The translations under genes were made by a program, and so were the position numbers. From a virus, in IMG/VR virus record IMGVR_UViG_3300035126_000631, positions 1-64,000 of that record: a DNA stretch of 64,000 nucleotides. One strand, written 5' to 3'. Within the stretch, counting starts at the first letter, position 1; each line of letters opens with the position of its first letter. The notes under the pieces are model-generated. The model saw only the letters and a list, made by a program, of their open reading frames with translations. It was not told the origin of the DNA and searched no databases. This document shows, one piece after another, positions 1-64,000 of this stretch.

Positions 1-2
1 CT

Positions 3-632
3 GGGCTACTGGCCGCAACGAATCTGGCCATCGGATCAACGTTAGACACCATCCTTGAGCGCGGTGGCGCGGGAATCATCGAGCAGAGAAATGCGGCCAA
101 CGCCCAAACCTTCCGAATTTACGGCACTTTTACAGATGCATCAAATTACGAGCGCGGATTTGTCCGTTGGAGCGCGGCAGGAGGAAATTTTGAAATAGGA
201 ACAGAAGGTGCTGGCACAGGCTCTGGGCGGCACATGATTTTGCGGGCAGGGTCAAACACCTTTACTTTTTTCAATAACGGGGAGTTTTCCAGCCCTACTT
301 CAATTCGAATCACAAGCAGGATGGTTATCAACTCGTCTGCAACTGGAGTTGTTGCAATCAGAAACGATGCTGGAACGGATTTTAACCGTCTTCAATTCGG
401 CGGCACAGACGCTAACTTTCCCGCGCTGAAGCGCAGCAGCACCGCACTGCAAGTTCGTCTCGCGGATGATTCGGCTTACAGCGTCATGGACGCACTGCAC
501 CGCTTGCAAGGCGCAGCACCCGCCACCACAGGAGCCACAGGCACAGCGGGCGATATCCGCTATGACGCCGACTACATCTACGTCTGCACGGCAACGAACA
601 CGTGGAAGCGCGTAGCCATCGCAACTTGGTAA
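3..632 (+). CDS. tail fibre-like protein, 5'-truncated by the window edge
   Basis: The frame is open from nt 3 through the listed 234..632 ORF. It is G/A/T-rich, has the module NAANAQTFRIY...ERGFVRW shared with the next gene, and ends in YIYVCTATNTWKR, a common fibre C-terminus. Confidence 0.75.
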   Translation, partial: GLLAATNLAIGSTLDTILERGGAGIIEQRNAANAQTFRIYGTFTDASNYERGFVRWSAAGGNFEIGTEGAGTGSGRHMILRAGSNTFTFFNNGEFSSPTSIRITSRMVINSSATGVVAIRNDAGTDFNRLQFGGTDANFPALKRSSTALQVRLADDSAYSVMDALHRLQGAAPATTGATGTAGDIRYDADYIYVCTATNTWKRVAIATW

Positions 633-640
633 AATAGACT

Positions 641-1837
641 ATGGCCAACCTTTCGACATATTACCCCGCTCCGATCACCGCCGCCGATCTCGGCTTGGGT
701 GTGGCCAGCAACGCGACCTTCGGCTCGCTCACCGCCAACAACGGCACGCTCACGGCGTCCGCGCCTGTGCTTTCCTTGAGTCAGACATGGAACAATGCGG
801 CTGTGACATTTACAGGGGCTAATATTGATATTACAAACACGGCGAGCGCAACTGGCTCACGCTTTCTTGATTGTATGGTCGGAGGCGCATCGGCAATACG
901 TCTCGCTAGAATTGGTTCTAATCCATACGCGCTTTTCGGCACGGCAGACACAGGAATAGGCGCGATCTCCACATCTCAAGCATCAATCATAGCAAATGGA
1001 GGCGTTGCACTTGTCGTAAATTCTGGTGGTAACGGTGTATATGTTCGATCAGATTCTGCGTATGCGTGGGCGTCTGGCACTAACTTGGTTGGAGCTACCA
1101 CAGATTTAATCCTACGCCGTGACGCGGCCAACACCCTCGCGTTGCAAAACGCAGCCAACGCCCAAACCTTCCGAATATACAATACCTTCACGGATGCAAA
1201 TAACCACGAACGCGGCTTCCTGCGCTGGTCGAGCAACGTGTTTCAGATCGGCACGGAGAAGGGATCTGGCGGCGGGACGGCGAGGGAACTTGAGCTTCAA
1301 AGTGACGGTATCACAAGAATGCGGATTACCGCAACTTCGAGAGTATTTGGCGGACTAATAAATTACGCGGGCAGTATTACAGGTGCGGCCACCATCGGAA
1401 TTGGCACGTTTGGGTATCTTTCTGGGACAGCAGGAAATTCTGGAGGAATTGCGTTTTATAACGGAAGTGGTGGCGGTATTGGCGCACGGCTTGGCACTGA
1501 AGACGATTATGTGTTGGCCATGCGGAATGCGGGAAATAGCCATACCCTTCGCATTTATAATACTCACACAGGCACAACAAACTGGGAAAGGCTAAATCTC
1601 CGCTGGGCCAGCAACGAATTTATTTTCGACGCTGAAGCAGGAAGCGGAGGAGGAACCCTGCGCGGCATCAAGATCGGCAGCGCGACCTCCTCGCTGCTTG
1701 GCTTCTACGGCGTCACGCCGGTCGATCAACCCGCCACCGTAGCCGACCCCGCAGGCGGCGGCACGGTGGACGCCGAAGCCCGCACCGCAGTCAACGCCAT
1801 CATCGACCGCCTGCAAGAACTCGGCCTCATCGCCTAA
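641..1837 (+). CDS. tail fibre-like protein
   Basis: 398 aa, G/A/T/S-rich, with two copies of the (Q/H)T(F/L)RIYNT...ER..LRW module and a C-terminal GGTVDAEARTAVNAIIDRL helix. Confidence 0.75.
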   Translation: MANLSTYYPAPITAADLGLGVASNATFGSLTANNGTLTASAPVLSLSQTWNNAAVTFTGANIDITNTASATGSRFLDCMVGGASAIRLARIGSNPYALFGTADTGIGAISTSQASIIANGGVALVVNSGGNGVYVRSDSAYAWASGTNLVGATTDLILRRDAANTLALQNAANAQTFRIYNTFTDANNHERGFLRWSSNVFQIGTEKGSGGGTARELELQSDGITRMRITATSRVFGGLINYAGSITGAATIGIGTFGYLSGTAGNSGGIAFYNGSGGGIGARLGTEDDYVLAMRNAGNSHTLRIYNTHTGTTNWERLNLRWASNEFIFDAEAGSGGGTLRGIKIGSATSSLLGFYGVTPVDQPATVADPAGGGTVDAEARTAVNAIIDRLQELGLIA

Positions 1838-1843
1838 CGCTTT

Positions 1844-2152
1844 ATGCTAACCAACCCAACACCCATCGAAACGCCCGCCGTAGCCGCCAAGGTCTACGAC
1901 CGCCTCCACGTTTACAGTCTGTCCGCCATCCAGCCGACCGCTGATTCCGGCAGCATCACCGTGGAGCTTCTTCCCGCTACCGCAGACGGCGAACTCGCCA
2001 ACGGAAGCCTCGTCCAAAAGATGACCGCACCGTTGACGCCCGAAATCATGCAGGCCGTTCCCGAACTCGCCGCCGCGTTTGAGGCCGTCCTCGCCGCGAT
2101 TCCCGCGACCCAAGCCTACTTGGCCAGCCAACAGGAGCAGCCCAATGAATAA
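1844..2152 (+). CDS. fibre-associated small protein (possible chaperone)
   Basis: Follows the fibre gene and is paralogous to 6707..7009. Confidence 0.5.
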   Translation: MLTNPTPIETPAVAAKVYDRLHVYSLSAIQPTADSGSITVELLPATADGELANGSLVQKMTAPLTPEIMQAVPELAAAFEAVLAAIPATQAYLASQQEQPNE

Positions 2153-2315
2153 GACCGTCACGCTCTCCGAAGCCGAGGCGAAGATCGTCATGCAGTGTCT
2201 CGACATTGCGACCAAGGCGGGCGGCTTGAACGCAGCAGCGGGCATCTTGCCAGTGGCGATGAGTATCGAAAAACAACTCACCGCGACCGAGGAGCCTCAG
2301 TTGCAGGAGTCCTGA
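2145..2315 (+). CDS. small hypothetical protein
   Basis: ATG overlaps the upstream stop; MNKTVTLSEAEAK..., with phage-like codon usage. Confidence 0.55.
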   Translation: MNKTVTLSEAEAKIVMQCLDIATKAGGLNAAAGILPVAMSIEKQLTATEEPQLQES

Positions 2316-2333
2316 TCCGGAAGCATATTAACA

Positions 2334-2621
2334 ATGAATGTCTCCGACCCGCTCAACATGTTGGCCCCCGACGGTTCTCGCCGACGGAAGGAAGAATCTC
2401 TGTCGATGAGCTTCGATGGTGAAAGATTGGCGCGGTTGGAGACCAAGGTCGACTTGATCTTGGAGCACCAGGAGTCCTTCCGGAGATCGTTCGAAAAACA
2501 TGACGATCGGCTTAAGCACCTGGAGAATACCAAGTCGACGATCTACGGGATCGCTGCCGCGATCGGGGCACTCTCGGCTTTCTTGATGGACGGGTTGCGG
2601 GCGGCAATTTTGCAACGATAG
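2334..2621 (+). CDS. holin-like/XhlA-like membrane protein
   Basis: Coiled coil (ERLARLETKV...DDRLKHLE) plus a single C-terminal TM segment, upstream of the endolysin. The start may be at 2406. Confidence 0.55.
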   Translation: MNVSDPLNMLAPDGSRRRKEESLSMSFDGERLARLETKVDLILEHQESFRRSFEKHDDRLKHLENTKSTIYGIAAAIGALSAFLMDGLRAAILQR

Positions 2622-2641
2622 TAATAACCACACAACATATT

Positions 2642-2818
2642 ATGGACATCACCAACATCATCCAAGTGGTCAGTTCCTTGAACTGGCTGGAAATCCTCGG
2701 AGCGGCCTACGGCCTCATCCTCGCCTTGATCGCGATCTTCGCGCTCATCCCCGGCGAGCAGCCGGAGAAGACGCTCAAGGCGATCGCCAACATCGTCGCG
2801 AAGTTCTCCCGCAAATGA
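2642..2818 (+). CDS. putative holin (58 aa, not in the ORF track)
   Basis: MDITNIIQVVSSLNWLEILGAAYGLILALIAIFALIPGEQPEK...FSRK: hydrophobic segment with a basic C-terminus, in the lysis cassette. Confidence 0.6.
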   Translation: MDITNIIQVVSSLNWLEILGAAYGLILALIAIFALIPGEQPEKTLKAIANIVAKFSRK

Positions 2819-2958
2819 AATACGTGGTCACGGCGGTGGCGTTTTTTCTCACCGGCTGCGTGACCCCGAAAATCGGGTTCGGCTACGACTTCCTCAATCA
2901 AAGGGTGACGGTCTCGGTCGAGCCGGGCGACGGGAAAAAAGTGGTCAAGCCTGAGTAG
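2815..2958 (+). CDS. small lipoprotein, spanin-like (47 aa, not in the ORF track)
   Basis: MKYVVTAVAFFLTGC has a lipobox; ATGA overlap with the upstream gene; sits immediately before the endolysin. Confidence 0.6.
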   Translation: MKYVVTAVAFFLTGCVTPKIGFGYDFLNQRVTVSVEPGDGKKVVKPE

Positions 2959-2959
2959 T

Positions 2960-3475
2960 ATGATTCAAAAGCTGGCGGATGTCGCGATGTCCCAGGTGGG
3001 GGTGCGTGAATCAGGTGGCAACAACCGCGGAGCCAAAGTCCGCGTCTACCAAGCCGCATCGAACTTGCCGCCTGGGCCCTGGCCGTGGTGCGCGGCCTTT
3101 GTCGATTGGTGCGTGCAGCAGTGGCTCGGGTATCCTGAAGCGAAGAATTGGCTCGGGTTGAAGCATAGCTCGCCTGCGAAATGGCGACCGACCACGGCAC
3201 TGGCTTTCGGTCTGATCGAGTGGGGCCGCAAGCGTCCGAACACCGTCACAGTCTTGCCGGAGAAGACGACCCCGAAGGCGGGCGACATCATCGTCTTTGA
3301 TTTCAGCCACACGGGCATCGTGGTAGGTGCGACCTCCAAGATCGTCGAGTGCGTCGAGGGGAATACCAACGGACGCGGCGACCGGGACTCGGAGACGGGC
3401 GACGGGGTCTGGCTCAAGAAACGCAATCTTTCGCTGGCTCGGTGCTATCTGCGGATCCATCCGAGCAAAGCGTAA
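2960..3475 (+). CDS. endolysin, CHAP-family cysteine peptidase/amidase
   Basis: PWCAAFV, HTGIV and VEGNT motifs. Confidence 0.85.
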   Translation: MIQKLADVAMSQVGVRESGGNNRGAKVRVYQAASNLPPGPWPWCAAFVDWCVQQWLGYPEAKNWLGLKHSSPAKWRPTTALAFGLIEWGRKRPNTVTVLPEKTTPKAGDIIVFDFSHTGIVVGATSKIVECVEGNTNGRGDRDSETGDGVWLKKRNLSLARCYLRIHPSKA

Positions 3476-3484
3476 TAACTCCAC

Positions 3485-3772
3485 ATGAAACAAACCGCCA
3501 ACAGTTACCGCCGCAACGAACTCCTGCAAACGTCGCTGGCCGAAACCCTGAAGCAGAACCACGTCCAACTCGCGCTCCAAGTGCTCCGTGAACTCGGGGA
3601 GCCGACCGAAATGCCAGCACCGGACAATGTCGATTTTCTCATCCACAGCGCCCTCCTGAATTCCCGCCGTGAGGGCTTCTTCCACGCGCTTCGCTCCCTC
3701 GAAGCCCTGGCCACGCCGATCAAGGTGGCCTCCTCGACCAAAGACCTTATGCCGAATCTAGTCGACGAATAA
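3485..3772 (+). CDS. small head-morphogenesis-region protein
   Basis: 95 aa containing an REG motif, immediately before the scaffold, a position common in podoviruses. Confidence 0.5.
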   Translation: MKQTANSYRRNELLQTSLAETLKQNHVQLALQVLRELGEPTEMPAPDNVDFLIHSALLNSRREGFFHALRSLEALATPIKVASSTKDLMPNLVDE

Positions 3773-3775
3773 TTT

Positions 3776-5059
3776 ATGGCAGAAAACCAAACGCCGGTTC
3801 AAACCGAGTCCGCCACGGCGTCGGATCAAACAAGCAAAACCGTCACTCCGGAACTTTCCGAGACTGGCGGCACCATGACCTTCGACGCGGCACGTTCGCT
3901 CTCGGAGGCATTCAACAGCTTGGGCAAAGAGCCCGAGGCACCGAAGGTGGAGGCCAAAGCCCCCGCAGAACCCGTCAAGACCGCCGCCCCTGAAGCGGCG
4001 AAAGAACCCGCCGCCGAAGCGAAGACTGAAGAGGCCGAGCCTCCGAAAGCCGCCACGGCCGATGACCTCGCCGAACTCCTCGGCGGACCGAAGAAGGCCG
4101 AGCCGAAACCGGACGCCGACGACGAGCCGCCGGTCGATGTGGCGATGACCGATGCCGCCAAACGTAAGTGGGCCGAGCAGCGCAAGGCTCTCAAAGAGGA
4201 GCGCCGTCGCCGCGAGGAACTCGAAGCGAAGGTGGCCGAACTGGAGAAGCGCCCGTCGACCGATGTCGCTCCGGATGAGGTCAAGCAACTGCGGGAGACG
4301 GTCGATGCCTACGAGCGCGAGCTTCAGATCGCCCGTGTCGAGGCGACCAAAGAATTCAAGGATGCGGTGGCCGTTCCCCGTGAACGGATCAACGCGCAAC
4401 TCGAATCCTTCGCCAAGAAGTATGAATTCCGCGAGGCCGATGCCCGTGTCGCCTTTGCCGAAGCCGATCCAGAGAAGCAGACCGAGCTACTCGTTGATAT
4501 GGCCAGCGGCATGAACGACCGCGACCGTCTCCGATTCTATGGCATGGCCGAAGAGTGGCAGAAGGTCGAAGGCATCGCCAACAAGGTTCGCAACAATGCG
4601 CGGCTGGCCCTGGAGAAGATCCAAGAACATCACGCCGAGCAGAACAAGGCATTCGTCGAGACCCGCCAGAAGCAGTATCGCGGGGCGCTGGAGAAGATCT
4701 GGGGCGATGTTTCCGAGAAGGCTCCGCTCTTCCGCCGCCGTGAAGGCGACGAGGTGTGGAATGCCAAGATCGGGGAGATCGAGCAGTTCGCCACCGGACT
4801 CGACTGGAATGTCGTGGCTGAGAACGACACGGCGCGAGCCGAGTTGGCGCTGCGGGCTGCGGCTTCGCCTTTCCTCTATGGGATGGTGCAGCAGCTTTGG
4901 GCCAAGACAGCCGAACTTCAGAAGACCCTCGGTAAGTATCAGAGCGCCAAACCCGGCGCGGGTGGGGGATCTGCGGATCCGGCCATCGGCTCGGGCACAG
5001 CCGAAAAGGTGGAGCATGAAGACTTTTTCAGCGCCATCAAATCGGGGCTCTCTAGTTAG
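3776..5059 (+). CDS. capsid scaffolding protein
   Basis: Acidic E/P/A/K-rich N-terminus, long coiled coil, short C-terminal helix, directly upstream of the capsid gene. Confidence 0.7.
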   Translation: MAENQTPVQTESATASDQTSKTVTPELSETGGTMTFDAARSLSEAFNSLGKEPEAPKVEAKAPAEPVKTAAPEAAKEPAAEAKTEEAEPPKAATADDLAELLGGPKKAEPKPDADDEPPVDVAMTDAAKRKWAEQRKALKEERRRREELEAKVAELEKRPSTDVAPDEVKQLRETVDAYERELQIARVEATKEFKDAVAVPRERINAQLESFAKKYEFREADARVAFAEADPEKQTELLVDMASGMNDRDRLRFYGMAEEWQKVEGIANKVRNNARLALEKIQEHHAEQNKAFVETRQKQYRGALEKIWGDVSEKAPLFRRREGDEVWNAKIGEIEQFATGLDWNVVAENDTARAELALRAAASPFLYGMVQQLWAKTAELQKTLGKYQSAKPGAGGGSADPAIGSGTAEKVEHEDFFSAIKSGLSS

Positions 5060-5100
5060 TTTGTTTCCATACCCCTCCGGGAACTTCGGTGACCGGACGC

Positions 5101-5137
5101 GAGGCGGTTCCTTCCAGGGAGCCGCCTCTGCATTTTT
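5101..5137 (+). terminator. intrinsic terminator after the scaffold gene
   Basis: GAGGCGGTTCC/GGAGCCGCCTC hairpin followed closely by TTTTT. Confidence 0.6.
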
Positions 5138-5251
5138 CGGTGGATAGAAAAGGCTACAGATTTACATAAGTGTGGTCGGATCTATAACAATCTCTCGGTA
5201 GTTTTTGTGACGGCGATGTCCTGCATGAGGGAGCAAGCATAACCCCACAAT

Positions 5252-5279
5252 TTGACAACCCCTTATGCTGCCGTATCTT
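5252..5279 (+). promoter_or_regulatory. sigma70-like promoter upstream of the major capsid gene
   Basis: TTGACA-N16-TATCTT in the 400-bp intergenic region. Confidence 0.55.
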
Positions 5280-5465
5280 AGTCTCACGTTTACGGGTAGC
5301 GGCAATCATCCGGTAGAAATCAGAAAGTTAGGTTCGCGAGGAAGCCCGATCCGCGACGGGAAGAGAAAAGCAAAATCGTGGTGTTGTCACTAGCCTCGGA
5401 CCGCATGTGCGTCTCCCGATCAAGGCGAAGTAATAACCCCACAAATTAGGAGAAAAACAAGCATT

Positions 5466-6641
5466 ATGCCTTGCAATAATATTGAAGCTCTCTTCGTGGA
5501 ACATGCCGGCCTCATCCGGAACAATGTCTCGAAGAACATCATCAACTCCGATTTCTACCTGAAGTATCTGCCGCGTGAGCAGTGGATGGACGGGCAAGGA
5601 ACGGAATATAGTTACCCGATCTACGAGCGCACGCTCTCGTCCAGCCCCGTCACTTTTAGTGCATGGGAGTCTTCGGACGGCGAAGCGGGCGGTCAGTGCC
5701 AAGTCGCCGGTCAGAACATCGACAACTTCGGCATCACCCTGCGCCAGACCAGCCTCAAAAAGGCCGCGCTGAACTCGCCCGACATCTGTTTGGACGATCT
5801 TCAGTTCGCCTGGCAGGTCGAAGATCAGGTCAAAAACATCGTTCGCGTTCTTTCCGAGAACACGAAATGGGTTTGGACCAACGCTTATCAGGACGAGTAT
5901 ATCGACGCTTGCGGCACCAAAATGGTCGCATCGGCGAACCTCCCGTCTGGTAGCTCGGTCTTCCCTTCGACTCCGGCCACTTCCAAACTTACCTGGGGAA
6001 TCCTCGAAGAGATCTACCAGCAGCTTGGTTACAATGGCGGCAGCATGAATCCGTTTGCTCGCGTTGACGAGATGACCCCGATTTATGCCGCAGTCGGCGA
6101 GCGTTTCACGTTCCATGACCTCAAGCGCCAAGACGCTAACACCCGTGACGACTTCCGTTACGCTTACGAGGGTTCGGAGACCCAGTCCCCGATGCTCGGA
6201 GCGCCCGGTCTGTCTGGCGTGTATCGCGGCTTCCGCTTCTTCACGGTTGAATTCCCGCCCCGTTACGACTTCGTCGGCGGTGCATGGGTTCGCCGTCAGC
6301 CGTTCGCGTCGACCCCGACGACGAAAGGTGACAAGTGGGAAGTGTCCGACGCCTACAAGAATGCGGAATACACCGACACCGTGATTTATCACGCTGACGT
6401 GTTGAAGGTTCTTGTGCCCAAGCCGAAAGCTGCCAGCCCGATGAAGTATAACCCCCAGTATAGCTGGACCGGTGAATTCGTCTGGCGGAATATCCCTGAC
6501 CGCGACTGCAACGTCGATGGAAATACAGGGTTCTTCCGGGCACTCTTCGCGTATGGCCCGAAGGTGGAGCGTCCTGACCTCGGCTTTGTGGTTCGCCACA
6601 AACGCTGCGCTCGCGCTCTCGACCTCGTCGCTTGCTACTAA
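5466..6641 (+). CDS. major capsid protein
   Basis: 391 aa, follows the scaffold, strong codon bias, AGGAG RBS, followed by a strong hairpin. Confidence 0.75.
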   Translation: MPCNNIEALFVEHAGLIRNNVSKNIINSDFYLKYLPREQWMDGQGTEYSYPIYERTLSSSPVTFSAWESSDGEAGGQCQVAGQNIDNFGITLRQTSLKKAALNSPDICLDDLQFAWQVEDQVKNIVRVLSENTKWVWTNAYQDEYIDACGTKMVASANLPSGSSVFPSTPATSKLTWGILEEIYQQLGYNGGSMNPFARVDEMTPIYAAVGERFTFHDLKRQDANTRDDFRYAYEGSETQSPMLGAPGLSGVYRGFRFFTVEFPPRYDFVGGAWVRRQPFASTPTTKGDKWEVSDAYKNAEYTDTVIYHADVLKVLVPKPKAASPMKYNPQYSWTGEFVWRNIPDRDCNVDGNTGFFRALFAYGPKVERPDLGFVVRHKRCARALDLVACY

Positions 6642-6644
6642 GGT

Positions 6645-6695
6645 AGCACCTCACATCACTCTGGGAGCTTCGGCTCCCAGGGTGCCAGAGGTGCT
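6645..6695 (+). terminator. stable hairpin/terminator after the capsid gene
   Basis: CACTCTGGGAGC-TTCG-GCTCCCAGGGTG (cUUCGg loop) with an outer AGCACCTC/GAGGTGCT stem. Confidence 0.65.
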
Positions 6696-6706
6696 CCATT
6701 TCTAGC

Positions 6707-7009
6707 ATGAACATTCCTTCGCCGAATCCCATCGTCTTCCCGGCCGCACCGGAGAAGACGTTTCCCCATCTCTGGATCAAGCGCCTCTTGCTGGCCAGCG
6801 ACGGCGTGGACAGTGGGAAGATGGAAGCGCACTTCGCGCCGTATAACGCCGGCACCAAAGAGATCGGCCCTTCGGCATTCGACACGACTTTCACGACTGA
6901 TGAACTTTGGGCGGCAATCGCTGAAGTTCCGGAGGTCGCGGCGGCTTATGCTGCTATATTAGAATCCGTGGGTCCGATGCAAACCTGGCTCGCCAATAGA
7001 AACCAATAA
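6707..7009 (+). CDS. hypothetical virion-associated protein, paralog of 1844..2152
   Basis: Shared pattern NP.PI..PA...K....L ... DSG ... VPE.AAA..A.L. Confidence 0.55.
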   Translation: MNIPSPNPIVFPAAPEKTFPHLWIKRLLLASDGVDSGKMEAHFAPYNAGTKEIGPSAFDTTFTTDELWAAIAEVPEVAAAYAAILESVGPMQTWLANRNQ

Positions 7010-7014
7010 ACATT

Positions 7015-7230
7015 ATGAAATTCGCAATCCCTGAAGGAATGGTCCCGCCCGATGGCGTGGAAGTCGGCTCCACATTCGACGCCCTCGCCACGCTTAAACT
7101 CGGTGAAGGTGAGCTTGAACTCGTCGCTGTCGACGGTCTCCCCGTCACCACGTCCGAAGCTCCCGAAGCCGAGGAGATGGACGAAGAGATGGGCTTCGAC
7201 GAAGCCATCCGCTCCGGAATGATGGAGTAA
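7015..7230 (+). CDS. small acidic protein
   Basis: 71 aa, E/D/M-rich, in the structural operon. Confidence 0.55.
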   Translation: MKFAIPEGMVPPDGVEVGSTFDALATLKLGEGELELVAVDGLPVTTSEAPEAEEMDEEMGFDEAIRSGMME

Positions 7231-7234
7231 TCGC

Positions 7235-10072
7235 ATGATCGCCGACACGGAGCGTCTCATCGACGGCTTCCGCGGCCTTCCTGCGGGGATGGACGGCTCC
7301 AAGGAGCCGCCCCAGACGCCAAGCGAAGCCGCTTGGTATGCCACGAACGTCACCTTCCGTGGCGGCAACGGCCCGCGCACCCGTCCTGGGTTTCGTGAGA
7401 TCTCGCCGGATTACTGGCGCAATCCGCAGCCGCCGAGGACGAGTTCCTCGATTTCTGGCAGCGGCTCACTCGCTACCGTCACGACCACGGCGAACCACGG
7501 CTACGATGACAGCGACGTGGTGACGATCTCGGGAGCTTCGCCTTCCGGATTCAACGGCACTTACCGGATCACCAAAACCGGAGCGACGACTTTTACTTAC
7601 GCCAATGCGACGAGCGGAACGGCAACCACGCAAGGCGCGATCATCCGCGACATCGACTCGACTTACGGCGAGGATTTCTACAACTCAGCGACCAGCCGGA
7701 CGCGCTACGCCAACGATATCCAGTCCGGCACCTTCTTGCAAGGGACGCTGGTCTACCAAGATCCCCGCGAGGGAAACCCGACCGAGTTGATCGTTGTTGT
7801 CGACGGCAAGATCATGGCGCTGGATTTCGAAGCACGTTCCGTGATGCGTGTAAATCTGAGCGATGAAATGGATACCACGCTTCCCGTCTTTATGGTCCAA
7901 GCGGAGAAGTATGTCATCATCCAAAATGGGTTTGATGAACCCCGGGTCTTTGATGGTTACGTCTGCCGCCGGGCCAGCTACTACGGGAGCCAAGCGGTGC
8001 CGATCGGCAAGCAGATGGCTTATGGTCAAGGGCGGCTCTTTGTTGCGGTCAATGAAGGATCAGAGATTATCGCGGGTGACTTGGTCTTCAGTGGATCTTT
8101 GACTGAAGCAAAAATCGTCAGTGCTTCGGCTGCAAATCCTTCCGTAATCACCACGGCAACTCCACATGGATTGTCTAACGGAGACCTCGTTTCAATTTCT
8201 GGGAATAGTTCGGTCATTGACTCGACTTATGTCGCGACGGTTACTGCGGCGACGACATTCACGATCCCTGTCACACTTTCCACGGCAGGCACGGGCGGGT
8301 CCACATCTAGATTCAACGCAGGCCAAGACAGCGATCTTTTGCGTTTTACTGAAAACACTTTTCTTAATGAAGGTGGAGCGTTGGCCCCGAGCGGGAAGGT
8401 GGGTCGGGTCAAAGCCTTGGCCTTCCTTCCGGTGCAAGACACGGCTACGGGGCAGGGGGATCTCATCGCGTTCTGTGAACGTGGCGCGGTGACCCTCGCG
8501 GTGTCCGCTCCGCGAGAGAAATGGAAAGATACCGAAGGCTTTCAGCGTGTGCTGTTCGACAACATCGGCACGACAAGCGAGAGCATCCTGTCGGTCAATG
8601 GCGATCTGTTCTTCCGCTCCCTGGAAGGCAACGGCATCCGCAATTACCGCAATGCTCGCGCCGAGGCGACGGGCTACGGGCAGACCCCGATCTCTGCGGA
8701 GATTGATCCCATTCTGAAACAGGATACTTCGTGGATGCTCGACAATGTGAGCTTCGCCCAGTTCGACGGGCGGCTCTTGATGACTTGCTTACCGCAGCGT
8801 TTTCCGCGTCGGGCAGCGAACCAGACTGAGGCTGACACCTACGCAGCACAGCCTATCCCGACGATTTTCAACGGCGTTGCCGTGCTCGATTTCCAATCAA
8901 CCTCGGCAGGGCGCGGAAAATCCGCGGCGGTTTTCGACGGTGTCTGGACGGGGCTTCGCATTGTGAAACTTATCCAAGGCACCTTCGATGGCGACCCGCA
9001 GTGCTATGCGTGGTGCTTCCATGAAGATGATACGGGTCGGCGCATCGAGCTTTGGCAGGTGACGAAGGACGATGAATACGACACGCCGGTCGAAGGACCG
9101 CGGGTCATCCACTCGGGCATCGTGACGCGGGCAATGAACTTCAAGGACGACATGGGCCTGAAAAAGCTGATCCGCTGTGACTTGTGGTTCGATGATATCG
9201 GTGGCGGGCCGGACAACGAGTTCAACTGCTCGCTGGCTTATCGGCCCGACGACTACCCGAACTTTACGACGTGGCAGAGTTTCGAGCGCAACTTCAAGAC
9301 GGAGTTCCTCTTGGAGAGTAAGAACCTTCTCTCTTGGTCTGAGAAGATCGACGATGTGACGTGGGTCAAAAGTAACGTCACGACACTATCCGACACCGCT
9401 CTCGATCCACTCGGGCTTCAGACGTTGACCGCCGACAGTCTGATTGAGACGACATCCACTAGTGTCCACAGCACTTACCGGACCAGCCCGACTTTGCAGT
9501 CGCTTACCAGCTACACGTTCTCCGTGTATCTGAAGCCGTCGGGACGCACCCGCATCTATCTGCAATTCCCCACCACCGGAGCAGCGTTCTCCGCCTCCAG
9601 AACAGCGCACTTTTTGCTAGAAGGCAGTGGAGCCATTACCTCCGTTACCGCCACGGCGACCGCCACGATTACACCCCTCGCCGATGGCTGGTATCGCTGC
9701 TCCATGACTTCGGAGACGACGGGCGCTGGAACGGTCCGGACGTTGATCGGTCTCGTCGCTTCCGGAACGACGACAAGCTATGCGGGCGACGGGATGTCCG
9801 GCGTTCTCGTCTGGGGTGCCCAGTTGGAGGCTAATACCTCGGCCACATCTTACGATCCTGACCCGCCGCAGCTTCTCAACTACGAGCGGGGCTACGCTCC
9901 CCAGGTTCGCTTTCCGGCTCCTCCCAGAACGGCGAATCTGGCCACGGACGTTCCGGCTTACTTGGGTTATGATTTCACCTTGCGGGTCAACTGGTCGGGC
10001 CGTGCCCGGCTCGGCCGGCTCATGCTGCACGGAAACCGGCTCACCGAAGCCGTCAACGGAGGAACCCTCTAA
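7235..10072 (+). CDS. tail nozzle/stabilisation protein (tail tubular B-like) with inserted beta-rich modules
   Basis: 945 aa, beta-propeller-like composition (GRLFVA, GDLFFRS, TPISAEI), in the standard podovirus position after the capsid gene. Confidence 0.65.
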   Translation: MIADTERLIDGFRGLPAGMDGSKEPPQTPSEAAWYATNVTFRGGNGPRTRPGFREISPDYWRNPQPPRTSSSISGSGSLATVTTTANHGYDDSDVVTISGASPSGFNGTYRITKTGATTFTYANATSGTATTQGAIIRDIDSTYGEDFYNSATSRTRYANDIQSGTFLQGTLVYQDPREGNPTELIVVVDGKIMALDFEARSVMRVNLSDEMDTTLPVFMVQAEKYVIIQNGFDEPRVFDGYVCRRASYYGSQAVPIGKQMAYGQGRLFVAVNEGSEIIAGDLVFSGSLTEAKIVSASAANPSVITTATPHGLSNGDLVSISGNSSVIDSTYVATVTAATTFTIPVTLSTAGTGGSTSRFNAGQDSDLLRFTENTFLNEGGALAPSGKVGRVKALAFLPVQDTATGQGDLIAFCERGAVTLAVSAPREKWKDTEGFQRVLFDNIGTTSESILSVNGDLFFRSLEGNGIRNYRNARAEATGYGQTPISAEIDPILKQDTSWMLDNVSFAQFDGRLLMTCLPQRFPRRAANQTEADTYAAQPIPTIFNGVAVLDFQSTSAGRGKSAAVFDGVWTGLRIVKLIQGTFDGDPQCYAWCFHEDDTGRRIELWQVTKDDEYDTPVEGPRVIHSGIVTRAMNFKDDMGLKKLIRCDLWFDDIGGGPDNEFNCSLAYRPDDYPNFTTWQSFERNFKTEFLLESKNLLSWSEKIDDVTWVKSNVTTLSDTALDPLGLQTLTADSLIETTSTSVHSTYRTSPTLQSLTSYTFSVYLKPSGRTRIYLQFPTTGAAFSASRTAHFLLEGSGAITSVTATATATITPLADGWYRCSMTSETTGAGTVRTLIGLVASGTTTSYAGDGMSGVLVWGAQLEANTSATSYDPDPPQLLNYERGYAPQVRFPAPPRTANLATDVPAYLGYDFTLRVNWSGRARLGRLMLHGNRLTEAVNGGTL

Positions 10073-10230
10073 TGGCCGAAGTCAAAGAACTCTTCAGTTT
10101 GGATGATTCACTGACCACGGTTCAGGATTCATGGAGCAGTTTACCCGCCGGGCTCACACTGCTCATTGAAGATTCTCCGACTGAGTATACCTTACTGATC
10201 GACGACACCTTTTCTCTTTTGATCGAATAA
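10072..10230 (+). CDS. small acidic protein (52 aa, not in the ORF track)
   Basis: TAATG coupling to the nozzle gene; repeated LLIE/LLID. Confidence 0.45.
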   Translation: MAEVKELFSLDDSLTTVQDSWSSLPAGLTLLIEDSPTEYTLLIDDTFSLLIE

Positions 10231-10243
10231 TAACCCCGCAACC

Positions 10244-11932
10244 ATGCCATACACCGCGAATAAGAAGATCGCAGGGCTAGACCCAGCAACGACGCCCTTG
10301 GCTGCGGCCAACGAGGTTCCGCTGAACCAAGCTGGGACGACAGTGCGGGCTTCCCTGACCGCGATCGAGGCCAAGGTGTTTGATGCCAAGACGGCCCTGA
10401 CTCCAGTGGCAGGGGAGACGGCAGTGGCCGTTGTCCGCCAGACGGACGGGTCGCTGCGTCAAGTGGCGCTGAACGACATCGTCCCGCCGCTGAATATTAC
10501 CGACGCCAAAGTTGCGGCCGGAGCAGCCATCGTCGACACCAAGCTCGCCACCATTGCAACGGCTAACAAGGTCGCCAACTCTGCGACTACGGCCACCAGT
10601 GCGAATACCGCCAATGCCATTGTGGCCCGAGATGCCAGCGGTAACTTCGCGGCTGGCACGATCACGGCAACTCTTTCCGGGAGCGTCGTCGGTAACGTCA
10701 CCGGCAACGTGTCGGGAACTTCGGGATCCACCACCGGAAACGCAGCCACCGCGACCACCCTTCAGACGGCACGGACGATTGCGATCAGCGGCGATGTCAC
10801 CGGAACGGCGACTTCCTTCAATGGTTCGGCCAACATCGCCATTGCTGCGGCGATTACGGCTGACACCATCGTCAATGCCGATGTGAACAGCGCGGCGGCG
10901 ATTGCGGGAACGAAGATCACTCCGGCCTTCGGGTCGCAAAATATCAGCACGACGGGGACGTTGGCGGCGGGCGCGACGACCGTTACTGGAACGTGTGCGG
11001 CCACCGCTTTCAGCGGACCGTTGACGGGCAATGCCTCAACGGCCACGACACTAGCTACCGCAAGAAATCTTTCGCTGACTGGCGATGTCACCGCGACACT
11101 CTCAAGTTTCAACGGGTCGGCCAACGTCTCGGCGGCGGCAACCTTGGCTAATAGCGGTGTCGCTGCCGGAACCTACAACGACAACGCGGCCCAAGTGCGT
11201 CCGTTCACTGTTGACGCCAAGGGTCGAGTTACAGCAGTCGGAACCGCCGTTCCCATTGCCGTCGACTATTCCGCCGTCACCGGGATGCCTTACAAAGACG
11301 CGGCGCGGCTGGCGACCACGGCCAACCTGACCGCGACTTATGCCAACGGCACTTCCGGTGTCGGAGCGACCCTGACCAACAACGGAACCATTGGCGCACT
11401 GTCTATCGACGGCGTGGCCGTTGCGACGAATGACCGCATTCTGGTCAAAGATCAGACCAGTGCCGCACACAACGGAATCTACAGCGTGACCAATACCGGA
11501 ACTGTATCGGCTGCATGGGTGCTGACCCGTGTCACCGATGCCGATACCAATGGCGAACTCGGCTCGGCGGTGGTCACCGTGACCTCCGGAACGGCCAATG
11601 GCGGTCGCGTCTACATGACTTTCTTCAAGGCGACGGACACAGTCGGAACCACCGTGATGCCTTGGTATCTCGTCCTGACCGGAGGCCCGAGCATCATCAC
11701 CACCTCGATGTTGAACGATGGTGCCGTGACCGAAGCCAAGATCGATCCAAATGCCAAAATCCGTGGCGCTACCGGAGGCGGCACAGATCGTGTATTTTAT
11801 GAGAACGACCAAACGGTCGATACGAATTACACAATAAGCACTAACAAAAACGCCATGTCAGCCGGCCCGATTACGGTCGCCAACGGAATCACAGTCACCG
11901 TGCCCAATGGCTCAACCTGGACTGTCGTCTAA
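10244..11932 (+). CDS. tail fibre protein
   Basis: A/T/G-rich; duplicated ATTL.TAR...L.GDVT...SFNGSAN repeat; DRILVKDQT...HNGIY domain; C-terminal FYEND...NAMSAGPIT...WTVV. Confidence 0.85.
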   Translation: MPYTANKKIAGLDPATTPLAAANEVPLNQAGTTVRASLTAIEAKVFDAKTALTPVAGETAVAVVRQTDGSLRQVALNDIVPPLNITDAKVAAGAAIVDTKLATIATANKVANSATTATSANTANAIVARDASGNFAAGTITATLSGSVVGNVTGNVSGTSGSTTGNAATATTLQTARTIAISGDVTGTATSFNGSANIAIAAAITADTIVNADVNSAAAIAGTKITPAFGSQNISTTGTLAAGATTVTGTCAATAFSGPLTGNASTATTLATARNLSLTGDVTATLSSFNGSANVSAAATLANSGVAAGTYNDNAAQVRPFTVDAKGRVTAVGTAVPIAVDYSAVTGMPYKDAARLATTANLTATYANGTSGVGATLTNNGTIGALSIDGVAVATNDRILVKDQTSAAHNGIYSVTNTGTVSAAWVLTRVTDADTNGELGSAVVTVTSGTANGGRVYMTFFKATDTVGTTVMPWYLVLTGGPSIITTSMLNDGAVTEAKIDPNAKIRGATGGGTDRVFYENDQTVDTNYTISTNKNAMSAGPITVANGITVTVPNGSTWTVV

Positions 11933-11937
11933 GAATT

Positions 11938-12513
11938 ATGCCGATCACCATCAACGGAACAGGAACAGTCGCCGGAATCACCGCAGGGGGATTGCCGGAT
12001 GGGTGTGTGACTACAAGTGAGATCGCCGATGGTGCTGTTGTTAATTCTAAGGTTGCCGATGGTGCCGTTGTTCAGGTTGTCTCGTCTACAGTGGCGACCG
12101 TATTGAGTATCAGCGCACCTATTCCTTCTGACGACACCATTCCGCAAAGCACAGAAGGCTGGGAATTGCTGACGGCAACGATCACGCCGAATAGCAGCAC
12201 CAACAAAATACTTGTTCAGTTCAGCGGGTTCTGCGCATCGCCAAACACTGGCTTTGCAGCAAGCCACGTTTTGTTCCGTGGATCTACCGCAATCAACGTA
12301 ATGGCCACAACTCACTCAGTAGCCAATGCCTTTACGCCGGTCTTCATTCAGCACCTAGATTCTCCGGCCAGCGGTTCAGCGATAACTTATTCTGTCCGTG
12401 TTGGCCCAAGTGTTGGAACCGTAAATTTTGCATACAACAGCAACGGCGGAACACGCCGCTACGGCGGACAAGCATCTGCTGTGCTGACGCTGACCGAAAT
12501 CAAAGACAGCTAA
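11938..12513 (+). CDS. distal fibre subunit
   Basis: MPITINGTG start, VVQVV motif, LTLTEI end. Confidence 0.65.
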   Translation: MPITINGTGTVAGITAGGLPDGCVTTSEIADGAVVNSKVADGAVVQVVSSTVATVLSISAPIPSDDTIPQSTEGWELLTATITPNSSTNKILVQFSGFCASPNTGFAASHVLFRGSTAINVMATTHSVANAFTPVFIQHLDSPASGSAITYSVRVGPSVGTVNFAYNSNGGTRRYGGQASAVLTLTEIKDS

Positions 12514-12522
12514 CCATCTACT

Positions 12523-13053
12523 ATGGCCATCTCATTAGAAGCAGATCCAACACTCGCCCAAGGCTACATCAAGGTCAACGGGACGACCGCGGCGACCTTG
12601 GACGCGACGGGTATTACCACCGGAGGCGTCCCTGCTGGTGCGGTGATGGCATTCGCCATGAACAGCGCACCGACAGGATGGCTGGCGGCAGATGGCACCG
12701 CAGTTTCTCGTTCCACCTATGCAAGGCTCTTTGCTGCTGTCGGAACGACCCACGGAGTTGGCAACGGTAGCACGACTTTCAATGTGCCCGACCTGCGCGG
12801 CTACTTCGTGCGAGGCAGCGGAACCAACGGCGACGGCACGGCGGCGGGGACGTTTGGTGCAAAGCAGGCCGACGAATTGAAAAGCCATGCACATGATATC
12901 AATAATTTTTCAAGCACGGGCAACTTTGGAACTACAGGAACGCAATTTGGCCCAGTCCGATATGGGCCTACGGCAACAGGCGCGGCACTGGCCACCGGCG
13001 GCACCGAAACCCGCCCGAAGAACATCGCCATGCTGTATTGCATCAAATTCTAA
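12523..13053 (+). CDS. tail collar domain fibre protein
   Basis: PAGAVMAFA..APTGWL..DG..VSR.TY..LFA...FNVPDLRG.F.RG...ETRPKNIAMLYCIK. Confidence 0.9.
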   Translation: MAISLEADPTLAQGYIKVNGTTAATLDATGITTGGVPAGAVMAFAMNSAPTGWLAADGTAVSRSTYARLFAAVGTTHGVGNGSTTFNVPDLRGYFVRGSGTNGDGTAAGTFGAKQADELKSHAHDINNFSSTGNFGTTGTQFGPVRYGPTATGAALATGGTETRPKNIAMLYCIKF

Positions 13054-13055
13054 CC

Positions 13056-13502
13056 ATGCCAACCTCCATCACATCCTCCGGCATCACGTTCGACGACGCC
13101 ACGACGCAGACGACTTCGGCCACTAAGGCACTTGGCATTGGAACCGCGCAGCTTGCTAACGATGCAGTCACCGCTGCGAAGCTGGCCCCTAAAGTTACTT
13201 TTCCAAACTATGCGGCTGGAGTCGCGAGAGCATACAACACCGTCTATCAAGCGGCAGACGATGGATATTTGTGCGTTATTGTGTCGGGTAATTTTATCAA
13301 CGGTATACAGATCTCCGTGGGCACGACAAGCAACCCTGATACGTGGGTCTGGCATTCGGGAGACGACATCAACAACAACACCAAACGCGCAGGTTCAGGA
13401 ATGATTCCTATACCAAAAGACATTTATTACGAGGTTACTCCAATTTCGGGGGTAGCCGCTTTTGAGAACATTACAATCACTTGGTATCCGGTCATTACCT
13501 AA
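13056..13502 (+). CDS. distal fibre subunit
   Basis: MPTSITSSGITFDDATTQTTSA start and LANDAVTAAKL repeat. Confidence 0.6.
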   Translation: MPTSITSSGITFDDATTQTTSATKALGIGTAQLANDAVTAAKLAPKVTFPNYAAGVARAYNTVYQAADDGYLCVIVSGNFINGIQISVGTTSNPDTWVWHSGDDINNNTKRAGSGMIPIPKDIYYEVTPISGVAAFENITITWYPVIT

Positions 13503-13507
13503 CAATT

Positions 13508-13930
13508 ATGGCACTAATCCCAGGAACACTCCCCACCGGAACCAAGTATCCCAACGACCCGCAGTCGTTGCTCGATACCTTTGCGTCCTACCTCACGGCA
13601 CCTGAAGCCAAGAAGAATCGTGCCATTGTTACTCTTCCCGCGCCGCCCGCAGCGGGTGGCACGCTGAGTGCAGGGTCGAGCGGGATTGATGAGACTGTGG
13701 TGCTCAACAACACGACGACCTACGCGACTTTCACATTCACCTTCCCGAGCACGAACAATAGTGTGGTCGGACAGATTCTCCGGTTTTTCACACGCAGCAT
13801 TGTCACGACCCTGACCGTCACGCTGAACGGCAATACCGTGCTGGGTGCGGCTTTGCCGGCTGGAACGACGGCTGGTCAATCCTTTGCGTGGCAAAAGATC
13901 GACGGGACGAATTGGATCCGACTGCAATAA
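13508..13930 (+). CDS. tail-associated protein
   Basis: Beta-rich C-terminal domain ending WIRLQ, in the structural operon. Confidence 0.55.
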   Translation: MALIPGTLPTGTKYPNDPQSLLDTFASYLTAPEAKKNRAIVTLPAPPAAGGTLSAGSSGIDETVVLNNTTTYATFTFTFPSTNNSVVGQILRFFTRSIVTTLTVTLNGNTVLGAALPAGTTAGQSFAWQKIDGTNWIRLQ

Positions 13931-16900
13931 ATGGCGACTTACCTCGAAGCACGTAATCTGCTGGCACCCTACGTCGATAATGGCGTGGCGGTGACCGATA
14001 CGACGCGCATCGACCAACGGATCAACGAGGCCCAGCGCCGTTTGATCGATCACTACAATTTCCTCTCCCGCCGCGAGGAGTTGGAGAAGTCGCCGCTCGT
14101 CTGGCAATCGGGTGGCACGACCGGCGTGCCGACCACGGGCGACCTCATCCTCGACAACCTCGATGCGACCAAGACGATGATCTTGTCGCTCTGGCGCGAG
14201 GAGAACAACCAGTTGGAACTGGCCACCGCGCTGGAGACCAAGGCCAATTCCTACATCGAGCGCAACTTGATGAATGAAGTCGAGCGGGCGCGTCGGACGA
14301 CCTTTCAATCACTGGCCACCTCAAACGGGCAGAACACCTTCGGCGGTATGACCGGACGGATCGGTCTGGAGACGCTCGTCCAATATCGGCTCCCAGAAAG
14401 TCGGCTCAAGAGTTACATCAACCAGGCTTACCAGCAGGCGGTCGATCACTACAATTTTGTCAGCCGCCGCGAAGACAAGGCCAAGACCAGCCTGACCTTT
14501 GCCGCGCTGACTTCGGATGCCGCGCAATTCGACTCCCTGCTTCCAGTCGAAGTAGTCCGGCTTCTTGCGCTTTCCATCATTGCCGCAGACAACGGGGCGG
14601 ATGGTGCGGGGCTCAAGACACAAGCCTTGGAATTGATCGACCGCAATGTGACGGCCGACGTGGAGCGGACTCGGCGCGGACAGTCCGGTGAGGAAGGTCG
14701 TCTGCACAATGAGCTTCCGGACGGGGTAAAAATCCCGACAGCGCGGATGACGCAGTATCTCTCTCAAGCAGCTTCGGATGCTTCGCTGCACTACGACTTC
14801 TTGGCCCGGCGCGAGGACTACTCGACAGGGATCAAACCAAATCCATTCACCTTCGAAGTTCGCAAGAAACTAGTCGAATCCTACATTGCCACGGCCAATG
14901 CCGCCGCCGAGGTCGCCGCTTCGCTCAAGCAGGAAGCCTTTGCCCTGATCGAGCGTGACTTGATGGATGATGTCGAAACGGTGCGTCGTGCCGCAGGCGG
15001 CACGGAAGGTCAGCTTCACAATGAATTGCCGGAAGGGGTAAAGATCCCGACGGCACGTCTGACCACGTATCTCGCTCAGGCCCAGACCGAAGCCTCGGCC
15101 CATTACTCTTTCCTTTCCCGCCGTGAGGACTATGCGGGCGGCACGACACCGAGTCCTTTCCCCTACGAAGTCCGCAAAAAGTTGGTTGAGTCTTACTTGG
15201 CCACGACCAGCGCGGCGGTCGACGCGGCATCGGCTTTGAAACAAGAAGCCTTGGCCTTGGTCGAGCGCAACCTGATGCAGGAAATCGAAGCGGCCCGCCG
15301 AGTGGTTGGCGGCGAGGCGGGACGGCTGCATAACGAATTGCCGGAGGGCGTGAAGATTCCAACCTCGCGGATGAACGAGTATCTGACTCAGTCGGCCACG
15401 GATGCCGGAGCGCATTGGGATTTCTTGGCCCGACGTGAGGACTATTCCAGCGGCACCAAGCCGAACCCTTTCCCTTTTGAGATCCGTGAGAAATTAGTCG
15501 AGTCATACATCGCGACGGCGACGGCGGCTCCGGATGTGGCGGCATCCCTCAAGCAGGAGGCGTTTGCCGTCATCGAGCGCGACCTCATGGCCCAAGTCGA
15601 AGCGGCTCGCCGTGCGGAAGCAGGGGAAGAGGGTAAGCTGCACAACGAATTGCCGGAGGGTGTGAAAATCTCCACAGCGCGGATGACAACTTACTTGGCC
15701 CAAGCGGCGACTGAAGCCGGAGCGCACTGGGATTTCTTGGCCCGCCGGGAAGATTACTCCAGTGGGACCAAGCCGAATCCTTTCTCCTACGAAGTCCGCA
15801 AGTCCTTGGTCGAAAGCTATGTCGCCGGGGCAACGGGTGCAGTGGAAGTGGCCACAGCGAAAAAGCAGGAAGCCTTGGCCGTCATCGAGCGCGACCTCAT
15901 GGCGCAAGTCGAAGCCGCTCGCCGAGCCGCCGCAGGGGAAGAGGGTCGTCTGCACAACGAACTGACCAATGGCGTGGCCATCTCGACCGCCCGCCTGACG
16001 CAGCACTTGGCCCAAGCCGCGCTCGACGCCTCGGCCCATTACGACTTTCTTGCCCGCCGCGAAGATTACTTCGGCGGCACCAAGCCGAATCCTTTCCCGT
16101 TTGAGGTCCGCAAGAAGCTGGTCGAATCCTATGTCGCGGCGACCAATGCCGCTCCCGACGTGGCGGCGGCACTCAAGACCGAGGCTCAAGCGGTGATCGA
16201 GCGCGACCTCATGTTTGAGATTGAAGCAACCCGTCGCGGCGAAGCAGGGGAAGAAGGCCGTCTGCACAACGAGCTTCCGGAAGGGGTGAAAGTTTCCACC
16301 TCCCGCCTGACAACCTATCTCGGCCAAGCCGCCACGGAGGCTGGCACTCACTGGGACTTCTTGGCCCGTCGTGAGGATTATTCCAGTGGAACCAAACCCA
16401 ATCCCTTTACCTATGAAGTGCGGAAAAAATACGTGGAGTCCTATCTCGCGACCTCAACTGGTGCGATCGAAGCAGCGTCGGCCCTCAAAGCCGAAGCGCA
16501 AGCGTTGATCGAGCGCGACCTGATGACCCAGGTCGAGGCGGCGCGTCGAGCGGCAGCGGGTGATGAAGGCAATTTGCACAACGAACTGCCCGACGGCGTC
16601 ACCATCCCGACGGGGCGTCTGACAACCTACCTTGGCCAAGCCTCGACGGAAATCGGAACGCACCAAGCCTTTGTCCAGCGCCGTGAGGAATACAACGGCA
16701 CCGTCCCCGCGCCGACTTACGAACAGAAGAAATTGCTCGTCGAGGCATACCTCGCCACTTCGAAGGGGCAGTCGGACGTGGCCGCAGCCTTGAAGCAGCA
16801 AGCGGTCGCCTTGGTCGAGCGTGATGTGATGACCGAGATCGAAGGCACGCGCCGGGCAACTCGTGAAGCGTTGCTTGCTTCAGCCAATGACACCTTCGGC

Positions 16901-17521
16901 TACCACTGGGGCCGGATCGGTCTGGAACTTCCCGAGGCTTACAAGCTCTCGGACTCGGCGATCAAACGCATGGTCAATGCGGCCGAAGAGCAGTTGATGC
17001 TGGCCGGTAAGTGGGTCGGCACAGTGGCCGAGTATACCCTTTCGGTGAACGCCACGGGCGAGTTCTTCCTACCGGCCGAGGTGGAGACGATTCTTTTCAT
17101 GTCTTTCGACGGAGATCCCAAGCCGGTCCACGATCGACTCAACGAGTGGATCAAGGGCGGCACGGGCTACCGGGAGGCCGATGACAAGTGGCGGGAAGGG
17201 GCGGTCGATCGCGGTGAGTCGATTGATCCGGCCGACAACGTCCTCAAGCGCAAATACTGGATTACCCTACCGACGACGGTTCCGGTCGTTCGTATCCTAG
17301 CCAAACGCCGCTTCGTGCCGCATACGAGCGACTCGGAGAAAATGTATCTCCGCAACTACCAAGCGGTCTACGAGGCGACCAAGGGGATCCTCCTCGGGGG
17401 CGAGCAAATCACCCCGCATATCGACAAGGCCAAGGAGATGCTTTCCGGCCAGATCGCCCAACAGAACTTCACAGGGAACCGCGGAGCCGCCCACACCCGT
17501 CGCGTTCTCATGTTTCGGTGA
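13931..17521 (+). CDS. head-tail adaptor/tail tubular A-like protein with an internal tandem-repeat expansion
   Basis: N-terminal INEAQRRL and C-terminal VNAAEEQL..GKW.GT....LP.EVETIL adaptor-like segments, with 104-aa repeats between them. Confidence 0.55.
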   Translation: MATYLEARNLLAPYVDNGVAVTDTTRIDQRINEAQRRLIDHYNFLSRREELEKSPLVWQSGGTTGVPTTGDLILDNLDATKTMILSLWREENNQLELATALETKANSYIERNLMNEVERARRTTFQSLATSNGQNTFGGMTGRIGLETLVQYRLPESRLKSYINQAYQQAVDHYNFVSRREDKAKTSLTFAALTSDAAQFDSLLPVEVVRLLALSIIAADNGADGAGLKTQALELIDRNVTADVERTRRGQSGEEGRLHNELPDGVKIPTARMTQYLSQAASDASLHYDFLARREDYSTGIKPNPFTFEVRKKLVESYIATANAAAEVAASLKQEAFALIERDLMDDVETVRRAAGGTEGQLHNELPEGVKIPTARLTTYLAQAQTEASAHYSFLSRREDYAGGTTPSPFPYEVRKKLVESYLATTSAAVDAASALKQEALALVERNLMQEIEAARRVVGGEAGRLHNELPEGVKIPTSRMNEYLTQSATDAGAHWDFLARREDYSSGTKPNPFPFEIREKLVESYIATATAAPDVAASLKQEAFAVIERDLMAQVEAARRAEAGEEGKLHNELPEGVKISTARMTTYLAQAATEAGAHWDFLARREDYSSGTKPNPFSYEVRKSLVESYVAGATGAVEVATAKKQEALAVIERDLMAQVEAARRAAAGEEGRLHNELTNGVAISTARLTQHLAQAALDASAHYDFLARREDYFGGTKPNPFPFEVRKKLVESYVAATNAAPDVAAALKTEAQAVIERDLMFEIEATRRGEAGEEGRLHNELPEGVKVSTSRLTTYLGQAATEAGTHWDFLARREDYSSGTKPNPFTYEVRKKYVESYLATSTGAIEAASALKAEAQALIERDLMTQVEAARRAAAGDEGNLHNELPDGVTIPTGRLTTYLGQASTEIGTHQAFVQRREEYNGTVPAPTYEQKKLLVEAYLATSKGQSDVAAALKQQAVALVERDVMTEIEGTRRATREALLASANDTFGYHWGRIGLELPEAYKLSDSAIKRMVNAAEEQLMLAGKWVGTVAEYTLSVNATGEFFLPAEVETILFMSFDGDPKPVHDRLNEWIKGGTGYREADDKWREGAVDRGESIDPADNVLKRKYWITLPTTVPVVRILAKRRFVPHTSDSEKMYLRNYQAVYEATKGILLGGEQITPHIDKAKEMLSGQIAQQNFTGNRGAAHTRRVLMFR
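14696..16870 (+). repeat. 7 intragenic tandem repeats with an exact 312-bp (104-aa) period
   Basis: The His codon of LHNEL falls at 14705, 15017, 15329, 15641, 15953, 16265 and 16577. Confidence 0.95.
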
Positions 17522-17531
17522 TATAATAACT

Positions 17532-17879
17532 GTGCAACCCGCATGGCAAATCGCAAAACAATGGCACGAGAAATACATCCCAGAGCAGCCGTTTTCGGAA
17601 GCTGTCGTGAACTGTCTGAAAGAGGGAGTTCTCTACTCTTCTCCGGAGATTTTTGTGTGCGGACGGGAAGTGCTTTGGGACGGGGAGACGGTCTACATGA
17701 GTAATCACCCTAACGCATGGTTTGTCCACATGGCCGCTTCGAGTGGTCACACCAATCCGGTCAGAGCCTTCATGCAGGCCGCGACAAAACCCCGTCGCTG
17801 GGTGTTGTGGCACCGTCGCAACGAAGACCGTCTCCGTATTTTTAAGTGGGAAACTCTAGCTAGGAAGGTGGGTCTCTAA
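17532..17879 (+). CDS. GNAT-like small protein preceding the internal virion genes
   Basis: AWFVHMAA motif; position equivalent to the acetyltransferase-like gene before podovirus ejection proteins; GTG start. Confidence 0.45.
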   Translation: MQPAWQIAKQWHEKYIPEQPFSEAVVNCLKEGVLYSSPEIFVCGREVLWDGETVYMSNHPNAWFVHMAASSGHTNPVRAFMQAATKPRRWVLWHRRNEDRLRIFKWETLARKVGL

Positions 17880-20242
17880 TGGGTAATAAAAGCAGCGCAC
17901 CGGCATACCCCAAAGCCGAGATCAACCGTCTAGCGGATCAATACGTCCGCGACCAGCAAGCCGACGTAGGCCCATACCTCAAAGCCATCTCAAACTTTGG
18001 CGATCGGCTCACCAAAAAAGTCGACGACCTTGTCGAGAAAGGTGCGACCAAACTCGATGCTGAAGAGACGGCTTTACTCGGTCGCCTCGATGACTTCAAC
18101 CAACGACTTGTCGAGTTCCAAGCGACCGAGAACACGGAACTCCTCAAGGATCTCGGGGATATCACCGGAGACTTCCGCTCGGCGATGTCCCTCTTGGATG
18201 AGACCGACCGCAAGGAATTCTCGACGGCGCTGAAAAACTTTGAAGAACGTGGAGCCGAGCTTGTCAAAACCTACGACGCACGGGCGACCGCGGAATCTGA
18301 ACGCGGCTTCACTGACAGTCAGAGCGTTCTTGATAAATACGAGGAGGAACGCAAAGCCGACATCGCCAAGACAAAAGGTGAAGAGCTTTCGACGATTACC
18401 AAATATGGGACTGACTCAAAATCACTAGCTGACGAATTTCAGAGGAGTGCTGATGGGTTCCTAAAAAGCTCTTTAGATGAGGCCGACCAAAGAGCGAAAG
18501 ACAGTAAAGACATCACGGGTCGCTTCGACTCTGAGACAAAGGCGCTGACCGACGAGCTTCGTAAAGACTCACTCAGCAACATCGAGCGCAATACCACCGA
18601 AAGGAAATCACTAGCGGATACTTTCCTGTCGATGTCGGGGACTTCTACTTCCGACTACAATCGCCGCTTGGAGGAAGCCCTCAGTCTTTCACCGGAACGC
18701 CTAGCGGAGTTTACCCAAGCGGCCGACTTCATCTCCAAAGCCGCCCTCCAGACCCGGATGGATATGCTGGCTACGGCAGATCCCCGCGCCTTGGAGCTTT
18801 CAGCCATTGCCGACGAAAATGCTGCGGCGCTGATGAGTGGCCGGATCTCGGCCGATGTGCAGGCAAATCTCGCTCGTTCGTCTGCGATGCGTGCTTTGCA
18901 GGGCGGCTTCGGCGCGGGCAGTGAAATGGGTCGTGGCTTGTCGGCACGCGACCTGGGACTGACCTCCTTGGACCTGATGAAGCAAGGCTCGGAGCTAAAC
19001 GACGCGCAGCGTCGATTGAACTACGCGACAAGAGTTGAAGGAGTAGCTAGAGACGCGGGGGCCAATGCGGGTCAATTTCTCGCCAACGACCAGACGCTTC
19101 GGCGCAACCAAGCCGCCGATCTTCTCAGTGCGGAGACCGATCGGAATCGGACTTTCTTTGATGTGAGCGAGCGTGGGCTGGCCAATGAATTGGCGGAAAG
19201 AAATCGCGCTGCGTTAAACTACGCCGACCAAAGCCGGATGTCTTTGACCGACCGGCAAAGGGCTGAACTCGATCAACTCAACAAAGTTGGCGACACGCGA
19301 CAGGCCGCATTCTTACAAGGACGGCAGGACGCACGCGGGGTCTTTGATTATCTGGGCCGCTCCCAAGATCTGATGCTTGGATCCAACCTGGCCGCGATCC
19401 GCTATGGTGCAGAGCGCACCGACAATACTCTCAACACCGCGCTGGCAGGGAATCTCGCCAACATCAACACGCGGACAACGCAGAATCTCGGCATCGCCCG
19501 CGATGTTTTTGCGGGTGAGAGTGATATCAACCGATTGGGCTTTGCCGCCGGTCAAGACAACTTGGCCCAGCGCACCCGCCGACAAGCCGACAATCTGACG
19601 AACATCTGGGACCGCGACTTCCAAGCGCGGCTTGGTGTTTACAATACCAATGTCGGAACTGGGCGTTCGCTCTACGGCACAAATGTCCAAGCGGCCGGGA
19701 ATATTTACAACACTAGCGCCGGGTTTATCCAAAATATGACTGGCAACCAGATCAATACGGCTGGAAATGTCTACCAAGGTGACACCCGTGCTCGGGAGAA
19801 CGCTTTCAATACAATGGCGCAAGTCCGCGGATCGGCGATGGGCACCAAGATAAATGCGGCACAAAAGGGCTGGGAAGTCGATCAAGCCAACTGGGCATCG
19901 GGGAAAAATAGCGACAACGCGATGTGGGGGAGCCTTGTAAACATGGGGGCCACGATTGCCGGGGGAGTCATCGGGACGGCGGCTGGCGGCAACACTATGG
20001 CTGGTTTGCAAATCGGCAGCACTCTTGGTGGCATCGCCAGCAGTGGGATTAGCGGAGGCTCTGGATCGGGCGGAGGCAGTGGATCCAGTGGTGGCGGCAA
20101 TCCGTTCAGCACGATGGGGATGTTTACCAGCGCGTTGGGGGGAATGGGCAAGACCACCGGCTTCGACAATCAGTGGGGGATGTATGGTCGCAACACAAAA
20201 GGATTCGGTAACTTCGACTACGGATCAGGAACAGGAGCTTAA
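17879..20242 (+). CDS. internal virion (ejection) protein
   Basis: MG start, long helical/coiled region, Gly-rich hydrophobic C-terminus, no Cys seen. Confidence 0.65.
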   Translation: MGNKSSAPAYPKAEINRLADQYVRDQQADVGPYLKAISNFGDRLTKKVDDLVEKGATKLDAEETALLGRLDDFNQRLVEFQATENTELLKDLGDITGDFRSAMSLLDETDRKEFSTALKNFEERGAELVKTYDARATAESERGFTDSQSVLDKYEEERKADIAKTKGEELSTITKYGTDSKSLADEFQRSADGFLKSSLDEADQRAKDSKDITGRFDSETKALTDELRKDSLSNIERNTTERKSLADTFLSMSGTSTSDYNRRLEEALSLSPERLAEFTQAADFISKAALQTRMDMLATADPRALELSAIADENAAALMSGRISADVQANLARSSAMRALQGGFGAGSEMGRGLSARDLGLTSLDLMKQGSELNDAQRRLNYATRVEGVARDAGANAGQFLANDQTLRRNQAADLLSAETDRNRTFFDVSERGLANELAERNRAALNYADQSRMSLTDRQRAELDQLNKVGDTRQAAFLQGRQDARGVFDYLGRSQDLMLGSNLAAIRYGAERTDNTLNTALAGNLANINTRTTQNLGIARDVFAGESDINRLGFAAGQDNLAQRTRRQADNLTNIWDRDFQARLGVYNTNVGTGRSLYGTNVQAAGNIYNTSAGFIQNMTGNQINTAGNVYQGDTRARENAFNTMAQVRGSAMGTKINAAQKGWEVDQANWASGKNSDNAMWGSLVNMGATIAGGVIGTAAGGNTMAGLQIGSTLGGIASSGISGGSGSGGGSGSSGGGNPFSTMGMFTSALGGMGKTTGFDNQWGMYGRNTKGFGNFDYGSGTGA

Positions 20243-20244
20243 CC

Positions 20245-20730
20245 ATGCTTACATCAGTCCTATCTCCCATTAGCATTGCCACTCCAGACACCGCGCCCCC
20301 TTGGGGCTGGAACCCGGCAGCGACGTTTCTGACTGCGTATAACACGCAAGCACAAGCGCGCCGCGATCAGGAAAAGTTTAACATGGCCATGCAGTTGGAA
20401 AGAATTCTTCTTCCAGCCAAAGCGGCTCAAGCCGAGTTCACCCTCAATCAACTCGCCTACGAGACGGAGAACATGGCGAACTCCTATCGTCTGCAAAACG
20501 AAATGGTCAACGAGCGCCGACGCATCATCAGAACTGGCGGCTCCGGTGCCAGCAGCAATGTTGCGGGGAACGGTGGTTCTTCGAATCAGGCTCCTGCTCA
20601 AGATGAGGATCCGACTAGCTTCAATTTGACGGGCACTAGTTATGACCGGAAGCCGGCCGCTCAATCGCAGCCGCAGACGAGTAGTCAGCCGATGGCTAAG
20701 AAGAAAGTGGTAGACTTAACAGGGGTCTAA
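20245..20730 (+). CDS. internal virion protein
   Basis: Q/A/N-rich, no Cys, in the ejectosome cluster. Confidence 0.5.
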   Translation: MLTSVLSPISIATPDTAPPWGWNPAATFLTAYNTQAQARRDQEKFNMAMQLERILLPAKAAQAEFTLNQLAYETENMANSYRLQNEMVNERRRIIRTGGSGASSNVAGNGGSSNQAPAQDEDPTSFNLTGTSYDRKPAAQSQPQTSSQPMAKKKVVDLTGV

Positions 20731-20734
20731 TAAC

Positions 20735-22414
20735 ATGGCTTTCGATATCACAAATCCGGCTACTTACAGCAAAGACTTCAAAAACCTTCTGCGGCAGAAG
20801 GGTTATGCTGGGAAGAAGGATGTCCCTGTCGAGGAACTGGAAGCTCTCTATGTGGACTACAGCGGAAAGCAGGAGCAGGACACCAAGGTAGCAACCAATC
20901 TGCTTTCGAGTGTGGCGGCAGATCCCGCGCCATATACCGGCGCAATGGCCAGCCAAGATACGTTTCAAGGCGATCAATCTTTCGACCTAACGCAGATAAA
21001 CAACCAGGGCGGAAGCGGTCCGATTTTCTCGACGGTTCAAGCGGTCGATGAGCAAGAAGCCTTGAGGAGACAACAGGCGGAGCAAGCTGCCGCGCAACCT
21101 GACCCGAACGACCAGTTTCGGATGGTGGTGCAGGATCGTATTCTCCCCGCGATTGATGCGATCAAGCAGAAAAGATCGTCGGCAGCCGGCATCAAGAATA
21201 CGTGGGAGCGGAAGATGCAGCAGGACAGTGTGGACCAGCTTGCCGCCACGAGGATCAATGACCTCGTAGCCAGCGGTCTCATCAACTCACAGGATGCTGG
21301 GTTGATTATGAAAAGAGCCGACGAATCCAAAGGTCTGACTTACGAAGAGTCTTTGCGCGGATTCCTCTTTGACCGAATGAACCCGCAGCAACAGACCGAG
21401 GCGGGGGTCTCCGTAGATCCGGAAACGGCCGAGGCTTTGAAGGTCGCTGTGGATGTTTACAAGACGGCTGAAAGTGCAGCCGAATTACGCGCAGACGACC
21501 CGGCTGCTAGGCGTGCTGCTGATGACGCCTACAGAACGGTGCAGAATGTTAAGAAGAAAGCGGGTTTGTCAGTCGAGGTCAATCCCGTCGAAGACTATAA
21601 AACAGTGTTGCGAGATGTGAAGTTCTTGCAGAATGCACAGAATGACGACACCCCGAGGGTGACCTTAAATGACCAAGTCATCGAAGAAGGTAGCTATGGT
21701 GACGCTTTACTCGGGTTGCAAACAAAGCTCGGAACAATAATGGCGTCTCCTGAATTTAGAGAAAAATTACCCGTAATTGATAGGAGAACCTTTGAAACCC
21801 CCGAAGACTACCAAGCCGCGATTCGGAAAGCGGGGCAACTCTACCTAGACGAAAACGGGCAAGTGGTGACCCCAGATATTTTTGCGGAGAAAGAAAAGAA
21901 AGCCCGCTTTACTACTTTTAAGCCAAAGGAAAATGAACCTGTTCCTTCTACTCCGACGGCAGAGCAGCCGGCAAACAATCTCTCTAGAGCGAATAAGAAC
22001 TTAATCCGCCGAATGATTCAAGAGGGCAAAGATTCGACAAATACCAACTTCAAACCCACTCCCGAAATGATCGCCTCGGTCCGGGAAGAGATGAATGAGG
22101 AGCAGATCGAAAGTGCTCTACGTAGTCTTTATGCCGGCAACTCATGGGCCAATAAGATCGGCTTCCGAAATCCGACGATTAAAGACGAAGATATGAGCGG
22201 CGTGCTCGGCCGGACCGAAGATCCCGAAGCAGCCAAGTTCCTCAGTGAAATCGATCCAGAGGTGGTTAAACAAGTCTACGAAAAAGCCGATCGACTCCAA
22301 GGATTCAGTGCTCGCGGGTTAAAGAATGAGGACGGCACATGGAGCCAGAAAGTCGACACCCCCGATAAGGTGCTGTCGCGTATCAGAGCATTAGCATCGA
22401 AGCGTGGTAAGTGA
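20735..22414 (+). CDS. internal virion protein
   Basis: 559 aa, helical, no Cys seen, between ejection genes. Confidence 0.55.
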   Translation: MAFDITNPATYSKDFKNLLRQKGYAGKKDVPVEELEALYVDYSGKQEQDTKVATNLLSSVAADPAPYTGAMASQDTFQGDQSFDLTQINNQGGSGPIFSTVQAVDEQEALRRQQAEQAAAQPDPNDQFRMVVQDRILPAIDAIKQKRSSAAGIKNTWERKMQQDSVDQLAATRINDLVASGLINSQDAGLIMKRADESKGLTYEESLRGFLFDRMNPQQQTEAGVSVDPETAEALKVAVDVYKTAESAAELRADDPAARRAADDAYRTVQNVKKKAGLSVEVNPVEDYKTVLRDVKFLQNAQNDDTPRVTLNDQVIEEGSYGDALLGLQTKLGTIMASPEFREKLPVIDRRTFETPEDYQAAIRKAGQLYLDENGQVVTPDIFAEKEKKARFTTFKPKENEPVPSTPTAEQPANNLSRANKNLIRRMIQEGKDSTNTNFKPTPEMIASVREEMNEEQIESALRSLYAGNSWANKIGFRNPTIKDEDMSGVLGRTEDPEAAKFLSEIDPEVVKQVYEKADRLQGFSARGLKNEDGTWSQKVDTPDKVLSRIRALASKRGK

Positions 22415-22425
22415 TACCTTGACCG

Positions 22426-25400
22426 ATGGCTTGGTATGATGACCCAGAAGAAGTCCGTCGCGTCACCGCAGAAGCTCTCGGACTCGGACTAGAGGATCCG
22501 GAATCCGCGGAGGAACCCGACCTCGGACCGCGGCTCAGTCTCAATACGGTCGCCCCTGATGAGTCTCGTGCGGTTGAGGTGACCGAGAAGAAATGGTGGG
22601 AAGATCCGGATGCCGTCGAGGCGGCGATGCGGGAAGCGGGTGTTGCTGTGGCTGCTCCGATGCGGTCGAAACGGTCATTGACTGGAGAAATTGGCGCTGG
22701 ATTGGAACGAGGCACAGACCAGACCCAGGGGCTTCTTTATGGATTCAGCGGACTTCTTGGGCAGGCTATCGGGGTTGAAGAATTGGAGCAGTTTGGTTTG
22801 GAGAATTATGCCCGCAAGATGGAGGAGGCAGCGGAGAACCAAGCCTCGATCCAAGATCCGACCGAGGACATCGACGGGCTAGGGGACTTCGGTCTTTATG
22901 CGGCTGGGATAATAAGTGAGCAACTCCCGCAGCTTTTAATTTCTCTCGGTGGTGCAGGCTTGGGTGGGGCTGCGGCCAAAACAGCAGCCCAGCGCATCAT
23001 CGCCAACGAAGTCGCCAAGCGCACGGCGGCAGGCATGGCCAAGAATGAAGCGGCAAAAGAAGTCGCGCAGCTTGTCGCACAGAACGCGCTGACCGCAGCC
23101 GGAACCGCCGCCAAGCGCGGGGCGGTCGGCGGGGCTTACTTGGCCAACTTCGGCCAGATCGCTGGCGGGAGTTTCGGGCAGATGGCACAGGAATTGGGTG
23201 AGGGTAATGCCGCGCAAGCGGCAGCATTTGCCGCGCCTGGAGCCGCACTCGACACGCTCGGGGAAGTCTTTGTCGCTGGAAAGTTTTTGAAGCCCCTCTC
23301 TCAAGCGCAACGTGCAGCCGTGGAAGGCGTGAAGCCTTTGACCCTCGGCCGCATCGGGGGAGGTCTTGCCGGTGGGGCGGCAAGTGGATCTGCTGTGGAG
23401 GGGCCGACTGAGTATATCCAAACCGGATTGGAGCAAGCGGCCCTCGGATCGGCAGACCCGAATCGCACGGTGGGGGATGTCGTTATGACGCCGGAAGCCG
23501 AACGTGAGCGTCAGATCGCCGCGGCGGCTGGTGCCACGGTCGGCGGTCTTCTCGGCGGTGCGGGTGGTGTGGTCGAAGTGGCGTTCTCCCCGCGGACGAC
23601 CGAGGCGCTCCGGACAAAGAGGCAGCAACAGCAGACCGGAAGCGAATTGCCGCCCGAGCAAAGCCAAGAGCAGGAGCAACAGCAAGAAGCCCCCGCTGAT
23701 GAAGAGTGGTCGGAGCCAATTACGATCCAGAGCCGCAACGAGGAATATAACAATCTCGAATACCGCCAGAACAAGGCGGGTCAGGTGTGGGCGTTCAATG
23801 TGCCAGAGGTGAGCCGCTTCGGAGCATTTGCCATCCCGACCAAATACGGCCAAGGCGTTCTGCTTAATCCTGCGTTCGAAGGTGCTTCGGATATCCGCAG
23901 CGAAGTGAAGGCCAAGCTCGCGGAGATGGCCGATCCAGAGGCGTTCAAGGCACCGCCCGTCACACCGCCGAAGAAGGTCGAGGAGAACCTCGAAGATGCG
24001 GATCTGGTGGAGGGTGAAGAAGTTGCCTCCAACGCCGAGGAGCTTGCCGCTGCGGCCGAGCGCCGCCGTTTACGTGACCAAGAAATTTTGACCCGCGACT
24101 TGGAGTCCGCGGCGGCGACCTTGGCCCGCCCGCAAGAGGATGCCAAGGGCTTCGTCGACAATCTCAAGGAAGGCGACCAAGTCAGTGTGCTGACCGAGGA
24201 CGGCGAAGGTAATGCCTTCGCGATCCCGATGACGTTCGTGCGGCTGAATCAAAACGGCCAAGCCCAACTCCGCAGTGAGCCGGATGAGGATAACAAAGTC
24301 GCCACCCGGCTTTACGATGCAGATGAGTTCAACCGGATCACGACACGTCCGGCCGAGCAAGTGGCTCCCGCCGCCGCGACTACCGGAACTGGCATTAAGG
24401 TGTCGCCGCTAACCGCGCCGATCCGTCCTGCTGCCGAAGGTGAGCAGTTGAGTGAGGCCGAGCGGGCGCAGAATCTTCTCTACTTCAAAGATGTCGAGGG
24501 TTCGAAGATCGATGACAATCTTTGGATCAACTCGGCGCGTGAACTCGGCGTGCCGATCACGCCGGAGACGACGGGTGCAATCGCCGAGCAGGAGATCCGC
24601 AACCGCTTCGGTGTCGAGCGCACTACGACCAAGCAGGATGATCCGGCGAGCCAAGTGCTCATGGACGCTCTCGGGCCGAACCCGACCAGACAGAAGCTCG
24701 AATCGATGACGGGCACGCGCTGGACGGGCAAGGGGAGCAAGTTCACCTGGATGTTGCCGGATAAGCTCGGCGGCAAAGGCATCCCAGTCACGACACGACT
24801 TTTCAATCGTAAGGCTCCGGCCGAGGCGTTGCCGATACCGCAGCGTTCGACGACCCGTGGATTCAAGCCCGAGGAGCAGGGCGGCACGGCTCCGGCTGCA
24901 CCGGACATCCAGACCACAGGACCGGACCTCATTGCCAAGAGCAGCGCGGAATTTGTCGGTGTCCGCAAGGGCGAGAAAAACGAACTTGTCTCTGCCCGTC
25001 CGACCCGCGGGCAGGACAACGCGACTTATCTCCAAGAGGTCGATACCGCTGCCGACACGACGATCCGGCAGATGAACTATCTTGGACAGCCCGTGCTGGT
25101 CACACCGGAGACGGCGCAATCGCTGGCCGAGGCCAACCAATTCTGGACTGAACACGAGCAGCGGCAGAAAGCAGGCACGGCTAAAGTGGATCGCCAGCCC
25201 GTGCGCTTCTATACGCAAGAGCGTTCGGATAAAGACGGCAACCGCAACACTTTCATCACGGGCGTCACCTATGAAGGGCGCACGTATCGTGTCGGCAAGA
25301 CTCCGCAGGAATTTTCCGTAGATCGTGCGCTAACCCAGCGCGGAGCCAAGAGCCGACGCCGAGGCTTGGGGATCTACGATCCGATCCGTATCGCTTCGCC

Positions 25401-28400
25401 GTCCCGCATCGCACGAAGCGAGGCGGGTATGGCATCGGCCAAGACAGAAGCAGGGGATGGTCCGCTGACAGAAGCCCTTCGCGGTGTGCAGGGTCGTGCC
25501 GCGATCGCAGAACTCAATGATGCCGAGAATGCGGTCTATGGCTTCTTCGATGATAAGATCACCAGTCCGATCCTGAATATCCAAGATCCGGCCGTGACGA
25601 CCGAAGTGCGTGACACGGCGCTGGAAACAGCCAGGGGCAAGGTCGCGGCGGCATTCCTCAAAGCGAAGAAGGCCAACCCGAGCGAGAAGACCAAGGTGCT
25701 GCCCGGCCGTCAGCGCACGATCGGCGAAAAGGTCTCCGACAAACTCATCGCCTACCAAGAAGCCAAGCGAGGTCTCGCGATTCAGGCTTTGCGCGACAAG
25801 TTCCGCGGGCTGAGTGAGAAGGCGACCGCAGCCAAAGCCGCAGCCCGCGGAACAGGCGCGGGTAAGGCGCTCAAGATGTCGCCGCAGGGGGCGATGAACC
25901 TCATCACCCGTGCCCGTCGAGGGCAGAAGGCCGGCATCCCCGAGGCCAAGCGTGCAACCCGCGATGAGGCGCTCACTGCGTTGCAGGAACTCGTGGACTT
26001 CGGTGCGCTCGATCAAGAGAAGAAGGACGCGCAGATCAGGCGCATCCTCGATAAGGCCGAGAAGTTCTCCGAGGTCGATCGCGACTTCATGGCCGAGCAG
26101 ATCATCTCGGAGTTGGCCGAAGCGGATAAAGCTCTTGCCACTCAGCAGGGGCGCAAGTATTCGCGCTCGACGGCCGAGGTTGCCCAAGATCGCCGCCTCG
26201 TCCTTTCCACTTTCAATCTCCTCAACGACTCCAGCATCCGCTCGCTCAATCCCTACAACATCGGCAATAGTGCCTTGAGCGCGGCCAAGCGCACGGCGAC
26301 CCGCAAGGGTATGACCCGCGACGAGGTCAGCCTCGATGACGAGAACCAAGGGGCAGGCGATGAGGTGGCGCTAAAGGCCAGCCAGCCGGACGACAAGGGC
26401 CGGATCGATCAAGCCAAGCTGGCCGAGAGGGGCAAGCGGGTGGGCGTTGAGGACGCCGAGGGCGGGGAAATCGCACCGTTTACCAACAACATAGAGGAGG
26501 CTCTCAACCTGATGGACGAGTTGCCCGACTCTGACCGAGACCTTTTCCTGCGTTATGCCGGTATGGAGATTGAACGCCAAGCGGGCGAACGCAGTCAAAC
26601 TAACCAACCACTCTCAGAAGTCGACCGACTCTGGGCCGGAAGGATAAAATCATACCTCGATGGAAAAATTAACAGATCCCAGCTTGAATACTTCAGAAAC
26701 GAAGAGCGTCGACTCGTCGAACGCACCACTCCCAGAGCGACCCCCGCTGAACTTACGAACCTTCGCCGCGGCGTATCAAATGAGGCGGCACTTTCCGGAG
26801 TTGCTGAATCGCGTGCCGCCCGAACTCCGGACACGGCTCCAACAGGGCGAGCCGAGCGTGTTGTCGGATCTCCTGCGGACCCAGCCGGAACTGTTCAGGA
26901 ATCAACTGCTGGGCAGACTGGAGGACGAGGCGTTCAGCCAACTCCTCGCCGGACAAGAGCCGTCGCCGCAGCAGCCCAGCGAGACTTCGCCGGAGCCATC
27001 CTTGGCCTAGACGAGGCCGAGACCGCGGCTCTGCCGCAAGGGACAGTTGACCGCGTCTACCAGTCCTACCTTGCTACCTTTGATGGCGTCCTCGCGGAGC
27101 AGAGTAATAATCCCCTAACTGCATCCGCCGCACCCGCCGCCGACACGGTGACGGCCGACGGCAAGAAGATGTTCGAGCGGTTCGCCGCCGCACGCCTCAA
27201 TCCCAACCAGCAGCGTGCGGCCATCATCCGCAGCAACATGGCGCAAGCCTACCGCGCCGGACTCTTCGACGAAGATCCGGTCGTGTCGGCCATCAACAAG
27301 ATCGCCACCGACAAGACGCAGCCGATGAACCTCCGGCTCATGGCCAAGGAGTTCGTCAAGAATGCCAAGCGCGGCGTGCGCTTCGACCGCGTCGTCCTCG
27401 ACATCGGACGCTTCACCAAGCCGGGCAACAAGCAGACCACTTGGGCCGGACTCTTCAGCCTGACGCCCGAGGGCGCTCCGGTCGTCTCGATCAACCTGGA
27501 CAACCTCCACGACAAGAACAGCGTCCCGCTCACTTTCCTCCACGAACTCCAGCACGTCGTCATCCGCGACAAGGTGCGCCGCGCTATCCCGCTGACCCGC
27601 GCCGAGGAACAAGCCTTGGCCCGTCTGGAAGATCTCCGCAGCCAAGCGGTCATTGCCGCCGCCCGTCAGCAGGGCATTGAGGTCGGAGCCACACCGAACG
27701 TCAACGCGCTGGCCGAACGACTCTACGCCCTGACCGATCCGAATAGCACGCAGAGCGGAGCCGCCGTCGACAACCGCCGCCTCGCCGGACTGGTCAACTT
27801 GGAAGAGTTCGTCATCGAGATGATCGGCAACCCCGACATGGTGCGGTTGCTCTCTGAACTTGGGTTCGGTGAAGCCCGCACCGACGGCAAACGCTTCAGC
27901 CTGACCGGCGCTCTCCGCAATGCTTGGAACGCGGTCGTCGAACTTATCACCGGAGCTAAAGTTGACCCAACCAGTCCCTTGGCGATGGCGTTCAAGGATA
28001 GTTGGACGGTCAACTTCGGCACGGCTCGCAATCCTAACATCACCGAGATCAAAGCGAGCAAACGCCTGGCCGACCGCCAGCAGGCCCAGACAAGGCAGCA
28101 GTATGTCGAAGGCGAGATCGAAGCCCGCGATATGGCCGGAACGACCCGCGATCGCAACCGCATCATGCAGGAGATCACGGGTCCGGCCGACACGCAGACC
28201 GAAGCCATGCGTTCCTCGATGCTCGATGCCGCCCGCAACATGACCGAGGATCAGTGGGTCGCCGCAGCCCGCGCTCAAGGATTCGACTTCGTCGATCCCG
28301 GTGCCGTCTACCGCCAAGCCAGAGCAGAAGCGGTGCAAGCTGCACCGGAACAAGCTACAGGCGACACGGTTCAGGTTGCAGAGAGCCGTGCCGTAGCTCA

Positions 28401-31400
28401 ACCAAGTGGCCAAGATCCTGAGAAGAGCATACAGGAGCAACTCGCAGAGAAGAGGCAACAACTCGCAGAGCTTCGAGCAGTCAATCGCGAAGAAACTGGA
28501 CGTAGACTTCTTCAATTAGCTGAAGCTCGTGGAGAAAACTTTTTTCAACTTCCGAAAAACCTTTCAAACAGCGAAGACCTATTGACTGTTTTAGAGTCGA
28601 CGGGCGCTCGGTTTTCAATGGTCAACATGAGACCTCCGGAGCAGGTGGAGGCTGGAGAATCACGTGAGATCATCCTTGGCTCACGCAACTCTGTTGTCCT
28701 CGGCCGTCGTGCCCTCTACGAAAAAGAAAACGGAGAGGTCTCATCCGGAGACGTTGTTCGTAAGACGAACAGCGCAGTATTCATCCAAGACGGCAAAGAT
28801 GTTGTGAGAATCCCCGCGGAAAGAGTTGTCGGGATCGACGGGACGATAATGATTAAAGAGGAACCCGATCCATTTGGTTCTGTCTGGCCCGGTAAAGTAT
28901 GGGCTGTTGATGCTTCAGACGGAGATACCAATGCTATTGTCGATTCCACGCGCATCTATCAAGGGTTGTATCAATGGGCTGCAAATACAGGGCAAAAGAT
29001 TGTCCCAGACAGCGCAGGGACTTCGCCGACTGGAAGCTACCGTCGCAACGCACAGCAGATCTCTAGTGCTCTTCGCCTACAATCGGCTGAACACTTCATA
29101 CCGACAGAAGCTCAGTTGGACTTAATGTTCCCTGAGATAAGCACTGATTCAGAAAAAGTAACCAAATGGTTAGGCTCTACTTTAGAAGAGAAGGTCGGGG
29201 CTTTGGCACTGGCCGAAGTCGGCTTCGTTGAACAGCTTCTCCCTGATCTTGTCTCACTTAGTTATGACCCAAACACTGATAGCTTCTTGGGAGAAGGCAC
29301 ACCCATTAGTAGAGACGAAGCAGGAAAACGACTTGATAACCTCCTTGCGGACCCGGAAGAGCAAGACCCAACTGATCCTATCCGAATCGGAGAGGCAACT
29401 CTTGTCAGGTATCTTGCAGCGAGATCCGCGCTTCAAGGGAGCTTCAGAGCAGACGCTCCGGTCTTGCGCTCTGAATCTACTTCTTTAGACAAGATCGCCT
29501 ACAGCCGTGCCGTCGGTCGCCCGTTCGCATCCGACACGGCGACGACTTACAACGGCAAGACCTACACGCGCCCTGGGCTGATCTTCGGCGAGAACGCCAA
29601 CCTCGATCCCCAGGCTACGGAACTGGTCTCCATCCTCAAGAGGGTGAAGCGTGCGGCCGAGCAGTATGCCAATCTCAAGGGGCGGGAACTCAATCGCCTC
29701 ATCAAGAAGTATTACAAGGACGAGCCGGTTCCGACCGACCTTATCAACGATGCGCTGGGTAACCTCGACAACCCGCTGACCGATCAGCAGTTCGACGAGA
29801 TCAAGCGGCTTGAATTGACCGACCCCGAAGCGGCGGTAGCCAAGCGAATCGCTTACCTCGGGGAGAACCGCGCACGTTTCCGCACCGAGCGTCAGGCTCC
29901 GGCCTTGCTTGCCCTGCCGGAAGAACTGGCCGAGTTCCTGCGTGAGATCGGCGGAAGCCGCGAAACTCCGGGCGACCTTTATCGTCTGCAAGAGGAAGCC
30001 CTCAAGCTCGGTATTCCGAAAGGTGACATGGCGACGGCTTTCACTGAGAACCTCGGCATCTACCTGACCCGTAGTTACAACGCCTTCATCGATCAAGAAG
30101 GATGGGAGCGCACGCTCCGCGCCGAAGACGCCGCGCTCGGCGAGCAGTCGCGCATGGGGCAGTTCCGTAATCAAATCCGTTCCACGTTGATCGGCCAGCG
30201 GGCCGACGATCTGCTGACCAAGGCCCAAGAAGAGGGCCGCACGCTCTCCCGCGCCGAAGCCGAACGCCGCGCCAAGGAAGGCACGACGACCGAAGAGGTC
30301 GATCAAATGCTGGAGAGCTACATCGCCTACACCAAGGAAGAGGCTTCCTCGGAATCCTTCTCCGGTCTGCGTCTGCCCGGTCGCCAGAACATCAAGAGCT
30401 TGGAGCAGCGCAAGCGGCTCTCCGACGCCCTGCGCGAGTTCTACGGCCAAGTGGAGAACCCGGCGGTCAACTTTGTCACCAGCTACGCGAAACTTTCCTC
30501 GCTCGTCGCCAACCATAAGTTCCAGACCGAACTGAAAAACCTCGGACTGAAAGAAGGCTGGCTCTGGGATCAGGAGAAGAACGTCGGACAGCGTCCTCCT
30601 TCCGGATACGAGCGCATCGCCGCCGACAACGACAAGTCCCTCAAGGTCTTGGCCGGACTCTACGCCCGCTCGGATCTTGTCCGTGGCTTGCGCGAGACGT
30701 TCCCGCCGAACTCGATGGAAGCGGCCCAGTGGTGGCTGCATCCGTTTATGAAGCTCACCGGACTTTCGATGGGCCTAAAGACTGTCGGCTCGATGGTATC
30801 CCAGATCCGCAACTACTGGAGTAGCTACGCTCCGATCATTGCCGGCGGCAACATGACGATCGCCGACTGGTTCCGCCCTGAGTGGCGCAAGAATTGGAAG
30901 GAGGCGCATGAGGTCTCGATCGCCAACGTGTTCCGTAAATACGGCGGCGACCGCCAGAAGATGACCAATCGGATCAAACGCCTCTACGAACTTGGCGTGA
31001 TGGGTGAGTCGCTAACGGTCGGTCTCCTCAACGACCTAACCCGCCTCGGGAAAGATGCCTCGATCAGCGACGAGCAGTTCTTCAACAACTTCGAGAAGAT
31101 CCTCAAGAAGCCGGGTCGCCGGGTCTGGAATGCGACCAAGCAAGTCTGGGAGAAAGCCGAGCAAGTCTACGGCATGACCGACGACATTTTCAAAGTGCTC
31201 ACCTACCTCTCGGAGTTCGACAAATACCAGAAGGTCTATCCGAATATGTCGGAGTCCGAGCTTGAGAAGAAAGCATCCGACATCGCCCGTGACATCCACT
31301 GGACGTATTCCAAGGCTCCTGCGGCGGTCAATGAACTCAAGAAGTTCCCCTTCATCGCGCCGTTCGTTACGTTCACGACCGAGACGATCCGGATCACGGC

Positions 31401-32511
31401 CAACCTCGGCAAGCTGGCCATCAACGAGCGCAAAGAAGGCCAGCGCCTTCGCGAGCAGGGATTGCGTGAGAACAATGCGGAACTGGTGCGCCAAGGCGAC
31501 GAGCTTCTCAAGATCAGCAACAAACGTATGCGTGGTATGGCGGCAGTCGCCTTCGGTCCGTGGGCCGTCGGTTCTTTAGCTATGACCGCAGCCGGATTCT
31601 CCGGAGACGATGAAGAAGACCTCCGCCAGTTCCTCCCCGATTGGCAGAAGAACAGCCAGATTCTAATCCTCGGCCGCAACGGCTCCGACATTAACTATGT
31701 CGATGTCTCCTACCTCGATCCCTTTGAGGTCTGGAAGAAGCCGATGACTGCCTTCATGCGCGGGCTCGGGCGTTCTGAGAACGTCGAAGAGTTCTTCACC
31801 GAAGCGGTGGTCGGAGCAGCCCTCGAAGCCGCCCGCCCGTTCACCAGTGAGCAGATTCTTTCCGGCGCAGTTATGGATGTGATGCGGAACCGTGATGCCA
31901 ACGGCCGTCAGGTCTACAACCCGCAGGATACGGGCACGGCGATCGCCACAGCGGTCGGTGCTAAACTCGGTTCGGCATTCACCCCAGGGACGATGGACAC
32001 CGTCGATCGCATCTATAAGGCCAGCGCCGGACAGATGAGCGAGACGGGTCGCGCCTACCAACCATTCAATGAATGGGGCTCGCTGGTCTTCGGTCAGCGT
32101 GTCAGCGCGGTCGATGCCGAACAAGCCCTTGGCTTCAAGGCTTCGCAGTTCCTCCGCGCCCGTCGGGATGCCCGCAGCATCTTCAACCGCGACTACCTCT
32201 CCCGTGGTTCACGTTCGGAGTCCGATGTAGTAAGTGCATACCAGCGCAGCAACGCGGGTCTCCGCGATGTGACCGAGCGACTCCGCCGTGAGTATATCGC
32301 CGCGCTTAATCTCGGCGTCTCACCCGCCAAAGCCCGCAGCGTTCTTCGCGCCTCCGGACTGGACCGCGACTCGGCCCGCATGATCTCGACGGGCATCTAC
32401 CGCCGTCTCACCCCGAGCGAGGAGCAGGACCGCATGGCCGCACCGGATCGCAAGCGTGCCGCCCGCCAAGCAATTGCCGAGACCCCGCAGCGCGAAGTCC
32501 TGTTCCCGTAA
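22426..32511 (+). CDS. giant internal virion protein, large polyvalent-protein type, with a zincin (HExxH) domain
   Basis: 3361 aa, no Cys seen; N-terminal Gly/Ala membrane-like region; FLHELQH with downstream LEEF; C-terminal PFIAPFVTF / LPDWQKN / YLDPF region typical of large ejected proteins. Confidence 0.75.
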   Translation: MAWYDDPEEVRRVTAEALGLGLEDPESAEEPDLGPRLSLNTVAPDESRAVEVTEKKWWEDPDAVEAAMREAGVAVAAPMRSKRSLTGEIGAGLERGTDQTQGLLYGFSGLLGQAIGVEELEQFGLENYARKMEEAAENQASIQDPTEDIDGLGDFGLYAAGIISEQLPQLLISLGGAGLGGAAAKTAAQRIIANEVAKRTAAGMAKNEAAKEVAQLVAQNALTAAGTAAKRGAVGGAYLANFGQIAGGSFGQMAQELGEGNAAQAAAFAAPGAALDTLGEVFVAGKFLKPLSQAQRAAVEGVKPLTLGRIGGGLAGGAASGSAVEGPTEYIQTGLEQAALGSADPNRTVGDVVMTPEAERERQIAAAAGATVGGLLGGAGGVVEVAFSPRTTEALRTKRQQQQTGSELPPEQSQEQEQQQEAPADEEWSEPITIQSRNEEYNNLEYRQNKAGQVWAFNVPEVSRFGAFAIPTKYGQGVLLNPAFEGASDIRSEVKAKLAEMADPEAFKAPPVTPPKKVEENLEDADLVEGEEVASNAEELAAAAERRRLRDQEILTRDLESAAATLARPQEDAKGFVDNLKEGDQVSVLTEDGEGNAFAIPMTFVRLNQNGQAQLRSEPDEDNKVATRLYDADEFNRITTRPAEQVAPAAATTGTGIKVSPLTAPIRPAAEGEQLSEAERAQNLLYFKDVEGSKIDDNLWINSARELGVPITPETTGAIAEQEIRNRFGVERTTTKQDDPASQVLMDALGPNPTRQKLESMTGTRWTGKGSKFTWMLPDKLGGKGIPVTTRLFNRKAPAEALPIPQRSTTRGFKPEEQGGTAPAAPDIQTTGPDLIAKSSAEFVGVRKGEKNELVSARPTRGQDNATYLQEVDTAADTTIRQMNYLGQPVLVTPETAQSLAEANQFWTEHEQRQKAGTAKVDRQPVRFYTQERSDKDGNRNTFITGVTYEGRTYRVGKTPQEFSVDRALTQRGAKSRRRGLGIYDPIRIASPSRIARSEAGMASAKTEAGDGPLTEALRGVQGRAAIAELNDAENAVYGFFDDKITSPILNIQDPAVTTEVRDTALETARGKVAAAFLKAKKANPSEKTKVLPGRQRTIGEKVSDKLIAYQEAKRGLAIQALRDKFRGLSEKATAAKAAARGTGAGKALKMSPQGAMNLITRARRGQKAGIPEAKRATRDEALTALQELVDFGALDQEKKDAQIRRILDKAEKFSEVDRDFMAEQIISELAEADKALATQQGRKYSRSTAEVAQDRRLVLSTFNLLNDSSIRSLNPYNIGNSALSAAKRTATRKGMTRDEVSLDDENQGAGDEVALKASQPDDKGRIDQAKLAERGKRVGVEDAEGGEIAPFTNNIEEALNLMDELPDSDRDLFLRYAGMEIERQAGERSQTNQPLSEVDRLWAGRIKSYLDGKINRSQLEYFRNEERRLVERTTPRATPAELTNLRRGVSNEAALSGVAESRAARTPDTAPTGRAERVVGSPADPAGTVQESTAGQTGGRGVQPTPRRTRAVAAAAQRDFAGAILGLDEAETAALPQGTVDRVYQSYLATFDGVLAEQSNNPLTASAAPAADTVTADGKKMFERFAAARLNPNQQRAAIIRSNMAQAYRAGLFDEDPVVSAINKIATDKTQPMNLRLMAKEFVKNAKRGVRFDRVVLDIGRFTKPGNKQTTWAGLFSLTPEGAPVVSINLDNLHDKNSVPLTFLHELQHVVIRDKVRRAIPLTRAEEQALARLEDLRSQAVIAAARQQGIEVGATPNVNALAERLYALTDPNSTQSGAAVDNRRLAGLVNLEEFVIEMIGNPDMVRLLSELGFGEARTDGKRFSLTGALRNAWNAVVELITGAKVDPTSPLAMAFKDSWTVNFGTARNPNITEIKASKRLADRQQAQTRQQYVEGEIEARDMAGTTRDRNRIMQEITGPADTQTEAMRSSMLDAARNMTEDQWVAAARAQGFDFVDPGAVYRQARAEAVQAAPEQATGDTVQVAESRAVAQPSGQDPEKSIQEQLAEKRQQLAELRAVNREETGRRLLQLAEARGENFFQLPKNLSNSEDLLTVLESTGARFSMVNMRPPEQVEAGESREIILGSRNSVVLGRRALYEKENGEVSSGDVVRKTNSAVFIQDGKDVVRIPAERVVGIDGTIMIKEEPDPFGSVWPGKVWAVDASDGDTNAIVDSTRIYQGLYQWAANTGQKIVPDSAGTSPTGSYRRNAQQISSALRLQSAEHFIPTEAQLDLMFPEISTDSEKVTKWLGSTLEEKVGALALAEVGFVEQLLPDLVSLSYDPNTDSFLGEGTPISRDEAGKRLDNLLADPEEQDPTDPIRIGEATLVRYLAARSALQGSFRADAPVLRSESTSLDKIAYSRAVGRPFASDTATTYNGKTYTRPGLIFGENANLDPQATELVSILKRVKRAAEQYANLKGRELNRLIKKYYKDEPVPTDLINDALGNLDNPLTDQQFDEIKRLELTDPEAAVAKRIAYLGENRARFRTERQAPALLALPEELAEFLREIGGSRETPGDLYRLQEEALKLGIPKGDMATAFTENLGIYLTRSYNAFIDQEGWERTLRAEDAALGEQSRMGQFRNQIRSTLIGQRADDLLTKAQEEGRTLSRAEAERRAKEGTTTEEVDQMLESYIAYTKEEASSESFSGLRLPGRQNIKSLEQRKRLSDALREFYGQVENPAVNFVTSYAKLSSLVANHKFQTELKNLGLKEGWLWDQEKNVGQRPPSGYERIAADNDKSLKVLAGLYARSDLVRGLRETFPPNSMEAAQWWLHPFMKLTGLSMGLKTVGSMVSQIRNYWSSYAPIIAGGNMTIADWFRPEWRKNWKEAHEVSIANVFRKYGGDRQKMTNRIKRLYELGVMGESLTVGLLNDLTRLGKDASISDEQFFNNFEKILKKPGRRVWNATKQVWEKAEQVYGMTDDIFKVLTYLSEFDKYQKVYPNMSESELEKKASDIARDIHWTYSKAPAAVNELKKFPFIAPFVTFTTETIRITANLGKLAINERKEGQRLREQGLRENNAELVRQGDELLKISNKRMRGMAAVAFGPWAVGSLAMTAAGFSGDDEEDLRQFLPDWQKNSQILILGRNGSDINYVDVSYLDPFEVWKKPMTAFMRGLGRSENVEEFFTEAVVGAALEAARPFTSEQILSGAVMDVMRNRDANGRQVYNPQDTGTAIATAVGAKLGSAFTPGTMDTVDRIYKASAGQMSETGRAYQPFNEWGSLVFGQRVSAVDAEQALGFKASQFLRARRDARSIFNRDYLSRGSRSESDVVSAYQRSNAGLRDVTERLRREYIAALNLGVSPAKARSVLRASGLDRDSARMISTGIYRRLTPSEEQDRMAAPDRKRAARQAIAETPQREVLFP

Positions 32512-32522
32512 AAAGTGATAGT

Positions 32523-33116
32523 ATGATAGTCAAAGACACCCACGTCATGCCGCCCGGAGGTTGGCGCTACATCCAGCCGGAGACGGGCTTCGAGTTCTCG
32601 GCCTCAACCCTGCGTGTGGTCATCCAAAAGGTGACCGAGCATCGCAAGGCCAACGGCCTACCCGTCGGCGATCCCTCGGCCGACATCCAAGACTTTGTCT
32701 GTGCCCAGCTTCCGGCCGGCAGTGACTCCTGCACCCACGTCCTCGATGGGGACTACGCCCTCAAGAAACACTTCACGATGGAAGACGTGAAGCGGTTCAT
32801 CCAAGCGGCCATCTCCGCGCTCGGGAGCCGCGGTCTCGTCGAGCAGCCCGAAGCCGAACGCCGCGCCGCGATCTGTGCCGCCTGTCCCTTGAACACAACA
32901 GTCGGGGGATGCTGGCGGTGCAAGGGGTTAGCCGATTGGCTCTTCAAGCTGATCGGTGCGCGAAACACGGCACACGCTGGACGGCTCAATCAGTGCGGTG
33001 TGTGCGGCTGTTCTATTAAGGCGAAGATTTGGCTCCCGCTGGATGTAGCGCAAGGAGTCAGTGAAGGATACAAGTTCCCGTCCTGGTGCTGGCTCAATGG
33101 AAACGGTCCGGAATAA
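32523..33116 (+). CDS. Cys-rich, probably Zn-binding protein
   Basis: PPGGWRY start; CAACP, CWRC and CGVCGC motifs; last gene of the + strand block. Confidence 0.65.
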   Translation: MIVKDTHVMPPGGWRYIQPETGFEFSASTLRVVIQKVTEHRKANGLPVGDPSADIQDFVCAQLPAGSDSCTHVLDGDYALKKHFTMEDVKRFIQAAISALGSRGLVEQPEAERRAAICAACPLNTTVGGCWRCKGLADWLFKLIGARNTAHAGRLNQCGVCGCSIKAKIWLPLDVAQGVSEGYKFPSWCWLNGNGPE

Positions 33117-33399
33117 TTATCTTGGACTCTTCCGCTGGTTCCTCCGGAAGCTCTTCCCCCTTCATCTTCGCAATCTCCCGCTGGAGAGCGCGATTGACCT
33201 GATTGGAAAGGGTGACCGAGGAATTGATCGCGTTAAGAAGAAGCGTCTGTTGGAAGAAGACTTGCTCCAGTAGCGCGTCTCCTTCGGACATTCCTTCCTT
33301 CTCAGCGGCCTCGTGTTTCTTGCCGAGGTAAGTGGCGACAGCTTTCAGGCTGTGGCTGTGGATGGGGGCATCGATGGGTTGTGTGTTTTCTTCAGTCAT
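33094..33399 (-). CDS. hypothetical protein
   Basis: ATGA-coupled to the methyltransferase gene; ends SKIIIP. Confidence 0.55.
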   Translation of the reverse strand: MTEENTQPIDAPIHSHSLKAVATYLGKKHEAAEKEGMSEGDALLEQVFFQQTLLLNAINSSVTLSNQVNRALQREIAKMKGEELPEEPAEESKIIIPDRFH

Positions 33400-33923
33400 A
33401 AATCTTTCTCCAAAACAATCGCCCACGAGTAGTCGGGGAAATCTTCTTCAGCCAAAACCCTGGCGCGGATGTTGCCGGCCTTGAGCACGCGCTTCTTGAA
33501 TGTCTTGAGGGAATAGTCCGCCTCTTTGTGCGCTTCGTTGATCGGCTGTCCCGTCGCCGCGCAGTGGGCCAAGAAGCGTTGCTGGTCGGGGGCTAGGATG
33601 AGAAGCCGACCGCCCGGCTTGAGCACGCGGAGCCACTCTTTAGCCATCGGGATCTGGTCCGCATAGCTGAAGTCCTCGATCAGGTGCGAGTTGTAGAGCC
33701 AGTCGAGCGTTCCGTTCTTGAGCGGGATACTACGGGCATCACCGCCGAGATGTTGCACCGAAGTCCCGACCGAGGTGTAGGGCTGGGGCATGTCGAAGGT
33801 GATGCAGTTCGGGGTGAGGGCATCGCCGCCGAAGCCGACATCCATCCCGTAGCCTTGGGTGTAAGGCAAAAACCAAGCACGATGTTTGCTGGTTTCGCTA
33901 ACGTATGAGGCGGTCGGCGTCAT
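33396..33923 (-). CDS. class I SAM-dependent methyltransferase
   Basis: MDVGFGG motif I, GDA, DWLYNSHLIEDF, EWLRVLKPGGRL. Confidence 0.85.
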   Translation of the reverse strand: MTPTASYVSETSKHRAWFLPYTQGYGMDVGFGGDALTPNCITFDMPQPYTSVGTSVQHLGGDARSIPLKNGTLDWLYNSHLIEDFSYADQIPMAKEWLRVLKPGGRLLILAPDQQRFLAHCAATGQPINEAHKEADYSLKTFKKRVLKAGNIRARVLAEEDFPDYSWAIVLEKDL

Positions 33924-34737
33924 TGCACCCAATCCTCCGGTATCTCCACATCCCACTCCCGCCCGTCCATCGGATTGCCGTAGACGCGGATATCCTCGGA
34001 GAAGAAGTGCTTAACTATGCCAGTATGGTGGAGGCGCACTACCCAGACGGAGTTTACCCCAGTGCCGGCCGAAACAATTCCATAGTCCACAAACAGAAAG
34101 GCATCACCTTGGCCGAGCGGAGTGTGGACTGAAATCGGTGCTTTGAACTCGTGGATCATCTAATCCCAATACTTCTGTGATCCGGTCAGCTTTCCACCCA
34201 TCATGCGTTCGAGCACAGCCTCGGCATCCCACGCATAGACCCCTCCCGCGTAGCATGTCTGCACCCCAAAGAGATCGCTGAACCTCTCACGGTCCAAGCC
34301 TGCCCCGTTGATCGCTTCATCCAACTCGGTCCACGGAACATGGTCCATCGGTTCACGCTTCACGTTGCAGCCGATCTGATGGAGGCGGGGGTATTCGGTT
34401 GCGGTCATGCTGCTGCTTTCGTTTCGCGGTATTCCCAGAGCCCGACATGCTCGGGGTGCATAAGGTCGAACAGTCTCGCTAAATAAGGGCTATGGTTATT
34501 ATTGATTTTCCAGCCACCGTTATCGCTCTCTATGAGAGCACTATGATGGCGTAGGAAATGAACAATCGTTCTGGCGCTGTAATGCTCGAAGCCTTCTTGG
34601 ATGACCTTGAATGCCTCGGATTCAAAGGCTTCGTATACATGCAGATTGTCCGGTAAATACCGTAGGAAATCTTTCGTGAACATGTGCTCGTGTTGCAGCA
34701 TGACACTGACTGGATCTTGTGAGGTTACTGTCACCAT
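33920..34737 (-). other. three small hypothetical CDSs (33920..34159, 34160..34408, 34405..34737)
   Basis: Tightly packed or overlapping co-oriented ORFs; the last has HYSARTI...KINNNHSPYLAR. Confidence 0.55.
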
Positions 34738-34997
34738 AAATCTTTACAGGCCCAGTATCCCGCGGTGGATTTGTCCTTCTTGGCCGCGCAGTTGTGGCGG
34801 CTGCGGAAGTTGGCGCGGCGCTTCGGGTTCTTGTGCTTGGTGAAGTCCGACATCGAGGAGTCCCCGAAGTGGACGACCTTCGCGGTGCCAGCTTTCTTGC
34901 CCGGCACGAAGACTGACTTCTTCTTCGCGGCTGGAGTGATGCCAGCCATTTTGCGCGGTTTATACAGCGTGACCTTCTTGCCTTTGTAGGTAGCCAT
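34731..34997 (-). CDS. small basic conserved-type phage protein
   Basis: VHFGDSSMSDFTKHKNPKRRANFRSRHNC...AGYWAC..LW pattern. Confidence 0.7.
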   Translation of the reverse strand: MATYKGKKVTLYKPRKMAGITPAAKKKSVFVPGKKAGTAKVVHFGDSSMSDFTKHKNPKRRANFRSRHNCAAKKDKSTAGYWACKDLW

Positions 34998-34999
34998 GA

Positions 35000-35137
35000 T
35001 TATCTCCGCTTCTTGGCCGAGAACCCGCCGCGCTTATTCTTCATCTTCGCGTAGGTCTTAGGCTCGATGGTGGACTTGGACTTCGGACGGGACGTGCCCG
35101 CTTTCCGACGTTTGTTGATGTTTTCGTATAGGCTCAT
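35000..35137 (-). CDS. very basic 45-aa protein (not in the ORF track)
   Basis: MSLYENINKRRKAGTSRPKSKSTIEPKTYAKMKNKRGGFSAKKRR. Confidence 0.6.
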   Translation of the reverse strand: MSLYENINKRRKAGTSRPKSKSTIEPKTYAKMKNKRGGFSAKKRR

Positions 35138-35412
35138 AAAATTCCGATCCAGTAGCTCGTCATCAGGAGCATCGCGAAGAACGCGACCAGCAAAGCCAGC
35201 GCATACTCCTCGGGTCCGATGGGGTCCGGATCTAACATCCGACTAGTTTCCTGACCTCCTTGTCGTAGCGATCGAGGATCGCCCCGCACATACCGGACGC
35301 CTCGTCGTGACTCCCGAGGGAATGCAACCCGCAGAGGATGCGGACCTCATCGTGGATGTCGCAGTAACGATCATAGAGTTCGATGTATCGGTGTTTCCAA
35401 GCAACGTCGCCG

Positions 35413-35733
35413 TCACTTTCCTCCTGAGTCAGTTTTCTTCTTGTTCGCTTTTTTGGTGGCATAAACTTTGTGCAAGGGCAGATTCCCAAAGACGGCGGAC
35501 AGGGCTTCCTCGATGTTGGACATGACCGCCTTGGCCGCTTCCTTCTCAGCTTCTTCCAAGTCGCCTTCGGTGATCTCGGCGTGACGCTCGGCCATGTCCG
35601 TGCAACCCGCCTCATAGGCGGCGTTCCAGGTCAGGTCGAAGAATCGGCGTAGCGACTCAGGCGTCAGGCACGGGTCGGTAGTCAGCCGAGGGTTCTGTTG
35701 GAGGAAGATCCCCCAAAGTTTCTCTTTGTTCAT
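35413..35733 (-). CDS. hypothetical protein
   Basis: MNKEKLWGIFL... is the protein-like part of the listed long ORF and is ATGA-coupled. Confidence 0.5.
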   Translation of the reverse strand: MNKEKLWGIFLQQNPRLTTDPCLTPESLRRFFDLTWNAAYEAGCTDMAERHAEITEGDLEEAEKEAAKAVMSNIEEALSAVFGNLPLHKVYATKKANKKKTDSGGK

Positions 35734-36017
35734 ACGAGGACTCCCCCGTTCTGTTTGGCCACCCAACGGCACACGTCCGAGGTCAGCCGCCCGATCTCGG
35801 CGACCGCTTCCTCGTCGATGTCGAAGAGGCGGGCATGGATAAGCTCGTGGCAGACAAGCTCGATGCCCCGATGGCCGATGGCGTCGGGGTGGAGGTAGAT
35901 CGTCCGGTCGGTCTGGACGCACAGCCCGTCGTAGGCTTCGCGCCCCGGAGGGCGCTGGAGCCTGATCTTCCACGGCTTCCCGTCGATTTTGACCCGTTTG
36001 GTGCGGACTCGGCGCAT
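35730..36017 (-). CDS. small zincin-like metallopeptidase-fold protein
   Basis: DGLC...RTIYL...CHELIHA...EEAV (HExxH plus a downstream E). Confidence 0.65.
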   Translation of the reverse strand: MRRVRTKRVKIDGKPWKIRLQRPPGREAYDGLCVQTDRTIYLHPDAIGHRGIELVCHELIHARLFDIDEEAVAEIGRLTSDVCRWVAKQNGGVLV

Positions 36018-37421
36018 CCACCACAGTTGCACAGTTATTATTAAGGGACAACTCACTTGAGGGTCTTTCCGAGCGAGGGGTTGCGGATGACCACGCTTCT
36101 GGCATGGGATCGGGCGATCCGCTCCAGTTCCTCGACCGCCGCCTCGAGCGACTGGGGCTCGGGCATGGTCGCCAAGGTATACCGCACCTTGCCGTTGACC
36201 TCGGCCGGCACGTAGGCCGCGACCCGACTGAACGGGTGGTGCCGGGTATACTTGGCCCATTCGAGGATGTATCTCTTGACCCCCGCACGATTGACCATGT
36301 TCTTGGCCTCCTTGGTGTCGAGGTAGTGTTTGACCGCCGAGGGCACGACAAGGTAGCGGACGGTTGTCTGGAAGGGTGGCCGCTCGTAGGCCGGACACTC
36401 GGTTCGGGCAAGCCTCTGGATCTCAGTCATGGGTCAGAGGGAGTAAGGGTTGCCTTCGGCCAAAGGCAGCGTCTTCGGACGCACCCCCTCGGGCTGTTCC
36501 CAGACCAGACTCTTGGGCTTTGGGGTTACCCCGTCGAAGACCACCCGCAAGGGTAGGAGATGATGGGCCGGAGGATCAGCCAACGGCAGGAAGGTCGCCG
36601 CGACGATGACCGGAAGGGCCGCGCAGATCCGCGCCATCACGGCTCGGCAGTGCGACCACAGGGTCGGTTGCGGCTGGCTCGGGACGGACAATGCCGCCCA
36701 GAGGTAGGGATACGCCTCGGCTGGGAGGCAGGTATTGTTGGGGTCGAATTCTCGGTAGTTCATTTGGTTGGTTTCCTTTCTTGGTAGAACCACACGGGAC
36801 CGCGCCCGACCCCCATCAATGTCGATGAGGACACGGGACACGGTGCGTGGTTCAGGGTTCATTTGGTTAATTAGACAATGTGGAGTTATTACTCGTTCAA
36901 ACGGATGTTTGGGCTTACATCACGATGAGGTGATCCTTGGCCCACTCTTTGTTGAGACCGCCGCGCTCGATCAACGCTTTCTTCAAAGCGGCTGGGGTCA
37001 AACGCTTGGCGGTTTTCTTCTTGGCTGCTTTCTTCACGGGTTTCTTTTTCATTGGTCTTGGGTTCTTTCTACTTGGTTCATGGTTCATGGTGCAATGACG
37101 GTGTGCGTCATACAGCCAGCCGTTCGAGTTCACGGGCGAACTCTTGGGCCAGCATGGTTTCAAAGCCCTCCTGATCGACAAGCACGATGAGCTTGCGGGC
37201 CTTGGGGTTTCTCTTGAGGACGATCAGCGCCGACTTGCGGGCGTGGGCGGGTAAGCCCTCGACCTCGGAGGCGCGGACCTCCTTGCAGAACTGCGGGGTG
37301 GGGCGGCGCTTGATGAAGCGCGGCGTCCCACCCGTAGTCCAGTCGGAGGCTTTGACTGCGCCTCCGCGTTTGTAGATTTCCAACGTGTTCTTGTGTGTTC
37401 CTTTCATGGTGGTTTCCTTTC

Positions 37422-38450
37422 TTATCTGGTTGTGGAGTTATTACTCAAGCGGCAAGTGAGGTCGTGGAAGGCGACGGCGGCGCACTGGGGCACAACGCCG
37501 TTTCCTGCCAGACGTAACTCGTCCCAGCGCGAATCGCAGGACACGCACAACTCGGCATAAGCCAGCCGATTGGCAGTCCCATCAAGGCTTCGCAAAACCT
37601 CGGATTCAGCTTGGCCTTCACCAGATAGCCACCCTCGGCCTGACTCACATCCTGCCCGAGTGACTTCTGCTTTCTGCCGACCGCCATCCCAGCTTTGCCG
37701 TCCCCCGCGTTCGGTGTCGCCCAGCAAGACTCGGGGTGGTTCCCAGTCATGCTGCTCTTCGCCCGGACGGGCGGGCCAAGGATGCCCCCCTCCCGATAGG
37801 CTTGGACTGCCACATCCAAGGTGTCCATCGAGAGCTTCCCGTTCCGTATGCGGCCCCCTTGGTAGCCACCCTTCGAGTCCCGCGCCGAGGCGGTGGGCCA
37901 GGATAAAGACCCTGCGTCGTTGGTGAGGCGCTCCCGCATCGACTGACGCCGAGTATAGTCCCGCCTCTGCTCGGTAACCCACGCGCTCCAATTCTCGGAG
38001 GACATGGAGCAGAACCGGAGTGCCGGCAGGGTCGCTCCACCCGTCTCCCTTGAGCTTGGCCGAGACGATGCCTTCGACGTTCTCCAAGAAAACAGCGGTA
38101 GGTCGTGCTCGGCGGATGCCGTCGAGGATGAAGGGGAAGAGGTGTCTCGGGTCTTCATCTCCGGCGCGGACTCCGGCAGCACTGAATGGCTGACATGGAA
38201 AACCGCCCGAGATGATCGAGACTCCGGCGAACTCTTCCCAAGGGAAAGTGCGGAGATCAGGCCAGATCGGAGCCGCATCAAGTTGCCCGCCCTCCATGCG
38301 CGAGAGAAGTAACTCGCACGCGAAGGCTTCGATTTCACTGTAAGCGACTGTCCGCAGACGTTCGCCAACGACTCTACGGATTCCGAGGTCAAGACCTCCA
38401 TATCCGGTGCATAGACTGATGTGTGTGATGGTAGGATCCACATGGTTCAT
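37422..38450 (-). CDS. C5-cytosine DNA methyltransferase, main frame (motifs I-VIII and X)
   Basis: SLCTGYGG, SEIE, GGFPCQPFS, FLENVEG, APHQRRRVFI, LAGNGVVP. Confidence 0.9.
   Translation of the reverse strand: MNHVDPTITHISLCTGYGGLDLGIRRVVGERLRTVAYSEIEAFACELLLSRMEGGQLDAAPIWPDLRTFPWEEFAGVSIISGGFPCQPFSAAGVRAGDEDPRHLFPFILDGIRRARPTAVFLENVEGIVSAKLKGDGWSDPAGTPVLLHVLRELERVGYRAEAGLYSASVDAGAPHQRRRVFILAHRLGAGLEGWLPRGPHTEREALDGHLGCGSPSLSGGGHPWPARPGEEQHDWEPPRVLLGDTERGGRQSWDGGRQKAEVTRAGCESGRGWLSGEGQAESEVLRSLDGTANRLAYAELCVSCDSRWDELRLAGNGVVPQCAAVAFHDLTCRLSNNSTTR
37445..38443 (-). CDS. overlapping alternative-frame MTase partner (TRD-like repeats plus motif IX)
   Basis: WPTASARDSKG, WATPNAGDGK, LNPRFCEALMGLPIGW; open for 332 codons inside the MTase gene. 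Confidence 0.7.
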   Translation of the reverse strand: MWILPSHTSVYAPDMEVLTSESVESLANVCGQSLTVKSKPSRASYFSRAWRAGNLMRLRSGLISALSLGKSSPESRSSRAVFHVSHSVLPESAPEMKTRDTSSPSSSTASAEHDLPLFSWRTSKASSRPSSRETGGATLPALRFCSMSSENWSAWVTEQRRDYTRRQSMRERLTNDAGSLSWPTASARDSKGGYQGGRIRNGKLSMDTLDVAVQAYREGGILGPPVRAKSSMTGNHPESCWATPNAGDGKAGMAVGRKQKSLGQDVSQAEGGYLVKAKLNPRFCEALMGLPIGWLMPSCACPAIRAGTSYVWQETALCPSAPPSPSTTSLAA

Positions 38451-41400
38451 TTGGTGTATGGAGTTATTACTCTACTCCGACATAGACTTGTCGGGTGTAG
38501 AACGTGTTGTTGCTATGGAGTTCGCGGTCGCCGATCTTGCCCAAGGCTTCGATGTCCGCCGCCAAGGCATCCGCCGTGGCCGCGTCTTTCTTGTCCTCGA
38601 TGCAGCGATCCCACCGCCCGGCCACCGGATCGTAGTCGGGGTTGTCGTGCTTGTGCGTCAGGATGTGGACGCAGTATGCCTCCTCCTTGCAGCCCCAAGC
38701 CTCGGGGTCGAGCGGGTGAATGGTGACGAAGCGGATGCTGATCGGGTGACGCTGCACCGCTTCAAGGATCTTGGTTCGTAGGTTCATGTTACTTGGTTCC
38801 TTTCTATTTGGATGAAGACAGACTGTCTTCGAGTTCACCGACTTTGATTTCCAACTTGTCGTAAAGTGACGACAGTTGCTTGGCAGTTTCCGAATCTCCT
38901 CCGGCGTAGGCGTCAGCCAGATAAATGGCTTCGGATGCCAACGTCATTGCTTCATGGAGGTGCTTCATGGCGGTTGCTGCATGGTTCATGTTACTTGGTT
39001 CCTTTCTGGTTATTGTTCGATTTCTGAAACGTCCCGCTCTTCGATGCTGCACGGGAACTCGGTGATGTTGCCGTTGAGGAACAACTCTTCCGCTTCCTCG
39101 GCGGAGTCGGCTTCAACGTGGTAGTGGGCTACTTCTCGGATTAGGTATTTCATATGGTGTTTCCTTTCTGGTTGGTTGTTATTTGAGTGCCTCGGCGAGT
39201 TCGTTCTCGTTGCCCATGAGCGCAGCGAGTTTCTCCACCGCGTCTGTGAGGCTGATGATCTGCTCATCAGTAGCCTCTTGCTCGTCAGCGACCTCGGCCT
39301 TACTGCCGTCGAGAACGCCGGAGCATCCCTCTCCATCAGACCAGATGTAGACCCCCGCACCATGCAGGGCGTCTATGGTCTCGCCGTCTGTGCTCTCCAA
39401 GAGGTTGGAGACTGGCGTGTAGACCGCCGCAGCGGCGATGCGCTTGGCTTGTTCTTCGGATTCCGCTGCGACATCGAGGGCGATGACTGCGGGGATATGG
39501 ACTCTGTATTCTTTCTTCATGTGTATGTTTCCTTTCTGTTATGGTTTTATTACTTGGACGCACGCCTCACCTCTTCACATCGAAGTAGGTCGTGGATGTC
39601 CGATAGAACGGAGGACACTGCATCCTTAACTCTCTTCGGCGGTCTGACATCATCCCCGAAATCGAAGCTCGGGCCTTTGGCATATCGGTAATACGGCTCG
39701 GGTATGTCGTCTTCGCCGACCTCTTTGTAGACCCTGACGAGGTATTGCTCCCAACTCGGGAGTGTGACGTAGATGTCCACATCCACATACTCCTCGATGT
39801 TGTCGATGAGTTTATACTCAAGCAGGAGTCCGTCTTCAGTTTCCTTGGTTGTCGTTTCGTATTTGCTACTCACGGTGTTTAGTTCCTTTCTTATTATGGG
39901 TTTATGATTTGGTCGCACGGGCGATAGCCTCGTCGACGATGTTGGCCGTGCCTCCGATCTCATCCTTCACATCTTCCAGCCGCCCATCAGCAGCGGCATC
40001 GAGACAAGTCAGGGCCAAGCGCAGTGCGTCGAGCATCGCCGGTGCAGCAGCAACCAAGTTGACTGTCGCTTGCCATCCCTTGTCGGAGAGGCAGGCAGCC
40101 TTGTGGTCGGTGTCGGAGACTTCGTCGGGACGAACCCGATGCAGCGTGGCAATATCCAATCCATCCTCATTGCAGAGGAAGGAGCAGTTGTTGTCGCTCG
40201 CTTCAACATGGGCGAAGGCTCGGTCTTCGCGATTGCCGTGAAGAACGCAGTCGTCGGAAGGGCAGGGGTATTTCCACTTGCCGCCATCTTCGCGTCCGCA
40301 TTCAGGACAGGGTTGGTTGAGTGTAGTCATTAGTATTGGTTCCTTTCTTGTTGTGGGTTTATTACTGCTTCGCCAACTTGATCGCCTCGGTGAGGACATG
40401 GACTCGGGCGTCGAGCATATCCTGTGACGGGAAACAATCCTCATTGGTGGCATCCTGCTTGCACCACGCGAGGGCTTCACGCAGCACGTTGCAGAGTTTC
40501 TTGTGACGCTTCTCGACTTCGTAGATGCCTGGAACGACATCCTCGTCGATGAGGTCGAGGCCGTTCTCTACTTGGATCGCGTCCGCCGGATTGCTGCAAT
40601 AGAACGATGCAGCCTCGGCGGCGAGCTTAAGTTGGTTAATCATTTCGGATGTTGGTTTCATTGGGTTCCTTTCGTTGGTTGTTTAATCCTGACACTCCGC
40701 CGGCAACTCCAGGTCGCCGCACTCACGCTCCGAGTCGCAATCGCGACAGGTCAGCGAGAACTCATTGGTGTGTTGCTTCTCGCAGCACACGCACTCGTAA
40801 CTCGGTTCAGGGTTCATAGGTCGAACGTGTGATGCTCCATGTCCGACTCGCACAGGAGCTTGAAGACCGCCGCATCGTTGCCGTGAGGCCCGTAGGGGTC
40901 AGGGTCGTCCAAGCGCAGATGCTCGGTGTGGGTGTATGCCTTGCCGTTGGGGGCAAGGATGTGAACCTCGGCGTTCGAACCATCGGTGCAGACGTAGAGG
41001 GTGGATTCGGTGTCGATCTCAATCATGGTTTTGGTTTCCTTTCGTTGTTGGTTGTTTAATCCTCAATGCCGACTGCTTCTTTGTAAGCATCCTCAATGTC
41101 GGAGAGGCGTTCTTTGAACTCCTCCAGCATTTCCCTGCGGGAGTCGTAGCCGATGTCTTTATATGACTGTCCGTTGAGTAGATCGCATACGTCGAAGTAG
41201 CACTGCTGAATGTCGGCCAGTCGGTTTCCCTGTATTCCCATATTGATGTTCCTTTCTATTTGTCGTGTTGGTTGTTCGGGTCTTTGACCCACTCGATGTC
41301 GATGCCTAACTCGGTCAGCGCGTCGAGGTCGCGATGATCGATGGTGGTCTTTCCGGTCAGACGTTGGACATAAGGGCCAAGGTGTCCGGTCGGATAGATG

Positions 41401-41622
41401 CTCTGGCGTCCGTAGACGCTGCGCTCGAATAGTTGCAGTCTCATGGTTCCATTTCCTTTCGTTTGTTGTTGCAGACTTGCACCAGCATCTCTTGCGTGAT
41501 GTGCATCCCGCATGGTGCTGTGTAGTCGATTGGTTGATCGGGGAATTCGGAACTCGTCACTCGTTCGCCGTCGAACAAGACGCGCACTTTCTCCCCCGCA
41601 ATGTTGAGCGTGATCGGTTCCA

Positions 41623-42192
41623 TCAGTTCCTCCCGCTCATCTGCTTCCACGTTGCCAAGTCGAACTCGGCAAACGTCATGGCAGGGAACATCTCGCGCAC
41701 CTTGCGCTTGGCCCGTGCCTCGATGTTCAAGTATTTCGGCGACAGCTTGTCGGGTGTGGTTGCTGGAATGCCGCGCAGCTTGGCGACCTTGCGGAGCCAA
41801 CGCAGAATGTGAACGTCGAGCACGACATACTCCTGATGCGGTCTGCTGTGCAGCAGAAACATCCGCGCCGTCTTATGGCCGATGCCGTGGATCGACAGTA
41901 GATCGTGCAGCGAACAGCCGCGCAGATCCAAGTCGAGCACGGCACTCGTTGCGGGGATCGTCCGTTCCTCGTAAGGGCCGAGGCCGATGTGGCGCATGAT
42001 GTCGCCGATCCGGTTGCGGTGCTGGCGCAACTCGGCGAACGGACTCGGGTTGCCGAGGTAGGTCAACAGATCGTTGACCTTCGTCGCTGCGAGGTCTGAT
42101 TTCTTCCCTGCCACGGCAATGCAGAAGAGCATGAACTCTTCGAGTTGCTCGTCGGTGCGGTGGTAGTTGGTGACTTCGGTGGGTATAATCAT
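41623..42192 (-). CDS. HhH-GPD superfamily DNA glycosylase (Ogg2-like)
   Basis: LLSIHGIGHKTARMFL HhH motif with Lys; VVLDVHILRWL with Asp; FDL..W tail. Confidence 0.75.
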   Translation of the reverse strand: MIIPTEVTNYHRTDEQLEEFMLFCIAVAGKKSDLAATKVNDLLTYLGNPSPFAELRQHRNRIGDIMRHIGLGPYEERTIPATSAVLDLDLRGCSLHDLLSIHGIGHKTARMFLLHSRPHQEYVVLDVHILRWLRKVAKLRGIPATTPDKLSPKYLNIEARAKRKVREMFPAMTFAEFDLATWKQMSGRN

Positions 42193-44585
42193 ATTAGTTC
42201 CTTTCTTGTGTGGGGTTATTACAAAGCCTCATCGAATTCGATGGGTAGGGTGAGTTGCGGGTCGGCTTGCTCTTTCCGGGCAAGCTGGACGAGGTGCGCG
42301 TGACGCAAGACGAGTGAAGAGAGGCGCAATGCCGCCTCGATGTCGTAGTCGTGGGTCGCATTGAAGTGCGCCGCCGACTCAAGGATCAGTGATTTGTTCA
42401 TGTGGTTTCCTTTCTGTTTGGTTAAGCGGCCTCGCACGAAACGCTTCGCGCAAAAGCCAAGACTTGTTCCGGCGTGTCCAAGACAAAGTGAACAGTCGGG
42501 GTGGAGTTGTCTGCCGGATCGCCGTCGATATGCCAGATCTCCGACCTCTCATTGCTGATGTGCCGGATGCTGACATGGATCCGGTCGCCGACTTCGGGGA
42601 CGCTGGCATCCTCAAATGCGGTGAGCATGATCTCGGTGTTCCAGTTCTCGTCGGTGAACTCGGGGTATCGATGGGTGACGAGGGCATCGCAGCCCCCGCC
42701 AGTCCCGATCTTGCAGAACCCGCACTTGCGGAGTTCTTCGTGTAGTTCTTCGGTTGTCATGTTGGTTCCTTTCTATTTGGTTAGTTCGGTGACGACGTAA
42801 TCGTTCTTCACTCGGGAGTCCTTGAGGATGTCGCGGATGTCGTCCTTGGTGAACGCAGTCGTGGCATACGCTTGCACTTGGTAGTCGTCACCCTCCGAAG
42901 GATGAATCCACGCAGACAAGCGGTGCTTGTATCCCTGCCGGATCATCTTGGCATCCAACGCCGCTTGCTCCTTGGCTTTCTTCGCTTCGATCTTGGCCCA
43001 CTCGCGTTGGAACTTTGCGGCCCGCTTGGCGTAGCTCTTCTCCTTGCGCTCCAACTTGGCGATGCCTTTGCCGTCGATGAACTCGGCAAGCAACTCTTTG
43101 GCTCGCTTGTTGAAGTCCTCCTTGTCGATGGTCTTGTCGCGCAGGAACTCGGACTCGGCATTACAAGCGCCATTACGGAGCGCGACTTTCAACTGCAAGC
43201 CGTAGCCCGCATACATATTGGAACATGGGCTGATCTCGTAGTAAACGGACTGCCCTTTGCGTGTGTATTTCTTCATGTGTTTTCCTTTCGTTGTCCGGTG
43301 ATCGGACTAATCATTGGTGATAGTGGTTTTCGGTGTGACGCCTTCGTTCTCCATCCACGCAAACAAGCGGGGTTCGAGGTCGGCGAGTTTGTCGGAGATG
43401 AACGAGTCGTTCTCGAGGACGAGCATATATTTGCCGTTGTCGGTCTCCTCGATGATGTAGTTGGCATACGGCTCCACCGGATCGTGGATGCCGTTGTAAA
43501 CCCATGCGACCATTGGGCCATCAGGGTTCTTGAACTCGTCCTTCGGGAACGTGTGCAGTTGTTTCGGGTATGTTTTCATTTGACCTCCCATTTGATTTCT
43601 TCAGTTAGCTTCACGACTTCCGACCAATCGTTCGTCGCAAGCAGTGTCTTCATCTCGTTCTCACCAGCGTGAGGAGTGAGCAGCACTACGGCATAGCGAA
43701 ACCCTTGGTCGCCGTTCTCGCGTAGTGACGGGTCTTTGTAATCGACGAAGACCATGAGCGTCTTCGGGTGAACAGCACCCGCGTCGATCTCTCGTGCGAT
43801 ACTCGGACACGCATCGTGGCTCCACGACGAGTCGTTGAATCCTTCCAACTCTGGAAGGGTGTCGTCGTAATCAGGGAACATTACTTTGTATTTTGGTTTC
43901 ATATTCAGTTTCCTTTCTGTGGTAGGTTTGCTTCTTCGATCCCCAGCCAAGACCAACGCTCCAAGGTGCGCTTGTATCCGGTGGGCTTTTCTTTCGTGCT
44001 GCTCAAGCTGGCGATGATGCTGTCGGCATACTCGCACAGCGTGTCGGTGTCGGTGTCGATGGGTAGCCCTGTGCAGTAGGACGCATCGTCCAGTCCCTCC
44101 CAATCGCTGTTGGCGTTTTCGCGCCAGTCGATTGAGAAGCGCAAGAGCGGCGTATCGTCTGGATCTTCATCGTTGTAGTCGCCGCTCCATCCCTCGCCGA
44201 TGTCCTCCCAAACGAAGCGGATGTTGTCTTTGATTACTTCGATGTCGGTGAATGGTGGATATGTTTTCATATTCAGTTTCCTTTCTTTAGTTGTTGAGTT
44301 TGGGATGCTGCTGCACCCACTTCAGTTCCTTGTGCGCCTTACTCATCTCAAGCATGACGCACAGTTTCCGCCACGCCTTGCGGGCATGGTCGTTGGCAAT
44401 ACCGAATTGCCTCTCGTCGAGAGCGTGCGAGGCACGCTCCATCTCCGCATCGGCACAATCGAAGTGCTCCACGATGCACGCTTCATGCTGCATGATGCGG
44501 TAATCCAGCCACGGGATCATCGTGCCGCCCGTCTCGATCGGCTTGAGTAGTGTCCTGCTCATAGGTCAGTTGTCCGGTGACCGGA

Positions 44586-45704
44586 CTACACGATGCCGTC
44601 GAGAAGACGCTGGCTCTGCGGGATGAAGCTGCTCATACCCTGCAACTGTTCGAGTTCCTCTTCCGCCGTCAGATCGACCTCGCGCATCGTGGCGTAGGTC
44701 GCCAGATCGTCGTCGAGGTTGTGCTGCGTCAGACCAATGTCCTCGGAACGTGCGGCCAAGCCGTCATACTTTCCGCTCGGCACTGTGACTGTGCTGTATG
44801 CACCTTCGGACTTCTTCTCGAAGCGGAACTCCGAGAGCTTGGGCTGCGAACCTCGGGGGCCGGAAGCCCATGAGGTGTCGATGGGGGCAAGGCTGCGACC
44901 GAGGCTGGCCGAAGCGTATTGCGACTCGCGGCTGGTCGTGTCGCCGTGCAGCCAGCGACTCACCTTGGGATCGCCGCCGTTCTTCGGGAACTCCAACCAT
45001 GACCAGTCGTCGATGGCGAAGGCTTCGAGCGACTTGCAACGCCACGCATCGCCGATCGCTTCGACAATCTCCGGCTTCGTGCCGAAGATCCAGCGACCTT
45101 TCTTGGTGATGCCAGCATACAACGACGCCATCGAATCGACGGCGACGATGAGCTTGCCGCTCGGGGCGAGGGCGAGGAACGCAGCGTAGCCCGTGATGTG
45201 CATCATGGCTTCCCGCTGTTTCTCCGGATCGCCAGCGTTGTCGGTCAACGCATAGAGCAAGTGCTGCGAATCGCACGTTGCCTTGTTGTGGTGCTTGGTC
45301 TGCTTGCCGTGCCAAGTGACCACGCCATTGTGGGCCAACGACCAGCCGTCATGCCGGAACGGGTGCGTGTTGCCAAGGTTCACGGCACACGTTGCAGTGC
45401 GTCCGTGGACGATGGTGGACTTCATCCGGTTGTAGTATCCGGTCTGCTCGAACCGCTTGCTGGCGGCGAAGGCGGAGAAGCCGTCTCCCGCGAGCTTGGA
45501 CAACTGGGGCAACGCATCGAGCGTGCGGAAGTCATCGGGTTTCACATAGCGACCGCGCAGACCATTGGGTCCGGCTTGGGCGAAACCGAAGCCGTGACGC
45601 TCGGTTCTGCCGATTGCTTCTGCCGCTGCGACAAGGGCTTTGTCGGCGGAGTGTCGGGTCAAAGGCGAGGCTTTGCTCGCTGTCCATCCTGCTAATTTAC
45701 ACAT
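44586..45704 (-). CDS. class II (Ntn) glutamine amidotransferase-like protein
   Basis: N-terminal MC, HGFG, HGRTAT, NTHPF, AHNGVV, CDSQ. Confidence 0.85.
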   Translation of the reverse strand: MCKLAGWTASKASPLTRHSADKALVAAAEAIGRTERHGFGFAQAGPNGLRGRYVKPDDFRTLDALPQLSKLAGDGFSAFAASKRFEQTGYYNRMKSTIVHGRTATCAVNLGNTHPFRHDGWSLAHNGVVTWHGKQTKHHNKATCDSQHLLYALTDNAGDPEKQREAMMHITGYAAFLALAPSGKLIVAVDSMASLYAGITKKGRWIFGTKPEIVEAIGDAWRCKSLEAFAIDDWSWLEFPKNGGDPKVSRWLHGDTTSRESQYASASLGRSLAPIDTSWASGPRGSQPKLSEFRFEKKSEGAYSTVTVPSGKYDGLAARSEDIGLTQHNLDDDLATYATMREVDLTAEEELEQLQGMSSFIPQSQRLLDGIV

Positions 45705-45759
45705 GGTATTTGTTTCCTTTCGTTATGGTTGATGTTGTTTGTCCGGTGATCGGACTAGT

Positions 45760-47091
45760 TCACTGATCGTCCGTGCTGCAAACGGCAGTCACGGCTTGGC
45801 GCGGCATCCGGCGGTAGCCGGACAAGCGCGTGTCGGAAGCGTCGAACTGACGCACGAACTCGTCGCACTTGACCGCCCCGTAGCGGTCAACACTGCGCGA
45901 GGTGTTGTTGATGGTGCGGACTTTGGCCTTCATCGCTTTGATGATGTCCTTGAGCGTCTCCGGCTCATGGATCGCGGCCCACCGATAGAACGATGCCCAC
46001 GCTTGCGGCGCGGTTTCGTTGGTGACGGACGCCTCGGGCGTCACGTTGTCCTCGCTCCACCGGGCGATGGCTTGCATGAGGGCGGCACGCATCCGCCACT
46101 CGCTCGGCTTGCGACTCGTCGGCCACAAGCGGACTTCGATCGTGCCGAGTCGCTCGAACTGGGCGGCACTGACCGCCGAATACTTGCGACCCAAGGCGTC
46201 ATCCCAATTCTCGCAGCAAGCGTTGACCGCACACCAACGAGAGCGGCGGCGGGTCAACGGCGCAAGATACCGGAACCATGACAAGTGGTAACGCAACGAG
46301 TAGTAGACGGCTTGGCCGTAGTCCTCGGCACGTTTGCAGTTGATGTGGATGTGACCGCCGTTGCGCTCGATCGAACCGAGGTTGCTGACCAAGTTGCAAG
46401 CGACATCGGGCAACTTCTGCGTGATGCGGAAGCGGATCTCATGCTGACCGCCGCCATCGCGACCGACATCCCAGTAGGGTTTCTGGTAGCTGCGGATGCG
46501 GTTGGTGCTGACGCTGCGTCCGGTCGGCGTGGTCTTGTAACCATGCAAGCCAGTCGCTTCCAACTCACCACTGCACTCGTAGAGCGGAAGCCGATCCCAA
46601 TACTCCGGAGTCAGAGGCTCGGGGAGCATCTGCTTGATCTTGGACTTCTCGATCGACTTGAGGAACTGACCGACTCCCTTGACGACCTCACGCTGATTTG
46701 CAGATCCGAACCAGTCGTTGCCGAAGTGACAGCGGATGCGCTCGATGAGATCCTGCAACGTGCCGCCATCCTTGCGGAAGGTGCGACGATACAGCTTGCG
46801 ATGCCGGAGACATCCGACGATGACCGAAGCCACGCCGCGCAGATGCCGACGCTGACGCTCGGCCCGCTCGTCGCGGTAACGCCGATAGACTCGTTCATAA
46901 GCCCTCTTGAGCACCGCCTTGTCGTCGTAATTGAGGACGTAGTAGTTCGGTGCCGAGTCGAGCGTGACCGGACTGTCCTTGGACTTCGCCCAGTTGTTGC
47001 GGAGATACCAATAGGCATACCGACCATCCTCCGAGAGATGCATCGGCTTCGATGCGACCTCGGCCAGTTGTAGTGTGGAGTTATTACTCAT
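45760..47091 (-). CDS. putative amidoligase (glutamine synthetase/COOH-NH2 ligase fold)
   Basis: GELE, DGGG.HEIR, NGGHIHIN, KYSAVS, GTIEVRL; adjacent to the GATase. Confidence 0.7.
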   Translation of the reverse strand: MSNNSTLQLAEVASKPMHLSEDGRYAYWYLRNNWAKSKDSPVTLDSAPNYYVLNYDDKAVLKRAYERVYRRYRDERAERQRRHLRGVASVIVGCLRHRKLYRRTFRKDGGTLQDLIERIRCHFGNDWFGSANQREVVKGVGQFLKSIEKSKIKQMLPEPLTPEYWDRLPLYECSGELEATGLHGYKTTPTGRSVSTNRIRSYQKPYWDVGRDGGGQHEIRFRITQKLPDVACNLVSNLGSIERNGGHIHINCKRAEDYGQAVYYSLRYHLSWFRYLAPLTRRRSRWCAVNACCENWDDALGRKYSAVSAAQFERLGTIEVRLWPTSRKPSEWRMRAALMQAIARWSEDNVTPEASVTNETAPQAWASFYRWAAIHEPETLKDIIKAMKAKVRTINNTSRSVDRYGAVKCDEFVRQFDASDTRLSGYRRMPRQAVTAVCSTDDQ

Positions 47092-48682
47092 AGGTCTAAC
47101 TTTCCTTTCATGTGTTGTTTGGTTGTTGCTTGTCCGGTGATCGGACAACTCTGTCCGGTTTGAACAAGCCATCCGCCCCCTCGCATGGAAGGGGCGGTGC
47201 GGCTTGCACAGTTATTACTTGTCGGCGAACTGACCGACGAACTTGCGAGGGTTGATCCACTCGCCGTGCGGCATCTCGATGGCGTCATGCCATACCAACT
47301 CGAAGTCGTGGCCTCGGTCGTAAGTGTTGACCTTGGTCACGCCCCGATCACGGAACACCGAGAACGATGCGCGGCGTCCGACTCCATTGAGCCGTTCGCG
47401 TGTCGTCACAGTGTCCCATCCAGCCAACGTGATCTCGATGTCGCCGTTGTCTGCATGACGCGCAATCGCATTGCCATGCAGCCAGATCGTCGTGCCATCG
47501 GTTCGGGTATTGCCGCACTTGCGGGGACGCCGATTGAAGAAGGCGTCAGTCACTTCTCTCGTTACTTTTCTCATACTGTTTCTCTCTTTCTAAATGTCCG
47601 GAATTCCGGACAAGGTTGTGGAGTTATTACTTGGTGATCTCGATGAGGAGCCAGACAGCAACGAAGCACAAGGCCGCGAAGCTGAAGAGCAATTCGTCGA
47701 GTTGATTCGGGGTGGGCCGTTTCATCGTGTGGAGTTATTATCCGAGTTGAGCCACCTTGGGAAGCAAATCCGCAAAGGGGTTGAACGTGAGCGGATTAGC
47801 CGCCGCCCGATAATCGTTGCCGCCGATCAGATCGACCGCAGCGTTGCGCTTCTCCTCAACCGAAAGACCACGAGCGTTGCGCTCGGATGTCCGGTCAAGT
47901 CTGTAGTCTGTTTTGCTGGCACTCGCCAACAGGATGTGGATGGTTCGTTTCATCTGTCTGTTTTGATTCCTTGTCCGATCACCGGACAAGTCTCGCCGTA
48001 TTGGGCAAGGGACAACGCAAGACGGATGGAACGTCTTGCGCTGATACTTTGCTCACCTCGGACATGATGCACCGCAACGGGTCGGACGTTGCATGGTGCA
48101 TGGTTCATGGTTCACGCTGCGGGGTTCGCGTTGTCCGGTCACCGGACTATTTGCGGAACAAGCGAGCGACGACAGCGCGATACAGCTTCTTGTCTCCGCC
48201 TACGAGTTTGAGCAGCGCGGCTTCCGCCTTGGGAAGCATGGCGTCGATCTTCTCGCTGGCCTCTGCACGGCTCTTCGACTTGGCGCGACGAGTGATGCCG
48301 TAGGATTGGAGCAACTCACTGATGCGCTGTTTCGCGTAGCCATTCGCCTTGAGCGTGGCCGTGACCTCTGCAACGTCGATCGCTTCGCGATTGTCCTTGA
48401 TGAACGCGCAAAGCGTTTCGCGTTGCATTGTCGCCGCTTGGGTCAGGGTTTCGATTTGATGGATCTCGCGAGCGATTGCATCGTTCACGCTGTCCTTCGT
48501 TTCTGCCACGCGGTAGTTGATGCTGATGGTGATGTGGTTCTTTTTCATATACTGATCTTTCTTTCTGTTTGGTTGTTGTCCGGTGATCGGACAGCGTCTT
48601 GCTGCCCTTTCCGGTTCATTAATAAGTGACCAGCAGCGCGATTTACTCTGTTAGGAGAGGGGAAAATGTGCGATTATTACGG

Positions 48683-49285
48683 ATGCCCAGACCGCCCCTT
48701 TCTGTAGACTGGCAAGCAATTCGCGGACTCTACCTTCAAGGAGTCGAACCTTTGACGTTAGCGAATAAGTTTGCAATCAAGATAAGCACCTTGAATTCAA
48801 GGATTTACAGAGAGAAGTGGCATGAGATATTGCAAGGGGAAAAGAAAACGAATGAGAAGGCGAGAGAGGAAAGCGTAGCAATCGCAAGGGACATCTGGAC
48901 AGAGAGACGAGAGACAATCCGAGAGCGCATCCATCTCATAGGTGATCGAATGACCCTTGCAGCTTCGCAACTCTCTGAAGATCAACTAATTAACAAAGCA
49001 GACAAGATCAAGATTGCGACAGAGATTGCTGGCAAATCAGTAGGCTTGGACAGAGAGGAAGACCGGAACCAAGTAAACATCGCCATCTTGGGCGCAATAG
49101 GCTCAAAATCAGGTGCTTATGATGATATTGTGCAAGGTGAGGTCTGGTCAGAATCGGGTCGAAACCTACCCGCTAACAGTGTAGAGCACACGGAATCCGA
49201 ATCCGTGAACACCACCACCCAACCCACCACTGTCCCCCTCGACCCAGCCGCGCCACTGTATGATAATATAAATAATGGGTTCTAA
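48683..49285 (+). CDS. terminase small subunit-like HTH protein
   Basis: DWQAIRGLY..G.....LANKF.I...TL..R..REKW N-terminus plus a helical region. Confidence 0.6.
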   Translation: MPRPPLSVDWQAIRGLYLQGVEPLTLANKFAIKISTLNSRIYREKWHEILQGEKKTNEKAREESVAIARDIWTERRETIRERIHLIGDRMTLAASQLSEDQLINKADKIKIATEIAGKSVGLDREEDRNQVNIAILGAIGSKSGAYDDIVQGEVWSESGRNLPANSVEHTESESVNTTTQPTTVPLDPAAPLYDNINNGF

Positions 49286-49361
49286 ATTTTTTGCCCGTTT
49301 TTAGAATTATTAACTTTTAGGGGAGGGGAGAGCCGGATCGGACGGAACTCCCCCTGGCGCG

Positions 49362-49499
49362 TTAGAGAAGCGAACACAGATACTTCAGGAAACGACGCCA
49401 CCGGAAAGAAGTCACGACAGCCTTCAGGTCACCCCGCTCGAAGTATCCAAGCCCGCCGTAGGGTCCGTAGACCAAGCCAAGATCGTTCGATCGATACAT
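49362..49499 (-). CDS. 45-aa peptide with a perfect SD (not in the ORF track)
   Basis: AAAGGAGGTG upstream of the ATG; MYRSNDLGLVYGPYGGLGYFERGDLKAVVTSFRWRRFLKYLCSLL; G/C hairpin downstream. Confidence 0.55.
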   Translation of the reverse strand: MYRSNDLGLVYGPYGGLGYFERGDLKAVVTSFRWRRFLKYLCSLL

Positions 49500-49550
49500 A
49501 CACATTCACCTCCTTTCATCGGCGCGTAATAAAGCACGGATCAGGCCAAG

Positions 49551-49559
49551 TGCTATAGT
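49551..49559 (+). promoter_or_regulatory. extended -10 promoter
   Basis: TGcTATAGT, 6 nt upstream of a GGCGGGG/CCCCGCC-closed structure. Confidence 0.45.
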
Positions 49560-49644
49560 AATACCGGCGGGGTGCTGCCTGTGTCACCGTATGGTGCGCC
49601 GAAAGCAGCCCGATGCGGCTAAAACCCGGCCCCGCCTCCTCTTT

Positions 49645-49866
49645 ATGAAAGCCACCCTGGAGTTCAACCTACCCCAAGACGACGAGGCCTTGACCGACGC
49701 CCGAAAGGGCTCCGATTGGAAGTGGGCGGTGTCAGACCTCTCGGACTACCTCCGGAACCAGATCAAGCACGTCGACCACTCGGCCGAGGAATACCGCATC
49801 TTGGAGGCCGTCCAAGAGCGCATCTCTGGGATCCTTGATGACCGAGGGCTCAACCTTTACGAATGA
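49645..49866 (+). CDS. hypothetical phage protein
   Basis: MKATLEFNLP.D...LRNQIKH pattern. Confidence 0.65.
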   Translation: MKATLEFNLPQDDEALTDARKGSDWKWAVSDLSDYLRNQIKHVDHSAEEYRILEAVQERISGILDDRGLNLYE

Positions 49867-50018
49867 CCTTCTGGCCTCTACTGATAACGACACTGCTTTA
49901 TCTCATTACCGCGGCCGGCTGGTATCGAGAGGGTAATGTAGGACTTGCGATAGCCTTCGCAGGTTATGCCGCAGCGAACCTCGGGTTTCTGTATATAACA
50001 ATGTTCGGACAGCCTTAA
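49863..50018 (+). CDS. small two-TM membrane protein (not in the ORF track)
   Basis: MTFWPLLITTLLYLITAAGWYREGNVGLAIAFAGYAAANLG; ATGA overlap. Confidence 0.6.
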   Translation: MTFWPLLITTLLYLITAAGWYREGNVGLAIAFAGYAAANLGFLYITMFGQP

Positions 50019-50038
50019 AGGCTCGATTTCGGCCGATT

Positions 50039-50360
50039 AGGTGGGAACTCACTTGTCAGTTCCCCTAAGTTCCCACCCTGAGTTCCCGAGGTTAAGTCGC
50101 TGATTTACAGTATACTTACGACAAACGGGAACTGAGGAACTTACCCCTATATCTTTTCTTAAAGAAAAAGTATATATACCCCGTAAGTTCTCCCCCCACG
50201 GTCGCCGGGGGCGGCACCCCAGTCCCCCGAAAACCACCATGCCTCTACCCCCCAAAATGAGTTCCTCAGTTCCCTTTTACCCTAAACCCCTAACCATGAA
50301 CCACTTACCCTTGGGAACTTAGGGTGGAACTAAGAACATGAGTTCCCCAGTTCCCCTGCA
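50039..50360. repeat. iteron-like GGAACT/AGTTCC repeat cluster, candidate replication origin
   Basis: More than 10 copies in both orientations; perfect 15-bp inverted repeat 50127..50141/50260..50274 around an AT-rich core; non-coding and between convergent genes. Confidence 0.65.
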
Positions 50361-50519
50361 GGCTGTAGCCCTGTATCATGTTCCTCTGTAGCCCGTATTT
50401 CGACACATGAACCCTGTCATGTCGAAGCCGTCGACAGGTTGCCTAGACCCACCGGAGCATACCAAAAGGCCGCTTTGTTCAAGCCAACCTTGAACTGCTG
50501 CGCAAAAGCTACTCCGCGG

Positions 50520-50945
50520 TCAGATCCACCGGACCACGCAGCCCGCTTCATGGAACATGGTGCGTGCTGCATGGAACGAGTCAGCCCACCTGCAGGCGTC
50601 GGGCACTGTGGGGCAGATGACTTCAGTGATCCCCGCCTGGATGATGGCGGCGGCGCACTGAGCGCATGGTTGGAAGGGGTAGACCACGATTGAGCAACCG
50701 TGGAGCGGCTCGCGGGCAGCAAGGATCGCGTTAAGCTCTGCGTGGACTGTGTAGAGGAGTTTCTGGTCTCGGTCGGCCAATCGTGCCGGATCGTCGGAAA
50801 CGGCCCTGGGGAGGCCGTTGAAGCCTACGCTGGCCACCGAGCGGTCGGGTCGGATAATAACCGCGCCGACTTGGGTCGAGTCTTTTGACCAGCCGGCAAC
50901 GTGTGCGGCTAAGTTAATAAACCTCGCGGTCCACTTGGCGTTCAT
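50520..50945 (-). CDS. dCMP deaminase
   Basis: SKD.TQVGAV, GFNG.P, VHAELNAI, PCAQCA. Confidence 0.92.
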   Translation of the reverse strand: MNAKWTARFINLAAHVAGWSKDSTQVGAVIIRPDRSVASVGFNGLPRAVSDDPARLADRDQKLLYTVHAELNAILAAREPLHGCSIVVYPFQPCAQCAAAIIQAGITEVICPTVPDACRWADSFHAARTMFHEAGCVVRWI

Positions 50946-50951
50946 ATTTTA

Positions 50952-51052
50952 GGCGGCGGTGGCAGGACTCGACACCTGCTTTTGTCACATATTCTCGTGT
51001 TATTTTGTGACGCTCCGCTGTCCGGCCGCGTGTCCTTCCACGCCGCACCGCC
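50952..51052 (-). ncRNA. tRNA-like RNA lacking a canonical anticodon arm
   Basis: 7-bp acceptor GGCGGTG/CACCGCC, D-like arm GCGTG-GAAGGA-CACGC, T-like arm GCAGG-TGTCGAGT-CCTGC abutting the acceptor; fills the intergenic gap almost exactly. Confidence 0.65.
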
Positions 51053-51056
51053 ATGA

Positions 51057-53414
51057 TTAAAATGGATCATTCGACTCCGGCTCCGCCGTCTCCGGGGTCG
51101 GCTTGGTCAGCCGGTATTTGTGGAGCTTGGCCTTGCCGCAGCGTTTGGCGATCAACTCGACGTTCGGGTCACCTTGGGTCTGGAGTTCGGCGAGGCGGCG
51201 TCCGAGGACGCGAACCGGCCACTCACGGGTCAGGGAGACGTTGTCGAAGACATCGTTGAAGGATTGGTGCAGTTCGACCGCGGTTCCTTCCCACGGTTCG
51301 TCGGTGCCACGGCGCTCCCACCAAGCGTTGAGCGTGTCGCGCAATTCGGCGGTGCGGCTTGAGGCTTCGATCTTCTCGCGCACTTCTTGGGCGATGTAGC
51401 TACGGATGAAGTAGCGGTTGGCTGCGTCGATGTATTTCGGTGGGATATCCCACGCCTTGAGCCAAGCGAGGAGGGCGGGGAGTTCGGATTCCACGTCCTT
51501 GAGTTCATCGACCGTCGGGCCTTCCTCGAAGGTTCTCATAGCCAGCGCGATGATCTTGTCCTCATTCGAGATGTTGAGCGCCGGCACGGCCTTGATTGAC
51601 ACCGGATCGTCGTTGGCTGCGATGACCACACGGCCGCGCCACTCGACCATGATGGGGGTCAGGTATTTCTCGTGGTATTTATGGGTGCCGTGGGCGACGA
51701 GCTTCTTGATTGCGCTCGCGTAGCGGTTGAGTTGCGCCTCGGATTCCGCGGCACGAGAGTCATCGATGATGGCCAGTGGCGACTGGAAGAGGTCGGCGTT
51801 GAATCCGTTGCCTTCGCCCGAGACGATCGAGGAGAGATCCGCGTAGCCGCCCATTGCGGGCTTGAGGAACTTCTCGATGAAGAAGGTCTTATAGCAGTGG
51901 ACCGGACCGACCAGGATCATGGCTTGGCCCATGCAGAGTTTGCCACGTTCCGCGGATTCGTAGAACCGTTTGAACCACGCGAGGAAGATGTCGCGGTATT
52001 CATCGGAGGCGAAGACGTTGTCGAGGATGGCCGCGTAGCGTGGGAAGCCTTCGCCCCAAGCCCCGGCGGTCTCGGCCGCTTTGACGATATGGACGTTCTT
52101 GGCGGTGTTGAGGTATTTCTTGCCGCCTTCGAACCAAAGTTCGTTCTTGTTGTAGAGCGACGGTCCTGCACCGTCCACGCGACGGTGTTCGCGAATGAAG
52201 GCTTTGGCGCGGTCCATCGGTGACATGGCGGCACCCTTCGGGGCGCGGTCACTGAACCCGCGGCATTTGAGTTCGCTGGACAGCATCGCGACCATTTCGT
52301 ATCGCCAAATCCCGTCGTCGGCTTTCATAAAGAAGGTTTTGCCGTCGTAATATATGTCGTCAAACTGTCCGCTCTTGTTCGCATTGGTGGACGGTTTGGA
52401 CACCTCTGGTGAGGTGCTATCCCCGTTTTCGGCGGCTAAAGCGTCATTTGTGCGGTCCTCGGTAAGGGGGGCGGCAATTTGACCCCCTCCTTCTAAACCC
52501 GTGGATTTCGACGGGTTCACGCGCCCAGCCTCCGGGTTGAAGTAGATGAGGGTCTGTGCCTTTCCGGTGTCTTTCCTCATGCACCCTGGCACACGAGTCA
52601 GGCGCACGGCCGACATGGCAGCGGGATCGGCACCGAGCGGGACGAGGACATCGGCAATCTCGGAGGCTTTCTCCAGATACTCGGCACGGTTTTTAGTATT
52701 TACGCGGACGAGAGCGTGAGCCGACTTCGAGCCGGAGGTCGTGACCGAGACGATCGGGAGGTTGAGATTGGAGAGCACACGTAGCCATAGTTCGAGATCG
52801 ACCGAGTCGGATTCGATGAGGAGGTATTCGTAGGCCACGAGATTCTCTTCGGCCCGGCGGGACTTCTTGCCGAGGCGCTCGATCGCTTTGAATTGACCGT
52901 CGACCGGATTGACCATGATCCATGCGCCCTCTGTGTTGTTGGCGATGATTTGATCGACGGCCAGATCCGGCACCTTGTCGTGCCACACCAGCTTCCCCTG
53001 AGTCTGCTGATCGACGAAAACGATGTTATGCTTGCCGCCGTAGAGACGACGGAGGAACTCGGAGGTCGAGACATCGGCTGTCGGGATGGGTGAGGAGGCT
53101 TTGAAATCCTCGATCGAGAGCGGGCCTTCTTTGGTCAGTTCGGTCAGACGATCCTCATCCTTCTCGCGCTTCAGTGAAACCTTCGGGCGCGGCTCGATGA
53201 GACCCTCGGCCTCGGCGCGGACGTTGGCGAGCGTGTCGACGATCTCGCGTGGCTGTGGGTCACGCTGGAGGTGGTGCGTGATCCATTGCTCGATGAAGGC
53301 ATCGTCATAGGCGTTAGCAACCAGCGCGTGCGCTGCGCCGAACATCCATGTGTGGCATCCTTGGCCGGAGGTTGGGCAGGGGTTGAGTCCGAGTTCTTCA
53401 GGTGTAGGTGACAT
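51057..53414 (-). CDS. primase-helicase (AEP-like primase plus SF3/D5-like P-loop domain)
   Basis: LLIESD, TSGSKSAH, RLTRVPG; then GPVHCYKT, FNADL, IIDD, HEKY, IAAND. Confidence 0.75.
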   Translation of the reverse strand: MSPTPEELGLNPCPTSGQGCHTWMFGAAHALVANAYDDAFIEQWITHHLQRDPQPREIVDTLANVRAEAEGLIEPRPKVSLKREKDEDRLTELTKEGPLSIEDFKASSPIPTADVSTSEFLRRLYGGKHNIVFVDQQTQGKLVWHDKVPDLAVDQIIANNTEGAWIMVNPVDGQFKAIERLGKKSRRAEENLVAYEYLLIESDSVDLELWLRVLSNLNLPIVSVTTSGSKSAHALVRVNTKNRAEYLEKASEIADVLVPLGADPAAMSAVRLTRVPGCMRKDTGKAQTLIYFNPEAGRVNPSKSTGLEGGGQIAAPLTEDRTNDALAAENGDSTSPEVSKPSTNANKSGQFDDIYYDGKTFFMKADDGIWRYEMVAMLSSELKCRGFSDRAPKGAAMSPMDRAKAFIREHRRVDGAGPSLYNKNELWFEGGKKYLNTAKNVHIVKAAETAGAWGEGFPRYAAILDNVFASDEYRDIFLAWFKRFYESAERGKLCMGQAMILVGPVHCYKTFFIEKFLKPAMGGYADLSSIVSGEGNGFNADLFQSPLAIIDDSRAAESEAQLNRYASAIKKLVAHGTHKYHEKYLTPIMVEWRGRVVIAANDDPVSIKAVPALNISNEDKIIALAMRTFEEGPTVDELKDVESELPALLAWLKAWDIPPKYIDAANRYFIRSYIAQEVREKIEASSRTAELRDTLNAWWERRGTDEPWEGTAVELHQSFNDVFDNVSLTREWPVRVLGRRLAELQTQGDPNVELIAKRCGKAKLHKYRLTKPTPETAEPESNDPF

Positions 53415-53431
53415 ATTGAGTGGTGGAGTTA

Positions 53432-54808
53432 TTATTTACGGTAATGTTTGGATACGATGGCTTCGGCTCCCAGCGGGAGGTCCGAGGCCCAAATTGGTGG
53501 GGTCGACATGATTTCTTCGATCACTTGGCGGTGATCTTCGGCGTCATATTCATCGACGAGGACGACGACTTCATCGTGGATACGCATGAGGATTTCATAA
53601 CCAGCGTCTTCCAGTGCCATGCAGCGGTCCATGAAGACATCACGGGCAAGCGCCTGCGTGGCATTTTCCGCCAGCAAGCCCCCATACAGCTTTACGTCCA
53701 TGAGCTTCCCGAGTCTCGGGAGCTTGGCGACGATGTTGCCGGTGATGCGCCGAACGTCGCGGTAAACGAGTTCTCGTCCGGAGGGTAGGGGAATTTCCAA
53801 AGTCTTGTCGTTTGGGTCGGTGGCGATGCGGAGCGCACGATCGAGCTTGGCCCACAGTGCGGTGATCTTCGGAGACGACTCGCGGTAGGACTGCACAATT
53901 TGTTGCGATTCCTCGAAAGATATGTCGAGTCCGGCCAGCATCTTGGCGACGAGTTGGAACTTCGCCGCACCGCAGCCATAACCAAGACCAAGCACACGGG
54001 CCTTGGCGAGAAAGCGCATCTTCGGATCCACTTCCTTGAGTGGGCGGGGGTCGTTGTATCCCATCGTCGCCCTGGCGTGCGCCTCGTAGATGTCGATACC
54101 GGAGGCGATCAGTTTGAGGAGATCCTTGTCGCCCGCGAGGTAGGGGAGGCAGCGTGCTTCGATCTGGGCAAGATCGCAGATGACGAGTGTATTCCCCGCG
54201 GGAGCCTCGATGAGGTTGCGGATATCCACGCCGGCCACTTCTCCTTTGGGGATATTCTGGGCGTTCCAGCCGCCCCCTCCGCTATCCCGTCCGGTTGTGG
54301 CACCGAAGTATTTAAGCTCGTAGCCCATCCGACCGTCGGGCCGCGTCCGGGCAATCATCGCCTGCACGGTCTTCAAATGTTTGTTGGCCTTACGGTAGTC
54401 GCGCACAGCGCGAACCCACGGAAACTTGTCGGCGAACTCCGCTTCCCATGCCGCACCCTCGGGATCTTTCTCCGCAAAGGACTTCGGTGAGCGGATACCT
54501 TCCTTCTCGCACTGGTCGCGGATCGCTTGCAGGGAGAGGGGAGGATATTCACCACCGATCCAAGGAAGAAGAGCCTCGGTCCGGCGCTTCTCCTCGATGA
54601 GCTTGGCTTCCGCGGCCTTGAGCTTCTCCATGTTGACTGGCACCCCGCGCATTCCCATCCGGCGCGTCATAGCCGAGATCCGCCACTCATGGTCGGGCAT
54701 CTTATGGCCATGCTCCTTCCAGAGCATGAAGGTGGCCTTCGCGTCATGGAGCGCGTAGCGGGCGACTTCTTTTTTGAAGTCGTTGGTCATGTAAGGGCTC
54801 TTAGGCAT
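53432..54808 (-). CDS. DNA polymerase family A, C-terminal part (ExoIII plus polymerase domain)
   Basis: YALHD, TGR, NAQNIP, motif A DLAQIEAR, motif B KARVLGLGYG, motif C IHDEV. Confidence 0.92.
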   Translation of the reverse strand: MPKSPYMTNDFKKEVARYALHDAKATFMLWKEHGHKMPDHEWRISAMTRRMGMRGVPVNMEKLKAAEAKLIEEKRRTEALLPWIGGEYPPLSLQAIRDQCEKEGIRSPKSFAEKDPEGAAWEAEFADKFPWVRAVRDYRKANKHLKTVQAMIARTRPDGRMGYELKYFGATTGRDSGGGGWNAQNIPKGEVAGVDIRNLIEAPAGNTLVICDLAQIEARCLPYLAGDKDLLKLIASGIDIYEAHARATMGYNDPRPLKEVDPKMRFLAKARVLGLGYGCGAAKFQLVAKMLAGLDISFEESQQIVQSYRESSPKITALWAKLDRALRIATDPNDKTLEIPLPSGRELVYRDVRRITGNIVAKLPRLGKLMDVKLYGGLLAENATQALARDVFMDRCMALEDAGYEILMRIHDEVVVLVDEYDAEDHRQVIEEIMSTPPIWASDLPLGAEAIVSKHYRK

Positions 54809-55043
54809 CGGGTTTCTTCAATACAAAGGGTCTTGGTAGGAGGATCGGCCGCTGTCCCGCTTTCCGGCTGGTTGTCTTGCGGCGGTAGCCGATCAGGGCC
54901 AGGTCGTCTCCCGACTTCGCGATGATTGGGATGAGCCGGCCCTGCTTCACGAGGCGCTCGATCTTCGGCATACCTTGGCGTTGTTTTGCTTGGTTGGTGG
55001 CTGTTCGTTGCACGACAGACCCGTCTTTCAGTCCGTAGCTCAT
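54801..55043 (-). CDS. small basic protein inserted in the polymerase locus
   Basis: 80 aa; overlaps both neighbours (ATGA and ATGCCTAA). Confidence 0.6.
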   Translation of the reverse strand: MSYGLKDGSVVQRTATNQAKQRQGMPKIERLVKQGRLIPIIAKSGDDLALIGYRRKTTSRKAGQRPILLPRPFVLKKPDA

Positions 55044-55228
55044 CGTCTTACGAAGGTCTGGTCACTCAGCCACATGGCGTTGAGATGCTCGTGAGACATG
55101 TCTGCTTTCCAGAAGAAAGCCGACTTGCGTTGGGTTTTCGGATCGGGTTCGAAGGTGACGTAGCCATCGTTGTCGTGACCGAAATCCTCCGGTGTCTGCC
55201 ATCCGCTGATCGCGGTGAATACGCGCAT
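55040..55228 (-). CDS. 62-aa protein inserted in the polymerase locus
   Basis: MRVFTAISGW...; TAATG coupling to the exonuclease fragment. Confidence 0.55.
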   Translation of the reverse strand: MRVFTAISGWQTPEDFGHDNDGYVTFEPDPKTQRKSAFFWKADMSHEHLNAMWLSDQTFVRR

Positions 55229-55725
55229 TAGTCCTTTGTCCATATCATCCCTTTCATATTGGTTCGGGTGTCTTTCTTGATTTTGATTTTGAGCAGTTCG
55301 GCCGAGGCTTGGGCCAGACTCCTGGGGTAGCCTAGATAGGCCGCGAGGTCGGCTGTATCGAAGACGAAGCGAGGCTTCACTGGAGGCACCGTGCCGGACT
55401 CGACGAGCGCGTCGAAGAGCGTCAGGTCGAAGGCAGCGTTGTGCATGATCCAGTTGAGCCCGTCGCACTCGTCCCACGGCGCGTCGAAGGGTGATCCGAC
55501 ATAGGCATCCCCGTCGTCGAAATACATGCTTACCATGTAAATGTCGGTAGCGCGGGCGTAGTGCCATGCCCCCATCGTGGTGACTGAGGTGTCGGTGTCG
55601 TAGTAGCTCTCGAAGTCGATTGCTACGGAAGAGCACTGGGAGACTGCGTTTTTCGCGCAAACCCCGCCCCCCAGCGGAGTTGTTTGTGTTTTAATTGTGC
55701 AGTCCCCCAGTAAAGTCGTTGTCAT
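55228..55725 (-). CDS. DNA polymerase A N-terminal 3'-5' exonuclease fragment (ExoI and ExoII only)
   Basis: AIDFESYY, HNAAFD, FDTADLAAY.G.PRSL. Confidence 0.85.
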   Translation of the reverse strand: MTTTLLGDCTIKTQTTPLGGGVCAKNAVSQCSSVAIDFESYYDTDTSVTTMGAWHYARATDIYMVSMYFDDGDAYVGSPFDAPWDECDGLNWIMHNAAFDLTLFDALVESGTVPPVKPRFVFDTADLAAYLGYPRSLAQASAELLKIKIKKDTRTNMKGMIWTKD

Positions 55726-56962
55726 AGTTCGTAGCATGGTCGCGTGGGGTCGAACGCTGCCGGCGGTGGAAGCTGTGAGCGTAGCCACTCGATCTCGGTG
55801 AGAAGGTCTCCAGCAAAGAGGCAAAGGTCATCGACCAGTTCCTCTTGGGCGGCGATTTCGTCAATCAACTGCCCAAGCGTTGTGAAAGAATCACGCGGCC
55901 CGAAGTTGATGCGCCCGATGGTGTATTCTGCGTTCATAGTATTTTTGCCGTTGCTGCTTTGTGAATTTTCGCTTTTTGGATTTCGGAGTTGTCCGGTGCC
56001 AGTTTCCGCAATACAGGCAGAGATAGATGTCTTGCCCGGGAAACCGTGCCTGCTCCTCGGTCAGGTAGGCGCGTTTTGTCATGCAGCCGGATATAAAATC
56101 GGTCTTCACAACTCATTCCTCCTCCTCCTCTTCCGCCTTGCGATCCGCTTCACGTTCTTCTTCGCAGTCACACTCTCCGTAGAAGCCTTCGCAATACTCG
56201 CAGTATTGTTCCATTGGGTCGTTGCGTCTGGCCCAGTAGTGAGCTTCTTCAGCGTCCATGCCTTGCGCTTCGTCGCGGTCCTGATCTGGGTCACTCGGCA
56301 TTTTGATCCTCCCGTAGCTTATAGCCCATCGCCCATGCGAAGATGGCTCCGTAGGTTGCGAGTCCGCCGAGCATAATGCCGACGGCGAGACCGATGAGAA
56401 ACCAGCCGGCGCTCATGCTGTCCTCCAGAAACGAAGGCGATCAACGCCCTCTCCGTCAGTGACGAGTCTAGTCGCGAACTTCTTACCGGAGCGACGGCCA
56501 GTGCTTGAGGCAATGGACCGCAGCCCATTGAAGCCTTCACAAGTCGAAGCCGGATAGACGAACGAGTCGCCGACGTTGAGCTTGGATAAAAGCCACGACA
56601 GCGGGTGTTGATACCGCGACTGTTCACCGGGCTTCTTGTCCGCGAGTGGAACGTCCTCATCGATGACGATTTGGTAAGTCCTCACTTTGCGTCCCCTCCT
56701 TTAGCAGCGAGCCATGCGCCGAACCCGAGAAGTCCTAGCCACGAGAAGAATAGTCCGATGGCCGCGGTCATTTGATCCCCCCGACAAATTCACGCTGGCG
56801 CTCGGTCAGCAGATTTTCCTTCCACTCCTGTAACTCCCATTGCGCGAGTTCTTCCGACATCTGGTGGCGCTTATGAACCTCCAGATAGGCGGAGCCAAAC
56901 CCGACAACCACGGCGGTGGTGACAGCCATCGCCATGACGGAACAGAATCGACGTGCGGTCAT
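55722..56962 (-). other. run of small hypothetical CDSs in the replication operon
   Basis: 55722..55937, 55891..56109 (YLCLYCGNWH), 56113..56301 (CxxC), 56413..56685 (DNA-binding-like, LNVGDSF) and a TM-containing ORF ending at 56768. Confidence 0.55.
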
Positions 56963-57315
56963 TTCCACTCCTTCCGGTGGCAGAGGAGGCCGATGATCCC
57001 GTAATTCGCGATATCCAACCAAGTGTCGGAAACCTTCTCGTGCTCTGGCGACTTGTCCTTCCAGACGAGCGTCTTGAGGCGCTCGACCTTATCATTCATC
57101 CGGACGATGATTCCCTTCTCGCCGAAGGCGGAGATGTTCGCGCTGCCGTAGTCGCGCTGTTTGGAGTCGAGGAGAACAGCAGATTCGCAAAAGGCACGGA
57201 ACGCTTTACGTCCCATGTCGGTTTTGATGCCGAGAGCTTCGGCGGTTTTGTCCATCAATCCTTCGGCATCGAGTTCGAAGGCTTTCGGGTCGTAGGTAAT
57301 AGTTTCAGTAGTCAT
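56959..57315 (-). CDS. nucleotide-modification-associated (DUF1599/MazG-like all-alpha) protein
   Basis: KQRDYG, RMNDKVERL, DTWLDIANYGII. Confidence 0.75.
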   Translation of the reverse strand: MTTETITYDPKAFELDAEGLMDKTAEALGIKTDMGRKAFRAFCESAVLLDSKQRDYGSANISAFGEKGIIVRMNDKVERLKTLVWKDKSPEHEKVSDTWLDIANYGIIGLLCHRKEWK

Positions 57316-57601
57316 AAAAATTATTTTGAAGAAGTCCCCGGAGAGGGAGAACACAGGGACGCCAACCAAAGCGCCCCAACAAGACCCTCTCCGGGGAAAT
57401 TCATTTAGCGTTTGCTTCGTTGCCAGACTTCGACGGAGTAGCAATCTCCGCTGAAGGCCACGTCTTTGTTGTTACGCCTCGCGTCAGACACGACACGCAA
57501 CAGCCAATCCTCTTGCTTGGGTGAGTAGTGACCCGCCAAGCTGACATACCCGTCGTCTTTCAACTGCTTCGGGGTATGGAAGCGGAGATTCTGGTAGCCC
57601 A

Positions 57602-58345
57602 TTAGATGAGGCTTTTGATTTCCGCCTGAACTGCCTCCGGCACTTCGCCGGCCGTCTTGAGGGACGGCACCCACCAGGAGCCCTTGTCTCCGGTCTTGGT
57701 CTTCGCCCCGAGCAGATAGAACCCGCCCATGAGGCCGGTCTTGTTCAAATGCCCGACGCGGTAATCCGAGTAGAGGATCTGAGCCGTCTCCGCGTAAGCG
57801 GTGGAGGACGCCGTGTAGAGGACGCGAGCGTATTCCTTGTCTCCGAGCAAGTAGAAGAACTCGGAGGACGCTTCCTCACTGAGCTTCTCGGGTTTCTCGA
57901 TCAGGAACTCGATGTGCCCGACTTTGGCAAAGATGCCTTCACCGCGGCCGTAGGCGACACGACCGCCGTTCATACGAACTTGCTCGGCCGTCGCGAAGAC
58001 GCGAGGACGGACGTTCGGGTCGTAGGGGAGGGACTCTTGGTATTCCACCTTAAGTCGGACCGCGATGACCTTGAGCGAGCCAGCTTCACCTTTCACGACA
58101 TCGGTAAGCTGGTGCTCTTTCTTGAGAACCCACGCTCCGGGCGTGAAGAGGTTGGAGAGATCGCCAACTTTGTTGACGAGATTCAGGCGCGGCAACTTGA
58201 TGTCGTCACTGCCGAACTCGCCAAAGATTCCTTTTTCCGGCGCTTCGCCGATGATGGCGACCTGTGTTTCGGGACGAACCGCGATGGCGCTGCTCTCCTC
58301 GATGACTGTAGCCTCAACGGCCTCTTCGAATGATACTTTTCCCAT
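57602..58345 (-). CDS. probable ssDNA-binding/recombination protein
   Basis: DDIKLPRLNLV...GSWWVP; lies between the nuclease and polymerase genes. Confidence 0.55.
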   Translation of the reverse strand: MGKVSFEEAVEATVIEESSAIAVRPETQVAIIGEAPEKGIFGEFGSDDIKLPRLNLVNKVGDLSNLFTPGAWVLKKEHQLTDVVKGEAGSLKVIAVRLKVEYQESLPYDPNVRPRVFATAEQVRMNGGRVAYGRGEGIFAKVGHIEFLIEKPEKLSEEASSEFFYLLGDKEYARVLYTASSTAYAETAQILYSDYRVGHLNKTGLMGGFYLLGAKTKTGDKGSWWVPSLKTAGEVPEAVQAEIKSLI

Positions 58346-58362
58346 ATATAGTGATGGAGTTA

Positions 58363-60777
58363 TTATTTCTGTTTCTTGAGGTAGTGATACGCTCCCTCTG
58401 AGCGGGCCGCATCGGCGTCAACCAATGCGTCACGAAGGTTGTCTTTGGCCCGTTTCATCTCACCGCGGGGTGCGGTGCGGGCGATGGCTTTCTCTAGCGC
58501 ACCGATGGAGACTTCGGCGCAGGCGGCGAATGCCTCGGGGCTGATCCGGTCGCGGACCACGTCCCACGCTTTCTGGGCGTCGGTGACCTTGAAGGGGAGG
58601 GCACGTTCGGCCAGTTCGTAGCCTGGGATCTCGATACCCTCTTCGAGTCGCATTTGAAGGGCACGTTGATCGACCTTCTCAGCCCACGACTTCATAATCG
58701 GCGCGGCCCGTTTGGCGAGCGCAATAACGTGCGGGTCGGCGATGTTCGCCGGATCGTATTGCGCCGGCAGTGCGAGTTCGTCGGCCTTGTATTGGGTGGC
58801 GATCGTCAGTGCGAGTGACGACAACTTCGGGCAACTCGCCTGTTTCGCGCACCAAGCGCAATGCGATCCGGTTAAATAGGTCGCGGGGTCATCCCGCCTA
58901 GCAGCAGCTATAATGGCGGTGATTTGCGCGGAGAGACGCTCATAGTCTTTTTCCCGAGACCACGTCTCCTTGTCGATGACCCCGCGAAAGGGCAAAAGCA
59001 CATGCACAGTTATTTCACTGACCTCCGGATGAGCGTCCCAGAGGCCGACGGCATACGCCCAGAATTGCGGTGAATCGGCGACGTATTCACCGAAGGCAAA
59101 TTTGTAATCAATCAACTCGGCTTTGTCGCCGTGTAGGATGATGTGGTCGACATGACCGAACTGGTCCTGCATGTAATATTTTTGCTCCCGAAGCTCCTTG
59201 TGCGGGCCGACTTGTTTGCGGAGCGATGCTAAGTATTTGAGGCACTGGTCGGCCGCTTCCCGCAGCTTCGGGTCATCTGGCGGGATGACATCGAGATTTT
59301 CTTTCTCCACCGCGAGGTGCCCGAGAGTTCCGCGGTTCGCTGCGCTCTTGTCGCGGGTCTGGTCGTTGCGAAAACCGGGGCACTTGGCCTTCTCTTTGAG
59401 GCTCGAAGGGGAGTGCTCGCTGTGCTCTTTTTCTTCGGGTTGTGGAGTTATTTCAGCGGGCATGGAAGTAGAGACATCACCCCATTTACTTTCGTTCAAA
59501 TTATTTTCTCCGCGGTTTAAGATCGCCACATTTTCACGTTTTTCGGCGGTCAATTTCAACGCAGCTTGCTCAACGGTGCCGCCAGCAAAGAGTCGGATGG
59601 CCAGCGCACGGGACTTGGCACCGACCCTGCAAATACGACCCACCGCCTGTTCCTCGACGGTTCCGGAAAACTGCGGACATAGCAGAGCAACTCGCGGGTA
59701 ACGTCCGTCCAGATCGTGAAGGTCGATGGACTGTCCACCGGCTGCGATCTGCACGATGACGGCCCGGAGGTCGTTCCTTTGAAAGGAATCTTGGGTCTTT
59801 TTTCTCTCAGTTTGGGGGACGCGGCCGTCGATGACTTCTGCCTCGGGGAACTGCTTTTTCGCTGTGTCGATGCTTTCATGGAAATTCAAAAAGAGGACGA
59901 CCGAGCCACCGGACTCGACGATCTCCTTCGCCCGTTCGACGATGTAGGGCACTTTGACCAGTTCGATCGCCTGACGTTGCCGCAGGTTTTTGACCCCACC
60001 AGGATCATCCGGATCGGCCATCTCGTCATAGAGTTCCTTGATCGTCGCCTTGTCCTTCGGACTCAACCACAGCGGGTCATCCTCGGTCATCAGTTCCGGC
60101 AACTGCTCCCTGAGTGTTTCCTCGGAAACGCGGTATCCTCTGTTCGCGAATACCGAATGGTGCAGCCGTTCCATTGCGACCTTGTTGGCCGGTAGTTTGG
60201 GATTCCATTCGATGCCACCCCAGCGTGATTCTTCGGCCCCCATCTCACGGACCCACTTCCAAAAGTAGCCGGAGGTGAAGAGCCGGAGATTCACCCCGAT
60301 CGCCTTCATCCGGAGGGGATTTTCTGCCGCCGTGGCCGAAAGCATGAGGACATAGTTCCCCGCCGCGGCCTCCAGCATCTTCCCGTTCTGCGAGTTGTAG
60401 GCTCCGAACATGTGAACCTCATCGAATATGAAGAGACACCGAGCGGGAACCTGCCACTCGTAGGCAAACTTCTTTCCTCCTTTGGAGACCTTTTTGAGCC
60501 AGGGCGTGTTCCCGTTCCGTAACTTTTCTGGGTTCAGGACGAAGAGCGGATCGACCCCGAAGCTGGACAGGGTATCTGTCCATTTCGAGAGGACCGACTT
60601 TGGGGCGATCACCCCAATGGGCAAAGCGAACCGAGCCGCTACACTACTGGCAATGACTGTCTTTCCTCCCCCGCACCCTGTCCCGTCGAGTGACGATCCG
60701 ACAGAGTCGAGGATTTTGAGGTGGCGGTCGACTGCTTCCTTCTGGTAGGGAAAAAGGTTGAACGTCTTGGTGGGCAT
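58363..60777 (-). CDS. SF2 helicase fused to a PD-(D/E)xK Cas4/DUF2800-like nuclease
   Basis: GGGKT, DEVH, SAT, QAVGRICR; then HSPSSL..CPG, GTLGH, GHVD, IDYK, HCAWC...CP. Confidence 0.85.
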   Translation of the reverse strand: MPTKTFNLFPYQKEAVDRHLKILDSVGSSLDGTGCGGGKTVIASSVAARFALPIGVIAPKSVLSKWTDTLSSFGVDPLFVLNPEKLRNGNTPWLKKVSKGGKKFAYEWQVPARCLFIFDEVHMFGAYNSQNGKMLEAAAGNYVLMLSATAAENPLRMKAIGVNLRLFTSGYFWKWVREMGAEESRWGGIEWNPKLPANKVAMERLHHSVFANRGYRVSEETLREQLPELMTEDDPLWLSPKDKATIKELYDEMADPDDPGGVKNLRQRQAIELVKVPYIVERAKEIVESGGSVVLFLNFHESIDTAKKQFPEAEVIDGRVPQTERKKTQDSFQRNDLRAVIVQIAAGGQSIDLHDLDGRYPRVALLCPQFSGTVEEQAVGRICRVGAKSRALAIRLFAGGTVEQAALKLTAEKRENVAILNRGENNLNESKWGDVSTSMPAEITPQPEEKEHSEHSPSSLKEKAKCPGFRNDQTRDKSAANRGTLGHLAVEKENLDVIPPDDPKLREAADQCLKYLASLRKQVGPHKELREQKYYMQDQFGHVDHIILHGDKAELIDYKFAFGEYVADSPQFWAYAVGLWDAHPEVSEITVHVLLPFRGVIDKETWSREKDYERLSAQITAIIAAARRDDPATYLTGSHCAWCAKQASCPKLSSLALTIATQYKADELALPAQYDPANIADPHVIALAKRAAPIMKSWAEKVDQRALQMRLEEGIEIPGYELAERALPFKVTDAQKAWDVVRDRISPEAFAACAEVSIGALEKAIARTAPRGEMKRAKDNLRDALVDADAARSEGAYHYLKKQK

Positions 60778-60790
60778 AACGTCTAAAAAT

Positions 60791-61036
60791 ATGATGAAAA
60801 TTATTAACTCAGTAGTCGTAGCAAGTTTGTTAGCTGGAAGTGCATGGGCCGGAGAGGTTTCCTATATCGTCGACCCGAGCGGGAATAACCAAATCGTCTG
60901 GGTCCAGAGGCAGGGCAATATCCTGTATGTCACAGAGTCGGATGACATGAAGCTGGAGCGCATGTCTCGTCGCATGTCGGAACGCCGTCGCATGTCGTCG
61001 GAGAGTTTGCTTGGCGATCTTCTGGACATTCGCTAA
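60791..61036 (+). CDS. small secreted protein, antisense to the operon (moron-like)
   Basis: Signal peptide MKIINSVVVASLLAGSAWA; AT-richer 5' end. Confidence 0.6.
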   Translation: MMKIINSVVVASLLAGSAWAGEVSYIVDPSGNNQIVWVQRQGNILYVTESDDMKLERMSRRMSERRRMSSESLLGDLLDIR

Positions 61037-61358
61037 CCACGCGGTCGGACTCCTTTACGAGTTCCAACCAATCAGCGGCGAGCATCGTGACTAACCACGG
61101 CTCGCCGTTTTTCTTGTGCGCGACGACCGGCGTCTTCGTGCCGCTATCGGCAATCGCCTGCTTCATCGCGTTGAGCACGTTGAGATTCTGCACCCCTTTC
61201 ACTTCGAAGTGCATTGAAGGCAATTCAGGACAAACCACATCGGCATTGCCTGCGGCACCGCAATACTGCTGACCGCGGAAAGCCTTGAGGAATCCGGCCT
61301 CGCGGAGTTGATCCCGCCAGAGCCGCTCGACCCGTTTGCCTTTCTGCCGCGAGTTCAC
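60930..61358 (-). CDS. Holliday-junction-resolvase-like PD-(D/E)xK nuclease
   Basis: NSRQKGKR.ER, ADV, HFEVK, A.KQA, P.V.HKKN..PW; GTGA overlap with the upstream gene. Confidence 0.8.
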   Translation of the reverse strand: MNSRQKGKRVERLWRDQLREAGFLKAFRGQQYCGAAGNADVVCPELPSMHFEVKGVQNLNVLNAMKQAIADSGTKTPVVAHKKNGEPWLVTMLAADWLELVKESDRVVSECPEDRQANSPTTCDGVPTCDETCAPASCHPTL

Positions 61359-61645
61359 GGCAACGCGCTCCCCAGTCGGCCTTGCGCCCACAGCACGAGA
61401 TCATCGTCGTTGTAGACGATCTTCTTGTCCCCGAGCCGGACGAAGGGGAGACCCTGTTTTCGCCAGTAGTTCAACGAAGCGTAAGTGAAAGGTTTACCTA
61501 AAAGTTCACTCAGCCGGGCGACAGCCTCGCCGGCACTATAGACCGCTTTGCGCGGTTGCGCGGGCTCGGCTATTTCTAGTCGGACCCGACCTTCTCCTAT
61601 CGGTGTCGCCCTGAATGAGGCGCACTCGATCGTCATGGTGGTCAT
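61355..61645 (-). CDS. excisionase/MerR-like HTH DNA-binding protein
   Basis: SLNYWRKQGLPFVRLG.KKIVY...DL..W. Confidence 0.7.
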   Translation of the reverse strand: MTTMTIECASFRATPIGEGRVRLEIAEPAQPRKAVYSAGEAVARLSELLGKPFTYASLNYWRKQGLPFVRLGDKKIVYNDDDLVLWAQGRLGSALP

Positions 61646-61658
61646 GTGGAGTTATTAT

Positions 61659-61835
61659 CTAGAGCCCGAAGAAGTTACGCAAAGCCTTACGTATGACCGC
61701 GCTCATTGAGCGCCCCGAACTCTCTGACTCCTTTTTCAGGCGGTCTTCAAGCTCGGGGTCGCTGGCGAATGAGCGGATCAGCTTCGGGTTGCGAAGATTA
61801 CTCAGCTTCTCCGTCAAGGGTGCCTCTGAATTCAT
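61659..61835 (-). CDS. ribbon-helix-helix protein
   Basis: IRSF.SDPELEDRLKKES..SGRSMSAVIRKAL. Confidence 0.7.
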   Translation of the reverse strand: MNSEAPLTEKLSNLRNPKLIRSFASDPELEDRLKKESESSGRSMSAVIRKALRNFFGL

Positions 61836-61971
61836 TGGGTTCTCTACGATACAACGCGAGACCGTCTTCGACAAACAGAGCCGCTAACTTCTCTGGGGGG
61901 AGAGAGCAACGGTGGGCAGCTTCGATTAGTTCTTGGCTGTGGGTATTATTTAAGGCTATCTGCATGGGCAT
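61798..61971 (-). CDS. possible RHH-like protein (57 aa, not in the ORF track)
   Basis: MPMQIALNNTHSQELIEAAHRCSLPPEKLAALFVEDGL; AGAGG RBS. Confidence 0.45.
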   Translation of the reverse strand: MPMQIALNNTHSQELIEAAHRCSLPPEKLAALFVEDGLALYRREPNEFRGTLDGEAE

Positions 61972-62024
61972 ATCTGTATTCCTCTCTTATGTGTGTGTGG
62001 TTGTGGTTTTATGCTGGCGTAGTG

Positions 62025-62060
62025 AAAAAGAAGCTGCGGGGAGTGGGGCGTCCCCGCAGC
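62025..62060 (-). terminator. intrinsic terminator after the RHH gene
   Basis: GCTGCGGGGA/TCCCCGCAGC stem followed by TTCTTTTT on the minus strand. Confidence 0.7.
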
Positions 62061-62066
62061 GGTGAT

Positions 62067-62363
62067 TTACTTCTTCCTGAGTTTCCCCAGGACTTTGGCG
62101 AGAGCGCGTTGAGTGTCATCATCGACGACATCTTGCATTCTTTCGTTTTTATCATCTGGTAGGTTGTTGGCAAGCGTTTGCGCGATTTTACGCAAGTCGC
62201 CGTCCGTATCGTGCTTTGCCAGGTATTCAGCGGTCGCTTCGCGGACGAGGGCGGACAGGTTAGTGTCTTTTGCCGCGGCCATAATATCGAGCGCCTTGTA
62301 GGTGGCGTTCTCTTCGATGTATGACACTCTCCGCATTCCTGGTTTTGGTTTTCCTTGGCTCAT
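62067..62363 (-). CDS. ribbon-helix-helix regulator (candidate repressor)
   Basis: RRVSY.E...YKALDIMAAAKDTNLSALVREA; AGAAAGGA RBS; own terminator. Confidence 0.7.
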   Translation of the reverse strand: MSQGKPKPGMRRVSYIEENATYKALDIMAAAKDTNLSALVREATAEYLAKHDTDGDLRKIAQTLANNLPDDKNERMQDVVDDDTQRALAKVLGKLRKK

Positions 62364-62405
62364 TGTGTTGGTTTCCTTTCTGTGTTCTCTAACGAAAGCG
62401 ATAGT

Positions 62406-63620
62406 CTACCAAGATATTAAATGCGTCAATCCTTGTTTCTCCGCATATGCACGCACTGATATCGGTGAGATATTAAACCACTCTTCGGCGGCACGTTTAC
62501 TCACCAAGGCTACGTAGTGTTTTGATAACATCTTGATCGAGGTTCCTCCGTGGTAGGCGGTGTTGTGTGGATTTTGGAAAGCTGCAAGGTGGTAGCTCAA
62601 GAACGAGTGTCGGAGGATATTGTCCTCCCATCCGGCTAGACCGACTTGCTTGAGCTTGGCTACGTCACGGGAGATATTTCCGACTTTGCGCTCGGTCATT
62701 ATTGGGCCGTAATCCGGAAAGGTCGCTAGGTTGAGCCATTCGAAGAGACAATCAGGGGTGAAGATGTGCCGCGGCAGAGTCTTTTTGGCGATCACCCGGT
62801 CAACGTGCGCGGTCTTCTCCTCAAAGTTGAAGTGCGCTTTGGTCATCTGAGTGCATTCGTTGCGTCTTGCCCCGCCGAACGCCATTGTCGCGACATAGGC
62901 CAATTCCTTGGGTTTCACTACGATGAGGAACCTCATCAACTGCTCCGGCGTGAATACAGGGTAGTTACCTTCCGGTATCGCCATGAGCGTGACTTGGTCG
63001 GCGATCGTCTGGTGGTCGTCTGCGAGGTAGCGCCGTTTTTTGGCGAAGTTCTCGATCGTCCGGTAAAAGCTCAGAAACTTGTGTTGCGTGTAGGGCGCGA
63101 AATGAGATTCCCGCAGCCGACGCTCTAGGCTTTGTGGAGTGATCTGCTGCATCGTCTCTTTCGGGAACCACGACTTCAAGGTTCTCACTTGGGAATTGAC
63201 CGTCTGCTCGTGGTCTTTCGAGAGCTTCTTTATCTTGATGTCGGCGACCAACTCATCGCAGATCACGCCAAAGTTCTTCCCCTTCGAACTCAAAACGTGG
63301 AACTTCCGGAAGAACTCACACGCCTTGTGGAGTTGATGGGGGGCCACGCTTTTCTCGCACTCCAGTAGGTAGACCAGACGGGCTGCATCGACCTTGGTGT
63401 GTTCTCCCTCGGCGCGGGAGAGATGTCGGACCTTCTGCTTCGCTAGGTCGATCGCCTCGTTCTTGTCGGCGCGTGTGACCCGGAAGCGTTTGTCTCCGAC
63501 ATACCAAGTGAGGCGGTAGGCTGGGTAGCGCCCGGTGGATATTGCGTTTATCTTAACGACTGAATCTCCCAGCCGAACTTCTGTGCCTTTTTTCGATTCG
63601 AGAACCTTCAAATTGTCCAT
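62406..63620 (-). CDS. int: tyrosine recombinase/integrase
   Basis: GGARRNE (R), AKK (K), NILRHSFLSYH, KHY (Y). Confidence 0.85.
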   Translation of the reverse strand: MDNLKVLESKKGTEVRLGDSVVKINAISTGRYPAYRLTWYVGDKRFRVTRADKNEAIDLAKQKVRHLSRAEGEHTKVDAARLVYLLECEKSVAPHQLHKACEFFRKFHVLSSKGKNFGVICDELVADIKIKKLSKDHEQTVNSQVRTLKSWFPKETMQQITPQSLERRLRESHFAPYTQHKFLSFYRTIENFAKKRRYLADDHQTIADQVTLMAIPEGNYPVFTPEQLMRFLIVVKPKELAYVATMAFGGARRNECTQMTKAHFNFEEKTAHVDRVIAKKTLPRHIFTPDCLFEWLNLATFPDYGPIMTERKVGNISRDVAKLKQVGLAGWEDNILRHSFLSYHLAAFQNPHNTAYHGGTSIKMLSKHYVALVSKRAAEEWFNISPISVRAYAEKQGLTHLISW

Positions 63621-63739
63621 GTGGATTATGACCAGAATTGGGTCGAATCGTTCAAAATTCGACATAACCGCATATAAAAATAAACAAAAGATCCTTCGTA
63701 AACCGCTGTCCTACAGAGAAATGGACAATTTGAAAATAT

Positions 63740-63760
63740 GCAGCGCGCACGGGATTCGAA
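63740..63760 (-). other. candidate att core matching a tRNA 3' end
   Basis: The minus strand reads TTCGAATCCCGTGCGCGCTGC (T-loop plus 3' acceptor strand), 120 bp from the integrase start, with no 5' tRNA half upstream. Confidence 0.65.
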
Positions 63761-64000
63761 GCGGTGTGTCATCTTGCGTAAAACTCTGACGGGCAGAGGA
63801 ATAAACATTATCAAATTAGGTCTCGACCCAATTCTACCCAGCTTTTTAATTCGATGTCTTTGATTTTAGTGAAATCCGGCATTCAACCGCCGGCCGGCTC
63901 GATCCAACGCTACGGTGCTTGGTGGCCGCAGCACACCGCTGACTGGGCGATTGAGTTGTTTTGTTTCCGTGGGATGGACACCGCGGGGATGGATGTTCTT

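Follow-up and report, generated by a model that had tools for sequence, protein, structure and literature searches.

What is the short, strictly oriented word that recurs at the gene junctions of an uncultured freshwater phage, and what might read it? The window analysed here, a stretch of 64,000 nucleotides, covers the first 64 kb of a temperate phage record that is complete at 74 kb (57% GC) and belongs to a clade of more than 80 related contigs that has no cultured relative and whose hosts are probably Verrucomicrobiota. The initial annotation had described a 12-mer and its variants at about 20 junctions and had proposed four functions, namely a short phage-type promoter, an antitermination site resembling ops, an RNA cleavage site, or a translation-coupling element independent of Shine-Dalgarno (SD) sequences. 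Our analyses confirm a genome-wide, transcription-oriented signal in all gene modules, and we believe that this motif is most likely a phage-specific transcription start signal.

An oriented word at gene junctions

First, the word is far more frequent than expected and is found in one orientation only. All eight exact copies of TAATAACTCCAC reported initially are present, compared to none expected (0 in 100 shuffles), and 18 matches with at most two mismatches compare to 1.59 expected; the word is also the most over-represented 9-mer of the genome, and the signal is stronger than had been noted. A matrix derived from the relatives G001-G005 only gave, at a cut-off of 10 bits or more, 26 matches in the 74-kb genome against 0.67 expected from Markov simulations, 26 of them sense and none antisense. 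The initial observation is borne out, including the flipping of the word with transcription, and polarity is reversed at the meeting point of the two divergent arms.

What is conserved is TAATAAC-N5-A with its flanks rather than the 12-mer, and the consensus of this unit, a-A-R-TAATAAC-n-C-C-R-Y-A-a, spans 16 bases. In a logo built from 102 sites, where TAATAAC is invariant through instance selection, position 12 is a pyrimidine at 99 sites; A13 is present in 102 of 118 sense copies and is followed mainly by A at position 14. The same 102 sites contain no -35-like element (at most 0.28 bit throughout -24 to -3), no hairpin accompanies the motif copies, and the flanks of different copies show no homology to each other. 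The three exact copies of TAATAACTGTGCAA (17524+, 36027-36040- and 47204-47217-) that had been set apart as a TGTGCAA sub-family are real; they are no separate sub-family but copies of the one motif whose loose positions 9-11 hold different bases. TAATAACATG at 20728 (also at 70496) has its own GGAG upstream, does not carry A13 and is probably a different element. A synonymous-codon shuffle gave no sign that the antisense word is avoided in coding sequence (4 observed versus 4.6 expected), a comparison that has no statistical power. Literature searches returned nothing relevant on the motif word and nothing on a Verrucomicrobia promoter consensus.

On the plus strand, the first copy (TAATAACCACACAA, 2622..2635, 24.4 bits, kept in G002-G005) directly follows a TAG stop and places A13 8 nt ahead of the ATG of a 58-aa gene. 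At 3473..3486, the TAA ends a CHAP-domain gene and A13 opens the ATG of a 95-aa gene; this copy is kept in four of five relatives, with TCATAAC in G001. The degenerate copy GCATAACCCCACAA at 5237..5250, located before the capsid gene, is the only one adjoining a sigma70-like promoter, which is not an early one and whose -35 hexamer it abuts; in relatives, this site is a perfect TAATAAC (G003) or has one mismatch (G002, G004 and G005). The copy at 5431..5444 (28.0 bits, kept in five of five relatives) lies 23 nt upstream of the major-capsid-like gene (391 aa) and is followed by an AGGAG Shine-Dalgarno. Further along, TAATAACCCCGCAA at 10228..10241 (kept in four of five relatives) contributes its TAA as the upstream stop, with the ATG of a 562-aa gene 4 nt past A13, and TAATAACTGTGCAA at 17524..17537 (19.9 bits) follows a 1196-aa gene. 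A weak copy within the 3361-aa ORF (TAATAATCCCCTAA, 27105..27118, 16.5 bits) is of doubtful function.

The other copies described here are on the minus strand, and the first of that arm (61644..61657) directly follows a ribbon-helix-helix (RHH) gene, with A13 being the A of the ATG of a 96-aa gene; it is kept in five of five relatives, with the ATG at +0, +1 or +4. Within the helicase-nuclease linker there is an internal copy, AAATAACTCCACAA (59440..59453, 16.2 bits), which reads TAATAAC at the same place in G002-G005 and GAATAAC in G001. The junction between the helicase-nuclease gene and a 247-aa gene carries a copy at 58352..58365, and that between PolA and the primase one at 53421..53434, whose TAA ends PolA and whose start base lies one position further on (C13, A14); both are kept in four of five relatives. 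Four copies are clustered near 47 kb: at 47727..47740 (21.4 bits) the TAA is the upstream stop and the ATG of a 32-aa ORF lies 3 nt past the 12-mer; at 47616..47629 (27.2 bits) the palindrome TTGTCCGGAATTCCGGACA and a 119-aa gene follow; at 47204..47217 (TAATAACTGTGCAA, 22.1 bits) the TAA ends a 119-aa gene; and the copy at 47073..47086 (23.9 bits, also in G002) forms codons 2-6 of a 470-aa ORF, after an SD-preceded ATG. The two intragenic copies reported before, at 47075-47086 just past the ATG of this ORF and at 59442-59453 in the helicase-nuclease gene, are thus real. Between 37 and 47 kb, the accessory cassettes have one copy apiece. The TAA is the upstream stop at 42208..42221 (22.7 bits), where a Shine-Dalgarno and a 189-aa gene follow, at 40351..40364 (TAATAAACCCACAA, 18.8 bits), also followed by a Shine-Dalgarno, and at 38456..38469 (kept in G005), where the ATG of a methylase is 7 nt past A13. 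The variant TAATAAAACCATAA (39539..39552, 19.6 bits) is upstream of the Shine-Dalgarno of a 113-aa gene, and the copy at 37430..37443 (26.4 bits) is within the terminal (3') part of the C5-methylase ORF, with a GAAAGGAA Shine-Dalgarno and a 99-aa gene after it. The copy at 36878..36891, kept in five of five relatives, is 17 nt ahead of a 142-aa gene with 217 nt upstream that hold no called gene, and TAATAACTGTGCAA at 36027..36040 scores 19.9 bits.

About 90% of copies lie at most 45 nt upstream of a start codon, with a spacing between motif and ATG of 0-43 nt. No gene with a full motif begins before position 13, a boundary that could arise from sequence constraints alone. The ATG is found at A13 itself in eight cases, at +1 in seven and at +2 to +15 in about 40, all without a Shine-Dalgarno, which becomes usual from +17 onward. 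The ATGs directly following the motif at 3473 and 61646 are as described initially, and a further one occurs at 65639, beyond the window. Many structural genes that have no motif are also SD-less, and therefore SD-less starts after the motif are by themselves no proof of leaderless mRNAs. At about 12 sites the TAA of positions 1-3 doubles as the upstream stop codon, as had been noted initially. In around half of the copies it is not used as a stop, and some copies lie inside ORFs, suggesting that the signal is independent of translation termination. These features, together with the variable ATG spacing and a core without complementarity to 16S rRNA, make the proposed translation-coupling element unlikely.

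Conservation and clade limits

Second, the initial annotation had made conservation in related phages a test of its idea, and the motif is indeed conserved. Sites are kept at orthologous junctions in four to five of the five relatives, positions 8-12 drift, and the commonest tolerated core variant is TCATAAC. Across a wider clade, gathered by a related-locus search with TerL alignment, 80 IMG/VR contigs, with TerL identities as low as 69%, retain the core and A13, at 0.13-0.27 motifs per kb compared to 0.004-0.018 per kb for the reversed word. The motif is missing from a relative with 41% identity, and the 83-kb relative G411 does not contain any dispersed upstream word. We also looked for an analogous motif in distant relatives and discarded the candidates, because the enriched words were either clustered iterons adjoining PolA or collagen-like coding repeats. 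In 5 + 401 Verrucomicrobiota genomes, the pattern was not enriched over the reversed control; we therefore rejected a host promoter consensus and, given the result for the 401 genomes, regard the motif as phage-specific.

A putative start signal and its rivals

Third, we put at slightly less than an even chance the specific proposal of a '-10-only' promoter that is peculiar to the clade, starts at A13 and is read by host polymerase together with a so far unrecognised phage factor. If A13 is the start, an A/T-rich heptamer occupies -12 to -6 relative to a Y(-1)A(+1) step in a genome of 57% GC, which is how bacterial -10 elements and the promoters of leaderless genes are laid out. TAATAAC (-12 to -6) would then be the A/T-rich element that is recognised and melted, with positions 8-12 (n-C-C-R-Y) as a loose G+C-rich discriminator and the invariant A13 with the preceding pyrimidine as the transcription start. 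Transcripts would begin 0-43 nt upstream of the next gene; at many junctions they would be leaderless or have a very short leader with no SD, and elsewhere they would have short leaders with GAAAGGAA or AGGAG. We infer that the motif acts on DNA, and the reader may be host core polymerase with a small phage factor, such as a gp55-like sigma or a sigma-appropriating protein, since there is neither a recognisable RNA polymerase nor a -35 partner.

In support of a promoter, all 26 sites are sense even though the matrix was trained on other genomes, and in each of the six genomes a copy accompanies the capsid gene, the one that must be expressed most strongly. Conventional signals are scarce: neither sigma70-like promoters nor intrinsic terminators exceed shuffles, and a relaxed TTGACA-N16-18-TAnnnT pattern has six matches in the whole genome, two of which are non-coding and sense, so that another promoter class is needed. 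The best sigma70-like match of the genome (TTGACA-N16-TATCTT, 5252..5279, plus strand) has both hexamers conserved and a variable spacer among relatives. Two strong intrinsic terminators are conserved on the sense strand. One (5101..5128, plus strand) follows a 427-aa gene and has a 12-bp stem and a T tail, and a hairpin of differing sequence takes its place in G001-G005; the other (62033..62060, minus strand), which follows the integrase-RHH98 unit and has the weak motif-like word AGCATAAAACCACAA within about 10 nt, is also found in G002-G005, with a different hairpin, judged by eye, in G001. In relatives, motif-like words occur within 5-25 nt after both terminators, 8 of the 10 with scores that place them in the top 0.2-0.8% of random windows, which again favours a promoter. 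A structured RNA in the capsid leader was considered and rejected, as the RNAalifold covariation term was positive and hence unsupportive.

Several observations speak against a promoter. In the genome itself, the copies after both terminators are degenerate, and the good sigma70-like promoter at 5252-5279 upstream of the capsid gene means that this gene could do without the copy at 5431. As a -10 hexamer, TAATAA is non-canonical, having A or C at the expected T(-7), and the TCATAAC variant alters the would-be A(-11) in one register. Moreover, a single class before early, replication and structural genes provides no obvious temporal programme, and the temperate lifestyle suits the repressor site discussed below.

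The search for a reader, extended from the window to the whole 74-kb genome, agrees with the initial annotation in finding no recognisable RNA polymerase or sigma, which also counts against a promoter. Sigma70_r2 and r4_2 had no match in six frames, and about 55 ORFs scanned with Pfam or PHROGs gave no sigma match; gp55-like proteins can escape sigma profiles. The ORFs longer than 400 aa are all otherwise assigned or have no polymerase match, the large ones being accounted for by TerL, a probable portal (from gene position only), primase, PolA, helicase-nuclease and tail proteins. The 3361-aa ORF had suggested an N4-like phage with a virion RNA polymerase; it was rejected on account of its LPD37/LPD38 polyvalent-protein domains, its PHROG assignment as 'virion structural protein' and the absence of a polymerase signal. 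The 592-aa gene, first of the plus arm, was likewise discarded as a polymerase, as it is the large terminase (homologues with inteins, 23% identity to an annotated TerL). PDB sequence searches with the 773-, 592-, 219- and 96-aa proteins returned nothing significant, and no candidate reader was identified.

The main rival explanation, absent from the functions proposed initially and in our view rather unlikely, is an asymmetric repressor site resembling a stoperator, which at about 25 junctions would block elongation by host polymerase in one orientation and silence both arms in the lysogen, as repressors of the L5 gp71 type do in Cluster A mycobacteriophages. The setting is suitable: the temperate phage encodes an integrase and, near it, two CopG/RHH proteins (RHH98 and RHH71), alongside a 96-aa protein whose sequence, judged by eye, looks like an Xis/AlpA-type winged helix, for which no significant family or PDB match was found. 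This set of integrase-proximal small DNA-binding genes is conserved across the motif clade and was not detected in the motif-less G411. The sites themselves, asymmetric words of 13-16 bp in more than 20 copies, lie in short intergenic spaces of both arms and all modules with transcription-tied orientation; the copy abutting the -35 of the sigma70-like promoter ahead of the capsid gene would be operator-like, and the first copy of the minus arm, after the RHH gene, would halt read-through from the lysogeny unit into the 96-aa Xis-like and replication genes. However, no gp71-like repressor, which would be a monomeric two-domain immunity protein, was found. The only HTH protein of about 200 aa, a 219-aa plus-strand ORF considered as an L5-type repressor, was rejected, as its homologues carry PF06056 (Terminase_5) and it is small-terminase-like. 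RHH proteins usually read repeated or symmetric sites, which does not match this site. Furthermore, a core that is invariant down to 69% TerL identity with positions 8-12 varying within the genome is the opposite of what evolution of immunity specificity predicts, neither the fixed distance of the Y-A step nor the A/T-rich core is explained, and copies directly after strong terminators would be redundant roadblocks.

Less probable again is punctuation at the RNA level, with an endoribonuclease cutting before A13 or an element that promotes re-initiation or enhances translation of SD-less genes. Strict sense polarity and junction position suit any RNA signal, as do the SD-less starts 0-15 nt downstream, and processing is plausible for the copy at 5431, which lies about 150 nt into the leader from the 5252 promoter and just ahead of the capsid Shine-Dalgarno. 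Also in keeping with this reading, two small PD-(D/E)XK proteins (142 and 153 aa) are conserved in the closest relatives G001-G005, of which only the 153-aa one is widely kept in the wider clade (20 of 23 contigs in the 69-71% band, compared to 0 of 23 for the 142-aa one). However, a 16-nt linear word with an invariant heptamer and no accompanying hairpin would be unusual for RNases, the 0-43 nt spacing to the ATG is too variable for a ribosome-binding element, core complementarity to two Verrucomicrobiota 16S rRNAs is at most 5 nt, half of the copies are not at an in-frame stop, and copies directly after strong terminators would meet little RNA. The version in which a sequence-specific endoribonuclease of phage or host cuts all polycistronic transcripts of the two arms before A13, creating leaderless or short-leader cistrons for SD-less translation, is quite improbable; it would be a bacterial-virus counterpart of mitochondrial tRNA punctuation.

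A promoter recognised by an RNA polymerase of the phage itself, whether single-subunit (T7-like) or cryptic in some other way, is very improbable. With about 25 near-identical copies per 74 kb, the motif resembles T7-type promoters in density and uniformity, and the giant 3361-aa virion protein is confined to the motif clade. However, six-frame searches gave no signal for Rpb1, Rpb2 or PF00940 (the last silent in control genomes as well), no polymerase motif A/B/C patterns were found, the large ORFs are otherwise accounted for, the giant protein bears LPD37 and resembles LPD38-type polyvalent proteins, and the start-adjacent bases are variable, unlike in T7-type promoters. Finally, a replication or recombination word (Chi-, KOPS- or primase-site-like) or a module-boundary linker for cassette exchange would suit the polarity flip at the junction of the divergent arms and the copies in the accessory cassettes, but is scarcely credible given copies that sit before start codons and are not scattered in genes, flanks that are non-homologous, and copies kept before core genes that are not exchanged.

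We are left with an uncultured clade that has one precise, common expression signal but neither a polymerase nor a sigma that can be recognised. Should the motif be a promoter, it marks the likely transcription units of the clade genomes and implies a factor that frees host polymerase from -35 elements, which would be a useful genetic tool for a phylum that has almost none. If it is instead a repressor site, genome-wide silencing of the stoperator type would extend far beyond actinobacteriophages.

Comparison with known systems

Among the functions proposed initially, a short phage-type promoter fits best, but not in the T7/T3 form to which the word had been likened. As in T7, T3 and SP6 promoters, a uniform phage-specific word precedes many genes, and its first six bases resemble the TAATAC of T7; in contrast to these promoters, the A/T block is 5 bp nearer the putative start (-12 to -6 instead of -17 to -12), positions -5 to -1 are variable, the start would be A rather than G, and no single-subunit polymerase gene was detected. 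The ops/RfaH site occurs as one copy in the leader of a long operon, and an ops-like antitermination site is unlikely with about 25 copies per genome, mostly intergenic. The promoters of leaderless genes in Actinobacteria and Deinococcus carry TANNNT about 6-7 nt before the ATG. Similarly, the A/T-rich hexamer of the phage motif has its end 6 nt ahead of an A, which in eight cases opens the ATG, with no Shine-Dalgarno; unlike in those promoters, most copies are not strictly leaderless, the heptamer does not vary where theirs is degenerate, and the word is not host-wide.

The start-associated sequences (SAS) of Cluster K phages, GGGATAGGAGCCC, are 13-bp words in one orientation that lie just upstream of starts and are absent from the host genome (PMC3203893). 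The phage motif shares with SAS the single orientation ahead of starts, sometimes with an upstream stop codon, and the absent-from-host character. It differs in that SAS includes the core of the Shine-Dalgarno, precedes the start by 3-7 bp and is restricted to the non-structural half, whereas our motif is SD-less, precedes the start by 0-43 nt and is spread over both genome halves. The stoperators of Cluster A mycobacteriophages, read by L5 gp71 or the TipsytheTRex repressor (PMC9283540, PMC6550527), are asymmetric sites of about 13 bp, present in more than 20 copies in short intergenic spaces with transcription-tied orientation (PMC9283540). The motif has each of these properties, being asymmetric, intergenic, oriented, of about that length and in more than 20 copies, and like stoperators it occupies both arms of a temperate phage; it is unlike stoperators in that no gp71-type repressor was found, the core is invariant over a deep clade with the remainder varying within the genome, the A/T-rich core is combined with a Y-A step, and the host is probably a member of the Verrucomicrobiota, not of the Actinobacteria.

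The late promoter of phage T4 is TATAAATA and is read by the phage sigma gp55, with a consensus described for T4-type phages (PMC1524935). Compared to T4 late promoters, the word is a different one, it precedes structural genes as well as early and replication genes, it belongs to a temperate phage, its start is a putative one, and no homologues of gp55, gp33 or the clamp loader were seen. What the two have in common is a single short A/T-rich element without a -35, present in dozens of near-identical copies before genes, and, if our motif is indeed a promoter that starts at A13, the place of this element near -10 and the use of host core polymerase together with a factor of the phage that escapes ordinary sigma profiles.

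Enrichment, anatomy and conservation of the motif

All eight exact TAATAACTCCAC 12-mers reported by the initial annotation lie at the coordinates claimed in the window, as against none in 100 shuffles. Allowing up to two mismatches yields 18 matches where 1.6 are expected, and the top over-represented 9-mers of the genome are words out of TAATAACTCCAC. We also recovered the three copies of TAATAACTGTGCAA, the two copies with ATG immediately 3' and the two intragenic copies that had been described. In a non-circular check, a weight matrix built from five complete relatives (G001-G005) alone was run over this genome with a cut-off of at least 10 bits and returned 26 matches compared with 0.67 per simulated genome; all 26 are sense to their arm and none is antisense, in line with the strand polarity first noted.

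Pooled over this genome and the five relatives (PolA 83-95% identical), TAATAAC occurs 132 times, with 118 copies sense to local genes and 102 carrying an A at position 13 (A13). The logo of these 102 sites reads a-A-R-TAATAAC-n-C-C-R-Y-A-a, with a pyrimidine at position 12 in 99 of them, and shows no conservation from -24 to -3, so that the motif lacks a -35-like partner. TGTGCAA, previously set apart as a sub-family, belongs to this same motif and differs in its bases at positions 9-11, which are loose. The start codon follows A13 at a spacing of 0 (8 cases), 1 (7), 2-15 (about 40) or, for the rest, 17-43 nt, and was never found upstream of position 13 in full motifs; a Shine-Dalgarno sequence is absent below 17 nt, and GAAAGGAA or AGGAG is usually present from 17 nt upwards. 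The motif's TAA (positions 1-3), initially described as often serving as the upstream stop codon, does so in about 12 of the 26 copies. At other copies the stop precedes the motif by a few bases or the motif is crossed by the preceding ORF in a different frame (67200, 37443), those at 5431 and 36891 have no upstream gene nearby, and those at 47086 and 59453 are within genes. Because many copies do not use TAA as a stop, the motif is independent of translation termination. Two TAATAACATG junctions, at 20728-20737 (+) of the window and 70496-70505 (+) of the genome, share the heptamer, have ATG at position 8 and lack A13; the copy at 70496 has GGAG upstream as well and is kept in G003-G005. These are probably ordinary stop-start junctions, not motif copies.

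Conservation in related phages, on which the initial annotation had staked its proposal, is seen both at orthologous junctions and in TerL-related contigs. The motif is kept in all five relatives ahead of the capsid, 251-aa, 96-aa and 142-aa genes, and in four of five at the primase, 247-aa, 562-aa and 95-aa gene junctions. It is also kept in four of five at an internal site, the linker between the helicase and PD-(D/E)XK nuclease halves of an 804-aa protein (59440-59453, -), where G001 has GAATAAC at the orthologous place; this copy could allow internal initiation of the nuclease half or of genes downstream. Orthologous copies drift at positions 8-12, and the tolerated variant TCATAAC is seen repeatedly. 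Among 80 further IMG/VR contigs found by TerL alignment (69-98% identity), TAATAAC-N5-A has a density of 0.24 per kb in the 84-98% band, 0.13 at 72-78% and 0.27 at 69-71%, against 0.004-0.018 for the reversed-word control, and the logo of the deepest band (69-71%) is g-T-G-TAATAAC-C-nnn-Y-A-A. A complete 83-kb distant relative, G411 (41% TerL and 44% PolA identity), has neither the motif nor an analogous upstream word, and in 5 + 401 Verrucomicrobiota genomes TAATAACNCCRYA occurs 0-6 times per genome, not above the reversed control. Clade-wide conservation, absence from G411 and lack of enrichment in Verrucomicrobiota thus identify the motif as a conserved, phage-specific invention of one phage clade. 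Enriched words in other distant relatives are iteron clusters next to PolA; distant relatives from Akkermansia and Akkermansiaceae assemblies have 33-bp iterons arrayed in tandem immediately downstream of PolA (L047:11446-11720, L049:11446-11640, L061:11456-11640, L050:6310-6430, L048:11456-11540), which are probable replication origins.

Genome organization and other expression signals

The 74,043-bp IMG/VR record, whose first 64 kb make up the window, is rated 100% complete, and coding-potential gene calls divide it into two arms that diverge from near 63.7 kb. The minus arm (63665 to 33094, -) encodes the integrase, two CopG/RHH proteins, a 96-aa protein, a helicase-nuclease fusion, split PolA, a DUF5906 primase, dCMP deaminase, nucleotide-modification genes and a C5 methylase. 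From its sequence, the 96-aa protein looks like an Xis/AlpA winged helix; a family search gave no significant match. The plus arm (63854 through the record end to 33116, +) carries the large terminase, a portal gene that is probable from position alone, a capsid-like 391-aa gene, tail genes and a 3361-aa protein. A small-terminase-like HTH gene (48626-49285, +) forms a plus-strand island in the minus arm and is separated by 15 kb from the large terminase gene. The latter (L001:3854-5632; genome 63854-65632) is intein-free here; among its homologues P0008, P0010, P0014, P0028 and P0099, several are ~940 aa with intein/homing-endonuclease domains (PF05203, PF05204). PolA identity to the nearest cultured phages does not exceed 29%, and assemblies of Akkermansia, Chthoniobacteraceae, Opitutae and Pontiellaceae contain PolA relatives of 40-48% identity, so that the host probably belongs to the Verrucomicrobiota.

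Genome-wide, sigma70-like matches and terminators are not above shuffles; six relaxed sigma70-type matches occur, two of them non-coding and sense (5252-5279, 55936-55965). The gap before the capsid-like gene (5060-5466, +) contains a strong terminator after the 427-aa gene (5101-5128, +; kept in 6/6 genomes), a degenerate motif copy abutting the -35 of the genome's best sigma70-like promoter (5252-5279, +; TTGACA-N16-TATCTT), a leader of some 150 nt that is conserved, and the full motif copy at 5431 followed by an AGGAG Shine-Dalgarno. This layout is common to the six genomes, with conserved hexamers and a variable 16-nt spacer, and covariation as assessed by RNAalifold does not support structure in the leader. 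A second strong terminator (62033-62060, -; 10-bp G+C stem, T tail) lies between the integrase and RHH98 on one side and RHH71, the 96-aa (Xis-like) gene and the replication genes on the other. At least five of six genomes keep it, G002-G005 among them, and G001 has a different hairpin in the same place. The other non-coding sense match, TTCACA-N18-TACTAT (55936-55965, -), falls in a gap close to both halves of the split family A DNA polymerase.

Translation starts fall into two regimes genome-wide. The strong Shine-Dalgarno AGAAAGGAA is found at 15 places ahead of early/accessory genes of the minus arm and at none on the plus arm. Most structural genes lack a Shine-Dalgarno and start a few A/T-rich bases past the preceding stop. 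Just upstream of the Shine-Dalgarno of early genes only, within 43300-48600 (-), are a palindrome, TTGTCCGG-N3-CCGGACAA, and half-sites, TCACCGGACAA (for example 47590-47612, 44565-44585, 43280-43300 and 48555-48575, all -). This second element represents either the operator of a dimeric regulator or a hairpin in the RNA.

Possible functions and readers of the motif

What we say about function is inferred from sequence. We tentatively favour a promoter, at a little under an even chance. Bacterial promoters comprise a -10 element, a discriminator and a start site, and in promoters of leaderless genes the ATG begins at that start. The A/T-rich heptamer TAATAAC, invariant in a genome of 57% GC, would be the -10 element, the loose G+C-rich 5-mer the discriminator and the A of the fixed-distance Y-A step the start site, with copies having ATG at A13 resembling leaderless-gene promoters. 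That positions 8-12 vary both inside single genomes and from one genome to another, beside a constant heptamer and A13, also suits a discriminator better than a protein site read end to end, and the scarcity of classical signals points the same way. Further support comes from the relatives, in which motif-like words lie 5-25 nt past both strong sense-strand terminators (8/10 rank within the top 0.2-0.8% of random windows), at points where another transcription unit has to start; this support is weakened by the degenerate state of this genome's own two copies.

The strongest rival, which we consider rather unlikely, is a repressor roadblock resembling the stoperators of Cluster A mycobacteriophages (L5 gp71 type), which are asymmetric 13-mers with more than 20 copies in short intergenic spaces of temperate phages, in transcription-locked orientation (PMC9283540). 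The motif shares all of these published defining traits, an RHH gene ends exactly where its first minus-arm copy lies, and one degenerate copy abuts the -35 ahead of the capsid gene. However, a gp71-like repressor was not found in the genome, the core stays unchanged across a deep clade, in contrast to the remaining positions, which vary within one genome, the Y-A geometry is unexplained and roadblocks straight behind terminators would be redundant. Less likely still is an RNA-level signal, either cleavage before A13 or a re-initiation element: the copy at 5431, inside the leader of the sigma70-like promoter, would suit processing, but ATG spacing is too variable for a ribosome site, the core lacks 16S complementarity and RNases rarely recognise a linear site as long as 16 nt. 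A T7-like promoter, suggested by the loose T7/T3 resemblance noted initially, is very improbable given the wrong geometry and missing polymerase, and a Chi-, KOPS- or primase-type word, even taken jointly with a module-boundary linker, is the least credible, as for about 90% of copies the distance to a start codon is no more than 45 nt.

If the motif is a promoter, its reader would be the core polymerase of the host guided by a small phage factor, because the genome has no recognisable polymerase gene and the sites have no -35. In agreement with the initial annotation, six-frame searches found no T7-type polymerase, Rpb1, Rpb2, or sigma region 2 or 4, the PF00940 (T7-type polymerase) negative being weak as this profile matched in 0 control genomes; a pattern search likewise found no polymerase motifs. 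Three candidate readers were rejected, namely the 592-aa protein, identified as the large terminase, the small-terminase-like 219-aa ORF of the plus strand (homologues carry PF06056) and the 3361-aa protein, an LPD37/38-type polyvalent virion protein. Genes that are motif-clade-wide and undetected in G411 include three small DNA-binding proteins encoded near the integrase (RHH98, RHH71 and the 96-aa protein) and a PD-(D/E)XK protein; the gene searches and comparisons allow no reader to be named.

The inferred arrangement would be that of T4 late promoters (TATAAATA with gp55), which combine host core polymerase with a phage factor. New here are the absence of any recognisable reader, the word itself and its clade; the kind is already familiar, since uniform phage-specific words precede genes in T7, as T4 late promoters, as stoperators and as the start-associated sequences of Cluster K phages (PMC3203893).

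Follow-up and report, generated by a model that had tools for sequence, protein, structure and literature searches.

A family A DNA polymerase encoded as two genes, with its proofreading motifs divided between them, in a clade of uncultured phages

A clade of uncultured phages is confirmed to encode its sole DNA polymerase as two genes. The window analyzed here is a stretch of 64 kb from a 74,043-bp IMG/VR record that is rated complete by CheckV, and only one PolA match is present in the complete 74,043-bp genome. Its two parts are an exonuclease-side N-fragment and a polymerase-side C-fragment, between which the residues of the proofreading site are divided (Table 1). On the sequence evidence, the two genes encode a single family A polymerase, most likely one that functions as two non-covalently associated chains, a reading in which we have high confidence. 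The split is confirmed as a stable, inherited two-gene polymerase and is neither an assembly error nor a fresh disruption.

Table 1. Genes at the split polymerase locus of the window.
Feature	Position	Strand	Length (aa)	Remarks
71-aa gene, MNAEYTIGRINFGPRD...	55722..55937	-	71	directly upstream of the polymerase; synteny anchor
PolA N-fragment	55228..55725	-	165	ExoI and ExoII
orf67	55040..55243	-	67	62-aa ORF of the preliminary description, extended to a conserved upstream ATG
orf80	54801..55043	-	80	basic small protein; conserved core is the last ~56 aa
PolA C-fragment	53432..54808	-	458	ExoIII helix, thumb, palm and fingers
Primase	51057..53414	-		DUF5906 / phrog_2597; 18 nt 3' of the C-fragment

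The genes of the locus are tightly packed. The stop of the 71-aa gene overlaps the start of the N-fragment (ATGA), and a homologue of this gene is found immediately upstream of polA in the intact locus L041 and in 20 split-clade loci. The 419 nt between the N- and C-fragments are filled by two coupled small ORFs, and the overlaps along the locus are ATGA, TAATG, ATGA, and ATGCCTAA. The primase belongs to the same transcription unit as the C-fragment, and a consensus scan of the minus strand between 55937 and 51057 finds no terminator-like site. By eye, orf80 and the C-fragment seem to be preceded by weak Shine-Dalgarno sequences. The coordinates, the ExoI (DFE), ExoII (HNAAFD), and ExoIII (YALHD) motifs, and the overlaps are all as the preliminary description gave them. 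Two ORFs do occupy the 419 nt as it had stated, but the size of 62 aa for the first of them needs revision. In relatives, the orf67 start codon (ATG or GTG) is located within the end of the N-fragment and the product begins MD(K/Q)GLL..., and because the relatives keep this upstream start and most have no second ATG, the window copy is most likely 67 aa long. Read from the ATG at 55243, it begins MDKGLMRVF... and overlaps the N-fragment by 16 nt.

The N-fragment consists of an N-terminal extension of ~33 aa followed by an exonuclease core. It matches the DNA polymerase family phrog_17 (E 1.5e-8) and, at 18.7 bits and thus below the gathering cut-off of 23.6 bits, PF01612 (E 0.0016). The C-fragment matches PF00476 (E 1e-28; 100.5 bits against a cut-off of 34.3) and phrog_17 (E 2e-76). 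Among GenBank phages, the C-fragment has matches only at <30% identity and the N-fragment has none. The D-x-E and N-x-x-F-D motifs are present on the N-fragment, which is the exonuclease beta-sheet core with three of the five DEDDy residues, and the Y-A-L-x-D motif is present on the C-fragment, so that the ExoIII helix remains on the polymerase chain. The DEDDy motif set of a family A polymerase is therefore complete but divided over two chains, and DxE, NAAFD, and YALxD are retained in every split locus compared. In the Klenow fragment, the ExoIII Asp and Tyr are D501 and Y497, and a DEDDy nuclease without them misses part of its metal site. With ExoI and ExoII on one chain and ExoIII on the other, an active proofreading site can only form in trans, as had been pointed out at the outset.

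Single-chain relatives of 580-603 aa are found at 57-66% identity. Alignment to such intact homologues, which had been proposed as a way to define the junction, reveals a clean break with nothing missing. The N-fragment aligns to residues 1-133 of the intact proteins, and the consensus is cut between ...W-x-K-D and M-T-x-x-F, with no residues lost and six added (MPKSPY). Where an intact chain reads ...NMKGKRWKD followed by MTPEF..., the window has ...NMKGMIWTKD and a stop codon on one chain, and MPKSPY followed by MTNDF... on the other. The C-fragment consequently begins with a 6-aa leader, N-terminus MPKSPYMTNDFKKEV, and continues from the native Met. This residue, Met134, is invariant in 64/64 intact relatives, and an in-frame start codon is thus already present at the break. 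The structural setting is taken from an AlphaFold2 model of the intact relative P0038, built from 64 sequences, rather than of the window's own chains. In this model (pLDDT 92.8), D133 and M134 are located in a short turn that links a small helix to the ExoIII helix H136-163, and the ExoIII residues Tyr145 and Asp149 are both carried by this long helix. The model of P0038 has a Klenow-like exonuclease and polymerase fold, and resembles Klenow, Bst, and Aquifex Pol I with a TM score of ~0.7 and Foldseek E values of 1e-20 to 1e-23.

The split polA is present in >20 independent IMG/VR and metagenome contigs from many different samples (IMG/VR loci L001-L015, L026, L036, L051, L058, L060, and L070, and metagenome contig L080), and an N-fragment is found wherever a contig extends far enough 5' of the C-fragment. 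At the level of protein clusters, 37 contain only the C-fragment and start at the junction or no more than a few residues from it, and 33 of them fall in three confirmed split lineages; stand-alone N-fragments of 100-177 aa form 48 clusters. Purifying selection acts on all four genes. At dS ~1, pairwise Nei-Gojobori dN/dS gives an omega of 0.19 for the N-fragment core, 0.19 for orf67, 0.06 for orf80, and 0.11 for the C-fragment, the value of the N core thus exceeding that of the C-fragment, while the ~33-aa extension of the N-fragment evolves neutrally (omega ~1.1). Moreover, the leader of the C-fragment is translated, since its Ser codon alternates between AGC and TCN and the Ser is kept. Given this recurrence and the selection on all four frames, the arrangement is far beyond chance, and the earlier proposal of a stable operon rather than a fresh disruption is upheld.

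The island between the halves, measured from the N-fragment stop to the C-fragment start, is variable in length and always filled with ORFs. It ranges from 353 to 3450 nt and contains about 2-10 small genes: window-like loci have 353-357 nt, several others have 692-1033 nt, L004 has 1318 nt, L007 has 1837 nt, and L008 has 3450 nt with about 10 small ORFs. The TAA inside ATGCCTAA ends whichever gene precedes the C-fragment. The two small proteins of the window differ in their history. orf80 is absent from three complete intact-polymerase genomes and from the 97%-complete genome of L004 in the split clade. It does not always adjoin the C-fragment, and its identity between loci is independent of that of the polymerase (54% in L001 and 99% in L011). 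orf80 is a mobile, mosaic, and dispensable island gene and not a required subunit of the polymerase, and tunable fidelity via the small proteins is unsupported.

orf67, in contrast, is a constant neighbor. In each of the 23 split loci that extend far enough, it comes after the N-fragment, and in 21 it overlaps the N-fragment stop; L004 has an 11-nt gap at this point, and L007 and L058 share the same extra 172-aa ORF there. In the intact-polymerase phages L037-L043, an orf67 homologue with 45-52% identity directly follows the end of polA, and is itself followed by a C5 DNA methyltransferase and then the primase. In the distant L071 (polA at 38% identity), orf67 is located ~565 nt downstream of polA. 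The adjacency of polA and orf67 predates the split. Since orf67 is the ancestral downstream neighbor of an intact polA, the split arose by rearrangement, in which the gene order N-C-67-X would have become N-67-X-C. The simplest route would be a duplicative insertion and the later loss of the original copy. The picture of small genes that simply split polA is set aside by the variable island and by an orf67 that is older than the split. A rearrangement model based on microhomology (ATGAAA in the loop and at the polA 3' end) misfits the actual break and was dropped.

The AlphaFold2 model of orf67 (pLDDT 88.9) is made up of two helices and four strands and gives no fold match in Foldseek (best E 0.6) or VIA-align (best Z 3.5), and neither orf67 nor orf80 has a match in Pfam or PHROGs. 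Leads from the ESM Atlas are weak (0.86 for orf67 and 0.76 for orf80). A fusion of PolA and orf67 was not found among longer proteins, and in some relatives orf67 is fused to an extension of ~62 aa with a signal- or TM-like segment. Relatives at 41-43% occur in an Opitutales MAG (41%) and in one unclassified MAG, and the Atlas cluster matched by orf67 at 0.86 is rich in Planctomycetota; these are the only leads to the host.

The phylogeny of the C-region, inferred with FastTree from 116 rows and with IQ-TREE from 31 rows, indicates that the same bond has been cut or joined repeatedly. The FastTree phylogeny unites 31 split C-fragment rows (the window and 30 clusters) in one clade, and the trees contain two further split lineages, P0105/P0111 and P0044/P0048. 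The IMG/VR and metagenome locus scans cover the main clade, and P0044, P0048, P0101, and P0105 are known as protein clusters. Both additional lineages are real: the stand-alone N-fragment P0164 is seen on a contig of equal length to that of P0105 (46,127 bp), the stand-alone N-fragment P0167 is seen on one of equal length to that of P0048 (5,270 bp), and P0164 and P0167 both end directly after W-D/N-E. The pairs of N-fragment tail and C-fragment leader differ by lineage, namely TKD and MPKSPY, GPSS and MPTKRPPKIA, and PAAAA and MKL. The intact P0101 groups with P0044/P0048 (100/99) and is nested between them less firmly (84/70), and the intact P0029 clade is a neighbor in the C-region trees. 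A single clade of all split forms is rejected by the AU test (p = 2e-7). The split or intact state has changed at least three times at this bond, by independent fissions or re-fusions. The loop of the intact P0029 type, ...VPKRKRMDNDF, resembles the split leader MPKSPYMTNDF, and this likeness hints at a possible re-fusion. We consider it about an even chance that the bond before the invariant Met, whose codon can serve as a start, is a natural point for fission and fusion that has been used at least three times and gives a two-chain exonuclease site, with the gap acting as a hotspot for the insertion and swapping of accessory genes under the replication operon.

In the proposed mechanism, the N-fragment would supply the beta-sheet core of a DEDDy 3'-5' exonuclease with the ExoI Asp and Glu and the ExoII Asp, and the C-fragment would supply the long ExoIII helix with its Tyr and Asp, joined to the polymerase domain. 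Docking of the N-fragment on the ExoIII helix would then rebuild the proofreading site. Both halves, the intervening genes, and the primase are arranged in one operon with overlapping stops and starts, which probably give coupled translation. Because of their conservation, we infer that the two chains physically assemble, and exonuclease activity and translational coupling are likewise presumed. A comparable case is the split PolA of phage S-SBP1, for which an AlphaFold2 model of the exonuclease and polymerase products superposes on an intact PolA (PMC10201439). The two-chain polymerase of the preliminary description stands as far as its two-gene state is concerned, and its suggestion that the small proteins are subunits is not supported for orf80.

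It is extremely improbable that one chain is restored by RNA splicing, by trans-splicing of a split intein, or by ribosomal bypass. Relatives of the same polymerase do bear in-frame intein-like insertions at other sites, but at the break itself the N-fragment has no extra residues and the C-fragment has a leader of six, which is too short for intein halves. The junction alignment leaves no room for an N-intein or a C-intein; a split intein is rejected, and the earlier remark that no intein ends are visible is confirmed. The gap is fully coding throughout its range of lengths, its ORFs evolve under purifying selection, and phages with an unsplit polymerase carry orf67 as a gene in its own right. 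Rfam scans find no match, and no group I or group II intron core, at E<=1 in positions 53000-56500 of the window or at E<=0.1 in five relatives, and this negative covariance scan speaks against the splicing alternative that had been raised at first. Ribosomal bypass in T4 gene 60 spans ~50 nt, which the gap far exceeds. Splicing and bypass are excluded to the extent that sequence analysis allows. A programmed -1 frameshift between the N-fragment and orf67 was also considered and rejected; the frames fit, but there is no slippery heptamer in the overlap, which varies between relatives. The absence of a homing endonuclease motif, noted from the start, is supported by negative Pfam and PHROGs searches on orf67, orf80, and 10 island ORFs of relatives, which also dismiss the idea of a homing-endonuclease remnant. 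Among the 10 island ORFs, which come from four relatives, no HNH, GIY-YIG, or LAGLIDADG endonuclease domain is found.

Two other readings accept the two genes but deny their association, and both are quite unlikely. The N-fragment could be a functionless relic, with the C-fragment acting on its own and deficient in proofreading, as CCPol or KlenTaq is, and PolAs whose exonuclease domain is mostly lost apart from its final helices are indeed known (CCPol; PMC10201439). A relic, however, would not be expected to show an omega of 0.19 at dS ~1 in its core, to be unbroken in >20 loci, and to accompany the C-fragment wherever the contig extends far enough upstream. In addition, all ExoI and ExoII carboxylates are kept, together with the ExoIII Tyr and Asp on the C-fragment. 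With similarly little probability, the N-fragment may have acquired another function, for instance in concert with orf67, and have ceased to dock on the polymerase. The position of orf67 after the N-fragment instead of the C-fragment and the gain of the ~33-aa extension are compatible with this, but the neutral evolution of the extension and the equal adjacency of orf67 to intact polA speak against it. Moreover, part of the DEDDy metal site is missing without the ExoIII Asp and Tyr, and an independent N-fragment nuclease without these residues is unlikely. The two-chain polymerase remains the preferred reading.

Split PolA has already been published for S-SBP1-like cyanophages, LUZ24-like phages, and OM43 phages. 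In S-SBP1-like T7-like cyanophages, PolA has undergone a fission of exonuclease and polymerase (Czernecki et al. 2023, NAR; PMC10201439). As in the window, there are exonuclease-side and polymerase-side genes with no splicing element, and non-covalent assembly is the presumed outcome. In S-SBP1, the cut separates the exonuclease and polymerase domains, originates from a frameshift, and leaves overlapping genes with nothing between them (PMC10201439). In contrast, the cut in the window is between ExoII and ExoIII, the halves are 419 nt apart, and the origin is a change of gene order; in the relatives of the window, up to 3450 nt separate the halves. LUZ24-like phages (Bruynoghevirus) carry the annotation 'DNA polymerase exonuclease subunit / part II', and their layout is like that of the window's clade, with a ~170-aa exonuclease gene, 8-10 small ORFs (~2.3 kb), and a polymerase gene. 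Unlike in the window, LUZ24 gp25 has ExoI, ExoII, and ExoIII (YCLQD) together, so its active site is undivided, and BLASTP finds no significant similarity between LUZ24 and the window fragments. Further along in LUZ24, an endonuclease gene separates two pieces, gp34 and gp36, that carry a DNA polymerase annotation. The LUZ24-like split is probably analogous to that of the window and not of the same lineage.

A 'split DNA polymerase' is also described in the OM43 phages MEP401/MEP402 and an uncultured marine cyanophage lineage, and the MEP401/402 authors proposed an intron, without testing it (PMC10580990; bioRxiv 10.1101/325100). In MEP401/402, PolA is in two genes with a small ORF between them, as in the window. 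Aeh1 nrdA/mobE and T4-like gp43A/B are further essential phage replication enzymes in pieces. Genes can be broken into pieces via homing endonuclease genes or split inteins, the latter as in the split-intein 'fractured genes' (Dassa et al. 2009; PMC2677866). They share with the window the making of an essential phage replication enzyme from two polypeptides, but no endonuclease gene or intein half was detected in the window or in the island ORFs scanned from four relatives. Compared by cut position with the S-SBP1-like and LUZ24-like splits, the ExoII/ExoIII cut is new, and so are the gene-order origin, the variable island, and the repeated fission or fusion. The cut point and its repeated use are unusual among split phage polymerases.

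For annotation, these results mean that the ~165-aa 'hypothetical proteins' (48 clusters) should be read as polymerase subunits, and the 458-aa proteins not as truncated genes. The junction offers a split site that nature has already validated, within the DEDDy exonuclease fold of a Pol I-type enzyme, and is useful for protein-fragment complementation or split-polymerase engineering. Since close lineages have intact and split forms, the effect of separated proofreading residues on fidelity is directly testable. Finally, the fission of a phage replicase gene can stem from a rearrangement of gene order, for which neither a frameshift nor a homing endonuclease is required.

The N-fragment, which carries the ExoI/ExoII half of the split polymerase, begins with an N-terminal extension that evolves neutrally (omega ~1.1) and has no alternative start codon nearer the conserved core. 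The C-fragments (ExoIII and polymerase domain) of split-form relatives carry in-frame insertions of ~300 aa at two or three sites within the polymerase domain. These insertions start with Cys...GDHEV and end with ...TGN|C or ...AHN|C, boundaries that look intein-like, and had no match in Pfam.

Coordinates of features in the window and in related loci
Feature	Location	Strand	Remark
Virion structural protein, 3361 aa	window 22426-32511	(+)	phrog_22602
C5 methyltransferase-like gene	window 37422-38450	(-)	
orf80	window 54801-55043	(-)	
N-fragment N-terminal extension, ~33 aa	window 55627-55725	(-)	absent from intact relatives
Integrase	window 62406-63665	(-)	phrog_1
Insertion after FGAH / GGGGWN	P0009, P0011, P0027, P0111		relatives
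Insertion after LLAEN	P0015, P0024		relatives
~870-nt interruption close to polymerase C-terminus	L071:2823-3694		distant relative
orf67 fused to extension (example)	L010:3240-3632		
orf67 homologue	L014:3312-3497		

The small gene orf67, which follows the N-fragment, is fused in-frame to a ~62-aa extension in several relatives (P0169-P0174), and this extension opens with a signal-peptide- or transmembrane-like segment (ALVALA..PFSAQA). The L014 homologue has a stop or frameshift inside the gene in the tblastn alignment; either a sequencing error or decay to a pseudogene may account for it. In relatives with an intact polymerase, orf67 and the primase flank a methyltransferase; the C5 methyltransferase-like gene of the window lies elsewhere.

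Between the polymerase halves of L004, L007, L008, L010, and L012, many island genes share the start MS(E/D/N)(T/H)PET... together with an ERERDEA-type coiled-coil motif. These genes, none of which matched Pfam, look like a small paralogous family multiplying at the island. The small gene before the C-fragment, orf80, is mosaic when compared with L001, L002, L011, and L012, being 99% identical where the polymerase of the other phage is 83% identical, and 54% identical where that polymerase is 99% identical. This mismatch implies that orf80 was recently exchanged.
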